From positions 1-53,785 of the forward strand of contig JAIPFQ010000003.1 in assembly GCA_021736605.1 (NCBI GenBank): a DNA stretch of 53,785 nucleotides, written 5' to 3'. The DNA comes from Spirochaetales bacterium (GTDB taxonomy: Bacteria; Spirochaetota; Spirochaetia; PWKH01). Below are positions 1 through 53,785 of the stretch, one piece after another. Every line of letters starts with the position of its first letter. Position 1 is the stretch's first letter. The translations under genes were made by a program, and so were the position numbers. Under the pieces are notes generated by a model that was not told where the DNA came from, ran no database searches, and saw only the letters and a list, made by a program, of their open reading frames with translations.

Positions 1-800
1 TTTCCAGCAAGCTGCACCGTAACCGTCTTCCCATTGTCTTCCTCGATGGTGGCATCCAGAAAATTTGCATTCCCGATAAAATCAGCAACAAATGAGTTGG
101 CCGGATTCAAATAGATCTGCTCAGGAGTACCGTATTGAATAATCTTTCCATTATTCATAACCACGATTCGGTCTGACATGCTGAGAGCTTCACTCTGGTC
201 GTGGGTAACATAAAGGGCAGTAATTCCCAGCATCTGCTGCACCCGTTTAATCTCATTTCGGGTCTGTATCCGCAGTTTAGCATCTAAATTAGAAAGGGGC
301 TCATCAAAAAGAATAATCTCCGGTTTCAGAACCAGCGCACGCGCAAGAGCTACTCTCTGCTGCTGCCCGCCGGACAGTTCCCCGGGATACCGCTGTTCCA
401 GCCCGACAAGATTCACCATCTGACAAGCCATGGCCACATCATTTTTTATAACTTCCTTCGAGAGCTTCCGGACCCTCAGTCCATAGGCGATATTCTCAAA
501 AATGGTCAAATGGGGAAACAGCGCATAACTTTGAAACACCATAGGCATATTTCGGTTGAAAGCTGGAACATTATTAATCTTTTTTTTATTGAGGATGATA
601 TCACCGCGATTCTGGTTCTCAAAACCCGCAACCATTCGCAGCGTTGTTGTTTTACCGCAGCCTGAAGGCCCCAGAAGCGTCACAAATTCGCCTTTATTGA
701 TAGATAGGGAAATATCATCCACAGCAACAACAGTAGAGCCTCTACCGTCATCAAAAACTTTCGTAATATTATTCAATTCAAGATAGCTCTCTTTACTCAT
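1..800 (-). CDS. ABC transporter ATP-binding subunit (FbpC/AfuC/PotA-like), truncated by window edge
   Basis: Not in ORF track. Read manually from ATG at 800: MSKESYLELNNITKVF...LLGPSGCGKTTTLRMVAGFE, with signature LSGGQQQRVALARAL and Walker B FDEPLSNLD. SD AGGAGA at ~809-814. Confidence 0.93.
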   Translation of the reverse strand, partial: MSKESYLELNNITKVFDDGRGSTVVAVDDISLSINKGEFVTLLGPSGCGKTTTLRMVAGFENQNRGDIILNKKKINNVPAFNRNMPMVFQSYALFPHLTIFENIAYGLRVRKLSKEVIKNDVAMACQMVNLVGLEQRYPGELSGGQQQRVALARALVLKPEIILFDEPLSNLDAKLRIQTRNEIKRVQQMLGITALYVTHDQSEALSMSDRIVVMNNGKIIQYGTPEQIYLNPANSFVADFIGNANFLDATIEEDNGKTVTVQLAG

Positions 801-821
801 AGCTCAGTTCTCCTGATGTTT

Positions 822-2507
822 CTATTTGGTTGTTCCAAAAATCTGTGACTGTTTCAAGCCCGTTAATTTCATGATCAGCAGTATAAAAACCATAATGATG
901 ATAATAAGCATAAATGACATGACAGAAGCCACACCAAGACGCATAATTTCCGTCTGCGCCAGTATCAGCACGGTCATATGATTCCATCGAGCAGATACAA
1001 GAAAAATAATTGCACTAATGGCTGTCATGCTTCTGATGAATGCAAATGTGGCCCCGGCAAACAATGCCGGCCTGATGAGGGGCATCGTGATTTTCCTGAA
1101 GGTGTAGGCGCTGGTTCCGCCTAAATTTGTTGAAGATTCCTCAATTTCCGGTGATATCTGCTTGAGGGCGGCAATACCCCCTTCCACTCCAATGGGGACA
1201 TTCCGGAAAACATAGCAGGCTATCAGAATAAATGCTGTTCCCGAAAGCTCAAAAGGCGTTTTGTTAAAAGCGAGAATATATCCAATACCCACCGCTGTTC
1301 CGGGAATGGCGTAACTCAGCATGGAGAGAAACTCGATAAAATGCTTTCCGGGAAACTGTTTTCGAACCACAATAAATGCAATCAGCATACCCAGCAAAGC
1401 AGTTAAGGGTGTAGAAATCAGCGCCAGAATCAAGGTGTTTTTCATGGTCGTCATGCCTACATCAAAACTGTATGCAAAATGCTCCAGTGTTAAGGACCAA
1501 TCTACTCCCCAAAGCTTAATGAAGCTTCCTGATATAATGGTGAAATAGAAGAGCAGGACAAAGGCGGAGATTCCGGCAGCTGCTGCAAAAAGAGCCCATC
1601 GAGCTCCCTTTCCAATGGAAGAAGACGCACGGCGGGATGATTTTCCTGTAATTGTGGTATAGGTTTTATTCTTCATGATATATTTCTGAACAAAGAAAAC
1701 CCCCACCGTGGGAACGAGGAGAAGTATGGCCAGAGCAGTACCCCGAGGCAGATTTCCCATACCGGTAAACTCTAAATACGCCTGTACCGAAAGCACATCA
1801 AAATCCCCCCCAATGATAATGGGATTACCGAAATCAGTAAGAGAGCCGACAAAAACCAGCAGCCAGGAAGCAAAAATTCCCGGCAAGGCCAGCGGCATAA
1901 CCACAGTCCAGAAAACCCGCCCTCGCTTTGCGCCGAGATTCATGGCGCAGGTCTCCAAGTCCGGATCAATCCCCTGCAGGATTCCCGATAGTGTCATGTA
2001 TGCAATGGGGAACATTGCTATAGTCTGCACAATAACCAAACCCTTGAGGCCGTAAATACCACTTGTATCCAGCTGCAGCAGTTTGGCTGTGATGAGGCCG
2101 TTTCGTCCGAAAAGCAGAATTACGGAAAGGGCGAACATGAACGGCGGGGAAATCATCGGCAGAATAGCCATACCCTGAAAAAATCGCTGCCCAGGAATTC
2201 GCGCCTTGGTTAAGGCATACGCAAAAAGAAAACCCACAAAGGTAGCTAATGTTGCAACAATGGCACCGAGGGTGAGACTATTCTTAATCGCCCCGACATA
2301 TCTGCTGTTTGTAAAAATATGGGAATACTCTTTTGTTGAAAAGCTTCCGTCAGGCATCAAACTCATTTTTGCCGCCGAAAAGAGGGGATAAATGATAAAC
2401 AGGATGAGCAGTCCCAGTACCGCTAGAATCCCGATAAGCAGAACGGGTTCTCGGGTCAGCTGATAAAAATGATTTTTCCTTCTGAACGCAGGGTTTTGTG
2501 CACTCAT
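822..2507 (-). CDS. ABC transporter permease with two TM modules (FbpB/AfuB-like)
   Basis: 561 aa, highly hydrophobic, two EAA-type loops (LETCAMNLGA; IEESSTNLGG). Lies between the SBP and ATPase genes. Confidence 0.92.
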   Translation of the reverse strand: MSAQNPAFRRKNHFYQLTREPVLLIGILAVLGLLILFIIYPLFSAAKMSLMPDGSFSTKEYSHIFTNSRYVGAIKNSLTLGAIVATLATFVGFLFAYALTKARIPGQRFFQGMAILPMISPPFMFALSVILLFGRNGLITAKLLQLDTSGIYGLKGLVIVQTIAMFPIAYMTLSGILQGIDPDLETCAMNLGAKRGRVFWTVVMPLALPGIFASWLLVFVGSLTDFGNPIIIGGDFDVLSVQAYLEFTGMGNLPRGTALAILLLVPTVGVFFVQKYIMKNKTYTTITGKSSRRASSSIGKGARWALFAAAAGISAFVLLFYFTIISGSFIKLWGVDWSLTLEHFAYSFDVGMTTMKNTLILALISTPLTALLGMLIAFIVVRKQFPGKHFIEFLSMLSYAIPGTAVGIGYILAFNKTPFELSGTAFILIACYVFRNVPIGVEGGIAALKQISPEIEESSTNLGGTSAYTFRKITMPLIRPALFAGATFAFIRSMTAISAIIFLVSARWNHMTVLILAQTEIMRLGVASVMSFMLIIIIMVFILLIMKLTGLKQSQIFGTTK

Positions 2508-2544
2508 AATATACCTTAACCTCTTCCCTTATAGTGATACATAT

Positions 2545-2577
2545 ACACCAGCCCCGTAAAATTCAAAGGGCTGGTGT
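2545..2577 (-). terminator. Stem-loop after SBP gene (terminator or mRNA-stabilising hairpin)
   Basis: ACACCAGCCC...GGGCTGGTGT, 10-bp perfect stem between SBP and permease. Confidence 0.6.
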
Positions 2578-2594
2578 TATTATGATGCAAAAGT

Positions 2595-3617
2595 CTACTT
2601 AGTCTTGGACTCACCGCCGATAACATCGTTCCATTTTTCAACCAGGCGAGTTTTGTTTTTCGCTGCCCACTCATCATCCTGTTTTATTGTATTAACTTCA
2701 GAGATGGGAACAGCTCCCTCAGCTAGGGGAACATCAACAAAGGGGACTACAAACATCTCTGCATATAATGATGCTGCCGTCTTCCCTAAAGCCCAGTCAT
2801 ACAGTTTTTTCGCTGCTTCAAGCTCCTCTTCGGGACCATTTTTGATTAAGGAAACTGAGGCTACTTCATAACCGGTTCCTTCATCAGGAAAGGTGATTTT
2901 CAGAGGATAGCCCTGATCTACCAGACGAACACCGTCATGGGCGTAGCCGATGGCTACGGTGATTTCACCGATACTTGCATTTTTTCCGGGGGCTGAACCC
3001 GATCGGGTATACTGAGTTACGTTATTATCAAGGCGTTTCAGATATTCAAACGCTTTATCTTCGCCGTATATCTGAACGAGGGTAGCTAGAACATTATATG
3101 AAGTGCCCGATGAACCGGGGTTAGCAACCTGTACATGTCCTTCATACTCAGGACTGGTTATTTCCTCCCAGGATTCAGGCGCCTTCAGACCGTATTTTTC
3201 CAACATTTTTGTATTGCTTTCAAAACACAGGGGTCCGGCATAAATCCCTGACCAGTAATACTCGCTGTCCCTGAAGTGATCCGGCATATTTGCCGCAGGT
3301 GAATTGTAGGGGGTGGTCAGGCCTTTGTTTTTTGCTTCAATATGACCGAGACCTACTCCTCCATACCAAATACTGGCTTGGGGATTCTCTTTTTCCGCTT
3401 CCAGCCTTGCAACAGCCTCTCCAGTGGAGAGCCGTACCCAATCAACCTGTATTCCTGTTTCTTCGGTAAAAGCCTTGAAAACCTTTCTTGCCAGCTCTTC
3501 ATCCAGGGTAGTATAAGCAGTTATTCGTTCACCTTCCTGTGCAGCTTGTGCCCAGACGGAAAAACCTGAAAACAGAATCATCAATGAAATCAAGATTACT
3601 ATAACCTTATTTCTCAT
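2595..3617 (-). CDS. ABC transporter substrate-binding protein (Fbp/AfuA-like, possibly sugar-phosphate binding)
   Basis: Start re-called at ATG 3617 (MRNKVIVIL, SD GGAGG). Signal peptide; motifs RLSTGE, NPGSSGT, YTRSGSAP, GYAHDG, GTGYE. Confidence 0.88.
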   Translation of the reverse strand: MRNKVIVILISLMILFSGFSVWAQAAQEGERITAYTTLDEELARKVFKAFTEETGIQVDWVRLSTGEAVARLEAEKENPQASIWYGGVGLGHIEAKNKGLTTPYNSPAANMPDHFRDSEYYWSGIYAGPLCFESNTKMLEKYGLKAPESWEEITSPEYEGHVQVANPGSSGTSYNVLATLVQIYGEDKAFEYLKRLDNNVTQYTRSGSAPGKNASIGEITVAIGYAHDGVRLVDQGYPLKITFPDEGTGYEVASVSLIKNGPEEELEAAKKLYDWALGKTAASLYAEMFVVPFVDVPLAEGAVPISEVNTIKQDDEWAAKNKTRLVEKWNDVIGGESKTK

Positions 3618-3690
3618 ACGTAAACCTCCATTTTTTTTCTGTATAGATTCAGTATAAATGGGCTTCCTCAAGGTCACAAGAAACAATACG

Positions 3691-3718
3691 GTTACAAAAT
3701 GGTAACAGAAGAGTAACA
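3691..3718 (-). promoter_or_regulatory. Three tandem GTWACA direct repeats at 11-bp spacing (OmpR/PhoB-type operator)
   Basis: GTTACA 3691, GTAACA 3702, GTAACA 3713, upstream of the SBP gene and just downstream of an OmpR-family regulator gene. Confidence 0.6.
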
Positions 3719-3746
3719 GGTGCTGAAAAGGGAAATTACGATGATA

Positions 3747-4466
3747 CTACGTCTTATCTTCCCCTGAAGGAGTTCTGTGGTCTGAGGGCCTGGAAATTTT
3801 ATATCCCCGCCCCCATTCATTCAAGATATAGATAGGCTGCGAGGGATCAGGTTCTATCTTTTTGCGCAGTCGCTGGATGGAAACCTTTACAAGCTCCCTT
3901 CCCCCTTCCCAATCCTGATGCCCCCAGACTTCTTTGCAAATAACCTGCCAGGAAACCACCCAGCCCGGCCGTGATGCCAGATAGCTTAGCAAGCTGTACT
4001 CTGTGGGAGTTAAACTTATAGGAATATTATCACGGCTGACAAATTTTCTATCGGTATGGATATGCAGACCGCCGATATGTATATCCTTTTTCTGTTCAAT
4101 TCTGCTGATGCGATTCAGAATTTTACGAATACGGAGGATAACTTCACGATGGTTGAAGGGTTTCTTTATGTAGTCCTCAGCACCGATTTCTAATCCTGAA
4201 ACAACATCTGAATCTTTATCCCGAGAGCTCAGAATTACTACGGGGATAGACCAGCGCTGCTTTATCCTATTACAGACCTCAAGACCATTCATTCCAGGAA
4301 GATTAAGATCTAAAATTATCAAATGGATAGTCTCTTTTTCCAGCAGCGCAAGGCCGTCTTCTCCAGTGTAAGCTATGGAAACATCGTACCCCTCATCAAA
4401 CATGAGATATTCAAGGATTCCCACAATATGGGGTTCATCCTCAATAATCAGAATCTTGTATTTCAT
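3747..4466 (-). CDS. OmpR/PhoB-family response regulator
   Basis: Start MKYKILIIEDE at 4466 (ATGA overlap with the kinase stop). Receiver LDLNLPG, KPF; winged helix LTPTE...RLRKKIE...WGRGY. Confidence 0.95.
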   Translation of the reverse strand: MKYKILIIEDEPHIVGILEYLMFDEGYDVSIAYTGEDGLALLEKETIHLIILDLNLPGMNGLEVCNRIKQRWSIPVVILSSRDKDSDVVSGLEIGAEDYIKKPFNHREVILRIRKILNRISRIEQKKDIHIGGLHIHTDRKFVSRDNIPISLTPTEYSLLSYLASRPGWVVSWQVICKEVWGHQDWEGGRELVKVSIQRLRKKIEPDPSQPIYILNEWGRGYKISRPSDHRTPSGEDKT

Positions 4467-5674
4467 GTAAGCTTCTCCCCTGTTCCGCATGCTGCATCCT
4501 TGGGAAGGGTGAAAGAAAATGTTGACCCTAATCCCGCAACTGAACCGACATAGACATTCCCGCCATGTTTCTCAATAACACTTTTCACAATAGACAGCCC
4601 TAAACCTGCTCCATCCAAGTTTTCCGCTGCGGGATCTGTACTCTGATAGTATTCATCAAAAATTTTCGGTTTTTCTATATTCTGAATACCGCTTCCATTG
4701 TCGCTTACCGACACCACCAGGCACTGTTCGTTTTCATTGATGGACACCTCAATCTTCCCTTGCTCCCCGATATGTTTGCTGGCATTGTGAATAAGATTAA
4801 TCAGCACCTGCTGAATCCATTCGGGATCTGCAAAAACTTTTGAAAGCAAATTGGGATACGTATACTTAATACTTTGATTCCTATTGGTAATGAAGGGCTG
4901 AATATCATTGCATACCTTTTTTACTGAACTTCTCAAATCCACCATTTTTTTATGCATCCTGAACCAGGTGTACTCAACCTTTATCTGAGAGAGGATGTTT
5001 TCGGTTATGCCGATCATCCTCGTTACATTTTCGGAAGTAGAGTGTATGAACTGCTTCTGCTTGCTGTTCAAGGGTCCCGGTCGTTCCTCCTGCAGAATTT
5101 CAGTGGAGGATTTGATAACAGCCAGAGGAGTTCGCAGCTCGTGAGAGAGGGTTGTCAGCAGTTTATTTTTCCGGTCTATTTGTGTATGCAGAGAAGAAAT
5201 CTCCTCTTCACTCTCCCTCTGCATACTGTTCATGAGAAAAAAAAGACCTAATCCGCAAAGCAGGCTTAAGAAATACGCCGCACCGGAGAGCGGAGTGATC
5301 ACCACTTTTCCCGGAATCCCTGTCAGAGCAGAAGCTGTAAAAAAAAGATATACAAGTGAAGGAAAAAGATAGTTCCAGGGAGAACGAGTAAAGCGAAGCA
5401 TCTTACATACAAAAAAGACTGCAAAGGGAATTCCGATAAAGGGATGCAGAAACAGCGGAATCCACAAAATGCAGACTCCTTCAGCTGCTGCTGCCGGCAA
5501 GGATGTAAAAAAACTGCCGGCAATCCTGGTTTCCAAAAATTCAAGAATCAGCCAATAAAGAGACACCCCTGCAGCGGAAATGATATACGGGACTTCCCCT
5601 CTTCCCAAGAGAAAGGAGAGTCCAATGAATGAGGCAAAAAGGATTCTATAATAAGCAAAATACAGCTGCTTCAT
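4463..5674 (-). CDS. Membrane sensor histidine kinase
   Basis: N-terminal TM segments, H-box SHELRTPL, N-box QVLINLIHNA, G1 DNGSG, G2 GAGLGL. Confidence 0.95.
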   Translation of the reverse strand: MKQLYFAYYRILFASFIGLSFLLGRGEVPYIISAAGVSLYWLILEFLETRIAGSFFTSLPAAAAEGVCILWIPLFLHPFIGIPFAVFFVCKMLRFTRSPWNYLFPSLVYLFFTASALTGIPGKVVITPLSGAAYFLSLLCGLGLFFLMNSMQRESEEEISSLHTQIDRKNKLLTTLSHELRTPLAVIKSSTEILQEERPGPLNSKQKQFIHSTSENVTRMIGITENILSQIKVEYTWFRMHKKMVDLRSSVKKVCNDIQPFITNRNQSIKYTYPNLLSKVFADPEWIQQVLINLIHNASKHIGEQGKIEVSINENEQCLVVSVSDNGSGIQNIEKPKIFDEYYQSTDPAAENLDGAGLGLSIVKSVIEKHGGNVYVGSVAGLGSTFSFTLPKDAACGTGEKLT

Positions 5675-5708
5675 GCCCCCTCTTTTTCGTACAAGCAGTT
5701 TTACTCAA

Positions 5709-7334
5709 CTAAAACAGGCCGGTGATATTCCCTTCGGCATCAATGTCGATTTCTTCCGCAGAAGGCCGCATCGGCAGCCCCGGCATGGTCATAATATCAC
5801 CTGTATAGACAACAATAAAGCCTGCCCCGGCACTAATCCGCGCATCCTTTACAGTAATTGTAAAATCCTTCGGACGTCCTGTTACTTTGGCATCGTCGGA
5901 TAATGACATCTGCGTCTTGGCAATACAGATTGGAAGCTTTCCATAGCCCTGCTCCTCAAATCGACGGATTCGTGTAATCATGCCTTTATTGTATGATACC
6001 TTCCCGGCTCCGTAGACCTTTTCTGCAATGGTTTCAATTTTTTCCCGAATACCCATGTCCAAAGGATAGAGATAGGTAAATTCATCCTCTTTATCCCTTT
6101 CACAGATCTCAACGATCCTTTCGGCCAGCTTAGTACCGCCGGCACCCCCGGATTCCCGGAAATCAGTAATCTCCGCTGCAGTACCCTGATCTTCAAGCCT
6201 CTTTTTAAGCTCCTCCAGCTCTTTCGGGTCATCATCAGCAAAACGGTTGATTGAAACCACTACAGGAACATTGAAAAGCCCCATATTCTCAGCATGTTTG
6301 AGGATATTATCCAAACCGTGCACCTTGAAAGCACGCAGGGTAACAACAAGAACAGCGGCTGACGGCTTCAGCCCCCCGGCCCGGCAAGTAATATCATAAA
6401 ACTTCTCAGCTCCAAGATCAGAACCAAAACCGGCTTCTGTAACCGTATAATCACTCATTTTCAAAGCCATCTTTGTTGCAGTAAGTGAGCTGCATCCATG
6501 AGCGATATTTGCAAAGGGACCTGCATGAACAAAAACGGGCATACCCTCAATGGACTGCACCAGATTGGGGTCCAAGGCTTGCTTCAACAGAGCCGCCATA
6601 GCACCATGGGCATTGATATCTGCCGCCGTTACCGGTTTCTTATCCCATGTCTCTCCAATTATTATTCTTCCGAGCCGCTCTTTCAGATCCGTTATACTAT
6701 CTGCCAAAGCGAGAACAGCCATCACTTCGGAAGCAGCGGTTATCTCAAAGCCGTCCTCCCGCATAACACCGTTTTTCCCGCCTTTTCCGGCACCAATGAT
6801 GATCTCCCGCAAAGACCTGTCATTCATATCCATGACACGTTTCCATTGAATTTTCCTTGGGTTCAGCACAGGCTCTTTCTGTCTATGGATATGATTGTCT
6901 ATCAGGGCAGAAAGAAGATTATGGGTGATGGATACTGCATGCATATCACCAGTAAAATGGAGGTTTATTTCATCCATGGGAAGTACCTGCGAATATCCGC
7001 CTCCTGCGGCCCCGCCTTTTATACCCATACAGGGTCCAAGCGAAGGCTCCCGGATGGCGGCCATACTTTTTTTGCCGATCTTCTGCAGCGCCTGTCCTAA
7101 GCCAATGGTATTGGTAGTTTTCCCTTCTCCAAATTTCGTCGGAGTCATGGCAGTAACCAAGATAAGTTTACCTTCCGGCTTAGCTTCTTCCTCAAGTTTA
7201 CGAAGTTTTCCAGTCGGCACTTTGGCTTTATATTCTCCATAGAGCTGCACATCCTGCTGAAGCCCTGCCTTTTCTGCAATTTCTTTTATTGGCCTGATAA
7301 GCGCTTTCTGAGCAATCTCCTGATCTGATTTCAT
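5709..7334 (-). CDS. fhs: Formate--tetrahydrofolate ligase
   Basis: TPTKFGEGKTT, GIKGGAAGGGYSQV, HAGPFANIAHG, TEAGFGSDLG, IMTMPGLP. Confidence 0.97.
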   Translation of the reverse strand: MKSDQEIAQKALIRPIKEIAEKAGLQQDVQLYGEYKAKVPTGKLRKLEEEAKPEGKLILVTAMTPTKFGEGKTTNTIGLGQALQKIGKKSMAAIREPSLGPCMGIKGGAAGGGYSQVLPMDEINLHFTGDMHAVSITHNLLSALIDNHIHRQKEPVLNPRKIQWKRVMDMNDRSLREIIIGAGKGGKNGVMREDGFEITAASEVMAVLALADSITDLKERLGRIIIGETWDKKPVTAADINAHGAMAALLKQALDPNLVQSIEGMPVFVHAGPFANIAHGCSSLTATKMALKMSDYTVTEAGFGSDLGAEKFYDITCRAGGLKPSAAVLVVTLRAFKVHGLDNILKHAENMGLFNVPVVVSINRFADDDPKELEELKKRLEDQGTAAEITDFRESGGAGGTKLAERIVEICERDKEDEFTYLYPLDMGIREKIETIAEKVYGAGKVSYNKGMITRIRRFEEQGYGKLPICIAKTQMSLSDDAKVTGRPKDFTITVKDARISAGAGFIVVYTGDIMTMPGLPMRPSAEEIDIDAEGNITGLF

Positions 7335-7616
7335 ACATCATCCTCCTCATTTACCTTGCTGCCCATTTACAAAAAGCTTGAGGCATTATCTAATTATGAT
7401 GGATTATACGGATACAATCATGTGTAAGAGCCATATTACTATGATTATCGGCGGGATACAATACTAAAATATTCAAAGAAGGGAACTGCATATTTCACAC
7501 AACGAGCATAACACTGCAAAGTACTAAATTTTACTATTTTTTACAGTGTAAACAAAAATAAGGATTTTTTGTAATATTTTATTACCATGCAGAGGATTAC
7601 TACTAAATACACATCA

Positions 7617-10571
7617 TCATTCAAAGAGTTTTTTCAGCTCCGACCAGCCGGTTTCGGTAAAATCTTCCAGCCAGAGATCCAGCTCCATATCCCGAACACT
7701 TTCCCCGACTCCCACACTCTTCATGCAGGCGCTGCGGACAGCTTCTATTCCAGCTTTCGCATCCTCAACCCCGATGCACTCTTCAGGTAAGCAGCCGACT
7801 CCTTCAGCTGCACGAACAAAGACCTCCGGATCCGGCTTGCCCTTCATCACATCTCCTGCGGGGGAGACAAAATCAAAAGCCTCCTCCAGTTTCAAACGCT
7901 TCAGGATAAAGGGAGCATTGCGGCTGGCGGATGCAAGGGCGATTTTAATCCCCGCCTCCTTCAGCTCCTGCAGCAGCGGCACAATCCCCGGAAGAACATC
8001 TTTCTCAGTCAGCTGCATGAGTGAATCACGGTAAGCTGTATTCTTTTCCGTCATCAGCTCCTCAATAGTCTCATCATCAAGCTGCACACCGTTGTGACGT
8101 AGAATAATCTCAAGTGATTCCCTCCTGGATACTCCGCGAAGGGCAGCATTTATTTCCCAGTTAAATTCCCAAGCATGTTCATCCGCCAGACGTTTCCAGG
8201 CGCGATAATGGAATGAATCAGTTGACGTTATTACCCCGTCCAAATCAAAGACCACCGCTTTACACACCGGGGCAGCGGGGACCTCAATCCCTTTTTCCGT
8301 AACATCCAGAATCTCTGATCTATGACATATCTGCAGATGTCCTTCTTCCAGAAGCTGATATCGACATCCGCTGCGGCTTATCGTTATTTTCAAAGGCTTT
8401 TCCTGCAGGGACAAACCGAATGTAAGTGATTTCCAAGCCTTCGGCAGCTGCGGCCTGAAACAGGGCAGCCCCCTATTCGTCCTCATTCCCGCGATGCCGA
8501 AAACAATGGACATCCAGGAACCTGCCATGGCCGCTGTATGCAGTCCGTCTTTTGAATTGCCGTGACGATCCTCAATATCCATCAGTGTCGTGCCGTAGAG
8601 ATGCTTTAAGCCCGCATCTTCATAGCCGAATTCAAAAGCCTGAATACCCTGGATACAAGCGGAAAGAGAGCTGTCACCTGTTGTAAGGGGTTCATAAAAC
8701 TCAAAATCCCTCTTTTTCTGATACCAGGGAATTCGATTTCCCAGCAGAAAATTCCCAAGAATCGCATCAGCCTGCTTCAGAACACGGTAGCGATAAATGA
8801 CCAAGGGGTGATAGTAGAGCAGCAGAGGATATTTATCCTTCGGACGATTTTCAAAATCCCAGGGTTCCCGCTCCATGAACTGATCATCCTGAGGATGAAT
8901 GGCTTTTGCGGCGGCAAAGGGAATATACATGGCATCAGCAGCCTTTTTCCAAGACCCCGGCTCACCATCCTCCAGATTGATACGTACGCACAGCTCCTCC
9001 CAGAACCCCGGTTCGTGCTCTTTCAGCCACTCAGCCGTCTCCCAGGCCTTCTCCAAATGAAATTTTGCCATTTGGTTCGTATAGTAATTATTATTTACCA
9101 AAGCAGAATACTCGTCAGGCCCGGTCACCTCATTAATGCAGAAAGCTCCCCCCTTACCGGGATTGTAGAATCCCAGATCAGCCCAGAGCCGGGCAGTTTC
9201 AAACAGCATCTCCGCTCCGCCGGCAATCAGAATGGAATAGTCGCCGGTACTTTCAATATACGTAATCAGGCTGTAGGCAATATCAGCATTAATATGATAC
9301 TGGGCGGTACCGGCAGGATAATAGGCCGAAGCTTCCAGACCGTTAATGGTTCTCCAGGGGTACAAAGCCCCCTTCTGTGACAGCACAACGGCTCGATCTC
9401 TTGCTTTCGGAAGAATGGAAAACCGGTACAGGAGCAGCGCTCGAGCGATTTCCGGCTTGGTATAAGTAAACAGCGGCATAGCATAAATTTCCGTATCCCA
9501 GAAATAATGCCCCTCATAACCGCCGCCGGTCAGACCCTTTGCAGCCAGACTGCCGCTTCCATCCTTGCCCGTAGATTGGTAAAGCTGAAAAAGATTGAAC
9601 CGCAGGGCCTCCTGGAGTTCTGCATCCCCATCAATTTCAATATTTGCGATCTTCCAAAAATCGCTTAAGTGATTTTCCTGAAGTTCAAGGAAATCCTCCC
9701 AGCTGCGGCTATTAATGGTCTTCAAATCTTTTTTGAATGAAAACTGCAAGGAATGTTCCCGCTCCACCATTTCTGAATGATAACTGAAAAATTTCCTGCA
9801 GGAAAACTCAGCAGGCTTCGATCCCTCTATCGTATAGACTATCACCGGGAGAGAAGAGTCTTCCCGATGCTCCACTGCCTCCTGATCAGCACCGGATGAC
9901 TCATGAACCATACCGCAGAAGAGAGAGAGCCTGCTCTGAATGGTGCGAAACATGCCCTGCATGGAATACCGACCTTCAGCTTGATCAATCTGGTGTGCAA
10001 CTTTCTCCAGAGGAGGCCGCATCAGCTTTGAACTTACCCGGGGATCATATTCGTCCCTGGGTCGTTCAGAAGGGAGAGCAATGGTGGAATAGACGCGTAT
10101 TTCCACGGGATCGTGGGTTTTTATGCTGAGCTGGATACCTCCTATATGCTTGAATTCATAGGATATGAAAGATTCCCACTTCAAGGAAACCCGCTTATTA
10201 TCCGGGCTGATCCAGGTCATTTCCCGAGTAAGCAGTCCCTTCCGAAAATCCAGAACTCGCCGGTAATTCTCAACACTTCCCGTAGTCTGATCAAAAAAGT
10301 GTTCTCCTACTTTGATCCTGATATACCGGCAGTCAGGAAGATCTAGCATGGTCTGATTAAATTCGGCTAAGCCGTACGCATGTTCACCATAATGGATAGG
10401 TGTCAGCTCATAAAAGCCATTGATAAACACTCCCGGATGGTAAGCCGGTCTCCTTTCAGGATAGAAGCCCCGCATGCCGAGGTATCCATTACCTATGGAA
10501 AAGAGACTCTCTTCCTTGGCAAGTTCTGTTTTAATTACAGAAGTATCAACTAATTTCCAACTTTCCAGCAT
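7617..10571 (-). CDS. GH65 disaccharide phosphorylase fused to C-terminal beta-phosphoglucomutase (HAD)
   Basis: FSIGNGYLGMRG, GYEGHYFWDTE, catalytic GPDEY, KQAD, TTGDSSLS. C-terminal ~210 aa: VFDLDGVITST...KPDPEVF...VEDAKAG. Confidence 0.93.
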   Translation of the reverse strand: MLESWKLVDTSVIKTELAKEESLFSIGNGYLGMRGFYPERRPAYHPGVFINGFYELTPIHYGEHAYGLAEFNQTMLDLPDCRYIRIKVGEHFFDQTTGSVENYRRVLDFRKGLLTREMTWISPDNKRVSLKWESFISYEFKHIGGIQLSIKTHDPVEIRVYSTIALPSERPRDEYDPRVSSKLMRPPLEKVAHQIDQAEGRYSMQGMFRTIQSRLSLFCGMVHESSGADQEAVEHREDSSLPVIVYTIEGSKPAEFSCRKFFSYHSEMVEREHSLQFSFKKDLKTINSRSWEDFLELQENHLSDFWKIANIEIDGDAELQEALRFNLFQLYQSTGKDGSGSLAAKGLTGGGYEGHYFWDTEIYAMPLFTYTKPEIARALLLYRFSILPKARDRAVVLSQKGALYPWRTINGLEASAYYPAGTAQYHINADIAYSLITYIESTGDYSILIAGGAEMLFETARLWADLGFYNPGKGGAFCINEVTGPDEYSALVNNNYYTNQMAKFHLEKAWETAEWLKEHEPGFWEELCVRINLEDGEPGSWKKAADAMYIPFAAAKAIHPQDDQFMEREPWDFENRPKDKYPLLLYYHPLVIYRYRVLKQADAILGNFLLGNRIPWYQKKRDFEFYEPLTTGDSSLSACIQGIQAFEFGYEDAGLKHLYGTTLMDIEDRHGNSKDGLHTAAMAGSWMSIVFGIAGMRTNRGLPCFRPQLPKAWKSLTFGLSLQEKPLKITISRSGCRYQLLEEGHLQICHRSEILDVTEKGIEVPAAPVCKAVVFDLDGVITSTDSFHYRAWKRLADEHAWEFNWEINAALRGVSRRESLEIILRHNGVQLDDETIEELMTEKNTAYRDSLMQLTEKDVLPGIVPLLQELKEAGIKIALASASRNAPFILKRLKLEEAFDFVSPAGDVMKGKPDPEVFVRAAEGVGCLPEECIGVEDAKAGIEAVRSACMKSVGVGESVRDMELDLWLEDFTETGWSELKKLFE

Positions 10572-12495
10572 AATCCAGCTCCTGTTTCAGCCATACAATT
10601 TCCCATGGTTCGAGGACTATCTCATCCTGAAATATCCTGTCGGTAAGAATATCCCTGAATATATATCCATACCCCATAAGCTGCAGATCATTTTTCGTCA
10701 TGGTCTGCACGTTATCAGAGAAATTTGCCAGTACAATCATCGCATACAGCTCAGCATGCCGGGCAAACCCCAGAATATGATCATGTTCATGGTCGATGAT
10801 ACGTACGGTCCCCATAGAAAAAGCAGATTCACTCTTTCTCATCTCTGTCATTTTCCGAAATCGGGAAAACAACCTCTCTTCAATAGTTCCCGGTAATTTT
10901 CTTCTCTCCGCCTTTTCCCAATCCATTTGAGCTCTATGAACCCATCGTGAATCAGTATGCTTCGCAGAATCCCGGGAATAGGCGTAATCATTGAGCAAGC
11001 CGATTTCATCCCCCATGTAAATGAGGGGAATTCCGCCGAGGGTAAATATCAGCCCATAGAGAAGGGTGATTTTGTTTAGCGCAAATGTAATTTCCTGTTC
11101 ATCCTGCAGAACTACTCCTTTTTCGAGGCCGGCGAGGGATGCGCAGGTACCTGATATTCTGCAGTCTCCGGTTTTTTCGTTTTCCTGAAATGGGAGTCCC
11201 CGAGCAAAGCTGCCGAGGAAACGCCCGGTATAAAATTCATTCAGGAATTTTCGATGGAAGTAACCGTTTATACCTAAGCTCTCCGCATCTCCGTCATCAA
11301 ATGTCCATCCGATGTCATCATGGCAGCGAACATAGTTCACCCAGGAAGTTGCTTCCGGAAGAACATAGCGGTGATAGATAGACTGACGGAGCAGCTTTGG
11401 ATCTCGTGTAGCCAGCGCTTCCCATGACGTAGCCATCAGCAGAGGATTATAGGAGAGAGCGCATTCATCCTTTCCAACATACTGAATCACTTCGTCGGGA
11501 TGCACAATTGCTTCTGATTTAAACTCCATGGCCGGAGCAACTATGGCTGCAAAAGCCTTAAACGCCTTGATAACAGTATGTGCTTTAGGCAGACTTTCAC
11601 AGCGGGTACCTTTTTCCTTCCAGACAAAGGCAATGGCATCAAAACGGAGGACCTCGGTCCCTGCATTGGCAAGAAAGAGCATCTCCCGAGCCATGGCTTT
11701 GAAGACTTCATGGTTCCGATAGTTAAGATCCCACTGATAGCTGTTGAATGTAGTCCAAACCCATTTACGGATATCTTCCCGATAGGAGAAACTGCCCTCC
11801 CGAGACTCAGGGAAAATATCCCGCAGATGTCTGTTATATTCATCCACTTCCAGTCTATTATCAAATATAAAATAAAAATTTTCATAATAGGCATCTCCGT
11901 GCCGGGCTCGTTTCGCCCAGTCATGCTGATCGGATGTATGATTCAGAATAAAATCCAGAACCAGACTAATACCGTTCTTATTGAATTTTCTTGCTGCTTC
12001 CCGGAGATCATCCATGGTACCGATGGCAGGATTCACTTCTCGATAGTTCTCCACAGCATACCCGCCGTCATTTTCATGGATCGGCGTCTTATAAAGCGGC
12101 ATGAGATGGATATAATTAATTCCCAATTCCTTGAAATAGGGAATATGATCAATTACTCCCTGAAGACTGCCGGCAAACAGATCCACATAGATTATACCGC
12201 CGACAATATCCTGACCCGTATACCAGTGGGGATCCTCTTCCCGTTTTCGATCCAGATTGATCAAGTACCTCGGCCGCTCCTTCACCCCCTGCCACATTTC
12301 AATCACAAGGTCCTTGAGAAATTCATTGAAATCAACACTGCTGCCGTACAGTTCATAGAGCAGTGTAATCAGAGGAGCCAGTTTTCTTTCCAGCCGATTA
12401 TAAAAAAGTTCCCAACGTCTGCTTTTCTTCTGATTCCGAGGTATAGTGGATGTCACTCCCTCTAGTATCATCTGTGAATACATTTGCTGATCCAT
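10546..12495 (-). CDS. Amylosucrase / sucrose hydrolase (GH13_4-like)
   Basis: YVDLFAG, DGGYAV, LDFILNHT, QWDLNY, LRFDAIAFVWK, FKSEAIV, YVRCHDDIGW, RISGT. Confidence 0.9.
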   Translation of the reverse strand: MDQQMYSQMILEGVTSTIPRNQKKSRRWELFYNRLERKLAPLITLLYELYGSSVDFNEFLKDLVIEMWQGVKERPRYLINLDRKREEDPHWYTGQDIVGGIIYVDLFAGSLQGVIDHIPYFKELGINYIHLMPLYKTPIHENDGGYAVENYREVNPAIGTMDDLREAARKFNKNGISLVLDFILNHTSDQHDWAKRARHGDAYYENFYFIFDNRLEVDEYNRHLRDIFPESREGSFSYREDIRKWVWTTFNSYQWDLNYRNHEVFKAMAREMLFLANAGTEVLRFDAIAFVWKEKGTRCESLPKAHTVIKAFKAFAAIVAPAMEFKSEAIVHPDEVIQYVGKDECALSYNPLLMATSWEALATRDPKLLRQSIYHRYVLPEATSWVNYVRCHDDIGWTFDDGDAESLGINGYFHRKFLNEFYTGRFLGSFARGLPFQENEKTGDCRISGTCASLAGLEKGVVLQDEQEITFALNKITLLYGLIFTLGGIPLIYMGDEIGLLNDYAYSRDSAKHTDSRWVHRAQMDWEKAERRKLPGTIEERLFSRFRKMTEMRKSESAFSMGTVRIIDHEHDHILGFARHAELYAMIVLANFSDNVQTMTKNDLQLMGYGYIFRDILTDRIFQDEIVLEPWEIVWLKQELDYAGKLEIS

Positions 12496-12658
12496 ACATC
12501 CCCTCTATAAGATTTACGATCCCTGCGCTCTAGTGTTCACGCTGAATAACGCATAATCACAAAGAATTACACAGGAATCGTGTCTTAAGACCCCACTGCA
12601 TCAAACAATCACTTCAGTGCAGACATCATTGGTATGAGTGCATATGCAGAGTTTAGGC

Positions 12659-13615
12659 TCAACCTTTAACTGATCCAGCCATAAGTCCGCGTACAAAATA
12701 TTTTTGCAGTGAAAAGAATACAACCAACGGGAGAACCATACTAATAAATGCACCGGCTGTCAATAAATGCCAGTCCTGACCTCGAGTTCCAACCATGTTC
12801 AAGAGGCGCTGGGTAATCACCTGAAACTGCTCTCCGGAACCGCTCATGAAAACCAGAGCTACAAGCAGATCATTCCATACCCAAATAAACTGGAATATAG
12901 CAAATGATGCCAAAGCGGGTATTGACAGGGGCAGAATAAGCCGGATAAAGGTGGTAAAATGGGAGGCTCCGTCAATAAAAGCTGACTCCATAATACTTCT
13001 CGGAATAGTACTTACATAGTTGAAGAGCAGATATGTAGCCAAAGGCAGTCCGAAACCGGTATGGGCAAGCCACAATCCAAGGAAAGAACCATTCAGTCCG
13101 AGTTTCTGATAGTCCCGCAGAATAGGTATCAATGATATCTGCAGAGGAACTACCAGTATTGCCACAATACTGACAAATAGCAGCTTCCTTCCCGGAAAAG
13201 CGAGCCAGGCAAATCCATAGGCCGCAAAAGCGGCTATTAATATGGGAATTACCACCGCGGGTATGGTAACCGTAACACTATTGAGGAAAGCGGAAATCAT
13301 GTTGTCGCTTCTTTCCGTAACCTCCTGCCCTTCACTGTTTACATACGTAAAATCCTTTCCTACTAGTACCTGTTCATAGTTTTCGATGGTGAAATCTTTC
13401 GGTGTATTGAAAGCCATCCACCAGCCGTTGGTATTTACAACATCACGACTGCGGAAAGAAGTTACCAGTATGCCGAAGGTGGGTATGGTCCAAATGATAA
13501 TCAGTGCAATTAATAATGTATTAACTGCCCAGGCCTGTCTATTCTGTTTCCACCGTAAACCCTTTTCCTTAGCGGGTTTTGCTGTTTTTCCAGCTTCAAT
13601 GCTTTCTGCTGCCAT
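12659..13615 (-). CDS. Carbohydrate ABC transporter permease (AglG-like)
   Basis: ESAFIDGA EAA motif, WLAHTGFGLPL, QFIWVWNDLLVAL, YFVRGLMAGSVKG. Confidence 0.93.
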   Translation of the reverse strand: MAAESIEAGKTAKPAKEKGLRWKQNRQAWAVNTLLIALIIIWTIPTFGILVTSFRSRDVVNTNGWWMAFNTPKDFTIENYEQVLVGKDFTYVNSEGQEVTERSDNMISAFLNSVTVTIPAVVIPILIAAFAAYGFAWLAFPGRKLLFVSIVAILVVPLQISLIPILRDYQKLGLNGSFLGLWLAHTGFGLPLATYLLFNYVSTIPRSIMESAFIDGASHFTTFIRLILPLSIPALASFAIFQFIWVWNDLLVALVFMSGSGEQFQVITQRLLNMVGTRGQDWHLLTAGAFISMVLPLVVFFSLQKYFVRGLMAGSVKG

Positions 13616-14901
13616 TAGAACACCTCCCGTTTACCGAATTGTTTCAAGTTGTACCAAACCACAGGGGTGACAGCAAGAACAATAATAATTGCAATTGCCG
13701 AGCCGCGTCCGTAATGGAGAAATTTGAACATCTGTTTGTACTGCTGGGTTGCAAGCACTTCGGTACCGAACAGACCATTGGTCATGGCGAATACAATATC
13801 GAAGATTTTCAGCGTCAGCAGCAGTATGGTTGTTGCAACAGTGACAATGGTACTTTTTATAAAGGGGATGATGATCTTGAAAATGATAGTATATTCTGTA
13901 GCCCCATCTATCCTGGCTGCTTCAATTAATGATGTGGGAACCTGCTTAATAGCAGCGGACTGCACAACCATGGCAAATCCTGTCTGCAGCCAGACAAGAA
14001 TCACAATAAGGAAGAGGGTATTCCACGGTCTCAAAGTGAGCCAGTTCACCGGTTTTCCCCCGTTTCGGATAAGCAGCGTGAAAAGAATCACTGCAATCAG
14101 CTCAATAATCCCCCAGACTATGGTCTTGTAAACTTTGTCACGTTGATCCATCTCTTTATTCACCCAGAACAGGATGATCCTGAGAACAATCAGTGCTGAT
14201 ATAATAATGAGCAGTACTGTGCTGATCGTACTTCCGAGAGAGACGACAACTGCATTCATAAAGCCAATTTGGGAAGCTCCGGCCGGTTTATAGGCATATA
14301 TGAACTTCCAAATAACACCGGCGCCCACAAAGGAGATGGCCATAGGCAGAAAAATAAAAGACTTCGCCACTTTCTCAAATTTCGATCTATCAGATAGCAG
14401 AGCAATAAGAAGACCAAAGAATACAGCAAAGCTCGTACCAAAAACCAGCCACATCAAGTTGTTGACGAAAGCTGTCTTCATGGTCCTGTCAGTAAACACA
14501 TATGCATAGTTTTCCAAGCCCACAAATTCATTTGAGAGTTTACTGAAGAAACTCAGGTAAAAACTTCTGAAGGTTGGAATGAATAAGTACCACGCAAGAA
14601 TTGCTATAGCCGGCCCGACAAACAGAAAAGGCGTCAGTCTCTTCTGCCATTTTGGTGCTAATCTCATAATAAAGAAATTAGCAACTATATACAGGGCGGC
14701 AACACCCCCTACGCCCCAAATTATAGCAACTATTGTAATCACAGCCTGCGGAGCACCACTATCCCTCAGGAAAATGAAGCCGCCGTAGAGTCCGAGAAAT
14801 GTAGCTATTGGAACGAAGAGGGAAACGATAATTCGACCTAAGGCGGTGACAATTCTCTGAAAAAAATTCTCAGGCCTTTCATTAATTAATTTATCGGACA
14901 T
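13615..14901 (-). CDS. Carbohydrate ABC transporter permease (AglF-like)
   Basis: FLPMAISFVGAGVIWKF, WLQTGFAMV, EAARIDGA. Confidence 0.93.
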   Translation of the reverse strand: MSDKLINERPENFFQRIVTALGRIIVSLFVPIATFLGLYGGFIFLRDSGAPQAVITIVAIIWGVGGVAALYIVANFFIMRLAPKWQKRLTPFLFVGPAIAILAWYLFIPTFRSFYLSFFSKLSNEFVGLENYAYVFTDRTMKTAFVNNLMWLVFGTSFAVFFGLLIALLSDRSKFEKVAKSFIFLPMAISFVGAGVIWKFIYAYKPAGASQIGFMNAVVVSLGSTISTVLLIIISALIVLRIILFWVNKEMDQRDKVYKTIVWGIIELIAVILFTLLIRNGGKPVNWLTLRPWNTLFLIVILVWLQTGFAMVVQSAAIKQVPTSLIEAARIDGATEYTIIFKIIIPFIKSTIVTVATTILLLTLKIFDIVFAMTNGLFGTEVLATQQYKQMFKFLHYGRGSAIAIIIVLAVTPVVWYNLKQFGKREVF

Positions 14902-14981
14902 GATTTCCCCCGCATGTTTTTCGAATGGATTGTTTATCTTATTGAATACGCATTAGATGGGAACATAGTGCAGGAAGAACC

Positions 14982-15001
14982 GGGATCCGCTGACGGATCC
15001 C
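14982..15001 (-). terminator. Hairpin between SBP and permease genes
   Basis: GGGATCCG-CTGA-CGGATCCC, perfect 8-bp stem. Confidence 0.55.
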
Positions 15002-15080
15002 AGCCCTAATTTTTCACTTTTTTCTGTTTTTCACTTTTTTGCTGCTTCATGCAGCATGTATAGTATATTCATACTATATT

Positions 15081-16355
15081 TTACGGCCAGCTTGCTTCAA
15101 TCTGTGAAAGCACATCTTCTACGGGCACTCCTGTAACCATGTCTGCCATACCTGTCCAGAATGTTCCTGCACCAACTTCAGCAGGCATATTGTCGGAACC
15201 GTCAAATCGGAAGACTTCAGCATTGACAAGGATTTTTGCCAAATCTGCTTCAATTGCGGAACCGTAGTCATCAAAGTCCTGGTCATTATGGGGGAAGAGA
15301 GCTCCGCCGGCAGCTGCCCAGGATTTACATGCTTCCCAAGTTGTAAGATATTCCAGGAACTGGCGCACTTCCGGCCTGTCATTGAACATAACAAACTGGT
15401 CACCGCCGCCGAGTACGGGAGTTCCGTATTCCGGATCAATCTGCGGCAATGCGAATACACCGACCTTTTCTTCTACATTATTCTGTACCGAATCCTGCAT
15501 AAATCCAATGATAAAATTCCCCTGTCTATGCAGCAGCGCCTTCGGGGGATTCTCAAACAGAGGCTGTACAGCATCACCAAAATTTGTGGTTGCTATAGCC
15601 ATACCGCCGCCGTAGGTATATTTTTCACTCAGCCAGATATCGGCCATGATTTCAGCTGTTTCCTGTACTGCCGGATGGTCAAAGGGGATTTCATGGTTCA
15701 CCCATTTATCATACATCTCAGGTCCAGCAGTTCTCAGCATGATGTCTTCCATCCAGTCTGTTGCCGGCCAGCCGGTTGCTGCACCGCTTTCAATTCCTAT
15801 GGACCAGGGAGTATAGCCGTCTGCTATCATCTCATCCATCAGATCATACATTTCGTCCCAGGTTTCGGGAATTTCATAGCCCTCTTTTTCGAAAACCTCT
15901 TTGGGATACCATACAAAGCTTTTTGCATTCACACGGTGAAATACTCCGTATACATCACCTTCATAAGATCCTAACTCCTTCCATGCCGGTGTGTAGTTTT
16001 CGTCTATCCTGCTGATTACTTCATCATTCAGGGGGACCAGTTCTCCCTTTTCAGCAAAATTCTTCATAAGTCCGGGCTGGGGCAGAGCCGCAACATCCGG
16101 AGGATTCCCAGCTTCAACCTGAACAATTATCTGCGTTTCAAATTCAGATGACGGTTCATACACAACATCAATTCCCGTTCTCTCTTCAAAGGGCTTCATA
16201 GCCTCTTCAAACCGCAATGCTTCCGCATCTCTGAATGCTCCGAAAACTTTTACTACATTTGTGTCTTCGGCTTCTTCCTTCTGAGACTGTGCAAATAACG
16301 CCGTGGACGACAGCAGCAGCACAAGACTCATAACCAGTATCAAACCTTTCTTCAT
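15081..16355 (-). CDS. Alpha-glucoside ABC transporter substrate-binding protein (AglE-like)
   Basis: Start re-called at MKKGLIL (16355, SD AGGAGG). Signal peptide; GIESGAATGWPATDWMED and FRFDGSDNMP motifs typical of AglE. Confidence 0.9.
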   Translation of the reverse strand: MKKGLILVMSLVLLLSSTALFAQSQKEEAEDTNVVKVFGAFRDAEALRFEEAMKPFEERTGIDVVYEPSSEFETQIIVQVEAGNPPDVAALPQPGLMKNFAEKGELVPLNDEVISRIDENYTPAWKELGSYEGDVYGVFHRVNAKSFVWYPKEVFEKEGYEIPETWDEMYDLMDEMIADGYTPWSIGIESGAATGWPATDWMEDIMLRTAGPEMYDKWVNHEIPFDHPAVQETAEIMADIWLSEKYTYGGGMAIATTNFGDAVQPLFENPPKALLHRQGNFIIGFMQDSVQNNVEEKVGVFALPQIDPEYGTPVLGGGDQFVMFNDRPEVRQFLEYLTTWEACKSWAAAGGALFPHNDQDFDDYGSAIEADLAKILVNAEVFRFDGSDNMPAEVGAGTFWTGMADMVTGVPVEDVLSQIEASWP

Positions 16356-16404
16356 GGAACAACCTCCTAATAATTTAGGTTCTTTTATATTGACTTCCAC
16401 ATCC

Positions 16405-17406
16405 TTATGGAGTGGTTTGTCTTTCAATAATACTCAGTTCAAGCTCTATCTTCTCTTTTTGGATTTTCGGGTTTTCCATCTGCGCCATCAACCGTTCAAC
16501 TGCCATGGTTCCCGACTGTTTCAGCAGCTGTCGGATAGTGCTTATACCCATATAGCCGGCCAGATCAATATCATCAAAACCTAAGACTGCTACATCTTCG
16601 GGTATACGGATATTCATCTGCTGGGCGGCTTTGATAAGCCCCACTGCCTGCAAATCCGAAGAACAGAAAACCGCCTTGGGGTAGTTGTTCCCTTTCAATA
16701 AGCCTTTAGCACATTCCACAGCAAACTCAATTCCATAAGGATGGAATCGCACGTTTATATCCTCTAAGACATAACCAAATTCTGCCAAGCGCTCCCGATA
16801 GCCGAGCAGGCGTTCTTCCGTGGCATGTAGACTGTAAGCAGGCTGTCCACCCTCTCCCATAAAGGCAAAATTCTTATACCCCTTGTCTATGAAAAAGTCA
16901 GCAGCCATTCTGCCCCCATTCCTGTTATCTATTACTATGCTGGAAACACTTTCATGGCCGAATTCAAGACAGACTAAGGGTATTCCGCTCTTTTTAAACC
17001 GTATAAAATCTTCTTCAAGAAACGGAAGAGACATGATGATGAGCCCGTCAATTCTTCCGGAATAAGGAAGCATTCTCAGATACCCCTGCAGCTGATCAAC
17101 AGAATTGATGGCATATGTGATAAGATCATAATCCGAAGCTACCAGGGCTTCCTGAATACCGTTCAAGCGCAGCACGAATGAAGGAGCAGTAAAAAACGGA
17201 GTGATTACACCGATTCGCTTCACTCCCCTTCTCGCCCTTGCAACTGCTTCTGCTTTGGGAGTGAAATCAAGTTTTCTCATGGCATCTTCTATCTTACGTC
17301 GGGTATTTTCAGCTACCTTTGTCGGAGAGTTGAGAAACCTTGAAACTGTGGTGATGCTGACTGATGCTTGGTGAGCAACATCGTAAATTGTTGCATCCTT
17401 CTCCAT
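16405..17406 (-). CDS. LacI-family transcriptional regulator
   Basis: ATIYDVAHQASVSITTVSRFLN HTH; IPEDVAVLGFDD. Start taken at MEKDAT. Confidence 0.95.
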   Translation of the reverse strand: MEKDATIYDVAHQASVSITTVSRFLNSPTKVAENTRRKIEDAMRKLDFTPKAEAVARARRGVKRIGVITPFFTAPSFVLRLNGIQEALVASDYDLITYAINSVDQLQGYLRMLPYSGRIDGLIIMSLPFLEEDFIRFKKSGIPLVCLEFGHESVSSIVIDNRNGGRMAADFFIDKGYKNFAFMGEGGQPAYSLHATEERLLGYRERLAEFGYVLEDINVRFHPYGIEFAVECAKGLLKGNNYPKAVFCSSDLQAVGLIKAAQQMNIRIPEDVAVLGFDDIDLAGYMGISTIRQLLKQSGTMAVERLMAQMENPKIQKEKIELELSIIERQTTP

Positions 17407-17427
17407 GAACTCACACACTCCTATATT

Positions 17428-17443
17428 ATGAAAGTGCTTTCAT
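17428..17443. promoter_or_regulatory. LacI-type palindromic operator
   Basis: ATGAAAG-TG-CTTTCAT just upstream of the lacI RBS; matches the TGAAAGCGCTTTCA pattern of LacI/GalR operators. Confidence 0.75.
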
Positions 17444-17462
17444 TGTTTTCATGGTAAACCCG

Positions 17463-17657
17463 TTAATTCTTTGTGTCAACAGTTTTTTTTGGCCAATATT
17501 CAGCATTATTCAGGGGAGTATGTAAATGGGATTTTCTAAACTTATCAGAGAGGTATTCAAGAAAAATTTCTGGATGACTCAGCATGCAGTGAGAATTCAC
17601 AGCACTGAAAATGGAGTTTACGAACTCATAAATCACTTCCGAACGATTCTCTTTCAT
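17463..17657 (-). CDS. Small hypothetical protein or gene remnant (64 aa)
   Basis: Strong SD AGGAGGGA just upstream of ATG 17657; no recognisable motif. Confidence 0.3.
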   Translation of the reverse strand: MKENRSEVIYEFVNSIFSAVNSHCMLSHPEIFLEYLSDKFRKSHLHTPLNNAEYWPKKTVDTKN

Positions 17658-17674
17658 ATGAATCCCTCCTGATC

Positions 17675-17712
17675 AAAAAAAAACCGCATACCCCTTTTCG
17701 GAATATACGGTT
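17675..17712 (-). terminator. Probable intrinsic terminator of the fur-DUF5320-nifX unit
   Basis: Imperfect stem (AACCGTATATTCC...GGTATGCGGTT) followed by a T-run on the minus strand. Confidence 0.45.
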
Positions 17713-17779
17713 ACCTAGTCCTGCTGAACTCAGCTGCTGCAGGAAACTGCTGAGTCAGCAGCTCCACTGCAGTCAGGAT

Positions 17780-18190
17780 TTAATGATGTGAATTGCTGTG
17801 GCTATGTTCACCATTATGATGCTCACCATTATGATGCTCACCATGCCCTTCTCCCAAGTGCTGGGGAGAACATGTATTGCCATTAGATCTTAATGTATCC
17901 TTCAGCAGACAATCGATAACATCGGGAATTTTTCCTTCTGTTCCCGTAATTTGAGAAATACCATACTGGTCGAAAAGAGCCTGTGCTCTTCTTCCCATTC
18001 CTCCTGTAACAACTACAGAGACCCCATGCTTATGAAGCAGTTCGGGAAGGACACCCGGTTCATGTCCGGGATTTTCAAGTGTTTCCTGGGAAGTACACGT
18101 TCCATTCTCAACTTCAATCACTGTATAGGTCTGACATCTGCCGAAATGCTGTGAAACATAACCATTATCTGCTGCTATCGCTACTTTCAT
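17780..18190 (-). CDS. NifB/NifX-family (dinitrogenase Fe-Mo cofactor domain) protein with His-rich tail
   Basis: MKVAIA...VSQHFGRC, GGMGRRA. C-terminal HLGEGHGEHHNGEHHNGEHSHSNSHH. Confidence 0.88.
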   Translation of the reverse strand: MKVAIAADNGYVSQHFGRCQTYTVIEVENGTCTSQETLENPGHEPGVLPELLHKHGVSVVVTGGMGRRAQALFDQYGISQITGTEGKIPDVIDCLLKDTLRSNGNTCSPQHLGEGHGEHHNGEHHNGEHSHSNSHH

Positions 18191-18545
18191 CTTTTCCTAC
18201 CTTTTCCTCAAGTTCCTTTATGCGCTTCTGCAGCCCTTCAAGTTCTTTAGAAACTACATTTTCCTCGTTCTTAAGCTGTGTAAGCACTTCTTCTTGAGTA
18301 TAAGCAGGATCATAAGGATATTCAACAGGCGGATAGGCATAATTCCTATACATTCTTCCTCTGCCGACTCCATAAGCTCCAGCAAAACCGTAGCCGAAAC
18401 CTCTTCCGCGGCCTCTCCAGCCGAAACCACCGAAACCACCAAATCCCTGGGTATACCCCGGTCTGTCGTAACCTGAACAATATCCCAAAGCTCGTCCTGT
18501 TCTCGGACCCATTCCATCTGGACCTGTTCTATCTCCTCGCGGCAT
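18165..18545 (-). CDS. DUF5320-family protein
   Basis: MPRGDRTGPDGMGPRTGRALGYC, Gly/Arg-rich middle, C-terminal coiled coil. Confidence 0.85.
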   Translation of the reverse strand: MPRGDRTGPDGMGPRTGRALGYCSGYDRPGYTQGFGGFGGFGWRGRGRGFGYGFAGAYGVGRGRMYRNYAYPPVEYPYDPAYTQEEVLTQLKNEENVVSKELEGLQKRIKELEEKVGKDESSDSSR

Positions 18546-18561
18546 AACGCACCTCCGTGTA

Positions 18562-18580
18562 ATTGATTATTATTATCATT
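18562..18580. promoter_or_regulatory. Fur box
   Basis: TGATTAT-T-ATTATCA (18564-18578) matches the 7-1-7 Fur consensus TGATAATnATTATCA at 13/14 positions; upstream of the DUF5320 RBS and next to a fur gene. Confidence 0.7.
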
Positions 18581-18647
18581 AAAGCGGCAAAAAAATTTGC
18601 CTCTTTCCTTTAGCCAATTTGTTTTCCTATACTGGAAAATTTCATGA

Positions 18648-19124
18648 TTATCTTCCTGTGAGTCCCCGGCAATCCCTGCATAATCCATAATACTGCACCA
18701 CATGCCGTTGAATCTTGAAGTCATACGCCTCTTCCAGCTGTTTCTCAACCTTCTGCATAAGTTCTTTTTCTTCCGGTGAAAAATGCTCATATCTGACTAT
18801 ACGAGAGCAATTTGTACACACAAGCTGATGATAATGGGGAACATCTTCATCCTGTTTTGCTATCTCGTAACGAGCTTTACCATCACCAATATCAATTTTA
18901 TTAACAATATCCATCTGCTCCAGAAGATTAAGCGTCCTGTATACCGTAGCTATACCAATCCCGGGATATTCACTATGAACATTCATATAGAGTTCATCGG
19001 CGGTCAAATAATTCTGAGTACTGTTGAGTGTCTCTAAAATAACCTGACGCGGTATGGTCATGCGGAATCCTTTCCCGCGAAACCGTCCATGATATCCGCC
19101 GTGTTTTCCATAAGGTCCCGGCAT
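18648..19124 (-). CDS. Fur-family transcriptional regulator
   Basis: RMTIPRQVIL, IGIATVYRTLNLL, HYHQLVCTNC...GLCRDC. Start re-called at MPGPYG. Confidence 0.93.
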   Translation of the reverse strand: MPGPYGKHGGYHGRFRGKGFRMTIPRQVILETLNSTQNYLTADELYMNVHSEYPGIGIATVYRTLNLLEQMDIVNKIDIGDGKARYEIAKQDEDVPHYHQLVCTNCSRIVRYEHFSPEEKELMQKVEKQLEEAYDFKIQRHVVQYYGLCRDCRGLTGR

Positions 19125-19328
19125 ATAAGCTTCTCCCTGAACAGATGTGATTATCAATCAATTCTCAATAACAATATACCAGGATTGCATCCATCTGTCA
19201 AGCCATTTTACGTAACAAGGAACCTAACAAGGAACAGAACAAACCTATCAAACATTTTTCCGATGAAAAGGGAAACAGATAGCCCCAAATTAAGCCTTAT
19301 CCGGCGTAATAAAATCTCTCAATTGATA

Positions 19329-20480
19329 TCATGCTGCATCTTGATAATCCGTTCCGCCCTGAAAAATATATGACCCAATAATTGCCGTAAAAGGAGCAAC
19401 CAGCACTAATCCGAAACTTCCAACAAGAGTATGCAGGATCTCAGCACTTACATACGTTAAGTTCAGCATATTAACCATGGGGGTTCCCTGTGCCATAAAC
19501 ACCATCAGCAGAGCAGTGAAACCTCCTGAGTAGGCTAATAACAGCGTTGTAGTCATTGTTCCCACAACTGCTCGTCCCACCTTGAATCCTGACATCATCA
19601 GTTCCTTCCTCCCAATTCGCGGGTGATGGTATCGAATCTCCTCCATGGAAGCCGAAATATCCATTGCTATGTCCATCACCGCTCCTGAATTTGCAAGAAA
19701 AATACCGGAAATAAATATTGCCGTTAAATCAAGATGAGCAAACCCGGAATATAAAAGCGTCTCTGAAAACGGCTTAACAGCCCCGTGTACAGAGAAGAAG
19801 TTCCCAAAACCGATGGACATGGCTGCAGTAATACCTACTCCTGATACAGCACCGAGAAATGCGCTAAGTCCCCGTCTTTTGAAACCGCCTACGAGAAAAA
19901 TGATAACCCCGGTAAGGATAATAACAATGCCTGCAGTCAGCAGAATGGGGTTATAGCCATTCAGAAAACCAGGAATCATTACTTTCCAAATAAGAACGCC
20001 GGTAAATAAAAACGAAAACAAGGCCTTAACTCCTGTCCAGCCTGCATAAATTACAAGAAAAAGCATAAATACAGCCAACAGAATCACCTCTATGGTCAAA
20101 CGGTAATGATCATAGGGTACAGCTGATGTGATATTTCCATCGTCATCAACAGATGCATTGATGAGGGCAGTATCCCCTTCCTTGAATATCTTATCCAGCT
20201 CAAGTCTTCCAGCCAGCTGATTCTGCCCTTTCAGAATTTCTCCTCGATGACTCATTGACAGCACTCGCATAGAAACTTTCTGTTCTCCTGTTTTTATTAT
20301 TCCATACTGCTCCACTTGAGTATTGTCAACTTCAGTTATCTTTCCACGTAGTGAGATGACATTTTTCCTGTTATTCTGTTCATACCCCGTCGGCATGAAC
20401 AGCAGGAAAAGGGTAATTAGTCCAATGAAGACAACAAGTATTTTATCCATGTGTCTCATAGTATCTTTGATATTCTTCAT
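19329..20480 (-). CDS. YibE/F-family membrane protein
   Basis: SGAVMDIAMDISASM, GTMTTTLLLAYSG, EILHTLVGSFGL. Confidence 0.9.
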   Translation of the reverse strand: MKNIKDTMRHMDKILVVFIGLITLFLLFMPTGYEQNNRKNVISLRGKITEVDNTQVEQYGIIKTGEQKVSMRVLSMSHRGEILKGQNQLAGRLELDKIFKEGDTALINASVDDDGNITSAVPYDHYRLTIEVILLAVFMLFLVIYAGWTGVKALFSFLFTGVLIWKVMIPGFLNGYNPILLTAGIVIILTGVIIFLVGGFKRRGLSAFLGAVSGVGITAAMSIGFGNFFSVHGAVKPFSETLLYSGFAHLDLTAIFISGIFLANSGAVMDIAMDISASMEEIRYHHPRIGRKELMMSGFKVGRAVVGTMTTTLLLAYSGGFTALLMVFMAQGTPMVNMLNLTYVSAEILHTLVGSFGLVLVAPFTAIIGSYIFQGGTDYQDAA

Positions 20481-20497
20481 TATTTCCTCATTTTTGC

Positions 20498-20655
20498 TGG
20501 CTTAAAACTTAGTGATAGGCTGAAAAGTTTTACATTACTGTCCCTCAGAGAATATTTTTCACTCTAGAACAGCGTTATATCGATATAAATCTAGATTTAC
20601 TTGAATATCTTATGAGTTTTTGTCTACTTCCAAACTATCTCTAAATTTTGTGCCA
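20498..20655. repeat. 158-bp inverted-site element, copy A
   Basis: Left TGGCTTAAAACTTAGTGATAGG (20498-20519); right CTATCTCTAAATTTTGTGCCA (20635-20655). Confidence 0.8.
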
Positions 20656-20671
20656 CTGTAAAAAGAATACA

Positions 20672-20700
20672 CAGGGAGAGACTGCTCCGTCTCTCCCCTG
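20672..20700 (-). terminator. Hairpin downstream of alkaline phosphatase gene
   Basis: CAGGGAGAGAC...GTCTCTCCCCTG stem. Confidence 0.6.
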
Positions 20701-20738
20701 ATGAAATTACTTGCAGAAGGATTTTCCCGTCATCAGTT

Positions 20739-22265
20739 TTAACGACTGCTGACAGCTGAAATCGGAAAATTCATGATATCTGCAATTTTCCAAAAAATAT
20801 CGGTATTATCATAGTAGCCCTGAAAGAGTCCAGCGTTCGGACCCAATGCAAAAGTAGGAACTGGTACAGCTGTGTGGGAATAAGAAGTCCAAGCCAGACC
20901 AGCACGTTGGTTAAGGATATGGGTAACAGTTACTGTGAAGGGTTCATAGTATCCGTAAAGCAGGTACTCATTCTGGGAAGCCGGTCGTACAATCTCTCCT
21001 CCCAAACTTCTCTGCAGTGCTTCTTCCAGCTGTGCATATTCATTTTCGTTAAGATCTGTTAAACCGAAGTAGTTTTCCAATGCAGGAAGCAAATCTTCAA
21101 GTTCTGCTGAATAGACTGAATGTTCATCTTTATACGGTCCGAGCACTTCAGCATCAAAACCCTCGTAGGAAATATGCTGCTCCTGAAGCCCGGAAAATGC
21201 AGATTCGTATCCAGTTCCAGCAAAACCGAGGGTCAAACCGCCCGTTTCATGGTCCGCAGTTACCACAATAAGCGTATCTTCGGGATGCTCATTATAGAAG
21301 GATACAGCCTCCTCTACAGCATCATTGAAAGCAATGGTATCCTGAATTGCGGTTACAGCATCATTAGCATGACAGGCATGGTCAATTCTACCGCTTTCTA
21401 CCATCATGAAAAAACCATTTTCATCCTGAGAAAGCAGTTCTATACCCTTCCGCGTAAGCTCAGCTAAAGAAGGCTGTTCAGCATCATCTATATCATAATC
21501 AAGATGCGAATAAGAGAAGAGTCCCAGCACTTTTTCATCAGCCTGGGGGGTCCATTCCAGAAAACGGCGAGTATCACTTTCGCTTATAAAAGTCTCATAT
21601 CCCATATCTGCCATTTCTTCAACAAGGTCCCGACCATCTGTTCTTTTTGAAGGGAGTCCGCTGCCTGCTGAAACAAAGTGGCGATATCCGCCTCCTGCAA
21701 AATAATCAACCCCGCTGTCAGACATATCAGCAGCAATTTCATTTTCATTTCCACGGTGCTCATTATGTGCAGCAAATACTGCAGGAGTAGCATGAGTCAT
21801 TCTTGTGCTGGTAACAATACCGGTTGCCATATCTTTATCCTGAGAATACTCAACTAAATTTTTCAGCGGCTGTTTTTCCGTTCCCACCCCGATGGCATTG
21901 ATATATGTTTTATACCCCGTTGCAATTGCAGTTCCTGCAGCTGCAGATCCTGTTATGAACCGGTCAGCGGCATAAGTAGTAATCATACCCTGTGCCGGGA
22001 ATTGAGAAAAATCTGTTTTTTCAACAGGCTTTCCGAGTCGTGAACCGACATATGCCTCCGTGGCGGAAACCTGAGGCATCGCCATACCGTCACCAATAAG
22101 TAAAATCACATGTTTAACATTACTCTCAGCTGCCGCTCCTGCAACTGCCGAAACGCTTGGATCAGTCGTGGAAGATACTTCCTGTGCACCCTCTGCTGCG
22201 GCAAATCCTGCAGCGCTCAAGAGAATAAGAGCAGCTGAAAGGACTCTTTTCACACTATCTTTCAT
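20739..22265 (-). CDS. phoA: Alkaline phosphatase
   Basis: ILLIGDGM, ITGSAAAGTA (nucleophile Ser), THATPA, MVESGRIDHACH, VTADHETGG, HTAVPVP; signal peptide. Confidence 0.93.
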   Translation of the reverse strand: MKDSVKRVLSAALILLSAAGFAAAEGAQEVSSTTDPSVSAVAGAAAESNVKHVILLIGDGMAMPQVSATEAYVGSRLGKPVEKTDFSQFPAQGMITTYAADRFITGSAAAGTAIATGYKTYINAIGVGTEKQPLKNLVEYSQDKDMATGIVTSTRMTHATPAVFAAHNEHRGNENEIAADMSDSGVDYFAGGGYRHFVSAGSGLPSKRTDGRDLVEEMADMGYETFISESDTRRFLEWTPQADEKVLGLFSYSHLDYDIDDAEQPSLAELTRKGIELLSQDENGFFMMVESGRIDHACHANDAVTAIQDTIAFNDAVEEAVSFYNEHPEDTLIVVTADHETGGLTLGFAGTGYESAFSGLQEQHISYEGFDAEVLGPYKDEHSVYSAELEDLLPALENYFGLTDLNENEYAQLEEALQRSLGGEIVRPASQNEYLLYGYYEPFTVTVTHILNQRAGLAWTSYSHTAVPVPTFALGPNAGLFQGYYDNTDIFWKIADIMNFPISAVSSR

Positions 22266-22382
22266 TTTTTTCTCCTATAGAAATTAATTTTGATACTGCA
22301 GTGTGTCCTTTGCTTATGAGATTTTTATGATGTTTTTTTAATAAACTGACTAATCTTTCGTTAAGAAAATATGAGCTTTTTC

Positions 22383-22430
22383 AACCAACCACCCAACGAA
22401 CCAACCACCCAACAAACCAACCACCCAACC
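22383..22430. repeat. Tandem repeat, 3 x 16 bp (AACCAACCACCCAACN)
   Basis: Read directly from the sequence. Confidence 0.9.
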
Positions 22431-22438
22431 GCCAGCGT

Positions 22439-23596
22439 TTATGGAGTACTCAGATAGCGGTTTTTATTCTCAAGATGGTCTTCGTAGGTTCTGCCGAAAT
22501 GGATTCCGCCGTTTCGATCGTGCAGATAATACAGATAATCCGTCTCAGCAGGATATACGGCTGCCTTCAGCGCTTCATGTCCCGGACTGCCGATGGGAGT
22601 CGGCGGCAAGCCCTTTTTTCTTCGTGTATTGTAGGCAGTCTCTGCTTCAAGCTGTGCTTTCGTCAAAGGATTCGACCAGTCATCCAGCTCATACCGCGTA
22701 GAAGCATCAATACCCAAGGGCATATTTTTTTCAAGCCTGTTGTAGATAATTCCGGCAATAAACGGCATCTCTTCATGATTTGCAGTCTCTCGCTGAACCA
22801 TAGATGCAATGATAATAACTTCATTCACCGTATACGGGGAGGAACGAAGATCACTCCAATATGGAGTTAGAGCTTCTTCAAATCGATCTATCATAGCTGA
22901 AACAACCTGAACAGGAGATAGCGAGTACGGATAGAAACGATAACTGCCGGGAAAAACCAGCCCTTCGATGAAGGGATAACCTCTTTCTGCAGCAGCTTTA
23001 TCGGCCTTGGAAAGAAATTCATCCAGTGAAAGATCAGTAAAATAGGAGCTCACACGGGAATACAGCTCTTTTACAGTCATACCGGGAAAAACATGGATAT
23101 CAATAAACTGGACTTCCCCCGCAGTAAGAATATCCGCGGCTTCCCTGAAGGTTATGCCCTGAGGGAAGATATAACTGCCTGCCTGGATCCGGGTGTCAAA
23201 CCCCTTCGAAATAAGGTAGCGTTTAAATAAGAAGCGGCTGCTTATGATACCTTCCCTTTTCAACTTCCTCACCGTCACATCCACGGGCTGCCCTCTGGAA
23301 ACCGTAATCTCAACTGCCTGCTGCTGATCAGAACCTGAGACCACTCCAAGGCCGGCTCCAGCATTTCGCAAGATAAGACCTGTTCCGATTCCCAGAAAAA
23401 TTAAGCCGAAAAAGAAGATATAAAACCAAACATTCCTAAAATTCCAAATATCTCTAAATGTAAAGGATGTTTTCTTTTTCTTCTTTGGCTTCTTTTTTTT
23501 GTTTACCGGCCAATCCTCTCTATCTTTCGGTTTTTCTGTCGATTTATCCGCCGTTCTACTCGTCAGTGATTTTTTTATATTCCGAAATTTTTTCAT
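22439..23596 (-). CDS. mltG: Endolytic transglycosylase MltG
   Basis: Single TM, IEGLVFPGSY, IIASMVQRE, LGIDAS, YNTRRKKGLPPTPIGSPG, YLYYL. Confidence 0.92.
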   Translation of the reverse strand: MKKFRNIKKSLTSRTADKSTEKPKDREDWPVNKKKKPKKKKKTSFTFRDIWNFRNVWFYIFFFGLIFLGIGTGLILRNAGAGLGVVSGSDQQQAVEITVSRGQPVDVTVRKLKREGIISSRFLFKRYLISKGFDTRIQAGSYIFPQGITFREAADILTAGEVQFIDIHVFPGMTVKELYSRVSSYFTDLSLDEFLSKADKAAAERGYPFIEGLVFPGSYRFYPYSLSPVQVVSAMIDRFEEALTPYWSDLRSSPYTVNEVIIIASMVQRETANHEEMPFIAGIIYNRLEKNMPLGIDASTRYELDDWSNPLTKAQLEAETAYNTRRKKGLPPTPIGSPGHEALKAAVYPAETDYLYYLHDRNGGIHFGRTYEDHLENKNRYLSTP

Positions 23597-24671
23597 TGTT
23601 CTGATCGATTTTTCGTTCAGTTTCTACAATTTCCCTCTTTATCTGTTCGATCTGCTGCCGCTTGTTGTCCACCAGCTGCTTATCCCTGTCAATAATCTGC
23701 ATCAATTCACTTATTTTCAGCTCGGTTTCCAGCTTTTTAATTTTCTTTTCTGTCTCTTCAATTCTCTTCCTGTATTCTCCAATACGTTCAAGAATATCCT
23801 TCAGTTCATCATCCTTGAGATCCTTATAAATATCCGGATGATCAAGTACATACGAACCAATCTTGCTGTAGAGCTGCTTTATATTTGCGTCATGCACCTC
23901 TTTACTTTCATTAAGCTCTTCTACCCGCTTATCCAGATTCTCTGAGACTCCTGCATGAGAAAGCATTTCTTCATTTCTATACTTATCAGACTTCTTCTCT
24001 TCCAACCGTTTATTGAGCAAATCCTGATTCTTATCCAGCTTTGTATACTCCTCTGCAAGGGACGTAGCAGTTTTGCTCTTAATATCTTTAATCATTTTTG
24101 AAGTGCAGATCTGTTTGCCGGCTTTTCTGAAAAGCTGTTCACGATCTTCATTTAACTGATCAATCTCTTTTCGCATTTTTTTCTGCCGCATCCTTAATGA
24201 GACCCGCTCAAAAATGGAAGCAGCAACATACCTCAGTTCGATATCCTTCAACTCTTTCTGAACCTTTGTAAGCTTTGCATTCTGATGAATCACTGCAGAG
24301 AAAACAAGGGAAAATTCCTCACTTGCCTCTCCAGCAGTGTACTCTTCATAAGCAATCACTCCGATCCGACTGTAAAGCGAGTTCTTTTCAAATTCAATAG
24401 AAGCAAGCCGCTGTTCAATCTGCGAAATCTCCTCTTTTGATGTTTTTACTGCATGATCAGCTTTATGGATATCATCAATAAGTCGATCAATCCTTTTTAT
24501 TTCCCCTTCTACACCCAGGATCTGATCCAATATCTCTTTTTCTGGAAATTCTTCAGGTTTGATGTGGGGAGAAACTACCTTCCCCAGGTCTGCAAGGTTC
24601 TGCTCGAGAATTTTCTGAACCTTGGCAACTTCTTTCTGGTATGTATTAATAAGCGAACGTTTCTCTTCCAT
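23556..24671 (-). CDS. Coiled-coil hypothetical protein
   Basis: Long E/K/L heptad-rich ORF. Start re-called at MEEKRSL (SD AAGGAG); overlaps the mltG start. Confidence 0.8.
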   Translation of the reverse strand: MEEKRSLINTYQKEVAKVQKILEQNLADLGKVVSPHIKPEEFPEKEILDQILGVEGEIKRIDRLIDDIHKADHAVKTSKEEISQIEQRLASIEFEKNSLYSRIGVIAYEEYTAGEASEEFSLVFSAVIHQNAKLTKVQKELKDIELRYVAASIFERVSLRMRQKKMRKEIDQLNEDREQLFRKAGKQICTSKMIKDIKSKTATSLAEEYTKLDKNQDLLNKRLEEKKSDKYRNEEMLSHAGVSENLDKRVEELNESKEVHDANIKQLYSKIGSYVLDHPDIYKDLKDDELKDILERIGEYRKRIEETEKKIKKLETELKISELMQIIDRDKQLVDNKRQQIEQIKREIVETERKIDQNNEKISEYKKITDE

Positions 24672-24718
24672 CCTCATCTCCTTTTGCAACCATTGTATCA
24701 TACCACATTACCCTTTCC

Positions 24719-24747
24719 TTGACAAAGAAACAGTCTGTTTATATTCT
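24719..24747 (+). promoter_or_regulatory. Sigma70-type promoter
   Basis: TTGACA (24719)-N17-TATTCT (24742). The ORF-track TTG start lies inside this -35 box. Confidence 0.65.
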
Positions 24748-24778
24748 AATAAAAACAGACAATTGTGGAAAAACAGTA

Positions 24779-26524
24779 GTGTCTCATAAGAACAAACAAT
24801 TATTAGAAGAGTTTTACATTATCTGCGGCGATATTGATTTAGCAAATCCTACTTTACTGCAGCAGAAAACACCGGTCCTCCTAAGCGATGCTTATCAGCG
24901 TGATACTATTGTTGAAGCTGTCAGTGCGGATGGCGCCGGATTAGCAGCAATTATCTCATCTATTCTCATCACCCATAAAAGAAAATCTGTAAAATCAGTT
25001 AATCCAAAAGAATCTGAGGTGTCTGCGGCAGAACCATCGGTACTAGTCTTGATGAACAGCGATGAAATCCTGAATAATGCTCAGTATTTTCATCAGTTCT
25101 CTTCAGAGAGAAGTGAATCACGGCGCTGCCTCAGTCATGCTGTCATTGGGGATAAGGATAATGCAAAAAGAGACCTCAAAGCTCTTTATGCCAGACCTGA
25201 GGTGATTATTTCTACTCCCGATAGAATTATTGATCACGTACGAAGAGACAATCTCATCCTGAATGCCGTTACAAAAGTTATTATCGTACGTCCCCAAGCC
25301 AGTACTGATAATGCTGACAGCTCTGAAATGGAAAATGAAGCCGCTGAAGACAGAGAAAAAAATATTCCCCAAACCGCTGAACAAAAGCATCAGAATGACG
25401 CTGAACTGCCCCGCTGTACATCTGCAGCAGAAGCTGCAGCAGTTGAAGGAGATACAGCTGTTTCGGAATTTTCCGAAATCGAAGCTTCACCTTCAGAAGC
25501 AATCCTCAGTTTTGATCATGATGTGCTCTTCATCAGCTCTAAAATACCACGGCATCCTGCCGTTCATCTCTTCACCCCAGATGCAGAGCAGACAAACAAC
25601 CTTCACGAACTTGTTAAACGGCCGAAAATAATAAGACGTGAAGACTGGGACAGCAGCAGAAAAGCTATTTGGATACAAACCGTCAATGTCCTAGAACCCC
25701 AAGAAGCCCTGAACATCATTTATGCACGTGCTTATGATAAAGGGATAATTATTTGTGCTGATAACGCACAGAAGGAGGATCTGTCAGCGCACATCAATCA
25801 AAGTTTTTTGCACATCAATTTTTCTGTCTACACAATTTCAGAAAGCATCAGCATGCATTTCGATGGACCCGTTTCAGTGATTGTGTACGGTATTCCCGAT
25901 ATCAGTTCTCAAAGCAGGCGCAAGGCCTTTCTCAAACTTTTCAACACAATAAATGTATCGGAATTCATTTTTATCCTTACACAGTCTAATCGTTCCAGAT
26001 TCAAAATTTTACAGGAGAATTATACCATGGATGAACCAAAAGAGACAAAACATTCACCAGAAGAAGTATTTGCAGGTAAACTCAAAATGCTTACAGAACA
26101 AGTTCGGCTGGACAAAAATCCGGAAGAACTGAACAAAATTAAAAAACTGATGAAAAAAAATGTCCCCTTTCATCTCCGTTCCTATCTCTTTGCCTATCTG
26201 CTGCGCGAAGCGATGGGAAATATCGATTCAGAATATGAACACAGGAGTAAAAAGGATACAAGTAAACCGGCAGATCCGGATGCCGCTACCCTATTCGTGA
26301 GCATCGGCAAAAAAAGAAGAGTCTACCCCAAGGATTTAGCAAAATTATTTAAAGCAAACTTAGAACTTTCAAATGAAGAGATAGGTTCAATACGGGTTCT
26401 GGATAATTATTCCTTTATCAGTATTTCGAAGGATAAAGCCCAGATCGCTATTGAAAAAATGGACGGAATCAAATTCCGCGGGCGAAATATCACAGTCAAT
26501 TTCGCCAAAAAGAAGCAGGGCTAA
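24779..26524 (+). CDS. Degenerate DEAD-box (DeaD/DbpA-like) pseudo-helicase with C-terminal DbpA RNA-binding domain
   Basis: Q-motif-like PTLLQQKTP and motif Ib-like IISTPDRIIDH, but no GKT and no DEAD. C-terminal TLFVSIGKKRRVYPKD...IGSIRVLDNYSFI...FRGRNITVNFAK. Start re-called at GTG 24779. Confidence 0.8.
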   Translation: MSHKNKQLLEEFYIICGDIDLANPTLLQQKTPVLLSDAYQRDTIVEAVSADGAGLAAIISSILITHKRKSVKSVNPKESEVSAAEPSVLVLMNSDEILNNAQYFHQFSSERSESRRCLSHAVIGDKDNAKRDLKALYARPEVIISTPDRIIDHVRRDNLILNAVTKVIIVRPQASTDNADSSEMENEAAEDREKNIPQTAEQKHQNDAELPRCTSAAEAAAVEGDTAVSEFSEIEASPSEAILSFDHDVLFISSKIPRHPAVHLFTPDAEQTNNLHELVKRPKIIRREDWDSSRKAIWIQTVNVLEPQEALNIIYARAYDKGIIICADNAQKEDLSAHINQSFLHINFSVYTISESISMHFDGPVSVIVYGIPDISSQSRRKAFLKLFNTINVSEFIFILTQSNRSRFKILQENYTMDEPKETKHSPEEVFAGKLKMLTEQVRLDKNPEELNKIKKLMKKNVPFHLRSYLFAYLLREAMGNIDSEYEHRSKKDTSKPADPDAATLFVSIGKKRRVYPKDLAKLFKANLELSNEEIGSIRVLDNYSFISISKDKAQIAIEKMDGIKFRGRNITVNFAKKKQG

Positions 26525-26529
26525 TTTCA

Positions 26530-27198
26530 ATGTACATTTCATTACACCAAGTAGGAGATTTAGAGACGAATGCCTATATCATAAGTGAGAATAAGAAAGA
26601 TTGCTGCATTATTGATCCCGGCGACAACGCCGAAGAGATCATCGAAGATATCAATGAAGAGGGGTTCAGACCTCAGGGAATACTCCTAACCCATGGACAT
26701 TTGGATCATATTATGGGCATTCCTGAAATCATTGCTTATTTTAATGCGAAAGGGGTCCATGTCCCCGTCTATATTCACCGAGATGATGCCTCTTCCTTAG
26801 GTACCGAGGCGGCTTCCTATCATAAAGGGTTTTTTATGTCAGTTAATCCGGCGATGTTCTACCAGAACATCCATCATATTGAGAAACTGCCTCAAGCTGA
26901 ACAGTACCTCGAAGACGGGGCAATGATTACTGATTCTTCTTTGCAGGTTCTTCATACACCGGGTCACAGCCCTGGTTCCGTCTGCTTTTACTCTAAGAAA
27001 CACAATACACTGTTTTCCGGGGACACTCTTTTCAAGGATTCCGTTGGACGCTGTGATTTGCCCGGAGGAAATATGAATACTTTAGAACAGAGTATTCAGG
27101 AAAAACTCCTCGGACTCGGGGGAGATACTAACATACTCCCGGGCCACGGTGAAGCGACTTCCCTGGCCGAAGAACTGAAAAATAATCCATTTCTCTAG
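26530..27198 (+). CDS. MBL-fold metallo-hydrolase (glyoxalase II/YcbL-like)
   Basis: LTHGHLDHI, HTPGHSPGS, FSGDTLF, PGHG. Confidence 0.93.
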   Translation: MYISLHQVGDLETNAYIISENKKDCCIIDPGDNAEEIIEDINEEGFRPQGILLTHGHLDHIMGIPEIIAYFNAKGVHVPVYIHRDDASSLGTEAASYHKGFFMSVNPAMFYQNIHHIEKLPQAEQYLEDGAMITDSSLQVLHTPGHSPGSVCFYSKKHNTLFSGDTLFKDSVGRCDLPGGNMNTLEQSIQEKLLGLGGDTNILPGHGEATSLAEELKNNPFL

Positions 27199-27233
27199 TA
27201 CTGCTTCAGAACTAGCGAACTTGAATTACAGCC

Positions 27234-27279
27234 TCACCAGCTGATTTATAAAACTGATTCATAAAACATCAGCTGGTGA
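27234..27279. terminator. Hairpin between convergent genes
   Basis: TCACCAGCTGAT / ATCAGCTGGTGA, 12-bp perfect stem. Confidence 0.55.
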
Positions 27280-27383
27280 AGAGCTTAATTAACTGCACAG
27301 CTTCATAAGCCCGCAGTTTCACATTCTGAACCCTGCCTGTTTCAGTTTTCAGTTCACATGAGCATGAGTACTCAATAATTAAT

Positions 27384-27755
27384 TCAAGCCCTTCTGCTGC
27401 TTTTCTCCTCTCCATTCTTGCATTCGATGCAGAGCAGTGCATAGGGAATTGCCCTCAAACGTTCCTGAGGAATTTTCTTGCCGCAGCTTAGGCATTTCCC
27501 ATACCGTTGATTTTTAATTCTTGATATTGCGGAATCGATCAACCGCAATCGTTTTACTTCATGCTGATTGAGAGCTTCCATCTGGCGTTTATCAATATCA
27601 TCCGAGGCAACATCTCCAAGATCCTTGATGCTCATATCACTTACTAACTGCTTGAAATCCTCATCTTCAGACATGAATTTCCTGATGATTTCTTCTTTCA
27701 TCTCAAAAAGTTTCTGTTCCATCTCATCAACAAATTGTTTATCCAAATTACTCAC
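27384..27755 (-). CDS. dksA: DksA/TraR-family zinc-finger protein
   Basis: Coiled-coil tip DLGDVA (DxxDxA); YGKCLSC...ERLRAIPYALLCIEC. Confidence 0.88.
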   Translation of the reverse strand: MSNLDKQFVDEMEQKLFEMKEEIIRKFMSEDEDFKQLVSDMSIKDLGDVASDDIDKRQMEALNQHEVKRLRLIDSAISRIKNQRYGKCLSCGKKIPQERLRAIPYALLCIECKNGEEKSSRRA

Positions 27756-27818
27756 CCCCTAGATTGTAACCACTTTACGCGGTTGGATGTTACATAATAT
27801 AATTTACTTAATTTGTCA

Positions 27819-27858
27819 AGCAGTTTGAAGCTGTTGACAGCAGTTTGAAGCTGTTGAC
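27819..27858. repeat. Tandem duplication, 2 x 20 bp (AGCAGTTTGAAGCTGTTGAC)
   Basis: Read directly from the sequence. Confidence 0.9.
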
Positions 27859-27901
27859 AAAAGCTGAAACATTCCATAGAATTTTTTTGTTTCATACATG
27901 C

Positions 27902-27999
27902 GGGCACAAATTTTAGTGATACCTTCGCGATTATCCCTTTAACGCTGATTAAGGGCTTTCCAAATCGGGAGAATGCAATTGTCACTAAAATTCATGCCG
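27902..27999. repeat. Inverted-site element, copy B (98 bp)
   Basis: Left GGGCACAAATTTTAGTGATAC; right TGTCACTAAAATTCATGCCG. Confidence 0.7.
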
Positions 28000-28049
28000 G
28001 TAAATGTGTTATAAATATAAGCTATTTCCCGTACTGGACTAATCATGAA

Positions 28050-28078
28050 TTGACCAATTCTTGTTGAAACAATATGAT
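28050..28078 (+). promoter_or_regulatory. Sigma70-type promoter of infA
   Basis: TTGACC-N17-TATGAT. Confidence 0.65.
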
Positions 28079-28125
28079 GCGGTAAGCTATGTATTCATGT
28101 AAACATACAGCCTGCAGGAGGAATT

Positions 28126-28344
28126 GTGGCAAAAGAAGAAGCTATTGAAGTAGAAGGTATAGTAAAGGAATCTTTACCGAACACCATGTTCAGGGTTGCA
28201 CTTGAAAATGGACACGTAATCCTTGCTCATCTGTCTGGAAAGATGAGAAAACATTACATTAGAATTGTACCCGGTGATAAAGTAAGGGTCGCGCTGTCTC
28301 CGTATGACCTCACACGAGGAAGAATTATTTACAGGGAAAGATAA
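28126..28344 (+). CDS. infA: Translation initiation factor IF-1
   Basis: [11 protein letters not shown]...LPNTMFRV...[11 protein letters not shown]...[10 protein letters not shown]; GTG start, SD AGGAGG. Confidence 0.98.
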
Positions 28345-28473
28345 AAACAACATCTGCAGAAACAAGCAGAAAAACATTTTCAGCTAAACAACTAAAGCGT
28401 AAACTAGGTAATATAAAGTAATAACTTGGTAAAAACTAAAATAATTCATTTTTACTATATTCAAAATATGCTT

Positions 28474-29028
28474 TTATTTCTTAATCAAAACCCAGGTTGC
28501 CCCGGAACCGCCTAAAGCTCTTCCCGGCGTACCAGAAAGTCCTGCATGGGGAGACACGTCAATACACGTCTTTACGACCCGTTTTAATACCGGCTCTTCC
28601 TGGGAGTGATTGCCCTTGCCGTGGATAATCAGAACTTTTTTCAAACCATCCCTGGAAGCCTGCTTGAGAAAATTCATAGTTGTTTTATGAGCTGTATCGC
28701 TGACCATCCCATGGAGGTCAAGAACTCTCTGAGGAAGAAGATCTTTGGCAGCTTTCTTCCCAACATTCGCTTTATGTCCAAGGCGGGAGTGTTCGTCCTC
28801 TTCTTTTTGTTTAATCACGTCGTCAGAAGGGGCATACTTATCTAAATGAGCTGTCCAGTCATCTGAACGGCTAATATCTCTATTTTTATTACCATTGACA
28901 CTGCTTTTTTCGGCTCGCTCAGCTCTGTCACCTGACCTGCTGCTGTTATCTCGCTGGTCTGTTTTTCGTGTTTTGTCTGAATGGCCTTGGACAGACTCCC
29001 ATTCATCCAGAATCTTTCCAAAGTCCAT
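28474..29028 (-). CDS. Smr/MutS2-domain protein
   Basis: LDLHG, IIHGKGNHS, GGSGATWV. Confidence 0.92.
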   Translation of the reverse strand: MDFGKILDEWESVQGHSDKTRKTDQRDNSSRSGDRAERAEKSSVNGNKNRDISRSDDWTAHLDKYAPSDDVIKQKEEDEHSRLGHKANVGKKAAKDLLPQRVLDLHGMVSDTAHKTTMNFLKQASRDGLKKVLIIHGKGNHSQEEPVLKRVVKTCIDVSPHAGLSGTPGRALGGSGATWVLIKK

Positions 29029-29031
29029 AAT

Positions 29032-29676
29032 TCAGCTCTCTCTAATATCCTGTATTTCAATCACATATGGTTTTATGAGCTCTACAAGATCATCTTTATT
29101 AATATCCGTAACCTTCATGGTGCAGAGAGCGTTGGTCGGGGCAGTGCCGAGAAAAGTACCGAAGGAGATGATATTCCCGCCGTTCTCGAATACCGCTTTG
29201 GTAATTTCAAAGATTTCACCTGGATGATCCGGAACCAGCATGGATACACGTGTTCCCTGATCTCTTGCACCAAACAACTCAGAAAACACTTTAAACAGGT
29301 CTGATTCAGTGATAATCCCCACAAGCTCTTCATCTTCCACAACACATAAGCCGCCGATATCATTATCAACCATGATGCGGGAAGCCTCTTCTATAGCAGC
29401 CCCGGGACTAACGGTAATCGGTGTTTTCGTCATTACTTTATCCACCGTCAGCTTTGATACAAGATATGCCATCTCATAAACATCCAGTGTGCTTGCAGGT
29501 GAAGGTGAAGCATACAGAATATCCTTCTCAGTCACGATACCAATCAAGCGTTTGTGATTATCCACAACAGGAAGTCTATGAACCCGATTTTTCCTCATAA
29601 TCTTCTGAGCATCAGTAATAGGAACTGAGGCTTTTACAGTTATCGGATTCGGTGTCATCCGCCGGGCAACAATCAT
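29032..29676 (-). CDS. CBS-pair + ACT domain protein (AcuB-like)
   Basis: MTPNPITV...LPVVD...GIVTEKD, a second CBS domain, then ACT-like DHPGEI. Start re-called at MIVARR. Confidence 0.9.
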   Translation of the reverse strand: MIVARRMTPNPITVKASVPITDAQKIMRKNRVHRLPVVDNHKRLIGIVTEKDILYASPSPASTLDVYEMAYLVSKLTVDKVMTKTPITVSPGAAIEEASRIMVDNDIGGLCVVEDEELVGIITESDLFKVFSELFGARDQGTRVSMLVPDHPGEIFEITKAVFENGGNIISFGTFLGTAPTNALCTMKVTDINKDDLVELIKPYVIEIQDIRES

Positions 29677-29893
29677 ACCTTTTCCTCCTAAAATTAGCGT
29701 CCAGTTCACATATCTGCTTCATACCTGAACAAGAACACGTAAATCATCACTAGCACTATTTTAGTATATCACAAAAACCAGTCTTTTCGTTACCTGAAAC
29801 ACATGATTTTTTCGCCGCTGTCAAGAATTTTACTTTATTAGCGGTTACGGTCCTGATGATAAAAAACGAAATCGTCCTTTTAAAACTTCTGAA

Positions 29894-30607
29894 TTAAATT
29901 CCGAGATACGCTTTCCGAACCTCCTCATCCTCCATCAGCTTAGAAGCTTTGTCTGTTAAGGTAATCTGTCCATTTTGAAGAACATATCCCCGATGTGCTA
30001 CTTTCAAGGCCATATTCGCATTCTGCTCCACAAGAAAAATGGTAGTCCCGCTTTCCTTGTTAATTTTTTCTATTATATCAAAAATCTGCTGCACAATGAG
30101 AGGGGCGAGTCCCAAAGACGGCTCATCCAGCAGAAGCAGCCGAGGTCGAGCCATAAGAGCTCGTGAGATTGCCAGCATCTGCTGCTCCCCGCCGCTCAGC
30201 GTTCCGCCGGGCTGATACTTACGCTGTTCGAGAATAGGGAACAACTCAAAAATATATTCAATGTCTTTTTTTAGTTCACCCTTATCCTTACGCAGATAAC
30301 CGCCCATATCAAGATTCTCCATCACGGTTAACTGGGGAAAAATTCTCCGCCCTTCAGGGACCTGGGATATACCGAGTTCAACAATCTTATTCGTCGGCAT
30401 ACTGGTTATATCTTTTCCTTCGAAGAAAATCTGTCCGGTCCGGGGAGGCACAGCCCCGCACATGGTCATAAGCGTAGTAGTCTTACCCGCACCATTAGCA
30501 CCAATCAGAGTGATTATTTCACCTTTTTCAACTTCAATATCAACATTCCGCAATGCTTGAATGTTTCCGTAAAAAGTATTGATTTTACTCAGCTGCAGCA
30601 TCTTCAT
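29894..30607 (-). CDS. livF: Branched-chain amino acid ABC ATPase
   Basis: GANGAGKTT, VPEGRRIF, LSGGEQQML, DEPSLGLAP. Confidence 0.95.
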   Translation of the reverse strand: MKMLQLSKINTFYGNIQALRNVDIEVEKGEIITLIGANGAGKTTTLMTMCGAVPPRTGQIFFEGKDITSMPTNKIVELGISQVPEGRRIFPQLTVMENLDMGGYLRKDKGELKKDIEYIFELFPILEQRKYQPGGTLSGGEQQMLAISRALMARPRLLLLDEPSLGLAPLIVQQIFDIIEKINKESGTTIFLVEQNANMALKVAHRGYVLQNGQITLTDKASKLMEDEEVRKAYLGI

Positions 30608-30610
30608 AGA

Positions 30611-31393
30611 TCACTCTCCCAGATATGCTTTAATGACATCAGGATTCTTCTTGATTTCCAAAGGTGAGCCCTCAGCAATAAGCTTACCATAATCAACAAC
30701 ATAAATTCTCTCAGCTACACTCATAACAAGACTCATATCATGTTCAATAAGGAGGATCGTGATATTCTCCGTATCCCTAATAATATTGATAGTCTTTACA
30801 AGCTCCCGTGTCTCCAGCGGATTCATTCCAGCAGCGGGTTCATCAAGCAAAAGAAGAAAGGGTTCAGTAGCCATGGCTCGGGCAATTTCAAGGCGTCTCT
30901 GTGCACCATAGGGAAGATTTTTTGCAAGGTTGTTGGAAAACTGCTCTAAGTTGAGCTTTTTAAGAATATTGTAACTGTCATGAATGCACTTCTCTTCCTC
31001 TTCCTTGACTTTTTTCCCTTTAAACATGGAACCAATCACACCAGTTTTCAGATGCTGATGCCTGCCGATCATGATATTCTCTAGAACGGTCATATTACTG
31101 AAAAGCCGAATATTCTGGAATGTTCTGGCAAGGCCCTTTTCGTTGATGACATGCGGTTCCATACCATTTATCCGGGTTGATTCAGCAGCCTCTGGGGCTT
31201 GAATAAAGACATCCCCCTCGGTCGGCTGATACACACCGGTTATACAGTTAAAGAAAGTTGTCTTCCCAGCTCCGTTAGGTCCGATGAGTGCGACAATTTC
31301 GCCTTTATCAATGCGAATATTTACTTGATCAACCGCCCTGAGACCGCCGAAAACCATACTCATATCTTTTACATTCAGTATTGGATTCATCAT
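30611..31393 (-). CDS. livG: Branched-chain amino acid ABC ATPase
   Basis: FGGLRAV, GPNGAGKTT, ARTFQNIRLF, LPYGAQRRLEIARA. Confidence 0.95.
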   Translation of the reverse strand: MMNPILNVKDMSMVFGGLRAVDQVNIRIDKGEIVALIGPNGAGKTTFFNCITGVYQPTEGDVFIQAPEAAESTRINGMEPHVINEKGLARTFQNIRLFSNMTVLENIMIGRHQHLKTGVIGSMFKGKKVKEEEEKCIHDSYNILKKLNLEQFSNNLAKNLPYGAQRRLEIARAMATEPFLLLLDEPAAGMNPLETRELVKTINIIRDTENITILLIEHDMSLVMSVAERIYVVDYGKLIAEGSPLEIKKNPDVIKAYLGE

Positions 31394-32637
31394 AAATCCT
31401 CTTCTTCAAAGGTGTACTTATTTCGTACCCGGGGAACAATCCCTTCAGGCTTAAATATCATCATAAGAACCAGTACCAAGCCGAAAATCAGCATTCTGTA
31501 TTCACTGAATGCTCTGAAATACTCAGGAAGCAGCATCATAAGTGATGCCCCGACGAGAACCCCGGGGATAGATCCCATACCGCCTAATACAACAATACAG
31601 AGAATCATTACTGACTCCCAAAGTGTAAAGCTGGCAGGATTAATAAAGGTAGTCTTTGCAGCAAGCAGTACGCCAGCAAACCCGGCCCACATGGCTCCCA
31701 GGGCAAAGCTGTAAAGTTTTGATCGTGCAAGACTGACTCCCATGGACTGGCAGGCAATTTCGTCTTCCCTCATAGCCTCCCAAGCGCGCCCTATCTTCGA
31801 GTTCTCTAAGTTTTTAATGAGTATGATTGATATAATAACCATCGCCAGGGCAATCAGATAGATATACTTAGAAGCGAAAATGGGATCAACCCTCATTCCA
31901 AAGAACCATGGTCGTGGAATTTGACTGATTCCACTTGGTCCCTGGGTAACATCACCCCAGTTCTGAAGCACCATACGGGTAATTTCTCCAAAAGCCAAAG
32001 TTACAATAGCCAGATAGTCACCCCGGAGGCGAATAACCGGCAGACAAATCAGAGCTCCGAAAACAAGGGAAAGCAGAACCGCTGCAGGAATTGCTATCCA
32101 GAACATCAGTCCAGTCTGCAGGCCTAGGGAGTAAAACCAGTCTTGCGCAAAATGGAAAAACAGCGCATAGGTATACGCTCCCACGGCATAGAATGCAGCA
32201 TAGCCCAAATGAAGCAGGCCTCCGTAGCCGATAACAATATTCAAGCCCAAACCGAGAATGATATAGATCAGTACGGAAATCATGATGTTTGTCTGATACA
32301 TGGAAAAAATAAAGGGAAAAGCGACAAGGAAAACTATCAATGCCGTTAATGACGGCTTTTTCACCTTCGGTTTCCCAAGTGTGCTTCTGATTATCCCTAC
32401 TTCAGTACTTTTCTTCTTGGCTGCAAATTCCTTTCTAGCATGCATATATCTCCAAACAAAGGAGAGAAAGAAAGTACCGATGCCGACATACACCAAATTC
32501 CCCCATCGATAAAAGGTTTCAGGAGTTTCTCCCATGGTGGAAACTTTCATAACCATAATGGGAAATGTCAGGAATATGAACCAAAGAGCACTCAAGGTGG
32601 ATTTTTTCAGTTCTTCAAGCCAGTTAATTTTCTGCAT
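31390..32637 (-). CDS. livM: Branched-chain amino acid ABC permease
   Basis: GLGLNIVIGYGGLLHLGYAAFY, RLRGDYLAIVTLAFGEI. Start re-called at MQKINW (SD GGAGG). Confidence 0.93.
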   Translation of the reverse strand: MQKINWLEELKKSTLSALWFIFLTFPIMVMKVSTMGETPETFYRWGNLVYVGIGTFFLSFVWRYMHARKEFAAKKKSTEVGIIRSTLGKPKVKKPSLTALIVFLVAFPFIFSMYQTNIMISVLIYIILGLGLNIVIGYGGLLHLGYAAFYAVGAYTYALFFHFAQDWFYSLGLQTGLMFWIAIPAAVLLSLVFGALICLPVIRLRGDYLAIVTLAFGEITRMVLQNWGDVTQGPSGISQIPRPWFFGMRVDPIFASKYIYLIALAMVIISIILIKNLENSKIGRAWEAMREDEIACQSMGVSLARSKLYSFALGAMWAGFAGVLLAAKTTFINPASFTLWESVMILCIVVLGGMGSIPGVLVGASLMMLLPEYFRAFSEYRMLIFGLVLVLMMIFKPEGIVPRVRNKYTFEEEDL

Positions 32638-32647
32638 ATCCTCCCTC

Positions 32648-33550
32648 CTAAACCTTCTTGAGTTCTTTCTTACCAAGGATTCCGGAGGGACGTACCAGAA
32701 GAATAATGATAAGAATGATAAATGCAAATGCATCTTCGTAATCACTGGAGATATAACCTGCTCCGAAACTTTCGCCCCAGCCGAGGACAAAACTGCCGAG
32801 AACAGCACCGGGAACAGATCCGATTCCTCCCAGTACAGCGGCAACAAAAGCTTTAATCCCTGCAATAAAACCGATGTAGTAGTTGATCTGTCCCATATAT
32901 GAGCAGATAAGAACTCCTCCCAAGGCTGCGGTTACAGAACCGAGAAGGAACGTCATAGATATAACCTGGTTAACATTGATACCCACTAACTGGGCCATCT
33001 GCTTATCCTGAGCTGTTGCCCGCATGGCTTTACCCATCTTGGTAAACTTAATGATAAATGTAAGGAAGACCATAACAACAGCAGTGGTCATGAGGATAAA
33101 AAGCTGATTTGAGTTCAGGATATTCCTGTAATCATTAAGAAAAGCAAACTGCGGTACCCAATTGGGATAGGGTATATAGTTGGATGTCTGGGAAAGCAGA
33201 ACATAGTTCTGCAGGAAGATAGACATTCCTATAGCACTGATCAATGCAGAAAGCCTGGGAGAATTTCGTAAAGGCTTATATGCCATCCGTTCAATGGTAA
33301 CTCCGTAAGCAGCAGCGTAAACCATCGCTGCTATAAGGGCCACTATCAGCACCCCTCCTGTGGACATCCCCGCTGCGGAAAGAGTAGCACCAAAGATAAG
33401 CGCTACCATTGCGCCGATCATATAAATTTCACCGTGGGCAAAATTGATCAGTTGGATAATACCGTAGACCATGGTATACCCCAATGCTATCAGGGCATAA
33501 ATACTTCCCTTGACCATACCGCTCATGAATAATTGAATAAAATATTCCAT
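32648..33550 (-). CDS. livH: Branched-chain amino acid ABC permease
   Basis: GSIYALIALGYTMVYGI, INFAHGE, KAFVAAVLGGIG. Confidence 0.95.
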   Translation of the reverse strand: MEYFIQLFMSGMVKGSIYALIALGYTMVYGIIQLINFAHGEIYMIGAMVALIFGATLSAAGMSTGGVLIVALIAAMVYAAAYGVTIERMAYKPLRNSPRLSALISAIGMSIFLQNYVLLSQTSNYIPYPNWVPQFAFLNDYRNILNSNQLFILMTTAVVMVFLTFIIKFTKMGKAMRATAQDKQMAQLVGINVNQVISMTFLLGSVTAALGGVLICSYMGQINYYIGFIAGIKAFVAAVLGGIGSVPGAVLGSFVLGWGESFGAGYISSDYEDAFAFIILIIILLVRPSGILGKKELKKV

Positions 33551-33607
33551 AGCACTTCCAATATTTACTTTTGATATGTTTTATACATTCCCAGTTTTCT
33601 CGCCGCC

Positions 33608-33642
33608 GTTACTGCTGTTACTGCTGTTACTGCTGTTACTGC
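33608..33642. repeat. Tandem repeat, ~4 x 9 bp (GTTACTGCT)
   Basis: Read directly from the sequence. Confidence 0.9.
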
Positions 33643-33781
33643 CAACTGTAGTACTTTTCGCTATCGTAAACAACTCTGCCCTCAATGCCGCCGGCGGTTC
33701 GTAAAATTCACTTAGCTATTTTTTACTATTTCAGATATTTTTGCAATAAAAAAATGCATCACTTTGCTAAAAAACACCAGC

Positions 33782-33811
33782 AAAAAAATTGGGGACGCAC
33801 TAGACGCCCCC
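33782..33811 (-). terminator. Intrinsic terminator or attenuator after livK
   Basis: Minus strand GGGGGCG-loop-CGTCCCC followed by AATTTTTTT. Confidence 0.65.
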
Positions 33812-33852
33812 GTTATATATCACTAAACAAGTTATTCGTCTTTTTCTACAAC

Positions 33853-34986
33853 TTATTTAAGTTCAACAAACTCTCCGCCCTGAACCTGATAAACTGAGAA
33901 ACCGACACCAATTGCATCGCCCTTATCGTCAAAGCTGATTTTACCGAGAGGTGTTTCTACATATTCACTCGTTAAAGCATCTTTGATTGCCGCGTATTCA
34001 GTTGAACCTGCTTTATCAATGGCATTCAGGAGCGCCTCTGTGGCGGCATATGCATTGTGAAAGAAAGCCCCGGGTTTTTCACCGTATTTTTCAACGTGAG
34101 CTTTAGTAGATTCAATGTAGAGCGGGTTATCACTGGTATCAACAGGGCCTGTGGCATAGACGCCTTCAGCGAATTCACCTGCTACAGCGATAAAAGTTTC
34201 ATCCTTTACACCATCTTCAGAGAGGAAGGGCATGTCCATGCCTTTGTTTCTCATCTGTGTAACCAGCTTTGAAGCTTCAGGATGATAACCGCCCCAAACA
34301 AGGCCTTCAGCATCAGAATTGGCTACTTTGTTGACTACCGCATTGTAATCCAGTGCTCCAGGAGTAATACCTTCAAAAAGGACAACTTCCACACCTTCCT
34401 CCAGGAGATACTCTCTCATGAAAGTAGCAAAACCCTTACCATAGTCACCTTTGTCATGAAGGATGGCAACACTTTCCAGACCAAGTTCATCTACGATGAA
34501 ATTAGTTTCTGTTACTGCCTGTGCATCATCAGGTGCAATGGTACGGAAAAAGTTCGGATAATCACCGCTTTTGGTCAGCGGAGGATTGGTTGCTGAGGGA
34601 GAAATAGTAATAATTTCAGAATCAACATAAATACCCAGAGCAGCCTTTGTTGCACCGGAGCAAATATGCCCCATCACAGCTACTACATTCTCACCGAGCA
34701 GTTTGGCAGCAGTATTTGTTGCAATTTCCGGTTTACACTGGTCATCTTCAACAATCAACTCTACCTGACGACCCAAAACACCGCCTGCTTCGTTCCATTT
34801 TTCGGCAACAAGTTCAGCAGCATGAACAGAAGGGATACCATAGGAAGCAAGGTCACCGGAATGAGCTCCCCCCACTCCAATTTTAATCGGTCCTGTACCT
34901 TCTGCATCTCCCTGTGCGAATACACTCATGCTTACCATTGTTAACGCAAGAATAAGCACCAATGAGAAAATTCTTGTTTTTTTCAT
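33853..34986 (-). CDS. livK: Branched-chain amino acid ABC substrate-binding protein
   Basis: EDDQCKP, GHICSGAT, SPSATNP, FFRTIAPDDAQ, HDKGDYGKG. Confidence 0.92.
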   Translation of the reverse strand: MKKTRIFSLVLILALTMVSMSVFAQGDAEGTGPIKIGVGGAHSGDLASYGIPSVHAAELVAEKWNEAGGVLGRQVELIVEDDQCKPEIATNTAAKLLGENVVAVMGHICSGATKAALGIYVDSEIITISPSATNPPLTKSGDYPNFFRTIAPDDAQAVTETNFIVDELGLESVAILHDKGDYGKGFATFMREYLLEEGVEVVLFEGITPGALDYNAVVNKVANSDAEGLVWGGYHPEASKLVTQMRNKGMDMPFLSEDGVKDETFIAVAGEFAEGVYATGPVDTSDNPLYIESTKAHVEKYGEKPGAFFHNAYAATEALLNAIDKAGSTEYAAIKDALTSEYVETPLGKISFDDKGDAIGVGFSVYQVQGGEFVELK

Positions 34987-35329
34987 CACGACTCCTTTTT
35001 ATGGTTTTAATTTCTGTACTACCAAAACATTATGAAAAACCATGCTCACATAATGCTATTCGGACATAATACCATAATTTTAGAATTAATGTACCAGTTT
35101 TCATATCTTTTTTCCATACTTATTTTACTTTTTTTAGTATATTTTTTCGATATTTATGCAGACTTGCTGTATACATTTCAGGAGTTTGATCTGCTTGCCT
35201 GTTTTATGAAGCTTAAGAGGCAGCAAAAAAGCTTAGGATTCAGCCGTTTTTTCAGGCCTCAGGCTGTAGGAGCTTAGGGATCGGGCTTAGGGCTTAGGGC
35301 TTATAGATCGGGTCTTGGGGACTTAGGGA

Positions 35330-35358
35330 TTGACAGCAGAATTTATTTATTCTAATCT
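35330..35358 (+). promoter_or_regulatory. Probable tRNA promoter
   Basis: TTGACA (35330)-N17-TAATCT, ~22 nt upstream of the tRNA. Confidence 0.55.
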
Positions 35359-35379
35359 TCAAACGCAATAAACGGTAAA

Positions 35380-35453
35380 GCCCCGGTAGCTCAGCAGGAT
35401 AGAGCGGCTGCCTCCTAAGCAGCAGGTCATGCGTTCGAATCGCGTCCGGGGTA
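35380..35453 (+). tRNA. tRNA-Arg (anticodon CCT)
   Basis: Acceptor GCCCCGG/CCGGGGT, D-arm GCTC..GAGC, anticodon stem GCTGC-CT-CCT-AA-GCAGC, T-loop GTTCGAATC; CCA not encoded. Confidence 0.97.
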
Positions 35454-35558
35454 ACTTTTAATCCACTAATATATAATGATTTAATTGTTCAGTTCATGAG
35501 TTGAGTTATTTTCCCGGTGACATTTCGGAACCAGTCTGTACCAATTTTTAAGGTTTCG

Positions 35559-35627
35559 ACCTGCCAAACAACCTGCCAAACAACCTGCCAAACAACCTGC
35601 CAAACGACCTATTTAACGACCTACCAA
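35559..35627. repeat. Tandem repeat, 4 x 12 bp (ACCTGCCAAACA) plus two degenerate units
   Basis: Read directly from the sequence. Confidence 0.9.
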
Positions 35628-35677
35628 TTCCCAAAAAAAGGTAAAAAAACTATATGATTGTTAAGTATCATATAAAT

Positions 35678-35706
35678 TTGACAAAGCCCGCAGAGAAGAC
35701 TAAAAT
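35678..35706 (+). promoter_or_regulatory. Sigma70 promoter abutting the diguanylate cyclase start codon
   Basis: TTGACA-N17-TAAAAT; ATG begins 6 nt after the -10 box. Confidence 0.7.
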
Positions 35707-35711
35707 GTTTT

Positions 35712-37163
35712 ATGAAAAAAAGTCATACCCTCAAACTTATAATAATTGTCAGTACATTGCTTATTTGTTCTTTTCTCAGCTTGAGTATTTTTAATTATAT
35801 AGCTATGAAAGACTCAATAAAAGAAGAGATAGTAAACTCAACTCTCCCCCTGCTTAGAGATAATATCAATTCCCAAATTCAAAAGAATTTCATTCCCTCA
35901 CTGCATCATGCATCGCTCATGGCTAATGATTCCTATGTTAAAAACTGGATTACATCAGGAGAAAAAGACATCAATGCTATTCGAGAATACCTTTTGGGCA
36001 TACATGAAGAGTACGGCTATTTTTCAACATTTCTTATATCTGAAAAAACACATGCATATTATCACTATGACGGGATACTTAAAACGGTAAATCCGAAAGA
36101 TCCCCATGATATCTGGTACTATACATTTATTAAATCCGGTGAAAAGTATGATTTGGATGTAGATACTAATGAAGCAGCCGACAACCAGCTGACCATCTTT
36201 ATCAATCACCGAATTGAAGATACCCAGGGGAATTTGCTTGGAGTAATCGGAGTAGGCATAAAGATGAAGCATTTTTCTTCCTTTCTGGAAGAAAAACAGA
36301 GAACATACAGCAGAAATATCTATTTAGTTGACCCCGACGGTATCATACAGGCCCATTCTGAAGAAAAAATGATTGAACATGCTTCAATTTTTGATCAGGC
36401 TGGGATTAAAGACATTGCAGACGATATGCTTATTCCTGAACTCGAACCGCGTAATAATTCCTATCGAAACAACGGGCACTCCATCCTGACAACTTCGCTG
36501 TATATGCCTGAATTGGATTGGTTTCTCGTTGTGGAGCAGGATGAAAAAGAATCCCTGGGAATTGCCCGCAAAAATTTATTGCGAACCATAATAATTGGAC
36601 TAGTAACTTCACTTATCATCACTAGTATCATTGCCGTAATTATCAGGCATTTCCAGAAGAAACTTGAATACAACGCATTGACTGATGAGCTGACACAGAT
36701 TGCTAACCGCAGAAATTTTATTCAGCAGATGCATATTTCCATCAGTCGTTTCAGGAGATACAGTCTTCCACTTTCATTAATTCTTTTTGATATAGACCAT
36801 TTCAAACAAATAAATGATGCTCAAGGTCACTTGAATGGAGATCAAATCCTTAAAGATTTAGCTGCTTTTCTCCAAAGCATTATTAGGGATGTTGATTTTG
36901 CAGCCAGGTGGGGCGGAGATGAATTCGTGATTATTGTCCATAACAAGCAGCATGAAACTGAAAGGCTAGCAGAACGTATACGTAAAGAATTACGTAATAA
37001 TCCGCTGCCCATGGGCAGTAAAGAAGCAGATCTCATTACGCTCAGCATGGGGGTAACGGAATTCACAAAGGATGACACCCTCGAAAAAGTCATGGGACGT
37101 GCAGATAAAGCTTTATATACGGCAAAAGATGAGGGACGGGATAAAATTATTGTCCTTTCCTGA
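35712..37163 (+). CDS. Cache-sensor diguanylate cyclase
   Basis: Two TM segments flanking a periplasmic Cache-like domain; DIDHFKQINDAQGH, I-site RDVD, ARWGGDEF, RADKALY. Confidence 0.93.
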   Translation: MKKSHTLKLIIIVSTLLICSFLSLSIFNYIAMKDSIKEEIVNSTLPLLRDNINSQIQKNFIPSLHHASLMANDSYVKNWITSGEKDINAIREYLLGIHEEYGYFSTFLISEKTHAYYHYDGILKTVNPKDPHDIWYYTFIKSGEKYDLDVDTNEAADNQLTIFINHRIEDTQGNLLGVIGVGIKMKHFSSFLEEKQRTYSRNIYLVDPDGIIQAHSEEKMIEHASIFDQAGIKDIADDMLIPELEPRNNSYRNNGHSILTTSLYMPELDWFLVVEQDEKESLGIARKNLLRTIIIGLVTSLIITSIIAVIIRHFQKKLEYNALTDELTQIANRRNFIQQMHISISRFRRYSLPLSLILFDIDHFKQINDAQGHLNGDQILKDLAAFLQSIIRDVDFAARWGGDEFVIIVHNKQHETERLAERIRKELRNNPLPMGSKEADLITLSMGVTEFTKDDTLEKVMGRADKALYTAKDEGRDKIIVLS

Positions 37164-37299
37164 GCTTTTTCTGCTTTTGAACTTCATTCTGATCTTCGCC
37201 CCTTCTGTTTCTGCTTTCCTGATATTGTAAAGCACCTAGGCTGCCTGAAGCTGGAGTCCATTGTTTTACCCGTGTGCTTATTTAAAACTCAGCGACATC

Positions 37300-38112
37300 T
37301 CAATTGTGCAGACGATAGTAATCAGCATACTGTTTCATCTGCAGACTTCGTTGGTAAATGGTTTCCAGAAGCTCCGGATTGGATTTTCGGCAGGAAGCGA
37401 ATATTTTCATGAGCTTTTTTTCCTCACTCGCTGAATATTTCGAACCAGGACCGATTCTGTAAAAGACTTCCCCGGTTTCAGCATCCACAGTCAGATACCC
37501 GGAAAACATCTCTCTCTTCTTTTTTTTATGTACCATGATCAGCTGTACACTTTTTGTAAGATCCTGGGAAAAGAAACCGTAGCGATCATCTATGATGACA
37601 TGTTTGTATTCGAATTCTGCTTCAAAAGGCTCAGCATAGGGAAAAATTTGATGATACGGAATAAACGCCTTACTGCGCTCCTTTTCAAGGACTGAAAAAT
37701 CTGGGAACCAGCCTGTTTTAATGGAATCCTGAAAGGTAAAACCTGCGGTCACACTCCGTTTGAAACTGAGATATTCATCCTCAATCCAATCCCAATCGTC
37801 CTTGGACAGCTTAACCAGTTCTTCATTGAACCCCCACTCCTTTTTATCCTTATTGACGCTGTCAAGCCGTGATGAATCAATAGAGCGCTTCTTGCAGGAG
37901 ATTGGCAGCCTCAGGGGCGGCATTTTTTCAAGTTGATTACTGCTCTTACCAAAATAGTCAAAGACAGCAACAGCCTCATCAATTTCTGTAAAGGGATTTG
38001 GATCCATCTCTTCCAAATCCAGAGTAGGTATAACCTCTTCAACTTCAAAATTTGATTTTTTACCGGAAATAAACCCATCAAAATCTTCTATCGGAATACT
38101 GACATGATACAT
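37300..38112 (-). CDS. Hypothetical protein
   Basis: 270-aa ORF with SD AGGAGG; no motif recognised. Confidence 0.75.
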   Translation of the reverse strand: MYHVSIPIEDFDGFISGKKSNFEVEEVIPTLDLEEMDPNPFTEIDEAVAVFDYFGKSSNQLEKMPPLRLPISCKKRSIDSSRLDSVNKDKKEWGFNEELVKLSKDDWDWIEDEYLSFKRSVTAGFTFQDSIKTGWFPDFSVLEKERSKAFIPYHQIFPYAEPFEAEFEYKHVIIDDRYGFFSQDLTKSVQLIMVHKKKKREMFSGYLTVDAETGEVFYRIGPGSKYSASEEKKLMKIFASCRKSNPELLETIYQRSLQMKQYADYYRLHN

Positions 38113-38438
38113 AATACGCCTCCTGATTGCCGTAAAGGCAATTTTAATTGGTGAAATTTTTTCAGCAGCTTGGATTAACCAGCCTGTACCGGATCCGGCA
38201 GAAGCTGCATCTGCAGCTGCAGTTTCTGTTTCTCTTACGGTCTATACTATGTACTACACAGAAAATGAGAAATCTGATTTAAATTTTTGAGATTTTTTAT
38301 ACTTTTTTTTGGGATTTTTTACTATTTATCGTTTTTGGGATATTTTACGTATTAAAAAATTGAAGGAACATACTGAAAAAGAAACATCTAAGAGATTCCG
38401 AAAAACACTCCGCAAAAAATGATAGACGGCTATTGAAA

Positions 38439-39068
38439 TCAGTTCTGAAAAACCGCCAACTCCCTTTCCGTACGCTCCTTCAGAGCTATCGTCTCTGCTA
38501 GACGATATCCTGCAAGTGAAACACGCTTGATAAGAGCTTTATCAGCTGCAGCATCACCAGCTTCAAAATATCCCCGTGCAGCGGCACTGTCCACAACCCG
38601 CCAACCCAAAGATGCTAAGCCTTTCTCCATCCCCTCTTGGGTGCAGCCCATATCTTCAATAGCTGTCTGACCGCTTACCGCCAGAACAACAGCATATTTC
38701 GGGCCAAGCACTTCACCTATACCGAGCCAGACAGAGCGATCATCTTCAGCAAAAGCTTCAAAACAGTAGCAGCGGTCCATCATCATCTTCATAAGTCCTG
38801 ACATACCGTAAAAATAAGCGGGAGAACCCAAAATAAGACCATCCGATGAGAGCAAACGGGGATAGAGTTTCTGCATATCATCTTTGATGACACAGCGGTA
38901 AGTATGGAGACAACTGTCACAGCCTCGGCACTCTTCTATGGTGAAATCATCCAGAAATATCAGTTCTGTCTCAGCACCCTGACTTTCCGCAGCTTTGAGA
39001 GCTTCTTTCACCATCACCGCAGTATTTCCCTTTTTGCGACGACTTCCGACAATACCAATAATGTTCAT
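38439..39068 (-). CDS. Flavodoxin-fold iron-sulfur flavoprotein (NADPH-dependent FMN reductase family)
   Basis: GSRRKKGNT, CRGCDSCLHTYRC, LGSPAYF, MMDR. Confidence 0.88.
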   Translation of the reverse strand: MNIIGIVGSRRKKGNTAVMVKEALKAAESQGAETELIFLDDFTIEECRGCDSCLHTYRCVIKDDMQKLYPRLLSSDGLILGSPAYFYGMSGLMKMMMDRCYCFEAFAEDDRSVWLGIGEVLGPKYAVVLAVSGQTAIEDMGCTQEGMEKGLASLGWRVVDSAAARGYFEAGDAAADKALIKRVSLAGYRLAETIALKERTERELAVFQN

Positions 39069-39313
39069 ATTTCAGCCTCCTTCAAGCTTCAAGGAAAGAA
39101 CTCTACTGCCTGATAGGCTCCGTAAGATACAAAGACCGCGCAGAATACAAAGACCTCGCAAGTTCCAATAGTCCGCAAGGTCCATAGTTTTTGCAATTTC
39201 AAGCAATATAAATCCATGTAACATCTTAGGCGGCGCTATTACTTCTTCGCCCTAATTACCCACTGTATTTCAGGACCTATTCCTGCCCTATTCCTGCCAG
39301 TGTGCCTAAAACC

Positions 39314-39913
39314 CTATTCCTGCCAGTACTGAGGGTCTTTGAAAACATTGCAGCATTCAACTTTTCCGCTGATTCTGCCGATTAAACCGGTACTCAGCTC
39401 CTGAACCATCCACGCATCGGCATTTTCTTCTGGTATGGGATAGGGCGCTTCAAAACCGCGAACCCCCGCCGGGAGAAAACCGAAACGGGGGTAGTAAGCG
39501 GGGTGACCAAGAACAAAAACCAGCTCCGCCCCGGCTCCATGGAGAGAAAACAGGCTTTCGCGAACCAGCCGTCCTCCAATGCCTTTGGACTGACAGGAAG
39601 GAAGAACCGCCAACGGAGCCAGCAGGTAGACCTCTGCCGAAGCATCAGCCCGTTCGTGCTTCTCCTCATTTATGGGCAGATCAATCTGGGCAGCTCGCAC
39701 AGAAGCCTTTGTATACAGGATATGCCCGATCAATTCACCCTGGTAATCAGCGGTTAAAGAGAGGATCGGCCGCGCCGTTTCATCAGCAAACAGCTTAGTC
39801 ACCAGCTCAGCAATAACAGGTCCCTCCTCAGGACCGAAAGCCTTTCTATGAATATCCAGTATCCGAGGAATTTCTTCTTCCCGGGTTTCCCGTATTTCAC
39901 TCGTTCTGTACAT
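39314..39913 (-). CDS. GNAT N-acetyltransferase (YhbS-like)
   Basis: LAPLAVLPSCQSKGIGGRLV, VFVLGHPAYYPRFGF. Confidence 0.92.
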   Translation of the reverse strand: MYRTSEIRETREEEIPRILDIHRKAFGPEEGPVIAELVTKLFADETARPILSLTADYQGELIGHILYTKASVRAAQIDLPINEEKHERADASAEVYLLAPLAVLPSCQSKGIGGRLVRESLFSLHGAGAELVFVLGHPAYYPRFGFLPAGVRGFEAPYPIPEENADAWMVQELSTGLIGRISGKVECCNVFKDPQYWQE

Positions 39914-39921
39914 AACTCCCC

Positions 39922-39998
39922 CTGTCTGTACTCCCTGCCTGCATTCTCTACCTGAATTCTCTGTCTGTATACTCTGCCTGTATACTCTGCCTGTATTC
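39922..39998. repeat. Degenerate tandem repeat, ~6 x 13 bp (CTGTATACTCTGC-like)
   Basis: Read directly from the sequence, between the aldo/keto reductase stop and the GNAT RBS. Confidence 0.8.
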
Positions 39999-40038
39999 AG
40001 TCAACTTTCAACACTGCACCGGAACCGGCGCTTATGTA

Positions 40039-41022
40039 TCACCAGCGCAAATGCACATCTTCTTTTACATACTGCGCATAGATATCATCGATTTTATGCA
40101 TAAGCGCATCTGAAAAGGGCGGAAAATCCGCTGCCTTGATATTATCCTCCGCCTGAGAAGGCCTTTTTGCTCCCGGAATCACCGTAGAAACCTCGTCAAA
40201 CATCAGAATCCACCGCAGAGCAAACTGAGCCATGGTCATTCCCTTCGGAACAAGAGCTCTGAGCTCCTCCACAGCTTCCAGCCCCTTTTCAAAACGAACA
40301 CCGGCAAAGGTCTCTCCACGATCGAATGCTGAACCATCGCGATTGAAATTCCTATGATCATCCTCCGGGAATTTTGAATCCTTCGTCATTTTACCAGTCA
40401 GCAGCCCGCTTGCCAGGGGAACTCTTATGATGATGCCTACGTCCCGTTTTTTCGCTTCCTGAAAAAAGAGCTCCCTCGGCCGCTGGCGAAATATGTTAAA
40501 GATTATCTGCACTGTACTGACATTAGGAAATTCGATGGCCTTCATGGCCTCTTCAACCTTTTCAACGCTTACGCCGTAATTTTTCAGAATACCCTCTTCC
40601 ACCATTTCATCAAGGCCAGTAAAGAGATCCGGATTGTAATACACATCCGTCGGCGGGCAGTGCAGCTGCAGAAGATCAAGGCTGTCAGTCTGAAGATTCT
40701 TTAAACTCTCCATAACAAATCCGCGGATATTTTCGGGAGTATACTTATCGGCTCTATGGGGTTTTAATTTTCTCCCCGCTTTTGTTGCAATGATTAAACC
40801 CTCTCTGCGCCGCTTATTGAGGTCAGCCAGAAAGCGTTCGCTCCGACCGTTTCCGTAGGCATCAGCAGTATCAAAAAAACTGACTCCGCCCTCCACCGCA
40901 GCTTCCAGCGCCGCCGAAGCATCCTCATCGCTTACGTCCCCCCAGCCTGCGCCGATTGCCCAGGTTCCAAAACCGATTTCCGAGACATACATGCCTGTTT
41001 TGCCTAATTTCCTGTAGTTCAT
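40039..41022 (-). CDS. Aldo/keto reductase
   Basis: VSEIGFGTW, FDTADAYG, IATKAG, DLLQLH, PLASGLLTGK, VIPGA. Confidence 0.95.
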   Translation of the reverse strand: MNYRKLGKTGMYVSEIGFGTWAIGAGWGDVSDEDASAALEAAVEGGVSFFDTADAYGNGRSERFLADLNKRRREGLIIATKAGRKLKPHRADKYTPENIRGFVMESLKNLQTDSLDLLQLHCPPTDVYYNPDLFTGLDEMVEEGILKNYGVSVEKVEEAMKAIEFPNVSTVQIIFNIFRQRPRELFFQEAKKRDVGIIIRVPLASGLLTGKMTKDSKFPEDDHRNFNRDGSAFDRGETFAGVRFEKGLEAVEELRALVPKGMTMAQFALRWILMFDEVSTVIPGAKRPSQAEDNIKAADFPPFSDALMHKIDDIYAQYVKEDVHLRW

Positions 41023-41279
41023 AAATTGCCTTCCCCTGTTTATTCCTAAATTGTATAATAAAACTTATTGTTAAGAATACATTCAAAGATCATTCAAAGC
41101 TGCTTATCCATTTAAAACAGTATAACGTATTCTCTCCCAGTACACAAATCTCAATAAAGAGAAATGCGGAAAATCAGCTCGGCTATGTTTCCTCCCCATT
41201 GTAGTCTTGAGCAGTTTTTCTGATCGTTGAACATGATGCTCCTTGTCTAAATGACCTATTCTGATTACCCTTTATACAC

Positions 41280-41448
41280 TGGCATAAAATTTTGTGATGA
41301 GTTTTTCGGGGGGATGCAGAATACATCTTACTGAAATCTTTGAAGCAAATTATTTGATTTAGAAAAACGAGAGGCTGCGCTTACGCTGCAATACTCCCTG
41401 GCTAGTGAAAAAATGAGCCGGACTGGGGTAACAACAAGCTTTGAGCCA
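41280..41448. repeat. Inverted-site element, copy K (169 bp)
   Basis: Left TGGCATAAAATTTTGTGATGAG; right GGTAACAACAAGCTTTGAGCCA. Confidence 0.65.
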
Positions 41449-41517
41449 GCGTACAACGTAGACATAAGGCCCCCAACGCGCAGCAGTATGCCCGTATTCA
41501 AACGATAGGAGAAGATC

Positions 41518-42897
41518 ATGCCGATATTTGTTAACCGTTCCCTCAACCTCAAAAAAATCAAACTCATCGGATTTGATATGGACTACACCCTTGTACCCTA
41601 CGAAACTGAAGCTTTCGAAGAGCTGACCTATACTCTGGCAAAAGAACGGCTCATCGAAGTTCTATCGTACCCCAAGGAGCTGAATCAGTACTCCTTCGAT
41701 TTCAACAGGGCTATCGTCGGCCTGGTGATAGACAAGCGCAACGGCTACCTTCTCCAGCTGAGCAGGTACAATAAAGTAAAAATTTCCTACTACGGCCTGG
41801 AGCGGGTACCCTACCGAGAGCAGAACCGCGTCTATCAGAACATGGCCATTGAACTCCGGGATCCTGATTTCCAAAGTCTTGATACAGCTTTCGCCATCTC
41901 CTACGGCGTCCTTTTTTCCCAAGCGGTGGAACTGAAAAAGCAGGGATACTCCCTTCCTTCATATCAGAAGCTGGAAAAGGATATCCATGAGGCAATCGAT
42001 ATGGTGCATCGTGACGGCTCGCTCAAATCGGAGATCAAGAAGAACTTTAAAAAATATGTAATTCTGGATCCCAGGACAGCCCAGGTTCTTGAGAGATACA
42101 AGGATTACGGCAAGAAGCTGATGATTATCACCAACTCTGATTTCTCCTATACCCAAGCCCTGCTGAATTATGCCATTGATCCGTTTCTGAAGAAACATAA
42201 GAGCTGGAAGGATGTATTTGACATGGTCATCACTTTTGCGGACAAACCGAAATTTTTCGAACATCCCGCCCGCTTCCTGAAAATAGACCCAGCCACCGGG
42301 CTCATGTCAAATCATGAGGGACCTGTGACATCAGGAATATACCAAGGGGGAAATTCAAAAAAACTTCAGCATGACATGCGTCTTCAGGGAAGTGAAATCC
42401 TTTACATCGGGGATCACATCTACGGTGACGTAGTATCCATCAAAAAGCTCTGCAACTGGCGAACAGCTCTGGTTCTGGGAGACTTGGAACGCGAGATGGA
42501 CGGAATCAGACGCTCAAAAGAGGTGCAGCAGGAGATCGATCGGCTCATGCATGAAAAAGACATTCTGGAACGGGAACTGAATCAGATCGATATACAGAAA
42601 TATGAAGGGAAAAAGGTAAAGCATCAAGTGATAGATGAACTGTTTCAGAGAATCGACAGCCTCAACACGCGAATATCTTCCCTCCTGGATGACTACATGC
42701 AGTTCTTCAACCCGTACTGGGGAGAAATCCTCCGAGCCGGTGCCGAGGAGAGCCGCTATGCGGAACAGATAGAGAAGTACGCCTGCATCTACATGACCCG
42801 AGTCTCAGACCTTTATGAATATTCACCGCGGACCTATTTCCGCCCGATCAAACGCATCATGCCCCACGAACTTGCGGTGATGGGAAAGAATTCATAA
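41518..42897 (+). CDS. HAD-IG 5'-nucleotidase (cN-II/NT5C2-like)
   Basis: IGFDMDYTL (HAD motif I), IITNS, KPKFF, YIGDHIYGDV, YACIYMTRV. Confidence 0.92.
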   Translation: MPIFVNRSLNLKKIKLIGFDMDYTLVPYETEAFEELTYTLAKERLIEVLSYPKELNQYSFDFNRAIVGLVIDKRNGYLLQLSRYNKVKISYYGLERVPYREQNRVYQNMAIELRDPDFQSLDTAFAISYGVLFSQAVELKKQGYSLPSYQKLEKDIHEAIDMVHRDGSLKSEIKKNFKKYVILDPRTAQVLERYKDYGKKLMIITNSDFSYTQALLNYAIDPFLKKHKSWKDVFDMVITFADKPKFFEHPARFLKIDPATGLMSNHEGPVTSGIYQGGNSKKLQHDMRLQGSEILYIGDHIYGDVVSIKKLCNWRTALVLGDLEREMDGIRRSKEVQQEIDRLMHEKDILERELNQIDIQKYEGKKVKHQVIDELFQRIDSLNTRISSLLDDYMQFFNPYWGEILRAGAEESRYAEQIEKYACIYMTRVSDLYEYSPRTYFRPIKRIMPHELAVMGKNS

Positions 42898-42998
42898 TTC
42901 CGATCATTTTTAAAATTGAGATCCAGCGGGTTTTGTGATTCTGATAACTGACGAATCAGAACAGTTAGTCAGAACAGCCAGGTATACATCCACTCAGA

Positions 42999-44549
42999 TC
43001 AGAACAGCCAGGAAAGCTTTTTTACCAGTCTCGGCGGAAGCTGCTCCCGGAGCTGCACTTTTTCTTCCTTCCGGATATACAGCATCCACCCGAGAACCAG
43101 ATAGAGCAGCCCTGTCCCGATACCCACTGCCGCCAGTACCATAATATTCCAGGACTCCAAAGCGATAAATCGCGAAGCCGCATAGAGGATCGCAGCCGTG
43201 GGGACTACAGGATAGAGAATCGCGAGATATACCTGTTTGATGAATTTCCAGACCTGCACTTCCGTATAGGCGGTCATCGCCGGGAGGTAGACAAATAGGC
43301 CGAATAGAACGTTCGGAATCAGCGTTCCCAAAGCTACGCCGACCGCCCCGTATTTTCGAACCAGCGCAATGCTGATGCCTAAGTTCAGGAGACTCTCCAC
43401 CGCCGTAGCAATAGAAATCAAGCGATGGCGCCCGCCCATCTGCAGGATCTTCTTCGCGTTCTTCTCCATCAGAATAGCAACAAACATGGACGTAAGCATC
43501 ACATAACACGTCATGATGGTTTTAGGATTTGTATGATCCAGCCACACATAAAGGATCTGCGGCCCCAGCAGCATGAACTCAATATACATGATGGAACCGA
43601 CAAAGATGCCGAAACGAAAACTGGCGAAGACGATATTATTGAGGCGTGCTTTTTCCCCTGAATAATGCAGGGAAGCTGCAATGGAGGAGATGCTGCCCGA
43701 AAACCCGGAAGATAGTATTCGCATGATATCCGGCAGTCGCGTTCCAATTTGATAAATGGCGATGGAACTGGTTCCTACAAAGATTCCAAGCACGAGCCGG
43801 TCGGCATTATAGGTAATAAGCTCAGCTAAAGTAACAACATAAGCAAACAGGCTGAATTCTGATATCTCCTTGATGTTCCTCCAGGTAAAATGTTTCAACT
43901 GAATCCTGAATCTCGGTATTTTTTTCTTTACATACAGATACATGACGACTTGGACCAGAAAATTGAGTCCGTTGACAAAAACTGCCAGCTCAAGCAGGCT
44001 CCCCCCCAGCTGAAATATCAGCCAGATCCCAAAGATCCTGATGATAATTGAGCCCGATACAACGATATTATCTATGTCATACCGTCGGATGCCTCCGACG
44101 ATTTCTGAGAAGATCCCCATAGGGAAAACGAGGCCATTCCCCAGGGCAAATACGAAAAAGGCAGTCTTGTAGTAGCCGATCTGCTCCCTCGGTTCCAGGA
44201 TAAAAATCCGATCCAGAATGGGGGTCAGCGCACCTGCTGCTCCTACGATCACCAGCATTGTGAGGAGATAAAAGACAAAAACGGTTGAAACAATACGATT
44301 GAGTTTTTCATAATCCCCGGAAATGTGGACTTCGGCGGTATACTTCTGCACCGTTACGCCTACGCCGAAATCCAGAATAAGGGCATACATGAAAACATTC
44401 CAGAGCAGAGACCAGAAACCGTAAAAATCCGGGCCTAATCCTTTCAGCAGCATTCTTGTCACAAAAATGGCGGAGACCATGTTGATAATTACGTAGAGGT
44501 AGTTTGATGCTATATTTTTGACAATTTGCTTTCCTAACGTGTTGTCCAC
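42999..44549 (-). CDS. MOP-superfamily oligosaccharide flippase (Wzx-like)
   Basis: Multi-pass hydrophobic protein; LGPDFYG, DFGVG, DRLVLG, NLGISIALVRKYGAVGVALGT; GTG start. Confidence 0.85.
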   Translation of the reverse strand: MDNTLGKQIVKNIASNYLYVIINMVSAIFVTRMLLKGLGPDFYGFWSLLWNVFMYALILDFGVGVTVQKYTAEVHISGDYEKLNRIVSTVFVFYLLTMLVIVGAAGALTPILDRIFILEPREQIGYYKTAFFVFALGNGLVFPMGIFSEIVGGIRRYDIDNIVVSGSIIIRIFGIWLIFQLGGSLLELAVFVNGLNFLVQVVMYLYVKKKIPRFRIQLKHFTWRNIKEISEFSLFAYVVTLAELITYNADRLVLGIFVGTSSIAIYQIGTRLPDIMRILSSGFSGSISSIAASLHYSGEKARLNNIVFASFRFGIFVGSIMYIEFMLLGPQILYVWLDHTNPKTIMTCYVMLTSMFVAILMEKNAKKILQMGGRHRLISIATAVESLLNLGISIALVRKYGAVGVALGTLIPNVLFGLFVYLPAMTAYTEVQVWKFIKQVYLAILYPVVPTAAILYAASRFIALESWNIMVLAAVGIGTGLLYLVLGWMLYIRKEEKVQLREQLPPRLVKKLSWLF

Positions 44550-44613
44550 ATTTCCCCTCCGGAGCTCTTATCCTTATGGTATCCTAAATACGATGAAATT
44601 ACCACAGAAAGTT

Positions 44614-44751
44614 CAGCCTATCACTAAGCTTAATGCCAGCTATTAAAGCCCCCCAGCCCCCCGGAGCCCCAGCCCCCCGGAGCCTAGGAACCCTAGAGCC
44701 CCCAGAGAAATTCACCTTTACACCTTTACAGCTTTACAGCAATCTGCTCAG
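44614..44751. repeat. Duplicated segment (repeat half-site C + GC-rich spacer + 3' remnant of thioredoxin-like gene)
   Basis: Homologous to 46643-46754. Begins CAGCCTATCACTAAGCTT and ends with minus-strand codons for EQIAVKL*. Confidence 0.75.
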
Positions 44752-45081
44752 ATTCCTGCTTCTTTTATGCCATATCGATATCCATCTGGTTCAGAAGTTT
44801 CCCACAGGGTTCAGAATCGAAGAAAAGCTTATGTTTGAACCACTTTACCTCCCCACATCCACATTCACTACCATTCACATCAATTCATTTTCAGGGGATA
44901 CTTGATGATCTGGAATTGATTGAGCGTTTTGAGGAACCGGGCAAAAAGCAAAAAAGCTAAGAATAGGAGAAACAACTGGAAAACTGAAAATTCTCTAAAC
45001 TGCCTTGGGAATTTCTATACCTGCCTGAACTTTGGTAAAATTTTTCGGGTATTCAGGATGCATCTCGTTCTTTTTTTCATC

Positions 45082-45792
45082 CTATTGCTTACTCAATCGT
45101 TTATTGCCTATAGTTATTTTTAGTGCGTCAAATTCACTTACAATATAGGTGAGCAATGCATAAAGAAATACTGCAGCACCAAGCATTTCAAGAAATTCTT
45201 CACAAGTATACAAAATTGATGATAAGAGGATCTTATTATTTCCGGGTGTTACAGCTTGTTTACTACCAAGCATTTCAAAGCCAATTGCGCCGGAAACAAA
45301 GATGAAACCTGATAAAATAAATAAACCCATAATTTTTTTTGGCAGATTTAGTAAAAATTTTGAGTACATTACAATAAAAATAATCAACGCAGCACCATAA
45401 GGTATTACCCACGCATAGTATAGAAAGCCTGAAGTTTCGAAAACGTTTCTAGTGCGGGGAGTTAACCTCTCATGAATCATTGCTATTTCATCAATCGATA
45501 AGAACAGAAAGAGTAAAGACAGCCCAAGCCAAGGAATATAAGAGGACTTAATTTTTTTATTACAAATTGCTGTGATATACAGCAAAGCACTGCAAACAAT
45601 AAGCATAATTGATGAGAAAAGAGTCGGAATACTTTTTTCTTCGTTAAAATCAAATAAAGGAGTAAGACCATAAATAGTATCTTGATCAAAATATAACTTT
45701 AACACTATTCCAATTGAATTTACGAACAGCAGCAGAAAAATAAGAGCAATGTGCATATTAAATATTTTTTTTGGAGATATTTCTAAGATCAT
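45082..45792 (-). CDS. Hypothetical multi-pass membrane protein (AT-rich)
   Basis: ~6 TM segments; motifs EKSIPTLFS, SIDE...HE, EEFLEMLG. Visibly more AT-rich than its neighbours. Confidence 0.85.
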   Translation of the reverse strand: MILEISPKKIFNMHIALIFLLLFVNSIGIVLKLYFDQDTIYGLTPLFDFNEEKSIPTLFSSIMLIVCSALLYITAICNKKIKSSYIPWLGLSLLFLFLSIDEIAMIHERLTPRTRNVFETSGFLYYAWVIPYGAALIIFIVMYSKFLLNLPKKIMGLFILSGFIFVSGAIGFEMLGSKQAVTPGNNKILLSSILYTCEEFLEMLGAAVFLYALLTYIVSEFDALKITIGNKRLSKQ

Positions 45793-46111
45793 GTAACGCC
45801 TCTCATTTTTTTTCGTTTCAACCCAGCCGCTCAGGTTACTGTTCAGGCTGATTTTTCTTGTTGGATATAATCAGATTGGAAATCACTTTCTCCATTTCAT
45901 CTGGCTTGGCAGCAAGAAAAAGATATCAATACGGCATGACTGATGCTGTCGTTAATAATCCCTTCAAAATACAGGCTTTACTTTTCAATATTACCTGCAG
46001 CGCTGCTGTTAGATGCTGATCCATCATCCCTTTCATTTCTGAGCAGAAAGCTTCCAGCCAACTTTTCATCTCCTTAATTAGCAGAGATTCAGCCGAGGCT
46101 GAATTGTTCTG

Positions 46112-46153
46112 CTTTTGTGCCTACTCTGTTCACTTTTGTGCCTACTCTGTTCA
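46112..46153. repeat. Tandem duplication, 2 x 21 bp (CTTTTGTGCCTACTCTGTTCA)
   Basis: Read directly from the sequence. Confidence 0.9.
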
Positions 46154-46645
46154 AAAATCCTGAAATGGTCAATACTTTTTCAGACAACTAATTAAACACA
46201 TTATGTTTTCCTGGATTTTTCCCAGATGTACAAATATTCTAAACTAGACTGTATGACTGAGTCCAGCTTGGAAGCTTTAAAAAACTGCAATTATACGAGA
46301 ATTGCCAATCCCGATGTTCCCCCTGGCCGCTATCATCAATCATAATGGAGAGATCTCTAGAGATCATAGCCTAATACCTTCCCACTATAGAAAAGAAAGA
46401 ACCCTTGGTTTCATACAACACCCTATATGCGTAAATATTTTATGTTCTCTGCAATCTGATCCCAAGCCAGTCAGCCTATATCTATGTCGGCTTGGACATC
46501 TGCAGGAAATCCTTAGAGAATCAGAAGATTTTAAGGAAGCCCCATCAGAGGTCCTTTTGAATGAGTTATAAATGAATTTTCATCTCTCTGCCTTTTTGGA
46601 GCTTGAATAATGAAGGATAATCTACTCAGACTCTACTGGAAACAG

Positions 46646-46667
46646 CCTATCACTAAGCTTTACCATC
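46646..46667. repeat. Repeat half-site D (truncated)
   Basis: CCTATCACTAAGCTTTACCA. Confidence 0.7.
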
Positions 46668-46728
46668 TAATAAATATCCCAGAGCCCCTAGAGCCCTAGA
46701 GCTCCGGGGCCCCCTGAGAAATAAACCT

Positions 46729-46956
46729 TTACAGTTTTGCTGCAATCTGCTCAGGTTTCAGCACCTTGCCGGTACTTACCACCTGCTCATCTATTACTAG
46801 TGCCGGTGTTGAAATAACATTATAGGACATGATATCATTCATTTCCGTAACTTTTTCGATGTCCGCCGCAGCTCCGGTACTTTTTAAGGCCTTCTCAACA
46901 TTTTCGTACAGCTTTCTGCACTTTGGGCATCCGCCCCCGAGAATTTTAATAGTCAT
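46729..46956 (-). CDS. Small thioredoxin-like redox-active disulfide protein (MTH895/ArsE type)
   Basis: MTIKILGGGCPKC...YNVISTPALVIDE; start re-called at 46956. Confidence 0.92.
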   Translation of the reverse strand: MTIKILGGGCPKCRKLYENVEKALKSTGAAADIEKVTEMNDIMSYNVISTPALVIDEQVVSTGKVLKPEQIAAKL

Positions 46957-46984
46957 ATACGCTCTCCTAGTGTCTTTTTTACGC

Positions 46985-47142
46985 TGGCACAAAACTTAGA
47001 GTTAAACTTAATCTTAATAAATCCAGCCCTCCCCAAGCAGAAATTTTTCCTGCATCGGCTGCTTACAGCCTGAAATACAAGTTAAACACAGCAGAGGACC
47101 TGAATTTTTCTGCTGGAAAATCCATCACCAAGTTTTGGGTCA
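46985..47142. repeat. 158-bp inverted-site element, copy E
   Basis: Left TGGCACAAAACTTAGAGTT; right CCATCACCAAGTTTTGGGTCA. Confidence 0.75.
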
Positions 47143-47210
47143 GCATTTATGTTAATCAGACGATTTTTTAGCCTGAATCATACAAATCAACAAACTTCAC
47201 CGCTAAGGCA

Positions 47211-48230
47211 TCAGAATAGTGCATTAAAAATCCAGCCGGCCGAAGTGAACATGACCAGAAGAAGAAAGAAAAAGAAAACCAGCAGCCGTGACTTCATAAC
47301 CTGCTTCAAAAGAACAAATTCCGGAAAACTTGCTGCAACAGTACTCATCATCAGCGCAAGGGTCGTTCCCACAGGCAGCCCCTTCAGAAGCAGGCTCTCC
47401 GCCACCGGGATGATACCCGTCGCATTAGAGTACAAAGGAATCCCTAAAAGTACTGCGGCGGGCACTGACCACCACTGACCATCACCCAGGGTATCAGTGA
47501 TAAACTCTTCGGGAACGAACCCATGGAGCATGGCTCCGGCCCCTACCCCGATGAGGACCCACTTCCAAATTCGACCGAAAATCGTACTAACTTCATCCTT
47601 TGCGAACAGGTGGCGCTCTTTCAAACTTAGATGGCGCGTTTTTTTACTGCCCGCCGCTTCGGCATCATCAGTATTTGCATCCGTGTTTGCACCTTTTTGT
47701 TCTTCTTCGGACATACCCTTTGCCTGAAGGCCAAGATCGGTTAGATAGCGATCAGCCTTCAACGCATCTATGATTAAGCCGCCCAGTATTCCGGCGGACA
47801 GACCGGTTATGATGTAGACAAGGGTAAAATTTATGCCGAGCAGTCCGCCCAGCAGGGCGATGGCAACTTCGTTGATCATGGGAGATGTGATGAGAAAAGC
47901 CATGGTGATTCCCAGGGGGATGCCTGCTGAGGTGAAGCCCAGAAAGAGCGGGATGCTTGAACAGGAACAGAACGGGGTAACTGCTCCGAAGAGAACGGCA
48001 ATTACATAGCCCGCCGACCGGGACTTACCTTGGAGATAGGCCCTTACGCGTTCTGTATTCAGCCCTGCTCTCAGGACGGCAATGAGGTATATCATGACCA
48101 CAACCAGGGCATATATTTTTGTCACATCTTCTATGAAGAAATGGAGACTTTCGGCTGCCCGGCTTCCTTTCTCCATGGAAAAGAGATCATATACGACTGC
48201 ATCTGCAAGCAGGGTGAAGATTCTAAACAT
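47211..48230 (-). CDS. arsP: ArsP/DUF318-family permease
   Basis: TPFCSCSSIP, FLITSPMINE, GIPLYSN, SFPE; start re-called at MFRIF. Confidence 0.85.
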   Translation of the reverse strand: MFRIFTLLADAVVYDLFSMEKGSRAAESLHFFIEDVTKIYALVVVMIYLIAVLRAGLNTERVRAYLQGKSRSAGYVIAVLFGAVTPFCSCSSIPLFLGFTSAGIPLGITMAFLITSPMINEVAIALLGGLLGINFTLVYIITGLSAGILGGLIIDALKADRYLTDLGLQAKGMSEEEQKGANTDANTDDAEAAGSKKTRHLSLKERHLFAKDEVSTIFGRIWKWVLIGVGAGAMLHGFVPEEFITDTLGDGQWWSVPAAVLLGIPLYSNATGIIPVAESLLLKGLPVGTTLALMMSTVAASFPEFVLLKQVMKSRLLVFFFFLLLVMFTSAGWIFNALF

Positions 48231-48258
48231 AGGGTTTCCCTTATTAGCTGGTATTAGC

Positions 48259-48280
48259 TGGCTCAAAGCTTAGTGAGAGG
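48259..48280. repeat. Repeat half-site F
   Basis: TGGCTCAAAGCTTAGTGAGAGG; possible degenerate partner at 48395-48416. Confidence 0.75.
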
Positions 48281-48355
48281 ATCAACAGTGATATAAAACC
48301 GCAAATCAATTATATAATCGTTTTTCTGATGTCCAAATTTCTGCAGGAAGTAAAA

Positions 48356-48787
48356 CTAAACAGAAGGAGACAGGTTGTCCGGCATCCCTGAAACAAAATC
48401 ACGAATTTTGTCTCGAACCTCTCTATAGCAATTCAGTTTCTCCTCTTCGCCTTCTAGTTCGGCTGCCATCCTCGGCGGGTCCTGAAATCCGACATGAACC
48501 ACTTTTCCGCCGCCAGGGAAATAGGGGCAGTTTTCGTATGCGTCATCACAGACAGTCACAATATAATCAAACTTCTCCTTAAGGTACTCTGAGACATGTT
48601 GAGAGACTTGATGAGAAATATCGACTCCAGCTTCTTTCATTACTTTTACAGCATGGGGATTGAGCCCATGCGTTTCTATACCTGCGGAATAGGCTTCTAT
48701 CTCCTCTCCTTTCAGAGATCGCGTCCACCCTTCAGCCATCTGGCTGCGGCAGGAATTTCCTGTGCACAAGAACAATATTTTTAACAC
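48356..48787 (-). CDS. arsC: Arsenate reductase (thioredoxin-coupled, LMW-PTP fold)
   Basis: FLCTGNSCRSQMAEG, VTVCDDAYENCPYF, FQDP; GTG start. Confidence 0.95.
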   Translation of the reverse strand: MLKILFLCTGNSCRSQMAEGWTRSLKGEEIEAYSAGIETHGLNPHAVKVMKEAGVDISHQVSQHVSEYLKEKFDYIVTVCDDAYENCPYFPGGGKVVHVGFQDPPRMAAELEGEEEKLNCYREVRDKIRDFVSGMPDNLSPSV

Positions 48788-48932
48788 CGTTCACTCCTTA
48801 CATTACGCTGTTTGCAAAACTCACAAATCGGCAGAAAGCTCAACTTTTGTCGTTTTTCCAGCTGCTTGACTCAGATAGAAATCTTTCTATTGATTTTTTT
48901 TCTGCCTATAAGTAAGATAGTGATTAAATCAA

Positions 48933-48981
48933 TATATTTCTATATATACCGAAATATAGAATTAAAAAGAATAAATGTCAA
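48933..48981 (-). promoter_or_regulatory. arsC operon promoter with overlapping ArsR-type inverted repeat
   Basis: Minus strand TTGACA-N17-TATATT; inverted repeat TATATTTC-N10-GAAATATA (48933-48958) overlaps the -10 box. Confidence 0.7.
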
Positions 48982-48995
48982 TGTTAAATATATAG

Positions 48996-49153
48996 TGGCA
49001 TAAAGCTTTTTGGTATGAATTTTTGCTTAGTTTTTTTCCTGACAAAGAATTTTTTCGATTTTCAAACGCTGTTTTGGAGCCTGGAATGGTGTTTTATAAA
49101 AAAGCTGCACAAACAGGAATATAGTAAAAGTCCTATCACCAAGTTTTGAGCCG
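48996..49153. repeat. 158-bp inverted-site element, copy G
   Basis: Left TGGCATAAAGCTTTTTGGTATG; right CCTATCACCAAGTTTTGAGCCG. Confidence 0.78.
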
Positions 49154-49167
49154 CCCTGGAGATGACC

Positions 49168-49533
49168 ATGAAAGAAGCCTTAGAAATCCTTAAAGCCCTG
49201 AGCGATGAAAACCGGATGAGAATTTATCTCATGCTCCAACAGAAGCCTATGTGCGCATGCGAACTTCTCTCCGTTCTTGACATAGCCGGTTCGACTCTCT
49301 CTGCTCACTTAAAGATTCTACGCAATGCGAACCTCATAGAACAGAAAAAAGAAGGCCGCTGGATCGAGTACGGAATAAAAATTTCTCAGTTGAATAAAAA
49401 ATTGGAAGCATTTCTCTTGGAAACCCTTATAGCAGATCCTCAAATTATTCAGCAGGATAGAAAAGAAGCCCAAGCACTTGACCGTCTCAGCTGCTCACAG
49501 CAGAAACAAACTGAAGAAAAAAACCTTCACTAA
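49168..49533 (+). CDS. arsR: ArsR/SmtB-family regulator
   Basis: KALSDENRMRI, metal site MCACEL, STLSAHLKIL, KEGRWIEY; divergent from arsC. Confidence 0.9.
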   Translation: MKEALEILKALSDENRMRIYLMLQQKPMCACELLSVLDIAGSTLSAHLKILRNANLIEQKKEGRWIEYGIKISQLNKKLEAFLLETLIADPQIIQQDRKEAQALDRLSCSQQKQTEEKNLH

Positions 49534-49544
49534 ATTTTTTGCCA
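49524..49544. repeat. Repeat half-site H, containing the arsR stop codon
   Basis: CCTTCACTAAATTTTTTGCCA; TAA at 49531-49533. Confidence 0.65.
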
Positions 49545-49585
49545 GCGCATAGGAACAAATTACAGTATGCGACTGACCCCCCCCA

Positions 49586-50350
49586 TTAAATCAGGTAGAA
49601 GGCAAAGGACAAGTAAAAACTCAAACTTCCTGCAATTACAAACAAGTGCCAAATCACATGACTCAATGGTACTTTTTTGGTAAGGTAAAAAATGATTCCC
49701 ACAGAATAGGAGAAGCCTCCAATAAACATCCACACAATAAATCCTGTAGGAGTATAGTGAAACAGCGGTTTCAGAAAAAAGATAAGCAGCCACCCCATGG
49801 GCAGATAGAGCAGATCAGAGAGATAATGCTTTTGCCGATAGATAACTGTTTTCAGGATTGTTCCCATTAAGGCCAGTGCCCAGATAATGCCGAACATCCA
49901 CCATCTCCAAGGATTGGGAATGGCTATCAAAGCTACAGGGGTATAGGTTCCGGCTATCAGAAAATAGATAGCCACCTGATCAAAAACACGGGCAATATTA
50001 AATACTTTGGGAACATCCTTAAATTGATGGGTAATGGTAGATGAAAAATATAATACTATTTGAAATGCCCCATAAACTGAAAATGCTGCGTATTGAACAG
50101 CTGTTCCGTTTTTCAGGTATGTAAGTATCAGCAGAAACACTAAACCGGCTATACTCAAGCCGGCGCCGACGCTGTGGGTTACGGCATTCAATCGCTCTTC
50201 AAGATTATGCTCAACTCCTGAATCCTGTAATTTCTTTGTATCAAGTCTACCAGCTTTTTCCTCGTTTGAGATATCTCCAATTGTATCCGATTTGTTCGGT
50301 TGATTCAGGATATCTGATGATTCTTCAAGTTCTCCATTATTACTTGCCAT
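49586..50350 (-). CDS. Hemolysin III / PAQR-family membrane protein
   Basis: EERLNAVTH, SSTITH, FDQVAIYFLIAGTYTP, SHVIWHLFV. Confidence 0.93.
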   Translation of the reverse strand: MASNNGELEESSDILNQPNKSDTIGDISNEEKAGRLDTKKLQDSGVEHNLEERLNAVTHSVGAGLSIAGLVFLLILTYLKNGTAVQYAAFSVYGAFQIVLYFSSTITHQFKDVPKVFNIARVFDQVAIYFLIAGTYTPVALIAIPNPWRWWMFGIIWALALMGTILKTVIYRQKHYLSDLLYLPMGWLLIFFLKPLFHYTPTGFIVWMFIGGFSYSVGIIFYLTKKVPLSHVIWHLFVIAGSLSFYLSFAFYLI

Positions 50351-50461
50351 TATGTCTGCTGCCTCCGTACACTGCTCTTCAATTAAATTTTCTCAATAGA
50401 CGAAAGTATAATACGATTCGTTCAGCAGGAATACAATAGTTAATATGTACTATTTCATTGC

Positions 50462-50619
50462 TGGCTCAAAAATTTGTGAAAAGGCAGTTAACTTCTTTCT
50501 CAAATTCAGCTGACGTCTTATTCCACTTTTCATCCAATAATGTGCAGTTTTAAAAGTGAATACTATGCAGCATTAGAAAAAGATCTCATGAAATTGGGCC
50601 ATCCCAATGATTTGTGCCA
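50462..50619. repeat. 158-bp inverted-site element, copy I
   Basis: Left TGGCTCAAAAATTTGTGAAAAG; right CCATCCCAATGATTTGTGCCA. Confidence 0.72.
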
Positions 50620-50655
50620 CGGTTTATGCTAAGATAGCTTAACAGGAGGTGTTCT

Positions 50656-51246
50656 ATGAAAATTCTTGGAATAAGCGGAAGCCCGAGGAAAGCGGGAAAC
50701 ACCGGATCAATCATATCATCCATGTTGAAAGGTGCTGAACAAGCAGGAGCTGAAACAGAATACATCCAGCTGTACTCTCATCATATCCAAGGATGTATTG
50801 GCTGTGAAAAGTGCCGAAGAGATAAAACCTGCACGCAGTTTTTGGACGGTATGCACCTGCTTTACCCGAAAATTGAAGCGGCAGAAGGGATTATTTTGGG
50901 TTCCCCCACATACAATTACAACGTGACCCCCTGGATGAAGGCCTTTATTGACCGGCTCTATCCTTTTTTCAACTTCAGTAAAGAGCGTCCGGGACCCTAC
51001 AGCTCTCGACTTGCAGAAAAAGGCAAGCGAGCATTGGTATTCGGAGTCTGCGAACAAATCGATCCGAAAGAAATGGGGTACACCATCGTCTCCATGCGAG
51101 ACTCGATTGAAGCCCTCGGCTATACTATTCATGATGAAATGGCATTTACCGCACACTTTTTTGCAAATTCCATCAAAAAAGACAGCAAGGAAAAAAACAG
51201 GGCTGAAATTGCCGGAGTAAAATTCGTCGAATCACTGCAGGAGTAA
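50656..51246 (+). CDS. Flavodoxin-fold iron-sulfur flavoprotein
   Basis: SGSPRKAGNT, CIGCEKCRRDKTC, LGSPTYN, KAFIDR. Confidence 0.9.
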   Translation: MKILGISGSPRKAGNTGSIISSMLKGAEQAGAETEYIQLYSHHIQGCIGCEKCRRDKTCTQFLDGMHLLYPKIEAAEGIILGSPTYNYNVTPWMKAFIDRLYPFFNFSKERPGPYSSRLAEKGKRALVFGVCEQIDPKEMGYTIVSMRDSIEALGYTIHDEMAFTAHFFANSIKKDSKEKNRAEIAGVKFVESLQE

Positions 51247-51247
51247 A

Positions 51248-52258
51248 ATGAAAACACTGAAACCAGTTGATATATGCAGAATCACTGTCATTGTTGATAA
51301 CTACGCGGATACACTGCTTGAATCAAGCCCGGGAGTCGAGCGTTTTCCTTCTGTTCAGGGAAATTCTCTAGCAGCAGACACACTCCTGGCAGAGCATGGA
51401 ATCAGCCTTCTGGTAGAAACCAAAAGCGGAAAAAAATGGCATTCCGTCATTTTCGATGCCGGTTACAGCCCCATAGCCGCCCCGAGAAATTACAAGATGC
51501 TCGGCTTACCGGAACACTTGAAGCATGCGCCTCCGGAAGCACTAGTTATCAGCCATGGACATGAAGACCATGTGGGCGCTCTAGATGAAATGATGACGCT
51601 TACGGGAAATCCTTTGCTGGTGATCCACCCGGAGGCATTTACCTCTCCGCGCTTCTGGAAGGCGGATGACGGCAGACTCTACCGAATCCCCGTCAAAATT
51701 GATCGCGGAGAGATCAACAGCAAGCTGAAATCCCGGGGATCAGCTTTACGGGAGAGTGCCTCCCCGCTGTATCTCGGAGACAATACGATACTCGTGACTG
51801 GGGAAATCCCCAGGGTCACATCATATGAAAGAGGGATGCCGGGTTCCGTTAAAGGAGCAGCCCAACAATCAGGGAAAGATGAAAGCGCTGAAGACAATCA
51901 GGAACTGATCCCCGACCAGATACTCGACGATCAGGCTCTTGTTGTTGATGTCAAAGACCGCGGACTCGTTGTGATTACCGGCTGCGGCCATGCTGGAATC
52001 ATCAACACCACTCTTTATGCGAAAACACTTACTGGAATTGATCAGATTGAGGGAGTGGCTGGAGGCTTCCATTTATCAGGAAAAGAATTCAGCGAAATCG
52101 TCATCAGAACCGCAGAGGATCTCCATCAAATGAATCCACATCGAGTAATACCGATGCACTGCACAGGATTAATGGCAAAAGAGGTCTTGAAAAACCAGTT
52201 CAAAGAACGTTATGTTGAAAGTTCAGTTGGAACAGTGCTTGCTTTCCCGTTCCAGTAA
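51248..52258 (+). CDS. MBL-fold metallo-hydrolase (DHPS-like/MJ0448 type)
   Basis: IVDN, AEHGISL, FDAG, ISHGHEDH, TGEIPR, DDQAL, TGCGHAG, GGFHL, PMHCTG. Confidence 0.9.
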   Translation: MKTLKPVDICRITVIVDNYADTLLESSPGVERFPSVQGNSLAADTLLAEHGISLLVETKSGKKWHSVIFDAGYSPIAAPRNYKMLGLPEHLKHAPPEALVISHGHEDHVGALDEMMTLTGNPLLVIHPEAFTSPRFWKADDGRLYRIPVKIDRGEINSKLKSRGSALRESASPLYLGDNTILVTGEIPRVTSYERGMPGSVKGAAQQSGKDESAEDNQELIPDQILDDQALVVDVKDRGLVVITGCGHAGIINTTLYAKTLTGIDQIEGVAGGFHLSGKEFSEIVIRTAEDLHQMNPHRVIPMHCTGLMAKEVLKNQFKERYVESSVGTVLAFPFQ

Positions 52259-52276
52259 GTTTTACTTTTTTTTTAC

Positions 52277-52433
52277 TGGCTTAAAAATTAGTGATTAGCT
52301 GATTTTTTTACAAAGCAGTAACTTTGTTGGAACTTTTTTATCTGGAACAGTACTGTGACGGTTTAAATCCAAGGGAAAAGGACAACTCTTAAGAAATTGT
52401 TCATTGAATACTCAATCACTAATTTTTAAGCCA
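52277..52433. repeat. 157-bp inverted-site element, copy J
   Basis: Perfect 20-bp inverted repeat TGGCTTAAAAATTAGTGATT / AATCACTAATTTTTAAGCCA. Confidence 0.88.
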
Positions 52434-52452
52434 CGATTTAAAGGACCCCCAT

Positions 52453-53475
52453 ATGCAATTACTTCCGTCTTTCACTACCCTTACTCCGGAAAAAATCCTC
52501 TCCAGCGTAGAAGAGTTCTGCGGTTTCTTTTTAAACGGAGTGCTGACCCCCTACAACAGCTACATTAACAGGGTCTACGGCATTCAGAACGATGAAACCG
52601 ACGAACGCTACATCGTGAAGTTTTATCGCCCAGGCCGATGGAGCAGAGCAGCTGTGCTGGAAGAGCATCATTTCCTTAGACAATGCGCCGATGAGGAGAT
52701 ACCGGTAATCCCTCCTATGCCCGCACGGAAGCATCATGATAAAAAATCCATGGAGGAAGGGACAATTGGAGAAGTCGACGGCTTCCTTTTTGCGGTGTTC
52801 CCCCTTCGTTCCGGTCGGCAGCTGGACATCACTTCTGATCAGGACTGGGTGCGTCTCGGATCAATTATCGGCCGTATGCATGCCGTAGGGAAACGTGAAG
52901 ATACATTACACCGAATCATCTGCTCGCCGGAAGCATCAACCCAAGCCCATTGCAGGGAACTTCTGGAAAAAAGGCTTGTCCACCCCAATTGTGCTGAAGA
53001 GTTCAAATCGATTACACAGGAGACCCTGGAACTCATTCAGCCGGTATTTAAAGAGACGGCAATTTCTCGTATTCATGGCGACTGCCACCGGGGAAACATC
53101 CTCGACCGACTTGAGGAGGGACTTATTCTAATTGATTTTGATGACATGATGATGGGTCCGCCGGTTCAGGACCTCTGGCTGCTGCTGCCGGGCCATCTGA
53201 CTGACTGCCGTACAGAGATAGATCTCCTCCTCTATGGCTATACCCAATTCACGGATTTTGATCGTACAACCCTGCAGCTCATTGAGCCCCTCCGTTTTAT
53301 GCGCATCATCTACTTTCTTACTTGGAGCGCACTCCAGATTGAGGACCGCACATTCCAGCATAATTTCCCCAATTGGGGCACAGAGCATTTCTGGATCAAA
53401 GAGATTGAAGACTTACGTTATCAGCTGCAGATGATTCGTGGGCACCTTGCTGATGATTCAATCACCTGGGGCTAA
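52453..53475 (+). CDS. srkA: Stress-response Ser/Thr kinase SrkA (RdoA/YihE)
   Basis: NSYINRVY, VKFYRPGRWS, IHGDCHRGN, IDFDD, PVQDLW, LIEPLR. Confidence 0.92.
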   Translation: MQLLPSFTTLTPEKILSSVEEFCGFFLNGVLTPYNSYINRVYGIQNDETDERYIVKFYRPGRWSRAAVLEEHHFLRQCADEEIPVIPPMPARKHHDKKSMEEGTIGEVDGFLFAVFPLRSGRQLDITSDQDWVRLGSIIGRMHAVGKREDTLHRIICSPEASTQAHCRELLEKRLVHPNCAEEFKSITQETLELIQPVFKETAISRIHGDCHRGNILDRLEEGLILIDFDDMMMGPPVQDLWLLLPGHLTDCRTEIDLLLYGYTQFTDFDRTTLQLIEPLRFMRIIYFLTWSALQIEDRTFQHNFPNWGTEHFWIKEIEDLRYQLQMIRGHLADDSITWG

Positions 53476-53534
53476 ACCTTTACGTGAGGACATCAATAGA
53501 CTTTTCAAGTTAATATGCAGCTCCAAAACGCTCC

Positions 53535-53785
53535 TCAAGCCGCCATGAACTTCGGATTGTAGGGATTCCCAGTGCCCTCAGGGGTCTCAAACTCCCGCAG
53601 CCAGGCCCGCCTCTGCGTCTCAGAGAGGTTCTGCTGCTCCCGGGAAAACCAGGCCCGCCGCGTAAAGAGCCCCTTCTCGTTCTTCCTGATCAGCTCCGGG
53701 TCGATGCCCGCCTTGATCGCATGGGTGATGTGCCGCTCATCCGTACGGTCGTTTATGAGAAAGGGCTTGCGGAAGTTGTGCATGT
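53535..53785 (-). mobile_element. 3' end of a probable IS transposase (ORF truncated by window edge)
   Basis: Abrupt GC increase relative to neighbours. HNFRKPF resembles the HNxxRPH/KP segment that follows the catalytic Glu of DDE transposases. The catalytic core is not visible. Confidence 0.4.

Follow-up and report, generated by a model that had tools for sequence, protein, structure and literature searches.

An old non-autonomous doublet element as the probable source of fixed-distance site pairs in an uncultured Spirochaetales bacterium

Pairs of inward-facing 22-bp sites are dispersed through the genome of a Spirochaetales bacterium at a few sharply defined distances. We interpret these pairs, with a probability of roughly 0.6, as the terminal inverted repeats of a small, non-coding, non-autonomous repeat that multiplied as a doublet. 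The element would come in sizes of about 110, 170, or 195 bp, and would be an old one of MITE- or REPIN-like type, with ends of about 30 bp. A preliminary description of the window (the whole stretch of 53,785 nucleotides that was analyzed) had favored selection on the geometry of the pairs and kept an old non-autonomous element as a fallback. On the homology of whole elements, the fallback is the better reading. All genome-wide counts are from an assembly of 1.94 Mb that is 55% complete.

The half-site motif

With the IUPAC motif of the preliminary description, allowing up to 3 mismatches, 9 matches were found in the window, compared with 0.00 expected from 100 shuffles. All 18 half-sites listed earlier were recovered with a position matrix derived from matches across the genome, with one coordinate corrected from 49524 to 49523, and the pair spans (158, 158, 158, 158, 157, 169, and 98 bp) were correct. 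The pair at 52277–52433 had been called a perfect 20-bp inverted repeat, and its arms are identical over their first 20 bases.

The arm logo covers about 28 to 30 positions, with an end consensus, read from outer to inner, of TATACGS-TGGCAY-AAAGCTT-WGTGATRG. Two of its features had been missed: each half-site contains a 14-bp dyad core, in which CAC and GTG are 11 bp apart, and conservation reaches about 7 bases beyond the outer edge of the half-site. By eye, the arm has an 11-6-11 layout, like that of a recombinase core site. Hairpins are absent from the arms: when 8 window arms were folded as DNA, all 8 gave energies between 0 and −2.6 kcal/mol (z +1.13 to −1.27), and pairing through the dyad core was seen in none of them.

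Elements and lone sites in the window

The coordinates given here for an element take in both arms and, at either end, the conserved outer flank of about 7 nt; elements are classed by their centre-to-centre distance. A 138-class element at 20491..20662 (arms 20498–20519 on the plus strand, 25.7 bits, and 20634–20655 on the minus strand, 24.5 bits) has the start of a YibE/F-like gene on one side and the stop of an alkaline phosphatase gene on the other. It is followed by a 78-class element at 27895..28006 (27902–27923, plus, 21.3 bits; 27978–27999, minus, 16.4 bits) and, upstream of a 5′-nucleotidase gene, by the sole element with a centre distance of 149, at 41273..41455 (41280–41301, plus, 25.8 bits; 41427–41448, minus, 20.2 bits).

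Between 44.6 and 53.5 kb, 5 pairs and 4 lone sites stand amid short accessory-type genes, and every gene gap of an ars cluster holds elements. The four lone halves described earlier were all located, one of them in half-decayed form. The site at 44617..44638 on the minus strand carries the full motif (28.0 bits) and is followed by a C-rich repeat, while the site at 46646..46667 on the same strand reaches only 7.3 bits, as its inner half and centre fit the motif and its outer half does not. A 138-class element at 46978..47149 (46985–47006, plus, 21.5 bits; 47121–47142, minus, 19.1 bits) separates a thioredoxin-like gene from a permease gene of the ars cluster. A lone site at 48259..48280 (plus, 24.3 bits) lies between the permease gene and an arsC-like phosphatase gene, and a 138-class element at 48989..49160 (48996–49017, plus, 20.3 bits; 49132–49153, minus, 25.7 bits) occupies the gap between the arsC-like gene and the divergently oriented arsR-like gene. 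The last lone site, at 49523..49544 (minus, 20.4 bits), overlaps the stop of the arsR-like gene. Two more 138-class elements are found at 50455..50626 (50462–50483, plus, 19.3 bits; 50598–50619, minus, 20.4 bits), between genes for an HlyIII-family protein and an FMN reductase, and, at a distance of 137, at 52270..52440 (52277–52298, plus, 18.0 bits; 52412–52433, minus, 19.2 bits), between genes for a metallo-beta-lactamase-fold protein and a phosphotransferase.

Spacing and placement across the genome

Scanning the whole assembly with the matrix gave 193 distinct sites; 241 strand hits scored at least 14 bits, compared with 10 in shuffled DNA. Predicted genes cover 88% of the DNA, and 117 of the 136 strong sites are intergenic. 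Among neighboring pairs less than 300 bp apart, 41 of 50 face inward. The centre distances of inward pairs fall at 76–79 (n = 13), 137–139 (n = 13), and 157–162 bp (n = 7), with some minor classes, and no inward pair in the whole assembly lies at 89–136, 140–148, or 150–156 bp. The spacing peak anticipated from the window is present genome-wide in these sharp classes. A further 57 of the 136 strong sites have no partner. The accompanying argument from helical turns is weak: over 9 length classes there is some phase coherence at 10.5 bp (R = 0.71, p about 0.03), but R is higher at 11.75 bp (0.85).

The gaps that hold elements are tandem in 17 cases, divergent in 16, and convergent in 4, so that divergent gaps account for 16 of 37 pairs, compared with 25% of all gaps of at least 150 nt. 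There is an excess adjoining gene starts (72 versus 42). Many copies lie in probable 5′ leaders, 2–36 nt ahead of start codons, and elements are also found between the genes of a single operon.

Interiors and arms compared

The interiors had been described as unrelated, which is true only when all are read from left to right (ungapped identity 0.30–0.34, versus 0.28 for shuffles). When either orientation was allowed, 26 of 37 elements had a relative of the same length above every shuffled control, and 31 of 178 same-class comparisons exceeded the maximum of the controls, with 60 of 178 above their 95th percentile. The alignments are colinear and run either way with respect to the flanks, and the orientation of the interior is unlinked to gene context. 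Likeness between copies ends at the outer edge of the arms, and the flanks are unlike. Judged from these alignments, the elements are dispersed homologous copies, and a colinear likeness that stops at the arms indicates that the pairs arose by copying. The earlier conclusion that neither a MITE nor a REP-type element fits had rested on unrelated interiors, and is not supported. The pairwise alignment proposed as a check on this point yielded colinear relatives for most elements. The best interior identity between copies was 75%, so that nothing shows recent movement.

As had been proposed, conservation is much stronger in the ends and in the end-to-end length than in the interior, to judge by the empty distance ranges and by arms that keep 0.66 identity in pairs whose interiors sit at the random baseline. 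In the closest sister copies, arms (0.75) and interior (0.66) have diverged to a similar degree. The similar decay in sister copies and the retained arms beside random interiors would both follow from a constraint on the ends that acted only while lineages were multiplying. The arms of one element are 0.609 identical, compared with 0.591 across elements (p = 0.045), and these near-equal values are also consistent with independent host selection on each site. Co-variation between arms is clear at one position only (W at +3), with no sign of compensatory change, and the two central arm positions match in 59% and 41% of pairs.

Distribution and strain comparison

The motif was hit 27 times in this genome; none of 4 genomes from its own family has a hit, and 6 of 400 other genomes of the class carry 1–3 hits each. 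The family is lineage-specific. In contigs of related strains, three of the window elements lie in stretches that do not align, and may or may not be clean empty sites, between flanking genes that do align, and one strain of about 94% identity carries the same three elements colinearly. In contigs from four runs, none of the 15 joints listed changed strand (a further 18 fall outside the list), and contigs drop rare forms. The lone site at 44617 is the left edge of a 2.07-kb stretch missing from the contigs of two related strains. The end points of this difference are in the C-rich repeats beside sites 44617 and 46646, outside the sites themselves, and the copies flanking the stretch share a diverged likeness over more than 100 bp that includes a gene end, as after a duplication. 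A 46-bp direct repeat, which includes a left arm, stands on either side of a toxin-antitoxin-like two-gene insert on another contig (C43).

Traces of transposition, RNA, and coding capacity

In line with the preliminary description, which saw no consistent target-site duplication, there was no excess of direct repeats (2–5 bp exact or 8–9 bp inexact) at boundary offsets 9–25, where a decayed 2-bp TA duplication would be indistinguishable from the conserved TATA flank. Neither a cognate transposase nor a full-length IS with arm-motif ends was found in the 55% complete assembly, from which repeats are often missing. PF01797 matched a broken fragment and one ordinary IS200-type gene, the only Y1 transposase, whose hairpins differ from the arms; the motif flanks neither match. 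No RAYT was found in the assembled 55% of the genome, and 2 copies is the most that any protein family in the assembly reaches. The one multi-copy IS near a motif-like arm lies at the end of the window, and its family has different ends. Three tyrosine recombinase genes, apparently of phage type, were detected beside other genes; for two of the three, a site is no more than about 1 kb away. No integron-type integrase was seen in the assembly.

A search of the window against Rfam 15 returned only a tRNA at gathering score, and positions 40900–53785 gave no match at E up to 1. Whole elements fold well (z +1.5 to −7.0, in most cases under −2) by pairing of one arm with the other, while interiors alone show no more folding than shuffles on either strand (mean z −0.16 to −0.39). 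The longest open frames are barely longer than those of shuffles (36.0 versus 33.6, 49.5 versus 41.2, and 53.9 versus 48.5 aa), and the elements of the window contain no promoter-like or terminator-like site.

Discussion

A plausible history for the old doublet element runs as follows. Each end would be a protein-recognition site of about 28–30 bp with the 14-bp dyad core. A trans-acting enzyme, perhaps a transposase not seen in the half-complete assembly, would bind both ends and bring them together across the short, stiff spacer, and new copies would have come only from copies with intact ends at a permitted distance. Such a demand on ends and distance would preserve ends and length in multiplying lineages, while the spacer drifts. 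After its final jump the whole copy would decay, and lone sites may be remnants or half-decayed copies. The ends and length are preserved, as the idea of a geometry under selection held, but this is most simply a requirement of the moving enzyme, as for REPINs, and selection would then act at the level of the element. The suggested protein that loops or wraps the DNA is not required by anything observed here, and elements also occur in operon gaps and convergent gaps.

REPINs, as described by Bertels and Rainey (2011, PMC3116915), are REP doublets mobilized by RAYT transposases: inverted extragenic doublets at 71 and 110 bp, with conserved ends and length, a drifting interior whose length matters, and singlets counted as remnants. 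The elements described here are likewise extragenic, mostly inverted doublets at few sharp distances (78, 138, and 160 bp), with a spacer less conserved than the ends but of a length that matters, singlets counted as remnants, no target duplication, and a lineage-specific distribution. They differ in that a single arm forms no hairpin, the arms show no compensatory change, the spacer lacks self-complementarity, the assembled 55% of the genome yielded no RAYT, and the copies are much more diverged.

The terminal inverted repeats that bound a short element here, and the dispersed copies homologous over their length, are as in a MITE. Bacterial MITEs such as Correia (Neisseria), ERIC, RUP, and bcr1 are small and non-coding, have terminal inverted repeats of 20–30 bp, and occur in tens to hundreds of dispersed copies, whose narrow size classes are set apart by an internal block. 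They are intergenic, and are also found inside operons and near start codons; REP, ERIC, and Correia-type elements likewise occupy all kinds of gaps. The present family shares the small size, the lack of coding capacity, the terminal repeats, the narrow size classes, the copy number, and the placement between genes, within operons, and near start codons. However, those MITE families have similar interiors and a target duplication (TA for Correia), while here interiors are 47–75% identical, no duplication is detectable, and no cognate IS was found in the half-complete assembly. Tn3-type non-autonomous elements are likewise defined essentially by their terminal repeats, but the 38-bp Tn3-type repeats and 5-bp duplications typical of them were not seen. 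The BIMEs of enterobacteria are mosaics that also have inversely oriented units and linkers of set length; their palindromic units, bound by the host proteins gyrase and IHF, form G+C-rich hairpins joined by linkers of conserved sequence, whereas the arms described here do not fold and the linkers vary.

Alternatively, the arms could be host-owned or domesticated operator-like sites for a dimeric DNA-binding protein of the lineage, with host selection keeping arms and spacing. Two occupied sites at an allowed distance would then be joined in a small loop or wrap, by which intergenic DNA is insulated or organized. We consider this possible but unlikely. The dyad core, arms that resemble independent draws from one motif and stay alike where interiors are random, the phase signal at 10.5 bp, the excess near gene starts and in divergent gaps, and the many solitary strong sites would all suit such sites. 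However, homologous interiors mean that pairs were copied rather than made site by site, elements lie in 4 convergent gaps and within one operon, the phase signal is at least as good at 11.75 bp as at 10.5 bp, arms and interior decay similarly in sister copies, and a candidate protein was not identified. It seems quite unlikely, too, that the arms have ceased to be, or have never been, transposon ends alone, and that a lineage-specific dimeric protein bridges them at helically permitted distances while the host keeps ends and spacing. If the operator reading were true, at least 80 or so intergenic regions per genome would be small fixed loops, working as insulators or shaping the nucleoid.

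Recombination offers two further explanations. Short segments close to gene starts and bounded by inverted site pairs, interiors in either orientation, the 11-6-11 arm layout, and the nearby tyrosine recombinase genes could suggest invertons, in which a site-specific recombinase flips the DNA between the arms and so switches neighboring genes. This is very improbable: inverton recombination requires identical crossover cores, but the central arm positions agree in only 41–59% of pairs, interior orientation is unrelated to gene context, the joints listed from contigs, where rare forms drop out, show no strand change, and 57 of 136 strong sites are partnerless. We also find it highly doubtful that the sites are crossover points for module swaps, as boundaries of exchangeable gene cassettes (attC-like or dif-module-like). 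The C43 insert, the 2.07-kb difference between same-strand sites, and the cluster of sites among accessory-type genes point in this direction, but the 2.07-kb end points are outside the sites, the copies flanking that stretch look duplicated, and most elements are single, among ordinary genes. Integron attC sites have conserved 7-bp core sites at their two outer ends and depend on an integron integrase, whereas the outer ends here (TATACGS-TGGCA) contain no integron-type core sites and the recombinases detected appear to be phage-type. The fixed length with conserved ends, the copies in probable 5′ leaders, and the folding of whole elements would suit a family of structured small RNAs or of genes for small proteins. 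Such a family is extremely unlikely, however, given interiors that fold like shuffles, open frames barely above shuffles, and the lack of Rfam matches and of promoter- or terminator-like sites among the elements of the window.

The paired sites are probably the two ends of a known kind of bacterial “junk” element, and neither a new regulatory architecture nor a new class of system; their exotic-looking fixed geometry has an ordinary explanation. This uncultured lake and brine bacterium has its own doublet-type family of small repeats, of which half a genome shows about 40 doublets and some 57 lone sites. As the family is present in promoters, leaders, and operon gaps, it can alter expression and break assemblies. 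It also provides a clean natural example of preserved ends and length with a drifting spacer, as argued for REPINs. That the same pattern occurs in an element with non-hairpin ends suggests that two-end synapsis can impose conservation of ends and length, without single-strand hairpin chemistry.

A directional site paired at discrete distances

The window corresponds to contig C110 in an assembly (G000) of 1.94 Mb in 150 contigs, estimated to be 55% complete. In the window, the motif of the preliminary description was found at 9 places when up to 3 mismatches were allowed, compared to 0.00 in shuffled sequences. A position matrix was built from genome-wide matches, with seeds taken by regular expression. 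Scanning the assembly with this matrix gave 241 strand-hits of at least 14 bits, versus 10 in locally shuffled DNA; merging of both strands left 193 distinct sites, 121 of which score on both strands. In the window, the matrix recovered every pair (7) and every lone site (4) described previously, although the lone site at 46646 is merely half a site, scoring 7.3 bits.

The logo of 114 oriented sites scoring at least 18 bits showed a conserved stretch of approximately 28-30 positions in total, consisting, from outer to inner, of TATACGS, TGGCAY, AAAGCTT, and WGTGATRG. The centre of the site is a 14-bp dyad, CACAAAG/CTTTGTG, and as the outer and inner thirds are unlike, the site has a direction. 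The preliminary description covered 22 positions of this longer stretch, and the dyad had been overlooked.

Strong sites, defined as those of at least 16 bits (n = 136), were mostly (117 of 136) located outside gene calls, which were ORF-based and covered 88% of the DNA. Conversely, 40 of 57 weak sites lay inside genes, and these are probably chance matches. Among 50 neighbour pairs less than 300 bp apart, 41 faced inward. Their centre-to-centre distances were concentrated at 76-79 bp (13 pairs), 137-139 bp (13), and 157-162 bp (7), with minor distances of 44, 54, 68, 88 (2 pairs), 149, and 172-173 bp (2). No inward pair in the assembly was spaced by 89-136, 140-148, or 150-156 bp. Given these sharp classes with empty ranges between them, the spacing peak predicted in the preliminary description is real, but there are at least 3 main classes rather than one. 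The preliminary observation is confirmed. Of the 136 strong sites, 57 had no partner; of 40 lone sites scoring at least 18 bits, about 9 were full palindromes of 2 outer halves, as counted by eye. No third site was found inside the long elements.

Of the pairs, 17 were located in tandem gaps, 16 in divergent gaps, and 4 in convergent gaps; 2 were at contig edges. The outward neighbour of a site was a gene start 72 times and a stop 42 times, a mild excess for which longer, promoter-bearing gaps can account. Fifteen paired arms terminate 2-36 nt upstream of a start codon, so transcription of the genes concerned has to start within the element or pass through it. Simple scans detected no promoter-like or terminator-like sites inside the elements of the window, and a strong promoter-like site immediately beyond the left arm that starts at 48996. 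In an ars-type cluster (46729-49533), every gap contained an element or a lone site. The minus strand of this cluster encodes a Thioredoxin_3 protein, an ArsP_1 permease, and a low-molecular-weight phosphatase (LMWPc), and the plus strand an ArsR-type regulator (HTH_5).

Two lone sites of the window are directly bordered on their outside by short C-rich repeats (44639-44700 and 46668-46710), with units like CCCCAG, CCCCCCGGAG, and CCCTAGAG. On the minus strand, one of these repeats was scored as terminator-like, with a hairpin at 46700-46678. Other arms are likewise followed by C-runs, as seen ahead of the start codons at 41518 and 52453.

The interiors are related when orientation is ignored

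In the preliminary description, the interiors were considered unrelated. Compared from left to right, they do appear random, with an ungapped identity of 0.30-0.34 versus 0.28 for shuffles, but they are related once either orientation is allowed; the best local alignments were those between opposite orientations. Interiors of the same length class were compared in either orientation, alongside shuffled controls. Of these 178 comparisons, 31 scored above the control maximum of 0.554 and 60 above the 95th percentile of the controls. For 26 of 37 elements, at least one relative exceeded the control maximum, and the top 2 pairs reached 75%. The alignments printed were colinear from end to end, with the likeness vanishing just beyond the arms, near position -17. 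The 160-bp class could be aligned with the 138-bp class, and short words such as ATGGCT, GGCTTT, and CAGGCT were enriched 4- to 6-fold in the interiors. Judging from these alignments, the elements are copies of one old family that split into lineages, rather than independent sites around unrelated DNA.

Arm identity was 0.609 within elements and 0.591 between elements (p = 0.045). As this difference is small, the arms appear to be held to a common motif rather than to each other. Element pairs whose interiors were at the random baseline (0.47) still had an arm identity of 0.66, and this value was 0.75 in the 11 pairs whose interiors were most alike (0.66). These values suggest that sister copies have decayed about equally in arms and interiors, and that distant lineages still share their arms.

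Alternative readings of the paired sites

The original interpretation, in which a fixed geometry around unrelated interiors would allow a protein to loop the DNA, is partly supported: the fixed spacing is confirmed, but the unrelatedness of the interiors is not. Its argument from helical phase is weak: for the 9 length classes, R was 0.71 at 10.5 bp (p ~0.03 after scanning 10-11.5 bp), but rose to 0.85 at 11.75 bp. We consider it unlikely that the arms now serve the host as paired binding sites. A structured RNA was rejected: whole elements fold well, but only by arm-to-arm pairing, and on neither strand did the interiors surpass dinucleotide shuffles in folding (mean z -0.16 to -0.39); in Rfam, only tRNA was matched in the window, with no match over the elements at E-values up to 1. 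Small genes were rejected as well, since the longest open frames were barely above those of shuffles. Similarly, the arms are not REP hairpins: as single-stranded DNA, all 8 window arms folded at 0 to -2.6 kcal/mol, with z-scores of +1.13 to -1.27. Invertons were rejected because the 2 central arm positions agree within an element in just 59% and 41% of pairs. In contigs of 4 sequencing runs, none of the 15 joints listed (of 33) changed strand.

Distribution and related strains

With up to 2 mismatches, the motif has 27 matches in this genome and none in 4 genomes of the same family. Among 400 other genomes of the class, 6 contained 1-3 matches, compared to 0-1 for the reversed control. The 3 matches in one of these (G129) belong to a different repeat. 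This genome has its own intergenic repeat (its contig C43:1-2450, locus L100), with GTGGCAC and GTGCCAC words and 3 copies on one contig, which resembles the outer third of the arm only. When a neighbouring HlyIII-family protein was used as query against metagenome contigs, 80 loci were found with a best identity of just 62%, and none of the 80 contained the motif above chance. Three viral contigs contained one exact match each. A search for empty sites in genomes of the same family with YibE/F as query found nothing; 5'-nucleotidase orthologues in these genomes were 62-70% identical and had other neighbours. A scan with a universal 16S primer found no 16S gene in the assembly.

Contigs aligning to the window originated from a lake-water run, which shares its study with the possible source, and from subsurface, brine, and lagoon runs. 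A strain from the brine run, approximately 94% alike, was colinear over 46004-50234 and 50294-53547 and hence carries the elements. In other related-strain contigs, 47080-47172, 48983-49149, and 50456-50604 were unaligned while their flanks aligned, a pattern in which empty and replaced sites are not distinguishable.

A stretch of 2.07 kb (44649-46715) is absent from related-strain contigs of runs X5 and X10, which have 17-22 other letters instead. It contains a 236-aa ORF without Pfam match and 2 short ORFs, and is bounded by diverged direct copies of a lone site, a C-rich repeat, and the 3' end of a thioredoxin-like gene. Two intergenic stretches without a repeat site also differ in related strains: 221 bp at 39093-39313 are replaced by 138 other letters, and 73-83 bp after tRNA-Arg (35560-35642) by 23-25 letters. 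Elsewhere in the assembly (contig C43:426-1274), an 803-bp insert carries 2 small minus-strand ORFs of 80 and 91 aa, which by eye resemble an antitoxin-toxin pair. On either side of this insert lies an exact direct repeat of 46 bp, consisting of a left arm and 24 nt of element interior.

Target duplication and candidate partner enzymes

At no boundary offset did direct repeats stand out, whether exact (2-5 bp) or inexact (8-9 bp); a decayed TA duplication could be hidden in the conserved TATA flank. In the 55% of the genome that is assembled, no partner enzyme was found, which does not speak against its presence in the remaining 45%. No protein family in the assembly had more than 2 copies. 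The assembly encodes 3 phage-type tyrosine recombinases, and contains an ordinary IS200 that has hairpins of its own. At this IS200 locus (contig C70:11870-15226, locus L009), an IS200-type Y1 transposase (132-aa ORF; its Pfam match contains one TGA) is flanked by its own palindromes, and an IS30-like ORF of 349 aa and a small two-gene module adjoin it.

A long G+C-rich repeat of at least 3 copies has a motif-like arm at its end on contigs C33 and C148. It is present as a fragment in the last 250 bp of the window (53534-53785), and at C93:12904-13202, C33:1-379, C148:1-214, and C31:35093-35266. Its G+C content is 0.54-0.60 versus 0.45 for the genome, and its depth in run X3 is 706 versus ~190. 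The repeat codes for the C-terminal part of a transposase of ~375 aa that has both a zinc finger and a helix-turn-helix. Pfam did not recognise the catalytic part of this transposase, and among NCBIfam models, IS1 and ISL3 were matched only weakly, at the N-terminus. This transposase family is widespread, with members in 52 of the 201 class genomes and up to 10 matches per genome, and has ends such as TAGTGTCCCAAACCGTGGGGAT. By eye, the motif-like arm lies ~230 nt past the probable IS end, and there is hardly any likeness between the subterminal DNA of the repeat and the interiors of the elements (best score 16 versus a control maximum of 14). As ends unlike the arm motif directly follow the gene in 4 of 6 loci examined in other genomes, this IS was rejected as the partner.

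Origin of the pattern

In how it works, the element resembles a MITE or a REPIN. Membership in either is not established, as no duplication, arm hairpin, or partner gene was found. The combination of shared arms, sharp lengths, and diverged interiors would be expected from a birth-and-death process in which new copies come solely from copies with 2 intact ends at a workable distance. Every jump would then filter the ends and the length, leaving the spacer unfiltered, and the whole copy would decay after its last jump. Bertels and Rainey came to a view of REPINs that is the same: doublet distances are sharp, the spacer is less conserved and its “critical features appear to be length”, and singlets are defunct remnants (PMC3116915). 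We conclude that these sites form a lineage-specific family of small, non-autonomous inverted-repeat elements, of a kind that is known, while the family itself is new.
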